Positions 1-38,777 of a stretch of 38,777 nucleotides of DNA are shown one piece after another (position 1 is the stretch's first letter; each line of letters starts with the position of its first letter). The stretch is from Peptococcaceae bacterium (lineage in GTDB: Bacteria > Bacillota > Peptococcia > DRI-13 > UBA5745), in assembly GCA_031265035.1 (NCBI GenBank), contig JAISDE010000142.1:1-38777 (forward strand). The letters are read 5' to 3'. The notes under the pieces are model-generated. The model was not told the DNA's origin and made no database searches. It was given only the letters and a program-made list of their open reading frames with translations. The translations under genes were made by a program, and so were the position numbers.

Positions 1-26
1 GGCTCTATGGCAAAACGATGGGCGGC

Positions 27-3000
27 TTAGCGAGAATTTTTCCTTAGCGCCCGCAGCTCGGCTAAAATTTTTTCCGGCGTGGCGGGCAAATCCCTGATCC
101 GCGCCCCTACAGCGTGATAAATCCCGTTTATGACCGCCGGCGTCATCGGCACCGTCCCCACCTCGGAAACGCCCTTGGCGCCCAAGGGGCCGGCCGGATC
201 GGGATTTTCCAGCAGCAGCGTCTCATAATATGGTGTCTCGCCGATCGTGGGCAAGCCCAACTGGCCAAAATATTTTTTTTGCGGCGCGCCGTCTTTTAAG
301 GGGAAAGTCTCTGAAAGAGCGTATCCTATGCCCATGGCGCAGCTGCCGGTCAACTGCCCCTCGACTACGTTGCTGTTGATCAGGCGCCCGATATCATGGG
401 CCGCGATCACATCCAGCACCCTTACCCGGCCATCGGCGGTATCCACCTCCACCACCGCGGCCTGGGTGGTGTAGGTATAAGCCGGGTAATTTCTGTATTC
501 CGCCTGAGAAACGCTGGCCCGACCCGCCGTATCGTAAAGAGCGAAAGTTTTAGGCGCGATATAGACATACTCGGCGAATAGCCGGTCGCCGCCGGCGAGA
601 AGAGCCAGTACCCGGGCCAGATTGCCCGGCGAGGCGGCCGGCAGCGCCTTGTAGGACTCGTCGTCAGGATCAAAGTGATAGCCCTGGGCGGCAGGCGTCG
701 GCAGCCCGGCGTTGGCGGCCCCCGCCTCAGCCCCGGCAACGGCGCCAGCTGTAGCGCCGGCATCCGGGCTAACGACAGCGCCCGCAACGGTGCCAGCGCC
801 AGCTACAGCGCCCGCGCCCACACCTGCGCCTGCTCCCGCCCCATCTCTTGCACCAGCACCCGCGCCTGCACCCGCCTCAGCGCCAGCGCCAGTTCCAGCG
901 CCGGCACCAGCACCTGTGCCAGCCTCGGCCTTAGCCCCCGCACCGTCAGCGCCTTCCCCGGCCAACAACGCGGCCAGCCTGGCGCGGAACTTTTTGGCCG
1001 CCCCTACCACGGCGCTGCCGCTGATCAGTGTCTGCCGCTCCCCCACGGCATTGCTGTGGGGCACGGTCAGCAACGTGTCGCCATTTACCGTATCCAAAAT
1101 CTCCGGCTCACAGCCCAAAACCTGCGCCGCCAGCTGGGTCATGGCCGTGCGAAAGCCCTGCCCCATGTCAATGCCGGAAACCGTCAGCAACAGCCGCCCG
1201 TCCGCCCGCAAAAGCAGCGAGGCGCCGGCGTCGTCAATCTTGCCCTTGCCGGCCCCGACATTTTTGAAGCCGCTGGCCATCCCCAGGCCCAGTCGCTTGG
1301 TGCCCTGGGGATAATCCGCCTGCCGCCGCTGGAAAACCTCCCTGGCGGCGTCCCGGCAAAGCATCAGTGTCTCCCGAATCCCCACGCTTTTTTGCAGGAT
1401 CTCGCCGGAAAACGTGGTGTCCGAAAGTCGAAAGGCGTTGCGCAAGCGCAGCTCAAAAGGATCCAGCCCCAGGGCCGTCGCCGCCTCGTCCAGCAGGGAT
1501 TCCATGGCGAAAGCGGCCTGATTGATACCAAAGCCCCGAAAAGCGCTGGCGGGGACATTATTGGTAAACACCGCCTGCCCGCTGACCCGACCGTTGGGCA
1601 TCCGGTAAGGGCCGACGGAAAAAATACACGCCTGATCAATAACCCTGGGGCTGAGGTTGGTATAAGGTCCCCCATCGGAAAGCAATTTAGCGTCAAAATA
1701 CCGCAACAGCCCTTCCCGATTCACGCCCAGCTCATAATCCAGCTCATAAGGATGCCGTTTGGTACTAAAGCCCAGGGATTCTTCCCGGGACAATACCAAG
1801 CGCACCGGCCTTTTCAGGCAATGAGCGGCCACCGCCACCGCCGGCTCGGTAGTGGCGTCAGCCTTGCTGCCAAAACCGCCGCCGGCCGGCGTCGCCCGGA
1901 TCCGCACCTTTTCCGGCGGCAGGGCCAGCACCGCGGCCAATTGGCGGCGCAGCTCGAAAGGAGACTGGGTCGGGCAATACACTGTCACACCCGCCGCCGG
2001 ATCCCAGCAGCCGACGCTGGCCTCCGGCTCCAGACAAGCGTGCTCTACCGCCGGCGTCGTAAAATGACCCCGGAAGTGGAGCAGACCCGGCTCCCGCCGG
2101 GCGGCGTCGGGATCGCCGGTCGTATGGCTGAGTTCCTTGATTACCAGCCCCTTCGCCGCCGCCTCCCGCATATCAAACACCGGCGGCAGCGGCTGATAAT
2201 CCACCCGCACCAAAGCGGCGGCAGCCCTGGCCTGAGCCTCGCTGTCCGCCACCACCAGGGTCACCATATCCCGGATAAAGCGTACCTCGTCGGCGCAAAA
2301 TACCGGCTGATCCGGCGTCAGCAGCCCAAAACCGTTTTGGCCGGGCACATCCCTGGCGGTCAGCACGGCGATCACGCCCGCCGCCGCCAGCGCCGGGCCG
2401 CTGTCGATGGCCAAAATCCTGGCGTGAGCCTGTCCCGACCAGACCGGGGCGGCATATACCATGCCCGGGAAATCCAGATCGGCGGCAAAGGGCAGCCTGC
2501 CGGCGGCTTTGTCCAGGCCGTCTTTGTCCCACAAGGGCCGGCCCAGCAAATCAGCCGCCCCGGCGGCGGCACTGGCGCCGTCCGGCCCCAAGCCAGCCAA
2601 AGCGCCGCCGCTATCGTCCCGCCCCGAGCCAATCAAGACGCCGCCGCTCGGCCCCCCGCCAGCCAAAGCGCCGCCGTTCAGCCCCGGCGCCACCTTTTCC
2701 CGATACTCCCCCTCGGCAATCTGGACATACAAACGCCCCCTGGACAAAGGCGGCTCCGCCGGCGCGGCGGCCGCTCCGCCCAGCGCCAGCGGCACCTCGC
2801 CGCTCCCGTCAGCCGCCGCCAGCGCGGCGGCCACTTCGCCCGCGGCCATCTCGTCGCTCCCAGCCACGGCCACAGCCGCCGTCTCGCCACTGCCTGCCAC
2901 GGCCACAGCCGCTTCACCGCTCCCGGCCTCCACGGCTGTATCGTCGCTCCCGGCCTCTGCCACCACAGCCGCCTCGCCGCTCCCGGCCTCTGCCGCCGCC

Positions 3001-3539
3001 TGCCTCATCCTGGCCGCCGCCAACTCCACCGCCTCAATGATTTTGACATAGCCGGTGCAGCGGCAATAATTGCGCCGCAATGCCTGAAAAATATCCGCCC
3101 GGCTGGGCGAGAGATTTCGATCCAGAAGACCCTTGGCGGCCATGATCATGCCGGGGCTGCAAAAGCCGCACTGGATCGCTCCCGCGTCTAAAAAAGCCTT
3201 TTGGATCGGATGGGGCCGCCCCGCCGCCGCCAGATGCTCAATCGTCTCGATCTCCTTGCCGGCGACGGCGGCCAGCTTGACGACACAAGCCCGGACGGCC
3301 TTGCCGTCCATCAGCACCGTACAAACGCCGCAATGACCGGTGCCACAGCCCTCCTTGGCTCCCTTCAGGCCCAGGACATCCCGCAGGCAGGCCAGCAAAG
3401 TCATCCCCGACCGCTCCGCCGGCAAAGTGACAATCTCCCCGTTGACGGAGAAAACCAGGGGCGAGCCCGCCGCCGAGCCGGCGCCGGCTTGGTTGGCGCC
3501 TGAGAAAGCGCCGGAGGGATCTGCCGCCGAAGAAAACAT
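27..3539 (-). CDS. Xanthine dehydrogenase/aldehyde oxidoreductase-family molybdoenzyme, N-terminal 2x[2Fe-2S] domain fused to molybdopterin-binding domains
   Basis: GCGTGHCGVC..C and QCGFC..CRCTGY Fe-S motifs; GGGFGSK, AFRGFG and GAKGVSE Mo-domain motifs. Start moved to the ATG at 3539, which has GGAAGGAG upstream (ORF track starts at 3605). Confidence 0.92.
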   Translation of the reverse strand: MFSSAADPSGAFSGANQAGAGSAAGSPLVFSVNGEIVTLPAERSGMTLLACLRDVLGLKGAKEGCGTGHCGVCTVLMDGKAVRACVVKLAAVAGKEIETIEHLAAAGRPHPIQKAFLDAGAIQCGFCSPGMIMAAKGLLDRNLSPSRADIFQALRRNYCRCTGYVKIIEAVELAAARMRQAAAEAGSGEAAVVAEAGSDDTAVEAGSGEAAVAVAGSGETAAVAVAGSDEMAAGEVAAALAAADGSGEVPLALGGAAAAPAEPPLSRGRLYVQIAEGEYREKVAPGLNGGALAGGGPSGGVLIGSGRDDSGGALAGLGPDGASAAAGAADLLGRPLWDKDGLDKAAGRLPFAADLDFPGMVYAAPVWSGQAHARILAIDSGPALAAAGVIAVLTARDVPGQNGFGLLTPDQPVFCADEVRFIRDMVTLVVADSEAQARAAAALVRVDYQPLPPVFDMREAAAKGLVIKELSHTTGDPDAARREPGLLHFRGHFTTPAVEHACLEPEASVGCWDPAAGVTVYCPTQSPFELRRQLAAVLALPPEKVRIRATPAGGGFGSKADATTEPAVAVAAHCLKRPVRLVLSREESLGFSTKRHPYELDYELGVNREGLLRYFDAKLLSDGGPYTNLSPRVIDQACIFSVGPYRMPNGRVSGQAVFTNNVPASAFRGFGINQAAFAMESLLDEAATALGLDPFELRLRNAFRLSDTTFSGEILQKSVGIRETLMLCRDAAREVFQRRQADYPQGTKRLGLGMASGFKNVGAGKGKIDDAGASLLLRADGRLLLTVSGIDMGQGFRTAMTQLAAQVLGCEPEILDTVNGDTLLTVPHSNAVGERQTLISGSAVVGAAKKFRARLAALLAGEGADGAGAKAEAGTGAGAGAGTGAGAEAGAGAGAGARDGAGAGAGVGAGAVAGAGTVAGAVVSPDAGATAGAVAGAEAGAANAGLPTPAAQGYHFDPDDESYKALPAASPGNLARVLALLAGGDRLFAEYVYIAPKTFALYDTAGRASVSQAEYRNYPAYTYTTQAAVVEVDTADGRVRVLDVIAAHDIGRLINSNVVEGQLTGSCAMGIGYALSETFPLKDGAPQKKYFGQLGLPTIGETPYYETLLLENPDPAGPLGAKGVSEVGTVPMTPAVINGIYHAVGARIRDLPATPEKILAELRALRKNSR
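700..960 (-). repeat. In-frame Gly/Ala low-complexity tract (degenerate 6-bp units) inside the Mo-binding domain
   Basis: Translation GAGAGAGTGAGAEAGAGAGAGA...; limits approximate. Confidence 0.85.
2840..3000 (-). repeat. In-frame 30-33 bp degenerate tandem repeat in the Fe-S/Mo linker
   Basis: About five units: AEAGSGEAAVV / AEAGSDDTAV / EAGSGEAAVAV / AGSGETAAVAV / AGSDEMAA. Confidence 0.85.
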
Positions 3540-3660
3540 AAGACCGCTCCTTCCTTCAAGGCAACGTATCGATGCCTTGAAAAAACTGATTTTTACGCGG
3601 CACATTATATCACGCGGCGATCCCCAATGAATTAACGCCTGTTAGCGTTTCGCGGAATTT

Positions 3661-3701
3661 CCCCGGTTACCCCGGTTAGATTTCCCGTCGATTTCCCGTC
3701 G
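3661..3701. repeat. Two adjacent short tandem duplications
   Basis: (CCCCGGTTA)x2 followed by (GATTTCCCGTC)x2. Confidence 0.85.
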
Positions 3702-3769
3702 GATACGGACTGGAACTCTGTATTGAATTCTGGTATAGTGGGGGTAGTCCAGAATGAAAGGTATACCGC

Positions 3770-4345
3770 ATGAAGTATTATAAAATCTTAATGGCTGACA
3801 AGTCAGAGAATGATATTGTTGGCCACTGCGCTAATGACTATGGAATAGGATATGACGCGCTATGCCAAGGAAAAGAGTTTCTCAACTGGAATGACGCCTT
3901 CATGTTTTATTACAACAAAAATGAAGGCGATATCCCGACTGACTATCTGGCAAATGACAAAGGCTGGTTTCTTATATCTGAGAATTTAAAAGAACTGTTA
4001 GAAGGAATGCGCGTCGCTTGTCAGTATTTTAATATACCAATAATAGAGGCGGTTACCAATACTCCACTTAACCCTTACTATGGGGCTAATATTCTTCAAA
4101 TGGTAGACGCGCTTTGCCTTGACGCGTCAGAATACTCGACAATGACGGTCAAAAAAAGCACCGATGTTTTCCACAATATAAAAAAATTCGCGGTTCACGC
4201 GTCGAAATTGAATGGCATAGACGTTTTTAAGTTAGCAACAGGAAGCGTATTCCCGATTTTTGTATCACAACGATTTAAGGATGAGGTAAGAAAGCGAAAT
4301 TTGACAGGAATGGATTTTCAGGAAATAAGAGTAGTTCCTTATTAG
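3770..4345 (+). CDS. Imm11/DUF1629-like polymorphic-toxin immunity protein
   Basis: DYL..GWFLISENLKELL, NIL..VDALC...SEY and C-terminal IFVSQRFK......LTGMDF patterns recalled for this family; AT-rich. Confidence 0.7.
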   Translation: MKYYKILMADKSENDIVGHCANDYGIGYDALCQGKEFLNWNDAFMFYYNKNEGDIPTDYLANDKGWFLISENLKELLEGMRVACQYFNIPIIEAVTNTPLNPYYGANILQMVDALCLDASEYSTMTVKKSTDVFHNIKKFAVHASKLNGIDVFKLATGSVFPIFVSQRFKDEVRKRNLTGMDFQEIRVVPY

Positions 4346-4364
4346 GCGCTTCCGAGGAGGCAGG

Positions 4365-4889
4365 ATGATGGAAACATCAATTATTCAAGAATTCGCGTTA
4401 TTTATCAACGAAGTCAATAAATATACGGAAGGCGTTCACTTTCTCAATCCTGGCGCGGAATTATCCGTTATTGAAGGATTCGAAAAAAGTAATAATATCA
4501 GTCTTCCGAAGCAATATAAAAATTTTTTGCGATTACATAATGGTGGGGAACTATTCAGACCGGGAGTAGTATTAGCCGCGATCTACAATGGAAAAACAGG
4601 AGATAAAAAAATCGGCGTACCATACCTTGATGAATCGTTGTCGCGTCATAGGCGTTTACCCGGTATGCCGAATAACTTGCTTATCATCGCGGACATGAAT
4701 TATGGAGATCCAATCTGTATAGCGCTCAACCATAGTGACGACGAGTCAAAAGTTGTTCAATGGAGCATTGAGGACGGCAATATATCACGCGAATGGGATA
4801 GCTTTACCGAATGGCTGTCGAATACCATTGAAGAAGGTTCTATGTTAGTAAGCTATGATGGAAGTGAGAAAGAATTAGATTTTCTGTAG
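4365..4889 (+). CDS. SMI1/KNR4 (SUKH) family immunity protein
   Basis: LNPGA....IEGFEK..NISLPKQYKNFLRLHNGG, LIIADMNYGDPIC, WDSFTEWL; GAGGAGG RBS. Confidence 0.9.
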   Translation: MMETSIIQEFALFINEVNKYTEGVHFLNPGAELSVIEGFEKSNNISLPKQYKNFLRLHNGGELFRPGVVLAAIYNGKTGDKKIGVPYLDESLSRHRRLPGMPNNLLIIADMNYGDPICIALNHSDDESKVVQWSIEDGNISREWDSFTEWLSNTIEEGSMLVSYDGSEKELDFL

Positions 4890-4935
4890 CCACTAAATGG
4901 CGCTTTCCCTACGCCTATCCCCGCGCTATCTATCA

Positions 4936-4991
4936 GTTCAGCTTTCCTTTTCCCTCAGCGTCTTTGTGTAATAAAACTTACCCCCACCACC
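4936..4991. repeat. Intergenic 56-bp copy of the 3' end of the 7583-8098 gene
   Basis: 52/56 identical to 7581-7636, same orientation. Confidence 0.9.
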
Positions 4992-5018
4992 TATTCAATA
5001 CCCATTCCTTTCATTATC

Positions 5019-5348
5019 TCACTCCAAGTCCTGAACGCTCATTTTTTCTAAATCTCGTCGCCTTTCGCGTTTCCCGCCGCAAGCCGCGTAGATGGCGAGT
5101 AAAACGGCTGTCGGTATGTTGACAAACAGAAAAGCGGATACCATCGCCGCGATCACTGTTGATACCTCGCCAACGCTCACCACATTAAGCGCGAAAATTA
5201 ACGAGACGCAAAATGAGATAATTGGCAATATAAGACCCGCCCATTTGCTTTCTTTTTTCGAGAGAAATATTTGTAACCATATCCCGCCCGCGCCAAAAAC
5301 CAAAAGAAGAATAAGACTGAGTATGATTGTTCTCGTAGCAATCGCCAC
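5019..5348 (-). CDS. Small membrane protein (about 3 TM helices), partner of the DUF2089 gene
   Basis: Three hydrophobic segments; GTG start overlaps the upstream TAG stop. Confidence 0.8.
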   Translation of the reverse strand: MAIATRTIILSLILLLVFGAGGIWLQIFLSKKESKWAGLILPIISFCVSLIFALNVVSVGEVSTVIAAMVSAFLFVNIPTAVLLAIYAACGGKRERRRDLEKMSVQDLE

Positions 5349-5647
5349 TACGCTCTCACCCCCAACTTTTTATACTCCGCGATCAAGATTTTCGCGGTAT
5401 CGAAATCAACCTTTTCACTGACCGCCAAGCGCTTAATCAAGGCGATATACGGCTCATTGGCGGTATCCTCGCTGATTTGGATTTTCTGTATCAGCTTATC
5501 AAGCCGCAAACGCACCGTTGGATAAGTTACGCCGTATTGCCGCGCCATTTCTTTCAGTGAGCCGGAAGCCCGCAAAAATTTCTTGATAAATGTAACGTCT
5601 TCATCCTCAAAGTTCACCATCCATTCGGGGATAATCTCTAATGACAT
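5348..5647 (-). CDS. DUF2089-family HTH protein (putative regulator)
   Basis: FIKKFLRASGSLKEMARQYGVTYPTVRLRLDKLI signature; GGAGG RBS. Confidence 0.85.
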   Translation of the reverse strand: MSLEIIPEWMVNFEDEDVTFIKKFLRASGSLKEMARQYGVTYPTVRLRLDKLIQKIQISEDTANEPYIALIKRLAVSEKVDFDTAKILIAEYKKLGVRA

Positions 5648-5661
5648 AGCCCCACCCCTCC

Positions 5662-5703
5662 TTTAACAATGTTGATTATAAACCTCAACAATGTTAAAGT
5701 CAA
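5662..5703 (-). promoter_or_regulatory. Sigma-A promoter with an inverted-repeat operator straddling the -10
   Basis: TTGACT (5703-5698), 17 bp, TATAAT (5680-5675); 14-bp inverted repeat with 1 mismatch at 5662-5675 and 5685-5698. Confidence 0.8.
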
Positions 5704-5709
5704 TGCCAA

Positions 5710-5823
5710 AATCAAAAGCGTATTGCGGAACTCGACCGGCTTTTCAAGAAAACCTACGAGGACAATGCCGGCGGAAAATTGAGTGACAAGCGGTTTGAGC
5801 AGCTATCGGCGGACTATGAGCGG
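5710..5823 (+). pseudogene. Internal fragment of a TnpX-like large serine recombinase (coiled-coil/DUF4368 region)
   Basis: Manual translation NQKRIAELDRLFKKTYEDNAGGKLSDKRFEQLSADYER; no start codon or catalytic domain nearby. Confidence 0.75.
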
Positions 5824-5865
5824 TTTTTGAGCGGGTCGAACGGTTCCATAGCGTACCACCTTGTC

Positions 5866-5925
5866 AGCAAGTTTTAAGCAAGATTAAGCAAGATTAAGCA
5901 AGATTAAGCAAGTTTTAAGCAAGTT
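5866..5925. repeat. 10-11 bp tandem repeat (TTAAGCAAGA-like), 5-6 units
   Basis: AGCAAGTTTTA, (AGCAAGATTA)x3, AGCAAGTTTTA, AGCAAGTT; no spacers. Confidence 0.9.
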
Positions 5926-5933
5926 GCTAGTGA

Positions 5934-7556
5934 CTAATTTTGTTCGGTGCCTTCATGCCATTTCGCGGCAGATGTGCTGCCGCTGCTGTGAATCCGTCCC
6001 TCGTCACGCAATTCGCGGAGCAAATACTGGATTTGATTTTTTGAGTGGCTCGGAAGAACTTGCCGCAACTCTTTCAGCGGCGTTCCCTTGTCACCGCTTT
6101 CGCGAATATGTTTCAGCAATAATTCCTTATTTGTTTCGCGGTCTAAGCCAACGATGCGCGTGTGAACCCCCGTCTTACCCGTCGCTTCATAAAGGCTATG
6201 CGCCAAGACATATTTTCCGCGTCCGCTGTGTTCAACGATACCTAAATCGACGAGGCGTTTTATATGCTGACGCAGTTCGTCAGTAAGTTTCCATTCGTGG
6301 AATAATGTGTCGATGACGAGGAAGTCCACAGTCGATAAAACTTCCATTCGCTCATCGCCGATTTGTTTCAGCATTGATAACAGCCGCTTGTCGAGCACAA
6401 GTCCGTTTAAGGTCAGGAACACCCAGTATGCGTCCGTGCCACTGAAATCCGGCAGGGGCTTTGCTTCTTTTACGCTTAATTCGTAAATCAGATTCATTCC
6501 CTGCCCGGAGCGTTCAACCAAACCACATAACGCGAGTATGGACGCGATAAGTCGGTTGCGCGGCGACTGGCGGTTGAGGATATTGTCAACAGTGATGCCG
6601 GATGGAAATCCGCCGGGGCTTTCGACAACGAGCCTGTCCTTGTACTGGCGGACAAACACGCTCCCGCTCATCTGATAATCGCGGTGACTGACGGCATTTA
6701 GCACCGCCTCACGAACCACACGCTCATTGAAAGTCGGCACATCGAAAATGACAAAACCATCTTGATAATGTTGTTTGTCATTCCTCAGGTTCACAAGCTC
6801 CCAAATGCGGTCGAAGAATGAGAAAAATCCTTGCGTAAATTCTTCGCGTTGCGCGGCGGGACCGGACGCGTTTGACGAGCGGTACTCAAATATGACTTCC
6901 GCCTGCGAAAGATGTTTTGTAAGCGCGGCTTTAGTTCCGAATAATATCAGCGCGGCATAGGTTACGCCGTTCGCTTTTATTGCGCCGCAGTCCATTAGCG
7001 ACTGTTCTGCCGACAGCTTTTTTATGCGGTTGTTTCCGCTCTTTTCTGCCCAAAGATCGCGGAATATGGTTATGGCTTTTTCGTCTAAGTCTTTGAGCGA
7101 CGCGCCGAGACAGATGTCGCTTGAAAAATCGTGTCCCGTTTCTTCGTAGATGCCCCGTAAAACTTCCGGCGGCATCGTTACAAGGCTGTCGCCGTCGCGC
7201 CACCAAGCAACGCCGTCAACCTGTACAGGCAGACCTACCGGGCGGCTCGCCACCTCAAAAACGAGGACGGGCATACCGTCCTGCTCGAAAAGCTGAAACT
7301 CAACCTTGATATGGAGCTTATCTATCAGGTTCCTGCAGGCGCGTTCCGGCTGTTCAAAAGCGGTGCTGCCAACGACCTTACGAGGGCGTTTATCGGTAAC
7401 GCCGAGGACGAAGAACCCGCCGCCGCAGTTGGCTAAAGCGCAACAGTATTTCGTCGCTTTTTCAAAGTCGCCGTGGCGTTTCCATTCTTTGAACTCATAC
7501 CGCGACCCCTCGGGTGCGTTGAGCAGGTCAGTTAGGTTATTGGGCGGGTTGGTCAT
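5934..7556 (-). CDS. Schlafen/AlbA_2 domain + RecG-C-like ATP-binding domain + winged-HTH protein
   Basis: EGSRYEFK, ALAN.GGG.FVLGV, VREAVLNAVSHRDY, SPGG, PRNRLIA, VERSGQGM. ATG at 7556 has an AAGGAAGG RBS. Confidence 0.85.
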   Translation of the reverse strand: MTNPPNNLTDLLNAPEGSRYEFKEWKRHGDFEKATKYCCALANCGGGFFVLGVTDKRPRKVVGSTAFEQPERACRNLIDKLHIKVEFQLFEQDGMPVLVFEVASRPVGLPVQVDGVAWWRDGDSLVTMPPEVLRGIYEETGHDFSSDICLGASLKDLDEKAITIFRDLWAEKSGNNRIKKLSAEQSLMDCGAIKANGVTYAALILFGTKAALTKHLSQAEVIFEYRSSNASGPAAQREEFTQGFFSFFDRIWELVNLRNDKQHYQDGFVIFDVPTFNERVVREAVLNAVSHRDYQMSGSVFVRQYKDRLVVESPGGFPSGITVDNILNRQSPRNRLIASILALCGLVERSGQGMNLIYELSVKEAKPLPDFSGTDAYWVFLTLNGLVLDKRLLSMLKQIGDERMEVLSTVDFLVIDTLFHEWKLTDELRQHIKRLVDLGIVEHSGRGKYVLAHSLYEATGKTGVHTRIVGLDRETNKELLLKHIRESGDKGTPLKELRQVLPSHSKNQIQYLLRELRDEGRIHSSGSTSAAKWHEGTEQN

Positions 7557-7582
7557 TGGGCGGCGTCCTTCCTTGTAGGCGT

Positions 7583-8098
7583 TCACTTTTCCTTTTCCCC
7601 CAGCGTCTTTGTGTAATAAAACTTACCCCAACCACCATCTAAAACTACTTCCTCAGCCTTGCCTGTGGTACCTGAGAAATATATGCCGACCCTGCTATTC
7701 CTGTTAGCGATGACGACCCACCAATTGACCTTTAAAACCAAATCCCGGGAAGGCTTGCCCAGCAGCTCAATCGCTTCCTCTTTGGTCGTTTCCGCTGTTA
7801 CCCGGGCTAAAACGGTATCAATATATATTTGTTCCTCCGCTGGGATATCATCGTTTCCCGGGTTTATCGCGCTGCCCAAAAAAACAACGGCGAAAAACAG
7901 CAAGGGCATCCACCCCGCTATTACCGCTATCTTTCTGACGACAGGATTCCTCGCCTTACTATTCTTGAAAAAGTATGGGGAGGTCAATAAAAACATAAAC
8001 AAGCTTATTGCCGCGGGGATGAGTCGCGAGGCAAAAAGATTGTATACCAGTATCATTAAATACAGCAGCGAAAACGCTACAGCAAGCTTTTTCCCCAT
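7583..8098 (-). CDS. Hypothetical membrane protein (3 N-terminal TM helices, small soluble domain)
   Basis: Hydrophobic N-terminal half; ATG at 8098 preceded by GAGGCGG. Confidence 0.7.
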   Translation of the reverse strand: MGKKLAVAFSLLYLMILVYNLFASRLIPAAISLFMFLLTSPYFFKNSKARNPVVRKIAVIAGWMPLLFFAVVFLGSAINPGNDDIPAEEQIYIDTVLARVTAETTKEEAIELLGKPSRDLVLKVNWWVVIANRNSRVGIYFSGTTGKAEEVVLDGGWGKFYYTKTLGEKEK

Positions 8099-8120
8099 GG
8101 CCAACCGCCTCGTATCAATC

Positions 8121-8165
8121 TATTGCCGCGCCATTTCTTTCAGTGGCCGGAAGCCCGCGAAAATT
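8121..8165. repeat. Intergenic 45-bp copy of an internal part of the DUF2089 gene
   Basis: Matches 5535-5580 with one deletion and one mismatch, same orientation. Confidence 0.9.
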
Positions 8166-9174
8166 AAACATTGCCTTTCCAGGCGTTTGGCTCAGCGCCA
8201 TTGTTGAGCGACGCCCAATAGCTCGCTACAGGGTTCGGGTCATTTTTGTCGCGGTATGACAGCAACGTGTCATACCAACCCCGTTGTGACACCCCAAACC
8301 CATTGGCGAGGCCGATATCTGACAGACCATCGGCGCCAAGCTCTATTTTGAACACAGCGTCTTTTATATTGGCCAACCCTATTTTTTGGAGTTCCGTCAG
8401 TCCGTCCTTGATATAAGAAACTGTCGCCGCCGCCTCATTTAGCAGAGTTTGAGACATCAGCGAGCCGCTATATTCGGCGGATACCTTCTCGCCGATGACC
8501 TCAAATACATCGCGGCGGTCAGGTGTGAGAATAGCGTCGTCCTCAAACCGCAAATCAGCCAGTGAAAGCCCAGTCCATTGTCTGAGCGCGCTGTCTATTT
8601 GATATTTTTTCAACTGGTTTTTTGTGACTTGAACAGGGACATCGTTTGTTGAGTTTTTGATATGGGCGAACATCAGCCGACCAAGGCTGGTAGTATTCCA
8701 AGCTTTGGCCATCCCGTCGTTGGGGTCGACTCGCGCGGCATTGAGCGCGTTAGCTATCTGTTCCGCTTTCCCGGCATTTTCCCCTGAAACGTTGAACCTG
8801 TAGCTTGAGTCAACCGAAATCTCGAAATTCTCCCCAGCGACAATCTCAATCCCGTTTTCCCGCAACGCGCCGGCCACCGCGTCATTCATATAGTCGCGCT
8901 GCTGGATACGCCTTTGGGCAAGTTCTATTTGGATCATACGAATATTGCCGTTTTCGTCGCGGAGATACTGCTGCTCTCGCGGCAGGCTTGATTGAACTCT
9001 GGCGTTTACACTCAGGACAACCTCGTCCCTTATCACTGGCGCGCGCGCGGCAGGGCCAAGATCATTCACTTTTACGCGCCCGGTACGCGCCCCCGCCCGC
9101 TTTTGTGGCAACATAGAGTCAAGAAGCGCTTTTCTCTGCTGAAAAAGATAATCATTCATGTTGCTGATGTTCAT
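8164..9174 (-). CDS. Hypothetical protein, possibly DUF4885-like
   Basis: 336-aa ORF with GAGGTGG RBS; LRENGIEI....FEISVD..YRFNVSG resembles DUF4885 from memory. Confidence 0.6.
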   Translation of the reverse strand: MNISNMNDYLFQQRKALLDSMLPQKRAGARTGRVKVNDLGPAARAPVIRDEVVLSVNARVQSSLPREQQYLRDENGNIRMIQIELAQRRIQQRDYMNDAVAGALRENGIEIVAGENFEISVDSSYRFNVSGENAGKAEQIANALNAARVDPNDGMAKAWNTTSLGRLMFAHIKNSTNDVPVQVTKNQLKKYQIDSALRQWTGLSLADLRFEDDAILTPDRRDVFEVIGEKVSAEYSGSLMSQTLLNEAAATVSYIKDGLTELQKIGLANIKDAVFKIELGADGLSDIGLANGFGVSQRGWYDTLLSYRDKNDPNPVASYWASLNNGAEPNAWKGNV

Positions 9175-9266
9175 AACTCAACCCCACCTCGCCATCTATG
9201 GGAGTAAGCCAAATGCCAAAACTCTCCTGCCGGGTCGGCCCGGGCCGGCATACCCCTACTGTATTA

Positions 9267-9293
9267 TTATCGAACGAAACGAGGAAAACTTAA
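9267..9293 (-). promoter_or_regulatory. Sigma-28 (FliA/SigD)-like promoter
   Basis: TTAAGTTT-N11-TTCGATAA versus consensus TAAAGTTT-N11-GCCGATAA. Confidence 0.5.
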
Positions 9294-9431
9294 CCGTTCC
9301 CCGCCCCTTTTTTGCAGGCTGTTCAAAGGTGTCCGCGAACTGGATAGCAGTCAATAGCCTATATTTATCGCGATATGCCCGTTTGCTATAATGTAACAAG
9401 GATGTCTTCGATCTGCGAGAGGAGTTGAGAA

Positions 9432-9539
9432 AGGTAAATCAAACTCCGTTATCACCCCGCTCTTGGTTACTCGCCCAATCTTATTCCCTTGATTCTCGCT
9501 AAACCAAAGAGCGTTATAATTGCCAAAAACAATAAGACA
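9432..9539 (-). pseudogene. Single-blade fragment of a virginiamycin B lyase (Vgb)-like beta-propeller gene
   Basis: Manual translation CLIVFGNYNALWFSENQGNKIGRVTKSGVITEFDLP matches the Vgb repeat pattern G.LWF.E...NKIGRIT..G.I.E..LP. Confidence 0.7.
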
Positions 9540-9822
9540 TCTTATTACAACAGGGCAGAATTATGCAAGCAGTATTGCGTATCTATGCTATTTGCTGTAT
9601 AATAGAATGCAAGAAAAAGGAGTTGATTATGTTGGCAAATAAAACATTGGCGGACAAAGCGATTACCGTCCGAGTGGACGGCGCGACAAAGGAACAGGCT
9701 GAAAAAATGCTGGACGAGATGGGCATTAACATGACAACGTAAATCCCCTGAAATAATTATAAGTGTACCATCAGCCAAATGCGTAAAGCGCTTGAAATAA
9801 AGGAATTTCGCGTATTTGATAC

Positions 9823-9876
9823 TTGACAAACTATAGCCTATACACGTATAATATGGATATATTATACGTGTATAGG
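9823..9876 (+). promoter_or_regulatory. Transposase promoter overlapped by a perfect 18-bp-arm palindrome
   Basis: TTGACA (9823-9828), 18 bp, TATAAT (9847-9852); arms at 9837-9854 and 9859-9876. Confidence 0.8.
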
Positions 9877-9886
9877 GCGGTTTGAG

Positions 9887-11665
9887 ATGCATATTATTGA
9901 GAACTACAACGCTAAAGCGGACAGAGTATATTGCTACGTCGGCGAATGCCAATGGGACAGGCTGGTCAAAAAATATATCAACACCAGGATCTCAATCGGG
10001 CACCTTGATGGCACGCCAACCTATTTCGTGCCAAACAGAAGATTTATGGCGCTCTTTTCCATGGAAGCGAGGGGCCAAGAGATACTTGAAAGATTAGACA
10101 GGGACATCCTTGATGTCATAAGGACGAAATATGGGAGCAGCATCCAATTAGCCGACCGCGACGCCGGCGAAGAGCAGACGCGGGTCGCGCGCGCGGTTTT
10201 CTCGGGGCCGTCAATCGTATTCGGCGGCATCACGTCGCGCTACCACATAGACGCGATGCTCAAACGAGCTTTTGGAGAGAGCGACGCGATGGAAATACTG
10301 GCGCTGGCGTGGTATCTGGTGTCCGAGGGGGACGCGCTCGTCAACAGCGACGTGTGGCTGAGTCATTTTGAGAACCCAGCCGGCGGGGAGATCAGCAGCC
10401 AGAATATAACAAAACTTTTGGATCGCGTTGGGCAGGACGGAATCATGTCGTTTTACAAGCAATGGCTGGAGGGGTTCGGAAAGACCGGCGACAAGACGCT
10501 CTACGACCTGACCTCAATATCCTGGTATGGTCGTGGCATCGACATGGCCGATTGGGGGCACAATCGAGACGGCGAGAATTTGCCCCAGGTTAATTTCGCG
10601 CTGCTTTGCGCGCGGAAGTCGGCGATGCCGCTTTTCGCCTGGCCGCTGAACGGCAGCGTGTCTGACGTGAGAACACTGGAGAACACTCTGGGATTCTTGC
10701 GCAAGCTCGACTGCAAACCGGACTGCCTTATGATGGATCGCGGCTTCGCGAGCATGGACAACATCTCCTTCATGCTGAAGAATGGCTATGTGTTCTTGCA
10801 AGCCGCGCGGCTGAACGCCGGATGGGTCCGCGACGCCATAGACGCGGGGAGGGGGATCAGGCTTCGCCCCGACTCCATGCTGAGGGTCGGGAACAGGACA
10901 TACTACGCCAGCACTACAAAATGCCAGTGGGTCGCGCTGAGAAAAACGGACAAGAAAGGGAATGTTTCCGAACCGGAGGTATTGGTGTATCAATGCGGAA
11001 CCGCTAAGGGGGAAAGATATATGGCTAAGGAAGGCGAGAAGATCATCAGCCAGCACCCATGTGTGGCGCATGTTCTTTTCTGCCAAGATCTCGTTGGCCC
11101 GCAGTGGGACTTGTTCATGGGGAAACTGAACGATGAGTATCGGCGGCTCATCAGCGATCCCAGCGCGGCGCCTGCCAACGAGCTAAAGACATACTTTATT
11201 ATTGAGAGGAAGAAATGGGCCAGGGTGCGGAGCGTGGATTTCAATATGGAACGGATCGAGCGGCACCGAGATAAATACGCCGGGCATATTTGCTTCATCA
11301 CAAACGATAAAACCATCAGTCTGGCTGCTGACGCTCTCGGAGAGTACTCAACACGGGACTATATTGAGAAAGACTTTGACGAGATGAAAAACGACCTGGA
11401 CATGCGCAGGATTCGGGTACACACCGATGAGAGGATGAAAGCGCGCCTGCTTATCCAGTTCATCGCCGAAATTTATATGAGGGAGATCAGGGTGCGCCTG
11501 CGGGACTCAGTTGAGTGCAGAAAGATGACAAGGAAGCAGATCGCCTCCCATATCAAGGGCATATACAAGATAAAGTTTACTGGAAAGTATAGGGACATCT
11601 GCCCTGAACTCTCAAAGTCACAACGGGCGATATTGGCGGCTTTGGGGCTGAACGATTCAAGATAA
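9887..11665 (+). CDS. DDE transposase, IS1634/IS4-like
   Basis: YDLTSIS, GHNRDG.NLPQVN, MDRGF, Y..RDYIEKDF..MKN motifs. Confidence 0.9.
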   Translation: MHIIENYNAKADRVYCYVGECQWDRLVKKYINTRISIGHLDGTPTYFVPNRRFMALFSMEARGQEILERLDRDILDVIRTKYGSSIQLADRDAGEEQTRVARAVFSGPSIVFGGITSRYHIDAMLKRAFGESDAMEILALAWYLVSEGDALVNSDVWLSHFENPAGGEISSQNITKLLDRVGQDGIMSFYKQWLEGFGKTGDKTLYDLTSISWYGRGIDMADWGHNRDGENLPQVNFALLCARKSAMPLFAWPLNGSVSDVRTLENTLGFLRKLDCKPDCLMMDRGFASMDNISFMLKNGYVFLQAARLNAGWVRDAIDAGRGIRLRPDSMLRVGNRTYYASTTKCQWVALRKTDKKGNVSEPEVLVYQCGTAKGERYMAKEGEKIISQHPCVAHVLFCQDLVGPQWDLFMGKLNDEYRRLISDPSAAPANELKTYFIIERKKWARVRSVDFNMERIERHRDKYAGHICFITNDKTISLAADALGEYSTRDYIEKDFDEMKNDLDMRRIRVHTDERMKARLLIQFIAEIYMREIRVRLRDSVECRKMTRKQIASHIKGIYKIKFTGKYRDICPELSKSQRAILAALGLNDSR

Positions 11666-11893
11666 TACACGTATAATTCTCTGGGGGATTTACGATGACA
11701 ACCTACATCGCGTCAAGCCTTAAAGCCTTAGTCCGCGAGCGAAGAATCCCCTTTGATATGGTCACGCGAGAGTATCTAGCGGATCAAATCATTCTGGCAA
11801 AACTGGCCGAAGCCGAAAGAGAGATTGCCGACCCAAACACTGTGTTATTAGACCATGACGAAATTTTTGGCCCAATCAGGAAGCAATTCGGTT

Positions 11894-12022
11894 ATGAAGT
11901 ATAGGGTTCGGCATACGCCGCTATCCAACCGAGAAGTAGCCGCCATAGCCAAAGCCCTCGCGCGATATCCTAAAAAACTTATTCCGCGCGACGCCATTGA
12001 TTTTTTCCCTTCATTAACTTAA
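11894..12022 (+). pseudogene. Truncated RelE/ParE-like toxin (N-terminus only)
   Basis: ATG overlaps the antitoxin end; MKYRVRHTPLSNREVAAIAKAL resembles a ParE/RelE N-terminus; stops after 42 codons. Confidence 0.6.
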
Positions 12023-12023
12023 A

Positions 12024-13379
12024 ATGGTAATGACGGGAGGGATCAATATAATTATCTTAAAACGCGGCCTGACTTATCTCTTGCTCCTGCTGTTTTGCAA
12101 CATCGTCCTCGTAGCGGGCGCCCTGCCCGGAGCCGCGGCCATATTGGCCGCTGTCGCGCTGGCCGTCTTTTATATTCGCTTCAACGTGATCCCCCGGGGG
12201 GACAAATCCCCCCAGCGCCGGCTCAGGATCCTGATCGGCGGCTATGAGTTGGCCCTGGCCGCTATCACCTGCTTTACTTTTGAGATTTTAGCTTACCTCT
12301 ATATCATCCTAGGCCCAACAAATATCGCGATACCCGCCCTCACCGTTAACGCCCTGATAAGCGCCGGCCTGATCTTTATTCTGCTCTTCAACGGCATAGC
12401 CCGCATATTTGTCTGCTCCGGCCAGTTGGGGATTATGCCCAGAGTACTTTTGGCGCTTTTCTGGTGGCTGCCGGTGGTGAACCTTCTCCTGCTCAGGCAA
12501 TTTCTCAGCGCGTCCAGCGGCGAATATGAGTTCACGCTTCAAAAGCGTCAACTCAACGCGGCGCGGCGGCAGGATGAGCTGTGCAAGACCCGTTACCCGC
12601 TCTTGCTGGTACACGGGATATTTTTTCGGGACTGGGAGAATTTCAATTACTGGGGCCGAATAGCTAGGGAATTGACGGACAACGGCGCCGCGATATATTA
12701 CGGCAAACATCAGTCCTCCGCCTCGGTGGAGCGATGCGCGGGCGAACTCAAACAATGCGTCTTGGATATCCTGCGGGAGACCGGCCAGGAAAAGGTCAAT
12801 ATCATAGCGCACTCCAAGGGCGGCCTCGACTCGCGGTACGCGATCAGCTGTCTCGGCCTGGGCGAGCGGGTAGCGTCCCTCACGACTATCAATACGCCGC
12901 ACCTGGGCTGCGAATATGTGCGCAAGCTATTGGACGCCATCCCGGCCAAGGCGGTATCGGCCATAGGTAAAGGGTATGAGTCAATCTATACCAAACTGGG
13001 CGACGACAACCCTGATTTTCTCAATGGGCTGAAGAACCTCACCGATCAGGAATGCGCCCGGCTGAACGGCGTCATGCCAGACCACCCCGCCGTTTTATAC
13101 CAAAGCGTCGGCTCGCGGATGCGGTCGGCCGCCAGCGCCGTCTTCCCGCTGAGTTTGGGCTATTCCATTATCAAGCTCTCCGGCGGCGGCGACAACGACG
13201 GTCTCGTCACCACGGCGTCAATGGTATGGGGCGATTTTCTCGGCGTCGTCAGCCCCAAAGGCCGGGATGGTATTTCCCACGGCGACATCATCGACCTGAC
13301 CCGCAAGAATATCAAGGGTTTCGACGTTTGCGAGTTTTATGTCGATCTGGTAAACAAGCTAAAGTTAAAGGGGCTGTGA
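12024..13379 (+). CDS. Membrane-anchored alpha/beta-hydrolase (lipase/esterase)
   Basis: About 5 N-terminal TM helices; LVHG, AHSKGG nucleophile elbow, TPHLG, NDGLV, SHGD. Start codon uncertain. Confidence 0.88.
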   Translation: MVMTGGINIIILKRGLTYLLLLLFCNIVLVAGALPGAAAILAAVALAVFYIRFNVIPRGDKSPQRRLRILIGGYELALAAITCFTFEILAYLYIILGPTNIAIPALTVNALISAGLIFILLFNGIARIFVCSGQLGIMPRVLLALFWWLPVVNLLLLRQFLSASSGEYEFTLQKRQLNAARRQDELCKTRYPLLLVHGIFFRDWENFNYWGRIARELTDNGAAIYYGKHQSSASVERCAGELKQCVLDILRETGQEKVNIIAHSKGGLDSRYAISCLGLGERVASLTTINTPHLGCEYVRKLLDAIPAKAVSAIGKGYESIYTKLGDDNPDFLNGLKNLTDQECARLNGVMPDHPAVLYQSVGSRMRSAASAVFPLSLGYSIIKLSGGGDNDGLVTTASMVWGDFLGVVSPKGRDGISHGDIIDLTRKNIKGFDVCEFYVDLVNKLKLKGL

Positions 13380-13558
13380 TACCAGCATGTCAGCCTGGGC
13401 AATTAAGGTGGGCAATTAAACTTGCGATTTGCAAGGCCCTGTCAGCCTGTCAGATTTTCATGGAACTCGCTTAAAAAATATGATATACTACCTGTGACTT
13501 GTGAAAATCCCAAAGAAAAATCTGATCGCCCGTATAACTAGCGGCGCAGGGGGAAAAC

Positions 13559-15628
13559 ATGCGCAATCCGGCTCATCAGGATCAACAAGCTACCGCTCCG
13601 CCCGACCGTCACCCGCCAGCTGGCGCCCAGCCGGCCCTTGACTATCCCTCGTCGGCCAGCGCCCAACCGGCGCCGGGCCAGGGACTGGCGGAGTTGATCG
13701 CCCATCTGCCCGGTATGCTCTATCAATGCCTGAACGAGCCGCCGGATTACCCTTTTACTTTCGTCAGCGACGGCTGTCTGAGCCTGACCGGCTGCCGGCC
13801 GGCGGAGCTACTGGGACAACCCTTCGCCAAATTTCTCGCCCTGGCCCATCCCGAGGACGCCCCGACGCTAAACGCCTTATATGAAAAGGCCGTCGCCGGC
13901 GGGTCGCCTTGGGAGATCACTTTTCGCCTGAGCCATCCGGACGGCGGCGTCAGATGGGTCTGGGCCAAAAGCTGGACGGCGGCTGGCGCGCCCGCCGCCG
14001 CCCCCAACCTGTCGGCGGACACTCCCACCGGCGCCCCCAATCTGTCGGCTGGCGCGCCCGCTCCCCATATACTGGAGGGCTTTTGCGCCGATATCACCGG
14101 GCAGCGCCATTTGGAGGCGGCGGAACTGGCCAACCAAGCCAAAACAGAGTTTCTGGTCAACATGAGCCATGAGATCCGCACCCCCATGAACGCCATTTTG
14201 GGCATGACCGATCTGGCCCTCCGACAAACCCCGCCCGAGCCGACGGGGGAATATTTGCGCAATATTCGGACAGCCTCCAATTCCCTGCTGGCTATCATCA
14301 ATGACATTTTGGATTTCTCCAAAATCGAGGCCGGCGCGATTGAGATCATGCCGGAACGATACGATACTCAGCCCTTTATTCACGACCTGGCGACCATGAT
14401 CGACATGCGAATTGGCAAAAAGCCCCTAGAATTTATCATAGAGGACGACCCGGATTTGCCCAGTGAGATGATCGGCGACGTGAGCAGGATCAAGCAAATC
14501 GCCATCAATCTGCTGACCAACGCCGTAAAATTCACCAAGACCGGCCATGTTCGCCTGCGGATCAACGCGGATAACACGCCGGACCCGGAAAAGGTTCAGC
14601 TAAACGTCGAGGTGGAGGATACCGGCATCGGCATCAAAAAAGAGGATATCGATCGCCTTTTCGGTTATTTCTCCCAGGTGGACACGAAAAGAAACCGCAA
14701 TATCGAGGGCACGGGCCTGGGCTTGGCCATCTCCAAACGGCTGGTCAACCTGATGGGCGGGGAAATCAAGGTGGAGAGCGTTTACCGCAAAGGCTCCTGT
14801 TTTCGGTTTTCTGTGCTTCAGGGCGTGGCCGACCGGACGCCGGCGGTACGGATCGCCCCGGCGACGGGCTGCCGGGCGGCGATCTGGCTGGACAACCGGG
14901 CCAAGGCCAAAAGCCTGGCCGACAAGCTAGAACGCCTGGGCGCGAGAGCGGAGATCATCTATTATCCGGAAAAACTCGCCCAGTACACCCATTTATTTTT
15001 TGATTATTACCGTTTTGACCGTTTCACGCCGGAAGAAGGGATCGAAACCAAGCTGATCGCCCTGAGCGGCAATTTCATGGACGAGCAGGATTTGCCTGGC
15101 GATGTGATCACCGTCCGCTCCCCTTTGTATTCCGCGGCGGTGGCGGAATTGTTGGACGCGGGCTACCACCGGCCAGTCGACCATGAGGCGGAAAACGAGG
15201 AACCCACCGATTTGATCCTCAGCGATACCCGCTTGCTGGTAGTGGACGACAATGAGATCAATTTGCTGGTGGCGGAAAATATGCTGGCGGCCTACGGCGG
15301 GGAAGTGGAGAAGGTTCGCTCCGGCCAGGAGGCGCTGGACATGGTTTATTCCGGCGATTACGACCTGGTGTTTATGGATCATATGATGCCGGATATGGAC
15401 GGGGTGGAGACGACGGCGCTGATCCGGCAGTTGCCGGGAGACAGGTTCAAGAACTTGCCCATCGTGGCGCTGACGGCCAATGTGGTGGGCGATGTCAGGG
15501 AAATGTTTCTCCGCAGCGGCCTGAATGATTTCCTGTCCAAGCCCATTCGCCTGCGGGAGGTAGAGCGGGTGTTGCGGCAATGGCTGCCCCGGGATAAGTG
15601 GTCACAAAGCGGCTTCGACGGCAGATAA
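13559..15628 (+). CDS. Cytoplasmic hybrid sensor histidine kinase (PAS-HisKA-HATPase-REC)
   Basis: HPED PAS motif, [36 protein letters not shown]...FMDHMMP.MDG...KP. Confidence 0.93.
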
Positions 15629-15670
15629 ATTACCGCGGACAAATTTAGCGACGGAGGAACAAGCGACAAG

Positions 15671-16432
15671 ATGAAGGCGATTGTGCTCGCCGCGGGATAC
15701 GCCACCAGGCTCTACCCGCTAACCGAAAAACAGCCCAAGGCGCTGCTGCCCATCGGCGGCAAAGCGATTTTGGGTTACATCATGGAAAAATTGGACGTCT
15801 TGCCTGAGTGCGAGGAAATCCTGATCATCTCCAACCACAAATACATCCGGCATTTTACCGAGTGGCTGGGCCAATGGGCCGGCCGATTGCCGGTCGCCCT
15901 GCTAGACGACGGCAGCGAGGATGTGACCGACAGCCTGGGCGCTATCGGCGACATCGTCCACACCATTCGGGCCAGGGGCATCGACGAGGATGTCCTGATC
16001 GTGGCGGGCGACAATTTTTTTGACTTTCCCCTGGACGGCTTCCTGCTGGCCTGCCGGGAAAAAGGGCGGGACGGCGTTTGCGCCGGCAGGGTAACGGACA
16101 AAAACCGGCTGCGGCAAATGGGCGTGGTCTCGCTGGATCAGCGAGGCGATATCCTCCACATCGAGGAAAAGCCGGCGCTGCCCCGCTCAGATTTGGCTCT
16201 GTACGCTATTTATTATTATACCCGAGCAACACTCAGGCTCTTTGACTTGTATGCCCGGGAGGGTAATGTCATGGACGCGCCGGGCCATTTTCTGGTCTGG
16301 CTGCGCCGACAAAAACCGATTCTCGCTTATTTGTTCGAGGGTGAGTGCCATGATGTGGGCACACCCGAAAGTTATGGCGCCTTGCGGGAGAGATTTGACC
16401 GGTCGGCGACGGAAAATGAGGTGAAATCATGA
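15671..16432 (+). CDS. Sugar-phosphate nucleotidyltransferase
   Basis: LAAGYATRLYPLT..PKALL, AGDN, EEKP, DVGT. Confidence 0.9.
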   Translation: MKAIVLAAGYATRLYPLTEKQPKALLPIGGKAILGYIMEKLDVLPECEEILIISNHKYIRHFTEWLGQWAGRLPVALLDDGSEDVTDSLGAIGDIVHTIRARGIDEDVLIVAGDNFFDFPLDGFLLACREKGRDGVCAGRVTDKNRLRQMGVVSLDQRGDILHIEEKPALPRSDLALYAIYYYTRATLRLFDLYAREGNVMDAPGHFLVWLRRQKPILAYLFEGECHDVGTPESYGALRERFDRSATENEVKS

Positions 16433-17640
16433 AGATAGCGCTGTTTACCGATACGTTCTATCCGCAGCTCAACGGCGTGGCCGCCTCTGTGTTGACGCTG
16501 CAAAATAATTTAGCCGCCCTGGGCCACCAGGTCTACGTGGTCACTACCACGGATCCCGAGGCGCCGCCGGGGGAAACGACGGTCGTCCGGCTGCCCAGCC
16601 TGCCTGTCCCCCACCTGCGGGAAAGGCGCATCGGCATGTTTTATCATCCCCGGCTGGCCCGGCTGATCAGGAGTTGGGAGTTGGATCTGATCCATACCCA
16701 CACGGAGTTTTGCCTGGGCAGCTTTGGGCGCTATCTGGCCCGGGATCTGCAAATTCCCCTGTTGCACAGCATGCACACGATCTATGAGGATTATACCCAT
16801 TACTTAGCGAAACTCGCCAAGCTGCGAATGTTGAGCGGCCTGGCGAAAGCGGCGGCCAGAAAGATCAGCGCCGATTTCTGCAATTCCGCCGATCACGTCA
16901 TCGTGCCCACCGACAAGGTGCGGGATTTGATGCGGTCTTATGGGGTCTGGCGGGAAATCGCCACTGTGCCCAGCGGTATATTGGTGGAGAAATTCGCCGG
17001 CGGCCAGGAGGATCCATCTGACCGGGAGGCCCTGCGGGCCGACCTGGGGATCAAAGCCGGCGAACGGGTTTTGCTCTACATCGGCCGGCTGGCGGAAGAA
17101 AAAAATCTGACGGAATTGCTGCGGGATCTGGCGACGTATCTGACCGCCCAGGATAATATCCGGCTGCTGCTCATCGGCGACGGCCCGGACAGGGGCCGGC
17201 TGGAAGACCTGGCGGCGTCTTTGGGCATCGGATCCCGGGCGATTTTCGCCGGGGCCAGGCCCTGGGATGAGATCGAGCGGTATTATCGTCTGGGTGATGT
17301 GTTTGTCAATACCTCCCAGAGCGAGAGCCAGGGCCTCACCTATATAGAGGCGATGGCCGCCGGGCTGCCGGTGGTGGCGAAAGCGGATCGCTGCCTGGAC
17401 GGCGTTTTGGAGGACGGCAAAAACGGCTACGCTTTCCAGGATCAGGCCGGCATGCTGACAGCCTTGGATCTAATCCTGGGGGATGATGCGGCGAGAGAGC
17501 TTTTGGCCCAGCGCGCCCGCCAAACCGCGAGGCGTTTCTCCGCCGCCGGCTACGGGGAGCGGGTGGCCGAGCTGTATCAGGCTGTGTTGGCCGCCGGCAA
17601 GGGTTATCAAGCCGCCAAGAGATATCAAAAAGTTTCCTGA
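16429..17640 (+). CDS. GT4 glycosyltransferase, probable diacylglycerol glycosyltransferase
   Basis: FTDTFYPQLNGV, HTHTEF, HTIYEDYTHY, GRLAEEKN, SESQGLTYIEAMA; ATGA overlap with the upstream gene. Confidence 0.9.
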   Translation: MKIALFTDTFYPQLNGVAASVLTLQNNLAALGHQVYVVTTTDPEAPPGETTVVRLPSLPVPHLRERRIGMFYHPRLARLIRSWELDLIHTHTEFCLGSFGRYLARDLQIPLLHSMHTIYEDYTHYLAKLAKLRMLSGLAKAAARKISADFCNSADHVIVPTDKVRDLMRSYGVWREIATVPSGILVEKFAGGQEDPSDREALRADLGIKAGERVLLYIGRLAEEKNLTELLRDLATYLTAQDNIRLLLIGDGPDRGRLEDLAASLGIGSRAIFAGARPWDEIERYYRLGDVFVNTSQSESQGLTYIEAMAAGLPVVAKADRCLDGVLEDGKNGYAFQDQAGMLTALDLILGDDAARELLAQRARQTARRFSAAGYGERVAELYQAVLAAGKGYQAAKRYQKVS

Positions 17641-17728
17641 GCGCCGACGCTCAGAGCACGCGCTCAGAGCGAGCGTCTGGCTCGGCGCTCTCAACACCGG
17701 CGCTCAACGCCGGCTCTCAGAGCGAGCG
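17639..17728. repeat. Repetitive spacer containing copies of the fumarase-beta 3' end
   Basis: CTCAGAGCGAGCG at 17663-17675 and 17716-17728, partial copy at 17650-17657. Confidence 0.75.
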
Positions 17729-18271
17729 CAGATAATCCGCCCGCCCAAGCCGGTAGAGATCGGCGCCCTGAGCGTCGATCACCACGGTGGCGGGAAAGTC
17801 CCTCACCGTCAGCCGTTGAACGGCCTCCGTCCCCAAATCCTCATAGCAAACCGGCTCCGCCGCGACGACACTGCCAGCGATCAGCGCCGCGCCGCCGCCC
17901 AAGGCGCCGAAATACACGGCGCCATATTTTTTCATGCTGTCAATCACCTGGGGGGAGCGCATCCCTTTGCCGATCATGCCCCGCAGCCCCGCCTCAATCA
18001 GCCTGGGGGCGTAAGCGTCCATGCGATAGCTGGTGGTGGGGCCGGCGGCGCCGATCACCCGCCCCGGCCGGGCGGGGCTTGGTCCAACGTAATAAATCAC
18101 GCTGTCCTGTAAATCAAAGGGGAAAGCCTCGCCTTTTTCCAGAACATCCGTCAGGCGGGCGTGAGCCGCGTCCCTGGCGGTATAAATGACGCCGTTGAGC
18201 AAGACCCTGTCCCCGGCCCGCAACTCAAGGGCGGCCTTTTTGGTCAGCGGCGCGCGCAGCCGAATATCCAT
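17717..18271 (-). CDS. Class I fumarate hydratase/tartrate dehydratase beta subunit
   Basis: TARDAAH, GPTTSYRMD, IGKG, DLGTEAV, DFP. Confidence 0.93.
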   Translation of the reverse strand: MDIRLRAPLTKKAALELRAGDRVLLNGVIYTARDAAHARLTDVLEKGEAFPFDLQDSVIYYVGPSPARPGRVIGAAGPTTSYRMDAYAPRLIEAGLRGMIGKGMRSPQVIDSMKKYGAVYFGALGGGAALIAGSVVAAEPVCYEDLGTEAVQRLTVRDFPATVVIDAQGADLYRLGRADYLRSL

Positions 18272-18285
18272 ACCTCATTCTCCTT

Positions 18286-19128
18286 CTACAGAACTACACT
18301 AACCCGGCGGGTCGCGTGGCAGCTGATGTTGACCGCCACCGGCAGCCCGGCGATATGGGTGGGCAGCGTCTCAATGCTGACGCCCAAGGCCGTGGTTTGC
18401 CCGCCAAAGCCCTGGGGCCCGATGCCCAGGCGATTGATTTTTTCCCACAGCTCTAGCTCCATCTCCCGGTAATAGGGATCGGGATGGGGCTCGTCCAGGC
18501 CCCGCAGCAGGGCCTTTTTGGCCAGCAGCGCCACCTGATCAAAGGAGCCGCCGATCCCCACGCCCACGACGATGGGCGGGCAGGGATTGGGACCGGCCAA
18601 GCTGACAGTCTCCACCACAAAATCCTTGACGCCGGCCGCCCCGGCGGCGGGGGTCAGCATCGCCAGGCGGCTCATATTTTCCGAGCCAAAGCCTTTGGGG
18701 GACAAGGTGATGGTCAGCCTGTCCCCCGGCACAATATCCGTATGGATCAGCGCCGGCGTATTGTCGCCGGTATTTTTACGCCGCAGGGGATCCGCCACCA
18801 CCGAGCGGCGCAGATAGCCCTGGGCGTAGCCCTGCCTTATCCCCTCGTGTACCGCCTCGTAAAGATCGCCCCCCACAATACGCGCGTCCTGGCCCAAAGC
18901 CAAAAAAACGCAAGCCATGCCAGTATCCTGGCACAACGGTATGGCCTCCCGCCGGGCGATGTCCATATTTTGGCACAACTTATCCAGAGTATCCCTGGCC
19001 GCCGGCCACGGCTCCCGCTCCCGGCACTCCCTGATCCGGCCCGCTATATCCTCGGGCAAAACCATATTGGCGCCGGCGCACATTTGACAAACGCTGGCCG
19101 TGACAGCGCCGCTGCTGATTTCCCGCAA
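18286..19128 (-). CDS. Class I fumarate hydratase/tartrate dehydratase alpha subunit
   Basis: CQDTG, YLRRSVV, NTGDN, KGFGSEN, NPCPP, GIGPQGFGG, THIA, CHATR. Confidence 0.93.
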   Translation of the reverse strand: MREISSGAVTASVCQMCAGANMVLPEDIAGRIRECREREPWPAARDTLDKLCQNMDIARREAIPLCQDTGMACVFLALGQDARIVGGDLYEAVHEGIRQGYAQGYLRRSVVADPLRRKNTGDNTPALIHTDIVPGDRLTITLSPKGFGSENMSRLAMLTPAAGAAGVKDFVVETVSLAGPNPCPPIVVGVGIGGSFDQVALLAKKALLRGLDEPHPDPYYREMELELWEKINRLGIGPQGFGGQTTALGVSIETLPTHIAGLPVAVNISCHATRRVSVVL

Positions 19129-19188
19129 AACCCGCTCCCCCTCTCTCGTTTATTACCCCTTAATTACCACATCAATTACCACTCAAAA

Positions 19189-19692
19189 TTACCACTCAAA
19201 CACCGACCCGTATGAGATATAAATGGATTTCAAAACGGATTTGCTCATCGCCGGTACCCGAAACTCTCTCACCCCGCAATTTAACGCCAGATAATTGAAT
19301 TCCGTCACAGTCACGGCAGTGTCGGAATCCCTCCTCAACCCAAACATGGGGAGAATGTCACTCATATATTTGTAGGGAAACTCCTCTAAGATAATTATCC
19401 GCTGAAGCGAGTCCTGATAATACTGATATAGATAAAGGACACCTTCATAACTCAGAGTTCGAATTGGGTATTTGCCGCCATTTTCCCCGCTGAAATCCCA
19501 TTCCACAATTTCCTGAGGCTCGCCAATTTTCGCTATCAATTCTTGCTCGGATAAAGTCTCGCCCGCCGCGTTTAAGAAATCTAAGGCGTCAAAGACCACC
19601 TCTACTTCCCTTTTCTCCAAGTACGTCGCCGCGTATACCCCGCAGGCGGACAGAATAGCCAGCCACAACAGAAAAATTTTGACAGGCCTCAT
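19189..19692 (-). CDS. Hypothetical exported protein
   Basis: AT-richer ORF; probable start MRPVKIFLLWLAILSAC looks like a signal peptide or lipobox. Confidence 0.6.
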   Translation of the reverse strand: MRPVKIFLLWLAILSACGVYAATYLEKREVEVVFDALDFLNAAGETLSEQELIAKIGEPQEIVEWDFSGENGGKYPIRTLSYEGVLYLYQYYQDSLQRIIILEEFPYKYMSDILPMFGLRRDSDTAVTVTEFNYLALNCGVREFRVPAMSKSVLKSIYISYGSVFEW

Positions 19693-19794
19693 TTCTCGCC
19701 AGCCCCTTTTTAATGAATCCATTAACATTTCAGCTAACATTTCAGCGTTTCAGCGTTTCGAGTCAATACTAGCACATTAGTGATGCCGTGTCTA

Positions 19795-19831
19795 CGCCCG
19801 CCAAACCGCGAGGCGTTTCTCCGCCGCCGGC
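19795..19831. repeat. Exact 37-bp intergenic copy of glycosyltransferase coding sequence
   Basis: CGCCCGCCAAACCGCGAGGCGTTTCTCCGCCGCCGGC is identical to 17514-17550. Confidence 0.95.
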
Positions 19832-19854
19832 CCGCGGCCATCCGGCTTAGGACC

Positions 19855-19946
19855 ATGATTATGATTTCTTGTGATTTCTTATGATTTCTTTATGATTATG
19901 ATTTATCTATGATTTATCTATGATTTACGCGCTGATTTATGCGCTG
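19855..19946. repeat. Degenerate ATGATTT(C/A)-type tandem repeat
   Basis: About 10 TGATT-cored units spaced 6-12 bp apart, upstream of the V-ATPase promoter. Confidence 0.85.
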
Positions 19947-20005
19947 TGGACAAAAGTGGATTTGTTTTTCGTATGAATAGGCAAATCATTCTTCCCCTCG
20001 TTCCC

Positions 20006-20034
20006 TTTACAAAAAAATCGGATAATGTTAAAAT
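20006..20034 (+). promoter_or_regulatory. Sigma-A promoter of the V-ATPase operon
   Basis: TTTACA, 17 bp, TAAAAT with TG extension. Confidence 0.6.
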
Positions 20035-20103
20035 AAATTATCCTCGTAAAAGCGCGGGCTAACGCGCCGATCAGGAAATTTCAGGGGTGAGGCAGGTGAA
20101 AAT

Positions 20104-20418
20104 ATGTCCTTAGAAGCGATCAAGACCATAGCCGCGGCCGAGTCCGACGGGGATAAGCGTCGGGCGGAGGCGCTGGCGGAGGCCAAGCGGATCAGCGCGG
20201 CGGCGGACGCCGCCGGCCGAGAAGCGGCGCTGGCGGCCAAAGCGGCGGCTGAGGCCGAGGCGCGGCGGCTGTGGCAGGAGGCGGAAGCCCAAGGCGAGGC
20301 GGAGGCCGCCCAAGTCGCCCGGGAGGCCGAGGCCGCCAGCCAGGCGTTGGCTGACGCCGCTTTGGCTCGCATGGATCGGGCGGTGGCGATTATTGTGGAA
20401 AGGGTAGTGAGCGGCTAA
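20104..20418 (+). CDS. V/A-type ATPase subunit G/H (peripheral stalk)
   Basis: Ala/Glu-rich coiled coil, first gene of the operon, overlaps subunit I. Confidence 0.8.
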   Translation: MSLEAIKTIAAAESDGDKRRAEALAEAKRISAAADAAGREAALAAKAAAEAEARRLWQEAEAQGEAEAAQVAREAEAASQALADAALARMDRAVAIIVERVVSG

Positions 20419-22376
20419 TGTCTATTGTTACTATGTCAAAACTGCGGGTCATCGCTCCCCTGCAAATCCGCCGCCCGCTATTGAAAGAGCTGACAGGCTT
20501 GGGCTGCGTTGAGTTGGGCGCTTCCGCCCAACGGCTCGCCGACCCGGAATGGGCGGGCAGTCTGGAAAAATTCAGCGAGGCCGGCGACGCGGATCGGCAG
20601 CTGGGCATTTTAGCCGCCGCCAGGGATTTGCTGGACAAGCACGCCCCCACCAAAAGCGGGTTTCTCTCCCCTCGTCGCCCGGTGACCGAGGCCGTTTTCT
20701 CGGACGACGCTTTGTGGGCGCAAGCCTTAGCCGGCGCCGGGCAAATCAACGACCTGGGCCGGCAGATCACCCTATGCTACGGCGAGGAAGGCCGGCTGAG
20801 CGTCAAAAGGGCCGCTCTCCTGCCTTGGCGGAGCTTGGAGGTTCCCCTGGATATCAAGGCGGGCAAGGCTTACCGGGCGCTGTTTGGGGTTTCCCCAGCC
20901 ACCGGCCCGCCGGCCCAGGAATTGATCGACGCCGCGGAGCAAAAGGCTTTCGCCGTTATGACCCTGCTCCACAGCGACCGGGAGCAAAATTATTACTTTC
21001 TCATCCTCCACAACGACGTCTACGACGAGGTAATGGATGAGCTCAAGGCTAAAGGTTTCACCCTCAGCGTCTTCAAGGATACGGAGGGCACCGCCGACAG
21101 CAATATCCTGCAACTGGAGCACCGGCTCAAGGAATTGGAGGATCAGCGCCAATCGCTGCTTGAGGGGATCAAGGCCCTGGCCGGCCAAAAACCTTTGATC
21201 GAGCAGGCTATGGACGCCCTGACCATCGAGAGCCAGCGGGATCAGGTCTTAAACAATCTGGCCGCCACCCGACAAACCCTGTTTTTGGAAGGCTGGACGC
21301 CCGCTCAAAGCGAGGGCGCTGTCAGTCAGGTGCTGGAGCGTTACGGCTGCGCTTACGGGTTCAGCCCGCCGGAGGAAGGCGACGATCCGCCGGTGTTGCT
21401 GGCGAACTCAAAGCTGGTCAGGCCCTTCGGCATGGTGACCGAGCTTTACGCCTTGCCGACCTACGAGAGCAAGCTGGATCCCAACCCCTTTATGGCGCCT
21501 TTTTTCTTTATCTTTTTCGGCCTCATGATGGGTGATATCGCCTATGGCGCCATTATCACGCTGGTTTGCTGGTACATACTGAAAAAAGCCAAGCCGCCGG
21601 AGGACGGCATGATGGGCCGCCTGATGAAGGTGGGGTTTTACTGCGGTATCTCCACGATCATCTGGGGGGCTTTTTTTGGCGGCTTTTTCGGCAATCTGAT
21701 CCCGTCTGTCTCAGGCGCTATGCTGGGCCATGAGGTATCCATTCGCCCGATTCTCTTTGACCCGATGGTGGATCCGATGAAGCTGTTCATTCTCGCGCTG
21801 GTTTTCGGCTTCATTCAGGTCATCCTGGGCCTGTGCCTCAACGCCTACAAGATGATCCTCCAAGGCGACCCCCTGGGCGCCGTCTTTGACGTGGGTTTTT
21901 GGCTCCTGATCCTGATCGGCGTGCCTCTGTGCCTGGTGGCTGTGCCGGTGGGCCTGGGCTTTATGGCCGCGGGCGCCCTGGGTGTGTTGTGTACCGCCGG
22001 TCGAGCCAAGCCCGGCCTTTTCGGCAAGATCACCGAGGGCTTGGGCGCCTTGTACGGCATCACCGGCTATCTGTCCGATATTTTGTCTTATTCCCGTCTG
22101 TTAGCCCTGAGCCTGGGCACCGCCGTCATCGCCCAGGTCATGAATACTATGGGCACACTGGCCGGCGGCACTTTGGTAGGCTGGCTGCTTTTCATCATTG
22201 TGTTTATTGTGGGCCATGTGTTTAACGTAGCGATCAATCTTATAGGCACTTACGTTCACACCAGCCGCCTGCAGTACATCGAGTTTTTCGGCAAATTTTT
22301 TGATTCCGGCGGGCGGCCTTTTTCCCCGCTGTTCAATAAAACAAAATATGTGGAGATTATTAAGGAGGGTAAATAA
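20418..22376 (+). CDS. ntpI: V/A-type ATPase subunit I
   Basis: LEGW, DPNP..FFGLMMGD.AYG, DILSYSRLLAL, HTSRLQYIEFF.KF. Confidence 0.95.
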   Translation: MSIVTMSKLRVIAPLQIRRPLLKELTGLGCVELGASAQRLADPEWAGSLEKFSEAGDADRQLGILAAARDLLDKHAPTKSGFLSPRRPVTEAVFSDDALWAQALAGAGQINDLGRQITLCYGEEGRLSVKRAALLPWRSLEVPLDIKAGKAYRALFGVSPATGPPAQELIDAAEQKAFAVMTLLHSDREQNYYFLILHNDVYDEVMDELKAKGFTLSVFKDTEGTADSNILQLEHRLKELEDQRQSLLEGIKALAGQKPLIEQAMDALTIESQRDQVLNNLAATRQTLFLEGWTPAQSEGAVSQVLERYGCAYGFSPPEEGDDPPVLLANSKLVRPFGMVTELYALPTYESKLDPNPFMAPFFFIFFGLMMGDIAYGAIITLVCWYILKKAKPPEDGMMGRLMKVGFYCGISTIIWGAFFGGFFGNLIPSVSGAMLGHEVSIRPILFDPMVDPMKLFILALVFGFIQVILGLCLNAYKMILQGDPLGAVFDVGFWLLILIGVPLCLVAVPVGLGFMAAGALGVLCTAGRAKPGLFGKITEGLGALYGITGYLSDILSYSRLLALSLGTAVIAQVMNTMGTLAGGTLVGWLLFIIVFIVGHVFNVAINLIGTYVHTSRLQYIEFFGKFFDSGGRPFSPLFNKTKYVEIIKEGK

Positions 22377-22378
22377 TT

Positions 22379-22870
22379 ATGGAATGGATCTCTAATCTTT
22401 TCAGTGGTACTGCTTTAGCTTTATTGGGCGCCGTATTAGCGACTTTTCTGGCCGGTACCGGTTCCGCCAAGGGCGTGGGTATCGCCGGTGAGGCCGCGGC
22501 CGGCGTATTGACTGAGGATCCCGGCAAGTTTGGCCAGACCCTGCTCTTACAGGCTCTCCCCGGTACCCAGGGCATCTACGGCTTTATCATCGCCTTTTTG
22601 ATTCTTCTAAAAATCGGTATTATTGGCGGCAATCCTGTGGCTATATCCACCGGCACCGGTTTCCAGCTTCTTCTTGCCTCCCTGCCCATAAGCATCGTCG
22701 GCCTGACCTCCGGTATCGCCCAGGGACGGGCTTCCGCCGCTTGCATGGGCGTTATAGCCAAGCGGCCCGAGGAAATCGGTAAAGCGATGATGTACCCCGC
22801 CATGGTAGAAACCTACGCCGTGCTCTCCCTGCTGATCTCCTTCCTGATGTGGATGGGTATCAACGTATGA
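22379..22870 (+). CDS. ntpK: V/A-type ATPase subunit K (4-TM proteolipid, Na+-type)
   Basis: GSAKGVG, LPGTQGIYG, SGIAQG, MVETYA. Confidence 0.95.
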   Translation: MEWISNLFSGTALALLGAVLATFLAGTGSAKGVGIAGEAAAGVLTEDPGKFGQTLLLQALPGTQGIYGFIIAFLILLKIGIIGGNPVAISTGTGFQLLLASLPISIVGLTSGIAQGRASAACMGVIAKRPEEIGKAMMYPAMVETYAVLSLLISFLMWMGINV

Positions 22871-22933
22871 CGGCAAGCAGGTTCCATTGGGGAACCCCAC
22901 AGGTAACCACGACGAAAGGGGGGATCACCGCGG

Positions 22934-23533
22934 ATGAACGGGATTGACGCCATCGCCGGCAAAATCACCGGCGACGCCCAGCGGGAGGCGGAGTCTATCT
23001 TAGCGGCGGCCAGGGACGAGGCCCGGGCCATCGGGGAGAAATACGAGGCGCAAGCCAGGGTCGAGGCGGAAAAGATCAAGATCGCCGGCGAGGAACAGGC
23101 CAAAGAGATCCGGCGTCGGGCCGCTTTCGCCGCCGAGCAGGATGCCAAGCGCCAGCTGCTGGGCGCCAAGCAGCGGCTGATCGCCCAGGCCTTTGACGGG
23201 GCTTTGGCGAAGCTGCTGGCCCTGCCGGAAAACGAGTACGTGAGCCTGTTGGCCCGTCTGGCCGCCCAGGCCGCCGACCGGGGCGACGAGGAAATCGTCA
23301 TGTCTCCCAAAGAAAAGGAGACCCGGGGCCGTCAGGTGACCGAGGAGGCCAATCGCCTGCTGGCCAAGGCCGGCAAGCGGGCTGGCCTGAAGCTGTCGTC
23401 GGAGAGCCGGGCCTTTGCCGGCGGGCTGGTGCTGAAGGCCGGCGATGTGGAAGTCAACTGCGCCCTGGATACTATTTTGCGCCTGTCTAAGGACGATCTG
23501 GCCCTGGACGTGGCGGCGGCGTTGTTCGCCTGA
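22934..23533 (+). CDS. ntpE: V/A-type ATPase subunit E
   Basis: N-terminal coiled coil, GGLVL..GDVEVN; operon position. Confidence 0.9.
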   Translation: MNGIDAIAGKITGDAQREAESILAAARDEARAIGEKYEAQARVEAEKIKIAGEEQAKEIRRRAAFAAEQDAKRQLLGAKQRLIAQAFDGALAKLLALPENEYVSLLARLAAQAADRGDEEIVMSPKEKETRGRQVTEEANRLLAKAGKRAGLKLSSESRAFAGGLVLKAGDVEVNCALDTILRLSKDDLALDVAAALFA

Positions 23534-23553
23534 GCGGAAAGGAGGGGCGTAAT

Positions 23554-24558
23554 TTGACGGGAAGCAAAATCAAGGACACCGATTACCTTTATGCCAGCGC
23601 GCGGGTCAAGAGCCTGGAGCGGGGCCTCCTTTCCCGGGAGCGGCTGGAGCGAATGAGTGAGGCCAAGACCATCGAGGACGCCTTAAAGCTTCTGAGCGAG
23701 ACCGGCTGGCCGGAGATCGCGGCCCCCGGCATGGCCGGGGTGGAAGACGCCCTGAGCGGGCGCCGGGAGGAAGCCTTCACCCTGATCCGCTCTTTGGCGC
23801 CGGACAAACGGCTGCCGGACGTGTTTTTGATCAAATATGATTACCATAATCTCAAGACCCTGCTGAAAAGCGAGGCCACCGGGGAAAACCCCGACCCGCT
23901 GCTGATTGGGGCTGGGCGGTTGCCCTGCCCCGAGTTGAAGGCGGCATTGCGGGAAGAAGATTTTTCCGGCCTGGGCCAAATCATGGCCCAAAGCGCGGCC
24001 GAGGCCAGGGATGTGCTGGCCAGGACTCAGGATCCCCAGCTGCTTGATCTGATTTTGGACAGGGCCATGCATGAGGAAATGCTGGAGATGGCCGCGAGTC
24101 TGGGTTCCGACTATCTCCTGGGCTACGTTCGACTGCTGATCGACAGTGTCAATCTGCGGGTGGCCGTCCGCCTGCGGCGGATGGGCAAGGGCGCGGAAAT
24201 ATTACGTTATGCCGCGATCGGCGGCGGTACCGTGTCGATCACCCGCCTTTTGGGCGACCTTAGCCCGGACGTGATCGAGAGCGTCTTCAACACCTCGGCG
24301 CTGGCGCCCGCGGCCCAGGCCGGCGTCGCCGCCCTCCGGGGCGAGAGCGGCCTGGCGGCCATGGATCTGGCTTGTGACGATATCCTGCTGCGCTACCTGA
24401 AAAAGGCCAAATATGTAGCCTTTGGCGCCGAGCCGCTGATTGGCTATCTGGGCGCGGTAGAGGCGGAGTTGACAGCGGTGCGCACGGTGATGGCCGGCCG
24501 TTTGGCGGAGTTGAGCCCTGAGATGATTACGGAAAGGCTGAGGGAAACGTATGTATAA
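23554..24558 (+). CDS. ntpC: V/A-type ATPase subunit C
   Basis: YASARVKSLE..LL, YDYHNLK, IDSVNL, FGAEPLIGY, ERLRETYV. Confidence 0.92.
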   Translation: MTGSKIKDTDYLYASARVKSLERGLLSRERLERMSEAKTIEDALKLLSETGWPEIAAPGMAGVEDALSGRREEAFTLIRSLAPDKRLPDVFLIKYDYHNLKTLLKSEATGENPDPLLIGAGRLPCPELKAALREEDFSGLGQIMAQSAAEARDVLARTQDPQLLDLILDRAMHEEMLEMAASLGSDYLLGYVRLLIDSVNLRVAVRLRRMGKGAEILRYAAIGGGTVSITRLLGDLSPDVIESVFNTSALAPAAQAGVAALRGESGLAAMDLACDDILLRYLKKAKYVAFGAEPLIGYLGAVEAELTAVRTVMAGRLAELSPEMITERLRETYV

Positions 24559-24868
24559 GATTGCCGTCGTCGGCGACCGGGACAGCACCCTCGGCTTCAA
24601 AGCCCTGGGCCTGGACACGGTTTTCGCCGACAGCCCCGAGGAGGCCCGGGGAGCGATCCACCGCCTGGCGGCGGAGGACTGCGCCGTGATTTATCTGACG
24701 GAGCAGCTGGCCCAAAGCCTCACCCCGGAACTAGACCGTTACACCAACGCCCAGCGGCCGGCCATTATCCTCATCCCCGGCAAAGCCGGCTCTTTGGGCA
24801 TCGGGATAGAAAATATCAATAAGGCGGTAGAGAAAGCCGTCGGCTCCAATATCCTGAAAAATGAGTAA
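24551..24868 (+). CDS. ntpG: V/A-type ATPase subunit F (NtpG in Enterococcus naming)
   Basis: KIAVVGDRDSTLGFKALG, PAIILIP, VEKAVG. Confidence 0.93.
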   Translation: MYKIAVVGDRDSTLGFKALGLDTVFADSPEEARGAIHRLAAEDCAVIYLTEQLAQSLTPELDRYTNAQRPAIILIPGKAGSLGIGIENINKAVEKAVGSNILKNE

Positions 24869-24916
24869 GGCGCCGTAACGCTTATTCTTAAACCATGAAA
24901 GCAGGTAGATGATATT

Positions 24917-26692
24917 ATGGAAACAGGCAAAATCTTGAAGGTCGCCGGTCCGCTGATCACTGCCACAGGGCTCAAGGACGCCAACATGTTTGACGTGGTG
25001 CATGTAGGCGGCCAAAAGCTGATCGGCGAGATCCTGGAGATGCGGGGCGATCAGGCTTCCATCCAGGTTTACGAGGAAACCGCCGGCGTCGGTCCGGGAG
25101 ACGTGGTGGTGACCACCGGGGCGCCTTTATCCGTGGAATTGGGTCCCGGCATGATTGAGACCATTTACGACGGCATCCAGCGCCCGCTGGAGGCTATCCG
25201 GGAATTGGTGGGTCCCAGCATCACCAGGGGCATTCAGGTGCCCCCCATCAGCTATACCAAGCAGTGGGATTTTCAGCCGGTGGTCAAAGCCGGCGACAAG
25301 GTAATCGGCGGCGACTTCCTGGGCGAGGTGCGGGAAACCCCCGTCGTACTCCACAAAATTATGGTGCCGCCGGGGATCGAGGGCGCGGTAAAAGAGATCA
25401 AGGCCGGCAGCTTCACCGTCAAGGATACGGTGGCGACGCTGACCCTGGCCGACGGCAGCGAGAAAGCGCTGACCATGGCGCAAAAATGGCCGGTGCGGCG
25501 GGGCAGGCCCTACAAGGAGAAGCTGCCCCCCAATACGCCCATGATGACCGGGCAGCGGATTATCGATACCTTATTCCCCATCGCCAAAGGCGGCACCGCC
25601 GCCGTGCCCGGCCCCTTCGGCTCCGGCAAGACCGTGGTGCAGCACCAGCTGGCCAAGTGGTCCGACGTGGAGATCGTGGTCTACATCGGCTGCGGCGAGC
25701 GGGGCAACGAGATGACTGACGTGCTGCGGGAATTTCCCGAGCTGAAAGACCCCCGCACCGGCGAGAGCCTGATGAAGCGCACCGTCCTGATCGCCAACAC
25801 CTCCGACATGCCGGTGGCCGCCCGGGAGGCTTCCGTTTATACCGGCATCACCATCGCCGAGTATTTCCGGGATATGGGTTACTCCGTGGCGGTTATCGCC
25901 GACTCCACCTCCCGTTGGGCCGAGGCGCTGCGGGAAATGTCCGGCCGCCTGGAGGAAATGCCCGGCGAGGAAGGTTATCCGGCTTATCTGGCCTCCCGTA
26001 TGGCCCAGTTTTACGAGCGAGCCGGCTATGTGCGCTGCCTGGGCAGCGATGATCGCCGGGCCGCCCTGTCCGCCATCGGCGCCGTCTCCCCGCCTGGCGG
26101 CGATATCTCGGAGCCGGTGTCTCAGGCCACCTTGCGGATCGTGAAGGTATTCTGGGGTCTGGACGCCAATTTGGCTTACGCCCGCCATTTTCCCGCCATC
26201 AACTGGCTCAATAGCTATTCCCTGTACGAGGATCGGCTGGCGGAGTGGCTCAACGAGAATATTCACCCGGATTTCATGGCCCAGCGGGGCGAGACGATGA
26301 ATATATTGCAGTTGGAAAGCGAACTGAACGAGATCGTCCGCCTGGTGGGTATCGACGCCCTGTCGGCCCAGGATCGGCTGACCATGGAGACGGCCCGGAT
26401 GATCCGGGAGGACTTCCTGCAACAAAACGCCTTTGTGGACACCGACGCCTACACCTCCTTCAACAAGCAATTCGCCTTGCTGCGAATGATCCTGACTTAT
26501 CAGAGCCTGGGCAAAGAGGCTTTGAGCGCCGGCGCCGCCATGGACAAGCTGTTCGCCGTAGCGGCCAGGGACAAGATCAGCCGGGCCAAGGACATCAGCC
26601 AGGAGGAGTATGAGGCGGCCTACGCGGCCATCACCGAGGAAATGACCGCCCAGATCAAGGCCATCACCGAAGAAGGAGGCGACCAGCAGTGA
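24917..26692 (+). CDS. ntpA: V/A-type ATPase catalytic subunit A
   Basis: Walker [36 protein letters not shown]. Confidence 0.97.
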
Positions 26693-28065
26693 TTAAAGAA
26701 TATCGTACCATCCAGGAAGTCGCCGGCCCGCTGATGCTGATCCGGGATGTGGACAATGTCACCTATGACGAGCTGGGCGAGATCCAGCTGCAAAACGGCG
26801 AGACCCGCCGCTGCAAGGTGCTGGAGATCAATGGCAGCAACGCCATGGTGCAGTTGTTTGAAAGTTCCGCCGGCATCAATCTGGCCGGCTCCAAAGTGCG
26901 CTTTTTAGGCCACGGCATCGAGTTGGCGGTATCCGCCGATATGCTGGGCCGGGTATTTGACGGCATGGGCAACCCCATCGACGGCGGCCCGGAGATTTTG
27001 GCGGAAAAAAAGCTGGACATCAACGGCTTGCCCACCAACCCGGCGGCCCGGGACTATCCCAACGAGTTTATCCAGACCGGTATCTCGGCTATCGACGGCC
27101 TCAATACCCTGGTGCGGGGCCAAAAGCTGCCGGTATTTTCCGGCTCCGGCCTGCCCCACGCCAACTTGGGCGCCCAAATCGCCCGCCAGTCTAAGGTGCT
27201 GACCGGCGACGCCAAATTCGCCGTGGTTTTCGCCGCCGTGGGCATCACCTTTGAGGAAGCGGACTTCTTTATCTCCGACTTCAAGCGCACCGGCGCCATC
27301 GAGCGCACCGTGCTCTTTATGAACCTGGCCAACGACCCGGCCATCGAGCGTATCGCCACCCCCCGCATGGCCCTGACCGCCGCCGAGTATCTGGCCTACG
27401 AAAAAGGGATGCAGGTGCTGGTAATCATCACCGATATCACCAATTACGCCGAGGCCCTGCGGGAGGTATCCGCCGCCCGCAAGGAAGTGCCCGGCCGCCG
27501 GGGCTACCCCGGCTATCTCTACACCGACCTGGCCACCATGTACGAGCGGGCCGGCCGCCGTCTGGGCAACGAGGGTTCCATCACCATGATCCCCATCCTG
27601 TCCATGCCGGAAGACGACAAGACCCACCCCATCCCCGACCTGACCGGCTATATCACCGAGGGCCAGATCATCCTGTCCCGGGAGCTGTACCGCAAGGGGC
27701 TGACGCCGCCCGTCGACGTGCTGCCCTCTCTCTCCCGCCTGAAGGACAAAGGCACCGGCGCCGGCAAGACCCGGGAGGATCACGCCAGCACCATGAACCA
27801 GCTGTTCGCCGCCTACGCCAAGGGCAAGGACGCCAAAGAGCTGATGACCATCCTGGGCGAGGCGGCCCTGACGGAAGTGGACAAAAAATACGCCCTTTTC
27901 TCGGACGAGTTTGAGAAAAGATACGTGTCCCAAGGCTATGAGACCAACCGCTCCATTGAGGAAACCCTGGATTTGGGCTGGGAATTGCTGACTATCCTGC
28001 CGAAAAACGAGTTGAAGCGGATCAAGCCGGATATGATCGAAAAATACTGGCCCATCAAAGAATAA
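26689..28065 (+). CDS. ntpB: V/A-type ATPase subunit B
   Basis: [42 protein letters not shown]. Confidence 0.97.
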
Positions 28066-28077
28066 GGAGGGGTTGCT

Positions 28078-28767
28078 ATGGCGCGCCTGAATGTGAACCC
28101 CACCCGGATGGAGCAGACCAAGCTGAAAAGACGGTTGGTGACCGCCCGGCGGGGGCACAAATTGCTGAAAGACAAGCGGGACGAGTTGATGCGGCAGTTT
28201 CTGGAGATCGTCCGGCACAATCTCGCTTTGCGCAAAAAAGTAGAGGCCGCCCTGGGCAAGGCTCACCGCAGCTTTACCATCGCCAGCGCCGTGATGTCGC
28301 CGGAGATACTGGAGGAGGCCCTGATGTACCCCAAGCAAAGCGTCACCCTGGCCCTCTCCACCAAAAATATCATGTCCGTCAACGTGCCGGTATATAAGTT
28401 TCAGATGAAAAGCGACGATCCGGCGGAGATCTTCCCCTACGGCTTCGCCACCACCTCCGGCGAGTTGGACGACGCCGTGCGGGCCTTGTCCCAGACCCTC
28501 AACGATCTGCTGGAGCTGGCGCAATCGGAAAAAACGGCGCAGATGCTGGCCCAGGAGATCGAGAAGACCCGGCGGCGGGTCAACGCTCTGGAATATGTGA
28601 TGATCCCCCAGCTGGAGGAAACCATCAAGTATATCCGCATGAAGCTGGAGGAAAACGAGCGGGGCAATACCTCCCGCCTGATGAAGGTCAAGGACATGAT
28701 GCTGGAGCAGGCCCATCATTACGCCGAGCGGGAAAGCCTGCCCCTCAGCGAGGCGGTGCCGATTTAG
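28078..28767 (+). CDS. ntpD: V/A-type ATPase subunit D
   Basis: [28 protein letters not shown]. Confidence 0.95.
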
Positions 28768-28828
28768 CGCGAGGCGCTAAAAGGCGCTAACGCGGCCGCC
28801 CGCCCGCGCCCCGGCCTGCCGGGGCCGC

Positions 28829-28896
28829 GAAGCGGTTTATCGCGAACCGGTTTATAAAGAACCGGTTTATGAAAGAAGCGGTTTATGAAAGAAGCG
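28829..28896. repeat. Four degenerate 15-17 bp tandem units (CGGTTTAT....GAA)
   Basis: CGGTTTATCGCGAAC / CGGTTTATAAAGAAC / CGGTTTATGAAAGAAG x2. Confidence 0.8.
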
Positions 28897-28938
28897 AAAG
28901 AGAGGCGTTATCCAGCTGACGGATATCGCCTCTCTTTC
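28896..28938. terminator. Long hairpin between convergent genes, probable bidirectional terminator
   Basis: GAAAGAGAGGCG-TTATCC / GGATAT-CGCCTCTCTTTC. Confidence 0.7.
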
Positions 28939-28943
28939 TCATT

Positions 28944-29141
28944 TTACACTTGCTTCCGCTCACTTAGCGCTTCTCTCGCGTTTGTGACGCGACGAAAACC
29001 GTACTTTCGCGCGGCCGCTTCCCCGGCTTGATTAAAATATGCCGTCCGCTCTGAGGGCGTCATATCTTTTATGGCCTCGTAGAGTTTACGACGGGTCGCG
29101 TGTATCTCGTCCAAGATGGTATCTGGTTTTCTCATCGTCAA
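28944..29141 (-). CDS. Small hypothetical protein, partner of the PIN protein
   Basis: D.ILDEIHATRRKLYEAIKDMT; overlaps the PIN gene end; start may be 29135. Confidence 0.7.
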   Translation of the reverse strand: MTMRKPDTILDEIHATRRKLYEAIKDMTPSERTAYFNQAGEAAARKYGFRRVTNAREALSERKQV

Positions 29142-29598
29142 TCACCCCCATTGGTGTGTTGATCTCAACTGCCCTGTAACCTAAAAGCATATTGATTGCC
29201 GCCGTGTGTTTAATCGTTCTTTCTTTTACGATATGCCGGAAGTTGAGGCTGATAATCATATCAAGATCGTTGACCGTCGCGGCGGCGATATGGCTCGCGT
29301 CAGCGAGTGAGCCTCGCGGAAGCGCCCCCTCCGAAACATAGCGTCCCGCAAGGTTATCTGTTTCATCAGTGGTAGCGAGAATTGTAATATCATATTGCTT
29401 AATCAGGCCAAGCATTTTTTCGCGCTTAATTGCCGGAGCGTCCTCAATCTCTTTGATGACATAATCCGATGTAAACGGTTCAAATTTGCCGGACAAACAT
29501 TCCTCAAACAACGTAACCGTATCGGCGTGAGCGTCTCGATCCTCATCAAAATAGTAATTGAACAAGGTTGTTTCCAAGTATATTTTTTGCTTCCTCAT
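29086..29598 (-). CDS. PIN-domain protein (VapC-like nuclease)
   Basis: IYLETT, TSDYVIKEI, DASHIAAA, ISLNFRH. Confidence 0.85.
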   Translation of the reverse strand: MRKQKIYLETTLFNYYFDEDRDAHADTVTLFEECLSGKFEPFTSDYVIKEIEDAPAIKREKMLGLIKQYDITILATTDETDNLAGRYVSEGALPRGSLADASHIAAATVNDLDMIISLNFRHIVKERTIKHTAAINMLLGYRAVEINTPMGVIDDEKTRYHLGRDTRDPS

Positions 29599-29742
29599 AA
29601 ACGATTATCTCCCCGTCGGTTTCCTCGTTTTACCCGGCGCATACCATTGCTATCATCACTATTGTAATACAAAAGGGCCATCACAACAACAGATTTTTTA
29701 GTGTCTATACTGTTATTTGCACAACTTTTAGCGTCTTTAGTC

Positions 29743-30009
29743 TCAGTCGTCATAATGACCTTTGCATTGTGATATTTCAATTTTATCGTTATTTATACGG
29801 TACACCAGGCGGTTTGTATCATCAATACGACATGACCACCACCCTGATAAATTACCCCGCAAGGGTTCCGGTTTGCCTATCCCGCCATAGCCGATTCTCA
29901 CAATATCCCGTATGATCTCATTTATACGTTTTAGCGTTTTTCTGTCTTGCGTTTGCCAGTCAAGGTAGTCATTCCATGCCCGCTCTTGAAAATCAACGCT
30001 CTTACTCAT
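29743..30009 (-). CDS. yoeB: Txe/YoeB toxin
   Basis: AWNDYLDWQTQDRKTLKRIN, GIGKPEPLRGNLSGWWS.RIDD.NRLVY, GHY. Confidence 0.95.
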   Translation of the reverse strand: MSKSVDFQERAWNDYLDWQTQDRKTLKRINEIIRDIVRIGYGGIGKPEPLRGNLSGWWSCRIDDTNRLVYRINNDKIEISQCKGHYDD

Positions 30010-30277
30010 TTTCCATAGTCTCTAATTCCTCTAACGACTTGCGGACAATGCCCCGGCCAGCGTCCATATCGGCAATAGAGGCGCGCAAAACCCGCATGTT
30101 AGCCTCACTGTAAAAGGGGTCTGTTTTTGTCGTGATCTCAAACGGGATGCCGCCTTGCCGTAGCGTTTGCCGGACAAACATATTAAAGGCCGTCGTCATA
30201 TTCAAACCCAACTCATCAAAGAGCGCGTCAACGCGGTTTTTCAAATCATCATCAATGCGTATATTGACCTGTGCCAT
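30002..30277 (-). CDS. relB: RelB/DinJ-family antitoxin
   Basis: VNIRIDDDLK..LFDELGLNMTTAFNMFVRQ....GGIPF, DPFYSEAN; overlaps yoeB. Confidence 0.9.
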   Translation of the reverse strand: MAQVNIRIDDDLKNRVDALFDELGLNMTTAFNMFVRQTLRQGGIPFEITTKTDPFYSEANMRVLRASIADMDAGRGIVRKSLEELETMENE

Positions 30278-30401
30278 GAAGCAACACCCCTTTCTTAACT
30301 ATTATATAGCTTTTTCTATACCACGTCAACATATTTTAACATTATCTGTTTTAACATTATCACAACTTTTTGCGATTAAGATGTAAATGGGCAAACGCAG
30401 C

Positions 30402-30447
30402 ATAATTACCATAATTACCATAATTACCATAATTACTTAATTACTTA
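30402..30447. repeat. 9-bp tandem repeat (CATAATTAC)x4 plus a degenerate unit
   Basis: Direct reading; TTTTAACATTATC is also duplicated at about 30334-30361. Confidence 0.9.
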
Positions 30448-30532
30448 GAGTAATCGCTAATGATTCCGAGTATTTCAATATAAATTCCGGTGTGGTATAA
30501 TTGTCGGGAGCGCCATTACGAGGAGGAATACC

Positions 30533-31408
30533 ATGAGATACAAGGACACGCTGACAACCGAGCGACTGGTTTTGCGGCCCCTTACCTCGGCCGATTTCGC
30601 GGCCGCCCACTCGTGGGGGAGCGATCTCGCCAATACCCGTTATATGCTGTGGGGACCCAACTCGGAGGAGCAGACCCGGGATTTTCTAGCGACCGCGAGA
30701 CCCGGCAAGGATTTCGCCGTGGTCTTGAGGGATTCCGGCCAGGTGATAGGCAGCTGCGGTATCTATCCCGATCCGGCGGGGGATACGGGCGAGTTGGGCT
30801 GGATTCTCCATAAAGACCATTGGAAGCGGGGCTTTGGTACGGAGTTGGGCAGCGAGCTGCTGAGTTACGGCTTCAACGACTTGAGGCTACGCCGCGTCTG
30901 CGCCCCGTGCGCCGCAGTGAATTACGGCTCCTACAGGGTGATGGAGCGAAACGGTATGCGCCGCGAGGCAGTCCGCGTCAAGGCGTTTTGGGATCGGGTC
31001 GATAAGGAGTGGATTGACGAGGCGGAATACGCCCTGCTGGCGGAAGAATATTTTACGCCCAAGTGCCCGCCCGGGGGGCAGGCGGGCGGGGCTGAGGGCA
31101 GGTACGCCGTAATAACAACAGCATGCGCCGATACTGAGGAGGCCGGGAAAATAGCGACGATCCTTTTGGAGGGGGAACTGGCGGCTTGCGTCCAATTTTT
31201 CCCCGTCAGCAGCCGTTATGTTTGGCAAGGCGAGACCCGGGCGGACAATGAGACGCTGCTGTTCATCAAGTGCCGCCGGGACAAATATGCCGCTATTGAG
31301 AGGGCGATTCTGGCAAACCACAGCTACGAGCTGCCGGAAATCCTGCTGACGCCTGTCGCGGGCGGCCATCAGCGATATTTGGGCTGGATTGACAAAGACG
31401 ATAAGTGA
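30533..31408 (+). CDS. RimJ/RimL-type GNAT acetyltransferase fused to a CutA domain
   Basis: TERLVLRP, ELGWIL...WKRGFG, N.GSYRVMERNGMRRE; then LAACVQ...S.YVWQG....E.LLFIK, NHSYELPEI, YLGWI; GAGGAGG RBS. Confidence 0.88.
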   Translation: MRYKDTLTTERLVLRPLTSADFAAAHSWGSDLANTRYMLWGPNSEEQTRDFLATARPGKDFAVVLRDSGQVIGSCGIYPDPAGDTGELGWILHKDHWKRGFGTELGSELLSYGFNDLRLRRVCAPCAAVNYGSYRVMERNGMRREAVRVKAFWDRVDKEWIDEAEYALLAEEYFTPKCPPGGQAGGAEGRYAVITTACADTEEAGKIATILLEGELAACVQFFPVSSRYVWQGETRADNETLLFIKCRRDKYAAIERAILANHSYELPEILLTPVAGGHQRYLGWIDKDDK

Positions 31409-31432
31409 AAGGGGTAAAATATATAGAGGTTA

Positions 31433-31492
31433 TCAACGGTAATCCCTTTTGAATTGTACCGTCTGTTTTACTTCGTATAGTGTATCACTCAT
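31433..31492 (-). pseudogene. Truncated YafQ-like toxin (19 codons)
   Basis: ATG overlaps the antitoxin end; MSDTLYEVKQTVQFKRDYR* matches the YafQ N-terminal T.QFK.DY pattern. Confidence 0.7.
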
Positions 31493-31766
31493 CGGCATCT
31501 AAATCATCAAAAAGCGCGTTCATATCCCTATAGCCTTTTATATTCGGGTCATGGCTGATTCTCTCGGCCTCGGCCATAGCTGCTAAAGTTACGGCGTTCG
31601 GCTGTCTTGGACGTAGGTCAAACGGCAATCCGCCAACGTTACATGATTGATGGATAAAAACCGTCACAGCTTCGGCAAGGGACAACCCATAGTGTAAGTA
31701 TACGCTCTCGGCAGTTTTTTTAACTTCCGCGTCTAATCTAATATTCAGGCTTGCGGTCTTAACCAT
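31485..31766 (-). CDS. dinJ: DinJ/RelB-family antitoxin
   Basis: KTASLNIRLD.EVK..AE....YGLSLAEAV.VF......GGLPFDL...PNAVTLAAM.E. Confidence 0.88.
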   Translation of the reverse strand: MVKTASLNIRLDAEVKKTAESVYLHYGLSLAEAVTVFIHQSCNVGGLPFDLRPRQPNAVTLAAMAEAERISHDPNIKGYRDMNALFDDLDADE

Positions 31767-31862
31767 TCTGGATCACCTCTTTCACCAATCATCATACAGC
31801 ATTCCGTTCACAAATGCAACCGACGAGATAAAAATTTACACCTATCCCTAACAACGCTGTCC

Positions 31863-33239
31863 CTAACAACCTCCGTTTTCGGGTTTTACGATCCAGAGGC
31901 CGGTTTTCCTCGCGCCCTCGCGCTCGACCAGCCCGGCTTTTTTCAACGCTCGGATATGAGCTTCAACATTTTTTCTGTCAAGGCCCAAGTTATCCGCGAT
32001 CTGCCCCGTGGTCACGCTTGGAGTGGCTTTCATCAGAGCCACTATTTTTTGTCTGATCTCATTTATTCCGCTATTTATTCCGCTATTTATTCCGCTACCG
32101 TTAGCGGAATAAATATTGCGCTCCGCAATGGCCTTATTATTGTCGCGAATGTGAAAGCAGACCATAAAATCATTCGTGGAAATGCGAAATTCCGGCTCCG
32201 GCAAATCGTCCGCGGCGCAGGCCGCTTTGATTTTTTCGATACCGCGCCCCCAAGCCTCAATCTGCCCTGACCGGAAAAAGGTGTTGGCGATCAGCGGGTT
32301 ATAAGGCGCTGACTTATGAGCGAGCCGCAAATTTTCCTCCGTGGTGCCGGCAGGAAGCCGCGCGTCATTGAAGATAAACACCTTGTCGTCAAAAACCTTT
32401 ATCTGCACCGGATTCATTGTTTCGTAGGCGCGATGCACAACGGCGTTCAAGACGGCTTCCCTGAGCGCGTCGCGGGGCATGGGGTAGCGATCGATCCGCT
32501 GGATACCCTCGTAGTGAATCAACCCCTTGAAGTATTTTGTGTAGATGGTATCCATCACCCGGTCGGGAATCGTAAGGATCGGCCCGGTGATCTCATCCTG
32601 ATAGATTAAGTCCGCCGCGTTTTCAAAATAACCGATCTTCACATTGCAGCCAAGTCGTAACTTCTCTGGCGTTTGGTGGAACAGCAAAACAGCGGCGTTC
32701 AGCAGATAATCGCCCTCGGTCAGTTGCAGCGCCTGAAGCAACTCCGCGTCGCTGCCCTCCACATCCTCTTGTGTAAGCCTGCCGCTCGTCACCGCTTTCT
32801 TGCGGAACGCGTCAAAGGCGTCGCGATAGAAGTCTCCGGCCTTGATATGCGGGACAGGAACGGAGTCCCATGTCTTTCCGTATTTGCCAAGCAGAAACTC
32901 ATCGAGAGCGTAGCCTGTCAGCTCCTGCGTCGTGCTACCGGAACGGTAATAATATCTGCCGCGATAGCTGATGGCGTTATGGTGCGGCGCCACTTTAATA
33001 ACGATGTAATCCTTGTCCGATTCGTGAAAGAGGTTTACATCAGTAATGATGCCCATTGAGTTGCGAATTTTATTCGGCAGATCATCCATCAGCTTCTTCG
33101 CGTTGGTCAAGCCTGCAACCTCGCCTTTATCATCGCGACCGATCTCAAGCATGCCGCCCTGCGCGTTGGCGAAGCCGCATACCCACTCAAGATATTCATC
33201 GCGCCAGGACGCTTTCCACTCAGTGTTCTGATTTTCCAA
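31863..33239 (-). CDS. Schlafen/AlbA_2 + RecG-C-like ATP-binding + HTH protein
   Basis: ENQNTEWK, GFANAQGG, REAVLNAVVHR.Y, PYNPLIA, IEAWGRG, (NSGI)x3 linker, C-terminal HTH; TTG start with GGAGG RBS. Confidence 0.88.
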   Translation of the reverse strand: MENQNTEWKASWRDEYLEWVCGFANAQGGMLEIGRDDKGEVAGLTNAKKLMDDLPNKIRNSMGIITDVNLFHESDKDYIVIKVAPHHNAISYRGRYYYRSGSTTQELTGYALDEFLLGKYGKTWDSVPVPHIKAGDFYRDAFDAFRKKAVTSGRLTQEDVEGSDAELLQALQLTEGDYLLNAAVLLFHQTPEKLRLGCNVKIGYFENAADLIYQDEITGPILTIPDRVMDTIYTKYFKGLIHYEGIQRIDRYPMPRDALREAVLNAVVHRAYETMNPVQIKVFDDKVFIFNDARLPAGTTEENLRLAHKSAPYNPLIANTFFRSGQIEAWGRGIEKIKAACAADDLPEPEFRISTNDFMVCFHIRDNNKAIAERNIYSANGSGINSGINSGINEIRQKIVALMKATPSVTTGQIADNLGLDRKNVEAHIRALKKAGLVEREGARKTGLWIVKPENGGC

Positions 33240-33431
33240 CGCGTTTCGCCTCCCGCCCGCTATTATGATCCCGTCAGCCGTCGCGACAACAATATCATAG
33301 TCGTTTACGCGACAGATTACAAGTAATTATTGAAAAGGCTCGCGTTGACTCGCGTTTGCCGCTAAGTAACTACCGCTAATTTTCGTCTAATTTTCGCAAT
33401 ATTCCGCTTTGTTTTTTCACTGCCTTTTGTC

Positions 33432-33460
33432 TTGCATTTTCCTTACCGTTTTGTTATACT
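33432..33460 (+). promoter_or_regulatory. Sigma-A promoter upstream of hemerythrin
   Basis: TTGCAT, 17 bp, TATACT with TG extension. Confidence 0.6.
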
Positions 33461-33641
33461 GTTGCTGGAAAAATGAAGAAACAAGCAAGAAAGATCTGCC
33501 GGGTAGCAGGACAAAAGCCAATACCAAAACAAAGCAAAAATCGGAGCAGCGTTGGTAGCTGAATCTACGCGAAGAACTCGGGCTAGTCAAATAATAAATC
33601 GCCTAGCCCAAAGGTCAAAGAACTGGATGGAGGTTGGCAGT

Positions 33642-34046
33642 ATGGCTTACGCATGGAGCAAAGATCTGGAGACAGGCAACGCGTTGATCGACACGCAGCA
33701 CAAGCAGCTGGTTCAGGCAATCAATGATTTGCTGGACGCCTGCGCCAGCGGCAAGGGCCGCGCCGCGATCGAAAAGACACTGGACTTTCTGACCAATTAC
33801 ACCGTCAAGCATTTTGGGGATGAGGAAAAGCTGCAGCTGGCGCACAAATATCCCGACTACGCCAATCACAAGAAGCTGCACGACGCCTTTAAGGTCACGG
33901 TGGGCGACTTGTCGCGGCAGCTAAAGGCGGAAGGCCCTACCATCATCTTGGTGGGCAAGGTCAACAGCAGTATCGGCGGCTGGCTGATCAATCACATCAA
34001 ACGGGAAGACACAAAGGTAGCCGCGCATATCCGGGCTAATGGCTGA
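33642..34046 (+). CDS. Bacteriohemerythrin
   Basis: W...LETG...ID.QH, HF..EE, HKKLH, WL.NHI..ED; start at the ATG after GGAGG. Confidence 0.93.
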   Translation: MAYAWSKDLETGNALIDTQHKQLVQAINDLLDACASGKGRAAIEKTLDFLTNYTVKHFGDEEKLQLAHKYPDYANHKKLHDAFKVTVGDLSRQLKAEGPTIILVGKVNSSIGGWLINHIKREDTKVAAHIRANG

Positions 34047-34110
34047 GGTATAAGGCGGGTAAGGAAAAGCCAAAAGAGGATTTTATACAGAAATGTCGAA
34101 TGATCATTAG

Positions 34111-34144
34111 TTGGTTTTACCAGTGATCTTGTTTGGTTTTACCA
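34111..34144. promoter_or_regulatory. Paired GntR/FadR-type operator
   Basis: TTGGTTTTACCA at 34111-34122 and 34133-34144, each containing TGGT-N3-ACCA, 22 bp apart. Confidence 0.6.
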
Positions 34145-34180
34145 AGTTATCGCGGCTTCAACTATTAAGGAGGGTTACGA

Positions 34181-35893
34181 ATGAGGAAAAAATCTTTAGC
34201 CTTATTGCTGATTACATTTTTGACACTAATGTCCCTGGCCGCTTGCGGCGGCTCCACCGGCGGCGGCGCCGTCACTCCCCCGACCGGCGGGACGACCACC
34301 ACACCGACCGACACGCCCCCGGCGACCACCGCGCCCCCGGCGACACCGTCCAATGTAGCGCCCGGCTATGAGAATATCCTGCGCCGGGCCTGGGAGACAG
34401 AGCCAGAGCACAATGATCCCCAAATCACCACAGAGTATTACGGCGTCGGTTTTCAGATCTTTGACCGCCTGGTAGAGGCTGTCTCCCAAGGCGGCGGCGT
34501 GACGGAGATTGTTCCCGGCCTGGCGGAGAGTTGGGAGATCTCCGACGATGCCCTGACCTACACCTTCCACCTGCGCCAGGGCGTCAAATTTCACAATGGC
34601 GCCGATTTCACGGCGGAGGACGTGAAATACACCTTCGAGCGGATGCTCTGGCCGGAGACCGGGGCGAGGAATCAGGACTTTATCGACCCCATCAAAGGTT
34701 CCGCCGAGGTCATGGACGGCACCACCAAGGAACTGGCGGGCCTGGAGATCGTGGACGACTACACGGTCAAGATGACCCTCAGCTCTCCCTTCGGCCCCTT
34801 TCTGGCCTCCCTGGCCACGCCAGGCTGCGGCATCTTTGATAAAGACGCCACCGAGGCCGCCGGCACGGATTTCGGCCTGATACCGGAAAAAACCCCCGGC
34901 ACCGGCGCCTATTATTTCGACAAATGGACCCGGGGCGATGAGGTTCTCGTTCGCCGCAACGACAACTATTGGCAGACGCCGCCCGAGCTGGACGGTATCT
35001 CCTGGCGGATCGTCAGGGACAACGACACTATGCGTATGATGTTTGAGGCCGGCGAGTTGGATCTGATCGACTTGGATCAGGCCGTCTCCCAGACCCCTTA
35101 TTTTATGAACTCCCCTCAATACGCCGACAATATCGTCACCGGCACCCGGGTGGGTATTTACTACTTTACTTTCAATCAGAGGATCGCCCCCTTTGAGGAT
35201 GTCCGGGTGCGCAAGGCTCTGCAAATGGCCATCGATCGCCAGGGGATCGTGGACGCCCTATACGACGGCCGGGGCCAGGCGCTTTACGGTATCCTGCCGC
35301 CAGGCGTGTCCGGCTACAATCCCAATCTGCCGGAGATCCCCTATGATCCGGAGGCGGCCAGGGCTTTGCTGGCCGAGGCCGGTTACGCCGACGGCTTTGA
35401 CATGAGCATCACCATAGTCAACAACGCCGCCGCCGACGCCCTGGCCAGAAATGAGTTGGTGCAGGCCATGCTGGGGGAGATTGGCGTCAGGGTCTCCATT
35501 GATGTAATGGACGAGGCCGCCTGGTTCGCGGTGCGGGCCGACGGCGATCTGCCTACTTACGGTCAGGTCTGGTCCGCCGACTACAACGACCCCGACAACT
35601 TTATCTACACCTTCTTCGCCCCCGACAACAGTGTCAGGCGCTCCTTCAACTTTGGCAACCAGGCCCTGTCCGACCGGGTGGTGGCCGCTCGGGCTATCAC
35701 GGACAATGCCGCCCGGATGGCGGAATACCAGGCTCTGGAGAAAGAGATCATCCAGGACGAGGCGGGCTGGATCCCCCTGTACTGCCTGGAGCACAATTTC
35801 GTCACCAGCGATCGCCTCAAGGGCTTCCAGGTCTCCTGGAACGGCTGGAGCGACGGCTGGGAATATTACGACGGCCTGCGGATCGAGAACTGA
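34181..35893 (+). CDS. oppA: Oligopeptide/dipeptide ABC transporter substrate-binding lipoprotein
   Basis: LAAC lipobox, Pro/Thr linker, PGLAESW..S.D.LTYTFHLR.GVKFH.G, GTGAY, VRKAL.MAIDR. Confidence 0.92.
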   Translation: MRKKSLALLLITFLTLMSLAACGGSTGGGAVTPPTGGTTTTPTDTPPATTAPPATPSNVAPGYENILRRAWETEPEHNDPQITTEYYGVGFQIFDRLVEAVSQGGGVTEIVPGLAESWEISDDALTYTFHLRQGVKFHNGADFTAEDVKYTFERMLWPETGARNQDFIDPIKGSAEVMDGTTKELAGLEIVDDYTVKMTLSSPFGPFLASLATPGCGIFDKDATEAAGTDFGLIPEKTPGTGAYYFDKWTRGDEVLVRRNDNYWQTPPELDGISWRIVRDNDTMRMMFEAGELDLIDLDQAVSQTPYFMNSPQYADNIVTGTRVGIYYFTFNQRIAPFEDVRVRKALQMAIDRQGIVDALYDGRGQALYGILPPGVSGYNPNLPEIPYDPEAARALLAEAGYADGFDMSITIVNNAAADALARNELVQAMLGEIGVRVSIDVMDEAAWFAVRADGDLPTYGQVWSADYNDPDNFIYTFFAPDNSVRRSFNFGNQALSDRVVAARAITDNAARMAEYQALEKEIIQDEAGWIPLYCLEHNFVTSDRLKGFQVSWNGWSDGWEYYDGLRIEN

Positions 35894-35950
35894 CGCTGGC
35901 GTCGCTGGCGTCGCTGGCGTAGCCGACGTCGCTGGCGTCGCTGGCGTCGC
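35893..35950. repeat. 9-bp tandem repeat (CGCTGGCGT), about 6 units
   Basis: Begins immediately after the oppA stop codon. Confidence 0.9.
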
Positions 35951-35994
35951 GAGTTGACAAAATTCACTACCGGCCCGGAGCCGCCGCAAACGCG

Positions 35995-36042
35995 CGGGAG
36001 GAAAGATGATCGAGGCGCCGTCCTTGCTTATCTTTCCTCCCG
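35995..36042. terminator. 13-bp perfect stem-loop between oppA and oppB (attenuator or mRNA stabiliser)
   Basis: CGGGAGGAAAGAT / ATCTTTCCTCCCG; weak U-tract. Confidence 0.55.
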
Positions 36043-36090
36043 TTATGCGGCCCCCGACCGGATGGATGAGGCCGCCAGGCTATAAAGGTA

Positions 36091-36118
36091 TGGATTCCGG
36101 GACAGGCCCGGAATGACA
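36091..36118. repeat. REP-like palindromic unit (GGATTCC...GGAATGAC type)
   Basis: TGGATTCCGGGACAGGCCCGGAATGACA resembles dRS3/SRE-type dispersed palindromes; single copy in this window. Confidence 0.55.
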
Positions 36119-36132
36119 AAAGGAGGGGCGCG

Positions 36133-37053
36133 ATGGCCAGATATGTGCTGAAACGGGTATTGATCTCCATTCCCGTACTGGTCGGGGTAGCATTGATCTT
36201 ATTTTTACTGTTGAACGTCGTGCCGGGAGATCCGGTCACCATGATGATGCGGGAACACATCAAGCCCGATCTGATTGAGATCTTTCGGGAGCGCATGGGC
36301 CTCAATGACCCGGTGTTGGTTCGTTTCGGCAAGTACATGCTCAACGCCCTGCATGGGGATTTTGGTATGTCCTACAAATTGCGACGGGATATTTCCGAGC
36401 TGATTTTCCAAGCCTTCCCCCAGACCATCAAGCTGACAATCTACGCCGCCCTGGTGGCCTGGTGCATCGGCATCCCCGCCGGCATCATATCGGCGATCAA
36501 GCAAAACACCCTGATCGATCGCTCCTTCATGGCCTTTTCTCTCATGGGGGTCTCCCTGCCCGTCTTCTGGGCCGGCCTGCTGATGCAATATGTTTTCGCT
36601 TTTAAGCTGTCCCTTTTGCCGGTCAGCGGCTATTACAGTATCCGGCATTATATCATGCCGTCCATCGTCCTGGGCTGGAGTTCCGCCGGCAGCATCGCCC
36701 GGATGACCCGCTCCAATCTGCTGGAGATCATGAAGAACGATTTTATCCGCACCGCCCGGGCCAAGGGCCTGAAGGAGACGTCGGTGATCCTGGGCCACGC
36801 CCTGAAAAACGCCATGCTACCGGTGGTGACCATGATGGCCATCCAAGTATCCGGCCTCCTGGGAGGCGCCGTGATGACGGAAAGCATCTTCGGCGTCCCC
36901 GGCCTGGGGGTGCTGGCGATCGACGGCATCAGGTACCGGGATATGCCGCTGCTCCAGGGCACTATCTTGTTTACTACCGTCATAGTGATCGCCGGCAACC
37001 TGATCGCGGATCTGCTGTACTCCGTCCTCGATCCGCGCATCCGGTATGAGTAG
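36133..37053 (+). CDS. oppB: Peptide ABC transporter permease
   Basis: PGDP, GDFG.S, SLPVFW, RTARAKGL...HALKNA. Confidence 0.93.
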   Translation: MARYVLKRVLISIPVLVGVALILFLLLNVVPGDPVTMMMREHIKPDLIEIFRERMGLNDPVLVRFGKYMLNALHGDFGMSYKLRRDISELIFQAFPQTIKLTIYAALVAWCIGIPAGIISAIKQNTLIDRSFMAFSLMGVSLPVFWAGLLMQYVFAFKLSLLPVSGYYSIRHYIMPSIVLGWSSAGSIARMTRSNLLEIMKNDFIRTARAKGLKETSVILGHALKNAMLPVVTMMAIQVSGLLGGAVMTESIFGVPGLGVLAIDGIRYRDMPLLQGTILFTTVIVIAGNLIADLLYSVLDPRIRYE

Positions 37054-37058
37054 GGGGG

Positions 37059-38030
37059 ATGAGGATGAAGCTGGACGACAATAAATTAACCCCGTCCGCC
37101 GCGGGCGCCGGCGCCGGTACCGGCGCTGAGGCGGTTCCTGACGCCGCCTTGTACGCCGACGAGGACGCCGACGCCGAGCTGCTGGACGACGATGGGATTT
37201 TTGATCACCTTAAAAGCATGTTGCGCAAAAATAAGCTGGCCGCCTTTTCCCTGCTGGTGATCCTGATTTTCGCCGGGGCGGCGGCCTTGGCGCCTTTGAT
37301 CGCGCCCTACAACCCCAATACCCCCGTACTCAGCGAGCGTTTCGCCCCACCCTCCCTCGCCCATTGGCTGGGCTGTGACGAGCTGGGCCGGGACGCTTTC
37401 AGCCGTTTACTCTACGGCACCCGGGTGTCCATGATGATCGGCCTGGTGCCTACTACTATCTCCATGGTTTTCGGTACCTTGCTGGGCTTGTTCGCCGGCT
37501 ATTACGGCGGCAAGGTGGATTTTACCATCATGCGTTTCGCCGATATCGTGCTGGCCTTCCCCTCCCTGCTACTGGCGATGGTGGTGATGTATACCCTGGG
37601 TGGCAGCCTGATGAACATCTTCATCGCCCTGAGCATCGTCAAATGGGCCGGCACCGCCCGGGTGATCCGCGCCCAGACCATGTCGCTAAAAGAGAAAGAA
37701 TTTGTGGAGGCCGCCCGCTCCATGGGGGTCAAGCGGTGGGTGATCATGTTTCGGCATATTCTGCCCAACTGTATCCCCAACCTGATTGTGTTATTCACCT
37801 TAAATATCCCGGAATCCATTCTCTCCGAGTCCAGCCTGAGTTTTTTGGGGATCGGCGCCCAACCTCCCTCCACCAGCTGGGGGCTAATGGTCTACCGCAG
37901 CAAATCCTATCTGTTTAGCCAGCCCTGGCTGGCCATCGCGCCGGGCGTCGTTATCCTGATTTTTGTTCTGGCCTTCAATTTCCTGGGGGACGGCGTGCGG
38001 GACGCTATGGATCCTTACCTGAAAGATTAA
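37059..38030 (+). CDS. oppC: Peptide ABC transporter permease
   Basis: HWLGCDELGRD, EFVEAARSMG, HILPN, NFLGDG.RDA.DP. Confidence 0.93.
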   Translation: MRMKLDDNKLTPSAAGAGAGTGAEAVPDAALYADEDADAELLDDDGIFDHLKSMLRKNKLAAFSLLVILIFAGAAALAPLIAPYNPNTPVLSERFAPPSLAHWLGCDELGRDAFSRLLYGTRVSMMIGLVPTTISMVFGTLLGLFAGYYGGKVDFTIMRFADIVLAFPSLLLAMVVMYTLGGSLMNIFIALSIVKWAGTARVIRAQTMSLKEKEFVEAARSMGVKRWVIMFRHILPNCIPNLIVLFTLNIPESILSESSLSFLGIGAQPPSTSWGLMVYRSKSYLFSQPWLAIAPGVVILIFVLAFNFLGDGVRDAMDPYLKD

Positions 38031-38054
38031 CCGTAATCATTAGGAGGAAATGAA

Positions 38055-38777
38055 ATGCTGCAAATCACCGACCTGAAAACCCACTTTTTCACCGATAAAG
38101 GCGTGGTGCCGGCGGTAGACGGCGTTACCCTCCGCGTCCCCAAGCAGAGCGTCGTCGGTGTGGTGGGCGAGTCGGGCTGCGGTAAAAGCGTCACCGCCAT
38201 GTCGGTTTTGCGCTTGGTCAGCCGGCCGGGCCGAATCGTCGCCGGCAGCGTCAAGCTGGAGGGGGAAGATCTGACCGCCAAAAAAACCGGGGAGATGCAC
38301 GATATCCGGGGCAACAAGATTTCCGTCATCTTTCAGGAGCCTATGACCTCCTTGAATCCGGTCTATACGGTAGGCAAACAGGTGGCGGAGGCCATCATCG
38401 TCCACCAAAAGGTAGGCCGGGCGGCGGCCCGGCGGCAGGTGGTGGATATCTTCAAGGCGGTAGGCATCCCGGAGGCGGAAAAGCGCCTGCGCTCCTTCCC
38501 CCATCAGCTTTCCGGCGGCCTGCGCCAGCGGGTGATGATCGCCATGGCCATGGTCTGTCAGCCCAAGCTGATGATCGCCGACGAGCCTACCACCGCCCTT
38601 GATGTCACCATTGAGGCTCAGATCCTGCATTTGATGAAAAATCTGGAAAAAGACCGGGGCACCTCCATTATGCTAATCACCCACAATATGGGCGTGGTGG
38701 CGGAAATCTGCGATTACGTCTATGTGATGTACGCCGGCAAGATCATGGAGCAGGCGGATATTTTCGATCTGTTTGAT
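38055..38777 (+). CDS. oppD: Peptide ABC transporter ATP-binding protein (partial, runs off window)
   Basis: Not in the ORF track; AGGAGG RBS then [11 protein letters not shown]..., [35 protein letters not shown]. Confidence 0.93.

Follow-up and report, generated by a model that had tools for sequence, protein, structure and literature searches.

Short spacer copies of neighbouring genes in a Peptococcaceae genome as probable scraps of duplicated and deleted segments

How did short pieces of coding sequence come to lie in the spacers beside other genes, 2.3–2.6 kb from the genes whose sequence they share? The window (the whole 38,777-nucleotide stretch of DNA analysed here) holds three such pieces, which we call relics, the matching gene segments being their donors. 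An initial annotation took them for three independent products of a recurring and possibly undescribed process that writes nearby DNA into spacers, and listed templated insertion during repair, template switching and collapse of kb-scale tandem duplications as candidates. Of these the last is favoured by our analysis, which upholds neither an undescribed spacer-writing process nor three independent cases. We consider it probable, with moderate confidence, that the short copies are pseudogene scraps, the remains of duplicated local segments after deletions, and not patches written into spacers.

Coordinates, identities and offsets of all three co-oriented copies were confirmed, and all three pairs are direct repeats (Table 1). 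In pair 1 a 56-bp core (4936–4991 and 7581–7636) is identical at 52 positions with a spacing of 2645 bp, the donor core being the final 17 codons and stop of p173; a gapped alignment lengthens the pair to the extents given in the table, over which 63 of 74 columns are identical (85%; BLAST E = 4e-17). Pair 2 is identical at 44 of 46 positions with one 1-base gap, contains an exact run of 25 bases and has a spacing of 2586 bp, and the 37 positions of pair 3, spaced 2281 bp apart, are all identical. The copies were described as non-coding, and this was borne out in each case: the translation of relic 1 meets an in-frame stop ahead of the conserved tail, relic 2 carries a frameshift and a stop, and relic 3 is a non-coding copy in a 363-bp divergent promoter spacer, where it adjoins a promoter-like −35 box for p183 (promoter-like site at 19794–19766, minus strand). 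The copies do lie in intergenic DNA, with the correction that the relics nearly fill short spacers abutting gene ends; relic 2, for example, occupies most of the 59-bp spacer from the p336 stop (8164–8166) to the p173 start.

Table 1. Positions of the three repeat pairs and of neighbouring genes in the window
Feature	Position	Strand	Description
Relic 1	4936..5009	-	Remnant of a p173-type gene 3' end, non-coding; starts 10 bp past the p109 stop
DUF2089-p109 cassette	5019..5704	-	Two-gene cassette with its own promoter, acquired horizontally
Donor 2	5535..5580	-	Codons ~23–37, internal part of the 99-aa DUF2089 HTH gene (5348–5647)
p550	5934..7586	-	Schlafen AlbA_2 + HATPase_c_4 (Pfam)
Donor 1	7581..7653	-	Last ~23 codons, stop and 2 further bases of p173
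p173	7583..8104	-	Membrane protein, 173 aa, intact copy; conserved C-terminal domain
Relic 2	8121..8165	-	DUF2089 gene scrap, frameshifted by a 1-base deletion, ends in a stop
p336	8164..9174	-	DUF4885 protein (Pfam); adjoins relic 2 upstream
IS4-type DDE transposase gene	9887..11665		Pfam; outside the repeat-bounded segments
Donor 3	17514..17550	+	3' part of the GT4 glycosyltransferase gene (16429–17640), 90 bp before the stop
Block enclosed by pair 3	17717..19740	-	Fumarate hydratase beta 17717–18271, alpha 18286–19128, p183 19189–19740 (Pfam)
Relic 3	19795..19831	+	37-bp copy, identical throughout, in the spacer from which p183 and the V-ATPase operon diverge

The genome searched is a draft assembly of 2,572,273 bases in 247 contigs, 85% complete. 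All three repeat pairs are far beyond chance, and each repeat occurs exactly twice genome-wide; the sole extra match, a 23-nt GC-rich hit of the relic 3 query on contig C132, is at chance level (E = 7e-4). A dispersed repeat of the REP or MITE kind is ruled out by there being just two copies of each sequence in 2.57 Mb. Self-comparison of the genome gave 305 short repeat pairs (25–100 bp, ≥90% identity), 28 of them on one and the same contig, and only three of those 28 join coding sequence to a spacer, all three in this window; the supposed recurrence of the process was thus not found. Same-contig HSP pairs are direct in 117 of 119 cases, and the kb-scale offsets of same-contig repeats range from 0.9 to 3.9 kb, so nothing singles out 2.3–2.6 kb.

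Pairs 1 and 2 are collinear and stand in nearly the same register, with offsets of 2645 and 2586 bp and interiors of 543 and 484 bp. If the second copy had arisen independently anywhere within ±5 kb and in either orientation, the chance of the same offset to within 59 bp would be ~119/20,000 = 0.6%. The genes involved in these two pairs are indeed unrelated, but this does not make the pairs independent, since both are collinear in one register; they record one event, and the total is therefore two events and not three. Two events within 15 kb of one contig, with no other same-contig copy of coding sequence in a spacer in 2.57 Mb, are somewhat clustered, in a window that was chosen because of them.

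Retention at the two loci is complementary: DUF2089 and p173 are each intact once, and each locus consists of one intact gene and the disabled scrap of the other. Read along the minus strand, the order is p336, DUF2089 scrap, p173, p550, DUF2089, p109, p173 scrap. By their sequence, the scraps stem from this genome's own genes or very close copies of them. Relic 1 retains the lineage-specific tail of this p173 (KFYYTKTL.EKE), the seven homologues ending in variants of ..FY[YF]...L.., and relic 2 is closest to its own genome's DUF2089 gene (44/46, against 82–92% for seven DUF2089 genes of other genomes). The p173 protein was assigned to no family in a Pfam search, and its own family is uncharacterised, with seven other members at 48–75% identity. 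It was found in none of 87 other genomes of the class, in none of 400 sampled genomes of the phylum (family profile search), in none of the five genomes with the closest DUF2089-p109 cassettes, and nowhere in a metagenome contig collection searched by protein and by 29-mer.

From the repeats, their register, the complementary retention and the disabled relics, all of which can be read directly in the DNA, we infer a duplication, an order of events and a set of deletion endpoints as follows. A ~3-kb module (p550, the DUF2089-p109 cassette and p173) would once have stood in two co-oriented copies ~2.6 kb out of register, most likely through tandem duplication. Of DUF2089-p109 in the upstream copy, deletions would have spared only the 45-bp DUF2089 scrap, and of p173 in the downstream copy only the 74 bp of its C-terminal end, so that every gene would survive once in an altered gene order, which is the duplication-random-loss route. 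The most economical version would need one duplication of [p550-spacer-DUF2089-p109-p173] and three deletions. The junction of the p173 stop and p550 at 7580/7581 could be the duplication joint, since the N-terminus of p550 is not conserved before residue 13–17 in its paralogues: alignments with these (on contigs C127 and C64) begin only at residue 13 or 17, and the real start of p550 is probably the ATG at 7556.

A half-eroded tandem duplicate, an intermediate stage of this kind, is present in the same genome and can be seen directly. The gene pair AAA_21 + RloB on contig C114 recurs in the same orientation at an offset of 2324 bp with 91–93% identity, and this second copy, which adjoins a p550 paralogue, has lost 465 bp internally as well as its ends.

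Several points weigh against duplication and loss. Pairs 1 and 2 require 4–5 events; the relic edges are sharp in all three copies, and sharp edges lacking residual flank homology fit inserted small patches equally well; for pair 3 the insertion of one 37-bp patch is as economical as a duplication plus a deletion; and no relative or intermediate of the locus was found in the genomes and metagenome contigs searched. DNA of positions 4800–8300 was matched in none of 40 related genomes, the present genome being the sole member of its genus among those compared. None of 80 other DUF2089 loci has a p173 gene nearby, so the postulated DUF2089-p109-p173 adjacency is not a general arrangement.

Pair 3 is an event separate from pairs 1 and 2, and the data fit a small filler patch here as well as they fit a duplication that collapsed. 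A duplication starting at 17514 may have collapsed by a deletion that left 37 bp, and with less certainty than for pairs 1 and 2 we take it to be a second, younger event of the same general kind.

Could the copies instead have been acquired separately, or been formed by crossover, along with incoming DNA? Successive horizontal insertions would then have built the island, with the scraps as attL/attR-like or displaced remnants, for example where a circle underwent Campbell-type integration through 40–70 bp of homology, or where an earlier DUF2089-p109(-p173) cassette was replaced. We regard this as unlikely, though several observations are in keeping with it. The island holding pairs 1 and 2 has a low GC content of 0.41–0.51 (genome 0.58). 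It is a horizontally acquired mosaic in which genes for Imm11 and SUKH immunity proteins and for an IS4-type transposase occur, a setting that speaks for duplication and loss as well. The DUF2089-p109 cassette (promoter-like site TTGACT-17-TATAAT, 5703–5675) is clearly imported: its DNA (window positions 5023–5704) is 86.5% identical over 682 bp to a locus (L005) of a termite-gut Gracilibacteraceae MAG, the similarity ending at both cassette boundaries, and DUF2089 was found in none of 33 other genomes of the organism's own order. A p109 homologue lies immediately downstream of DUF2089 in 78 of 80 loci. As at an integration site, a crossover between 7581–7636 and 4936–4991 would remove p550-DUF2089-p109 cleanly without damage to p173, and the block bracketed by pair 3 adjoins neither of its present neighbours in any of four relatives. 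Pairs 1 and 3 resemble attL/attR sites in that direct repeats of the 3' part of a gene bracket 2.3–2.6 kb with the gene intact.

They differ from attL/attR sites in that a Pfam search found no recombinase or integrase in the segments bounded by pair 1 or pair 3; the annotation's remark that no integrase is visible thus stands inside these segments but overlooks the IS4-type DDE transposase gene elsewhere in the window. Relic 2 is an internal gene fragment, for which horizontal insertion would need an extra event, and the register shared with pair 1 would go unexplained. Relic 3 likewise is an internal 37-bp piece. Judged by its orthologues, which align to residue 403 in three of four loci, the present C-terminus of the GT4 glycosyltransferase is ancestral, so relic 3 is not a displaced gene end; and the enclosed fumarase genes are core genes, present in four of four relatives of the family and always on contigs other than that of the glycosyltransferase gene.

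The main idea of the annotation was templated copying of short patches. While a break was repaired, replication restarted or the template switched, 37–74 bp from 2–3 kb away would have been placed in a spacer in the same orientation, two or three times. The isolation and sharp edges of the relics agree with such copying, as do flanks whose alignments beyond the relic edges score at the level of shuffled controls, and so do the common orientation of all three relics and their common range of distance from the donors; relic 3, being exact, is young, and one patch accounts for it as economically as duplication plus deletion. Against this, pairs 1 and 2 would have to be collinear and nearly equal in offset by coincidence (~0.6–3%), and their patches would have been copied in opposite chromosomal directions. 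The signature of templated insertion is missing at the patch edges: none of the six junctions shows microhomology, no copy shares its adjoining bases with its partner, and homology does not continue into the flanks. As to the repair genes that the annotation proposed to look for, MutS (two matches) and RecA (one match) are present, and neither Ku (PF02735) nor the reverse transcriptase RVT_1 (PF00078) was matched in this 85%-complete genome, which does not prove their absence. The genome also has no other same-contig copy of coding sequence in a spacer. We therefore hold templated copying to be distinctly unlikely, and its stronger form, a local, orientation-preserving short-patch copying process in a Ku-less, RT-less termite-gut bacterium with the three patches as footprints of 37–74 bp synthesis, to be highly doubtful; the sharp edges, the exact 37-mer and the lack of an outgroup are what leave it any probability.

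That the repeats are functional, as sites of programmed excision or amplification, as regulatory RNAs that pair, or as template and variable repeats of a diversity-generating retroelement, is very improbable. Pair 1 does look outwardly like such a retroelement (a gene 3' end with a nearby co-oriented non-coding copy), and relic 3 is exact and adjoins the promoter-like −35 box. A diversity-generating retroelement was nevertheless rejected: RVT_1 was not found in the genome, most substitutions fall elsewhere than at adenines of the non-coding copy (one of four lies at such an adenine in the 56-bp core of pair 1, and three of ten over 74 bp), and pair 2 involves an internal gene fragment. Because relics 1 and 2 have the same sense as their donors, they cannot pair with them as antisense; relic 3 would fall outside the p183 transcript, being situated upstream of that gene's candidate promoter; and there are no Rfam matches in the window.

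That the repeats are an artefact of metagenome assembly, through strain mixing or graph mis-joins, is scarcely credible, even though the draft is in 247 contigs, the word depth in the contigs used as a check is about 6–12 and contig C90 (3,009 bp) has identical 119-base ends, because repeats of 37–74 bp fall below those 119 bases, which probably reflect the final assembly word size (contig names of sister MAGs carry a 'k119' prefix), because a separate k = 31 assembly reproduces relics 1 and 2 exactly together with both left contexts of the 37-mer, and because exchanging the right contexts of pair 3 would cut short the conserved glycosyltransferase C-terminus. The separate assembly consists of Logan contigs of termite-gut run X1, which is probably the source sample, so this check is not independent DNA. 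These contigs cover 4700–5416 and 7640–8437 with no differences, bridging relics 1 and 2, and they stop within the 37-mer, at 17543 and 19824, each copy being entered for 30 bases, which is what a k = 31 graph would lead one to expect. The contig covering 18147–19824 spans the left junction of relic 3, and with a contig entering each copy, the left context of donor 3 and that of relic 3 both exist; among the Logan matches listed, none crosses the right junction of relic 3.

That duplication and deletion leave pseudogene scraps behind is known, and such change is ordinary in bacterial genomes. The closest parallel to the duplication and loss favoured here is the tandem duplication-random loss of animal mitochondria, in which, as described in PMC5745709 and PMC4223735, a segment is duplicated in tandem, one copy of each gene is lost, the order changes and pseudogene scraps stay in the spacers. 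Complementary retention, collinear scraps and altered order are shared with it, whereas here the setting is a horizontally acquired accessory island on a bacterial chromosome, with the ancestral order seen in no outgroup. None of the literature matches listed, which concern organelle genomes and tRNA tools, reports this route in bacterial chromosomes, and that is not proof that it is undescribed.

Bacterial tandem duplications are described in a preprint (bioRxiv 10.64898/2026.05.22.727201) as direct, kb-scale and unstable; they arise whether or not homology flanks them, and recombination or deletion resolves them. The AAA_21/RloB duplicate on C114 is a live example in this genome; the window, by contrast, keeps only end-stage scraps, from which a duplication may be reconstructed. 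PMC3164680 and PMC2817411 report decaying pseudogenes in Buchnera spacers and a deletional bias in bacterial genomes, respectively. The relics resemble these decaying spacer pseudogenes as gene fragments at varied stages of erosion, with redundant DNA removed by deletions. They differ from the pseudogenes of genome reduction as those sources present them, which are single-copy genes, in that each scrap keeps an intact sister copy 2.3–2.6 kb away.

If the duplication-and-loss reading is true, the window keeps both footprints of a gene-order reshuffle in a bacterial accessory island, of a type well documented for mitochondrial genomes. It also offers a caution: short copies of coding sequence in spacers need not mean a new mechanism, and before events are counted one should ask whether the copies are collinear and share a register. 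Through the surviving 37–74-bp direct repeats, RecA may mediate deletion or re-amplification. A crossover between the two copies of the p173 end would excise p550-DUF2089-p109 with p173 staying whole, and one between the two glycosyltransferase copies would leave a truncated glycosyltransferase and no fumarase genes.

Each of the three direct repeats that the initial annotation had reported is present as described, with coordinates, spacings and identities confirmed. Pair 1 matches positions 4936–4991 (relic 1; relics are short non-coding copies) to donor 1 at 7581–7636, the end of the gene for p173 (window proteins are named by their length), at 52 of 56 bases and a spacing of 2645 bp, and gapped alignment extends it to 4936–5009 against 7581–7653 (63 of 74 columns identical). 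Pair 2 has a 25-base exact core at a spacing of 2586 bp, and its gapped alignment matches donor 2 at 5535–5580, in a DUF2089 gene, to relic 2 at 8121–8165 (44/46, with one 1-base gap); in pair 3, donor 3 at 17514–17550, in a GT4 glycosyltransferase (GT) gene, and relic 3 at 19795–19831 are identical in 37 of 37 bases, 2281 bp apart. Each piece has only one partner within the whole assembly (2,572,273 bases in 247 contigs, the window being C72), and the genome-wide BLAST E-values of the pairs are 3e-10 to 4e-15.

An assembly artefact is an unlikely source of these repeats. The public sequencing run X1, a termite gut metagenome that contains 87% of the sampled words of 4800–14700, is probably the source sample of the assembly; its independently assembled k=31 (Logan) contigs span 4700–5416 and 7640–8437 without a difference and thereby bridge relics 1 and 2. 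At pair 3 the X1 contigs end at 17543 and 19824, which is 30 bases into each 37-mer copy, as a k=31 graph must, and because they run to these positions both left contexts of the pair exist. None of the X1 contigs listed covers relic 3's right junction, and swapped right contexts would deprive the GT of a C-terminus with which orthologues at 3 of 4 loci align up to residue 403. Logan word depth is ~6–12 outside conserved or multi-copy bins. None of the 15 joints listed of 31 in the Logan contigs is a deletion joint at the repeats, which is uninformative on excision variants since contigs drop rare variants; runs X2 and X3 contain next to nothing of the window stretch.

Genes and repeat pieces around pairs 1 and 2, in minus-strand order, with the neighbouring immunity-type genes
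Feature	Coordinates	Strand	Remark
p336, DUF4885	9174–8164	minus	first in minus-strand order
Relic 2	8165–8121	minus	between p336 and p173
p173, membrane protein	8104–7583	minus	last codons are donor 1
p550, Schlafen AlbA_2 + HATPase_c_4	7586–5934	minus	
286-bp spacer			between p550 and the DUF2089 HTH gene
DUF2089 HTH gene	5647–5348	minus	contains donor 2
p109	5348–5019	minus	
Relic 1	5009–4936	minus	last in minus-strand order
SUKH-1 + Imm11 immunity-type genes	3770–4889		convergent

Relic 1 starts 10 bases past the p109 stop, and its translation is a p173-like tail after an in-frame stop. Relic 2 lacks 1 base, terminates in a stop and occupies 45 of the 59 bases from the p336 stop to the p173 start. 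A 10-base unit (TTAAGCAAGA) is present four times in tandem at 5874–5913, between the p550 stop and the DUF2089 promoter. The Imm11 and SUKH-1 (SMI1/KNR4) genes adjoin each other with no adjacent toxin gene, and resemble orphan immunity genes from a polymorphic-toxin system.

Pairs 1 and 2 are collinear, co-oriented and nearly in register (offsets of 2645 and 2586 bp), and the repeat pieces are 543 bp apart at one locus and 484 bp apart at the second. The DUF2089 scrap shares its locus with an intact p173, and the p173 scrap shares the other locus with an intact DUF2089–p109. By our arithmetic, the chance that an independent second copy would fall at most 59 bp from the first offset is ~0.6% if it may land anywhere within ±5 kb in either orientation, and ~3% if only direct offsets of 0.4–4 kb are allowed. 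To judge from this arrangement in the sequence, we take pairs 1 and 2 to record a single event. Its most economical course would have begun with a tandem duplication of the module p550–spacer–DUF2089–p109–p173, after which three deletions would have stripped redundant parts. In the first copy, one would have taken p550 along with the 5′ portion of DUF2089 and another the 3′ portion of that gene along with p109; in the second copy, the third would have taken the 5′ three-quarters of p173. One duplication and three deletions reproduce the present gene order exactly; the variant duplicated unit spacer–DUF2089–p109–p173–p550 would require four deletions. The p173-stop/p550 boundary at 7580/7581 can be the duplication joint, because the p550 paralogues on contigs C127 and C64 align from residue 13–17 onward only and a good ribosome-binding motif stands ahead of the ATG at 7556. 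Five flank comparisons looked for residual homology next to the relics, and none scored above shuffled controls. This history of duplication followed by loss is one that we consider moderately probable.

The scraps fit the genome's own genes best: the tail of relic 1 matches this genome's p173 and not the tails of the seven p173 homologues in the protein collection (P0001 and P0003–P0008, 48–75% identity, the window's own fragment excluded), and relic 2 matches the own-genome DUF2089 gene at 44/46, against 82–92% for the DUF2089 genes of seven other genomes. Thus, the scraps derive from copies of the genome's own genes or very close alleles. The p173 family is small and uncharacterised; its members come from metagenome-derived proteins only, none has a Pfam family, and its C-terminal domain is invariant for NWWV and LDGG.G.FY motifs. 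The metagenome contig collection contains no p173 relative, nor an exact match to a 29-base word from the p173 end; p173 was detected in none of 87 other genomes from the class, and a family profile search detected it in none of the 5 genomes with the closest DUF2089 cassettes and none of 400 genomes sampled from the phylum. Window DNA at 4800–8300, compared with 40 related genomes, has no match except the own-genome p550 paralogues.

DUF2089 and p109 form a conserved two-gene unit, with a p109 homologue directly downstream at 78 of 80 loci of other genomes, and neither p173 nor p336 lies near DUF2089 at any of the 80. The best DNA match of this cassette (86.5% over 682 bp, in a termite-gut Gracilibacteraceae MAG) covers exactly 5023–5704, that is, DUF2089, p109 and their strong promoter-like site (TTGACT-17-TATAAT, 11 of 12 positions). 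DUF2089 turned up in none of 33 other genomes from the organism's order, GC across 4–10 kb is 0.41–0.51 versus 0.58 for the genome, and an IS4-type DDE transposase gene (592 aa) lies at 9887–11665. We read the island around pairs 1 and 2 as imported, and the postulated p173–cassette adjacency is specific to the lineage, because the island is imported and the 80 other DUF2089 loci are without a nearby p173. Logan word depth over the transposase gene is ~30–35, versus ~7 in its flanks, and this gene is either multi-copy or common to other organisms in the sample.

A half-eroded duplicate lies on contig C114 (region 940–4511), where a defence-type gene pair, AAA_21 ATPase (1553–2713) and RloB (940–1569), recurs in the same orientation at an offset of 2324 bp, with 91–93% identity. 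In the second copy an internal loss of 465 bp shifts the offset to 1849 bp and the ends are also gone, so that RloB is reduced to a fragment of 113 aa and the ATPase to one of 98 aa, next to a p550 paralogue (AlbA_2/HATPase_c_4). This duplicate shows the inferred duplication–loss process part-way through, on the same scale and in an island of the same kind.

Donor 3 lies 90 bp ahead of the stop of the GT gene (16429–17640), and relic 3 lies within the 363-bp divergent spacer between p183 (19740–19189) and the V-ATPase operon, with the fumarate hydratase beta and alpha genes and p183 between donor and relic. The nucleotidyltransferase–GT pair is conserved in 4 of 4 genomes of the sister genus, and since the fumarase and V-ATPase genes there sit on contigs other than that of the GT, the neighbourhood was rearranged in this lineage. 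The GT protein is ~60% identical to those of relatives and its C-terminus beyond donor 3 is ancestral; therefore relic 3 is not a displaced gene end. After relic 3 the reading frame continues for 8 unrelated codons to a stop, and alignment of the relic's flanks found no further homology. Pair 3 could have arisen by a tandem duplication from 17514 and its collapse through a deletion that extended past the duplication end, or by a single insertion of a 37-bp patch; duplication and collapse has a slight edge, because this mechanism is documented elsewhere in the genome and patch machinery was not found.

A p183 promoter-like site (TAGACA-17-TAGTAT) begins at 19794, directly adjoining relic 3, which puts relic 3 upstream of the p183 transcript; the relic was rejected as an antisense RNA because this candidate promoter is downstream of it. 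Rfam has no match anywhere in the window. Just past relic 3, at 19855–19950, the p183/V-ATPase spacer contains a dense cluster of about ten short TGATTT-containing repeats (ATGATTT variants) that may be a regulator-binding array, and CTCAGAGCGAGCG-type pieces are repeated at 17637–17741, in the convergent spacer between the GT and fumarase beta stops.

Self-comparison of the genome, a check that the initial annotation had proposed, gave 119 same-contig HSP pairs, 117 direct and 2 inverted; HSPs with at least 85% identity and a spacing of at least 400 bp number 19, on 13 contigs, at offsets of 0.6–13 kb (mostly 0.9–3.9 kb). With genes called by a crude codon-usage ORF filter (81% of bases covered), there are 305 short pairs (25–100 bp, at least 90% identity), 28 of them on one contig: 6 CDS–CDS, 15 spacer–spacer, 4 mixed and 3 CDS-to-spacer, the last all being the window's own. 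CDS-to-spacer pairs on different contigs come to 26 after de-duplication, or 29 by a looser count, ~10 being from multi-copy repeat families and 4 at contig ends. Other kb-scale short direct repeats turned out to be features of another kind, namely repeated promoter-like or hairpin sequences: on C216 a promoter-like sequence of ~50 bp that contains a TATAAT box occurs at 1819–1870, 2969–3020 and 4196–4245 (1150 and 1227 bp apart), each time before a gene start, and those on C5 and C109 are hairpin or terminator-like. The initial annotation had proposed a recurring local process that writes nearby DNA into spacers, against which it held that genome-wide rarity would speak; same-contig CDS-to-spacer matches are rare, with none beyond the window's three, and the recurrence falls away.

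Repeats of other kinds were also seen. A 9-base tandem repeat (GCTGGCGTC-like units) lies at 35895–35957 in the window, with 5 overlapping 27-nt copies. A dispersed family of ~55–70 bp has ~16–20 copies (e.g., C88:16124–16247, C189:3150–3203 and C112:2626–2685), several of them near the starts of long ORFs. The first 119 bases of C90 (3,009 bp) are also its last 119; it probably represents a small element, either circular or tandemly repeated, that was closed at the probable word size of the assembly. C19 carries a 203-bp direct repeat (1–203 and 3902–4104, 99% identity, spacing 3901 bp), one copy of which overlaps a tyrosine recombinase gene (3111–4034) at its 3′ end; the repeat may be of the att type and belong to an integrated element. 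At C202:689–2829, PD-(D/E)XK_2 gene fragments (a weak Pfam match) flank a ParE/Phd toxin–antitoxin pair on both sides, at offsets that vary from 1007 to 2071 bp.

In this genome, which is 85% complete, searches with Ku (PF02735) and RVT_1 (PF00078) gave 0 matches, and MutS_V and RecA gave 2 and 1, respectively. We regard a short-patch copying process behind the copies as quite improbable. Pair 1 as a DGR was rejected, since adenines of the non-coding copy hold only 1 of 4 core substitutions (3 of 10 over 74 bp) and a reverse transcriptase was not found. Among the origins that the initial annotation had offered, collapse of local duplications is favoured, with two events in place of its three and no need for a new mechanism.

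A limited literature search, which cannot establish absence from print, found no description of short templated patches in bacterial spacers; passages of a 2026 preprint (10.64898/2026.05.22.727201) treat bacterial tandem duplications and their classification. Passages of PMC5745709 and PMC4223735 present tandem duplication–random loss as the standard model of gene-order change in animal mitochondrial genomes, with pseudogene scraps persisting in spacers. On that description the pattern in the window works like the mitochondrial process, and its scraps resemble the pseudogene decay in bacterial spacers under deletional bias that parts of PMC3164680 and PMC2817411 describe.
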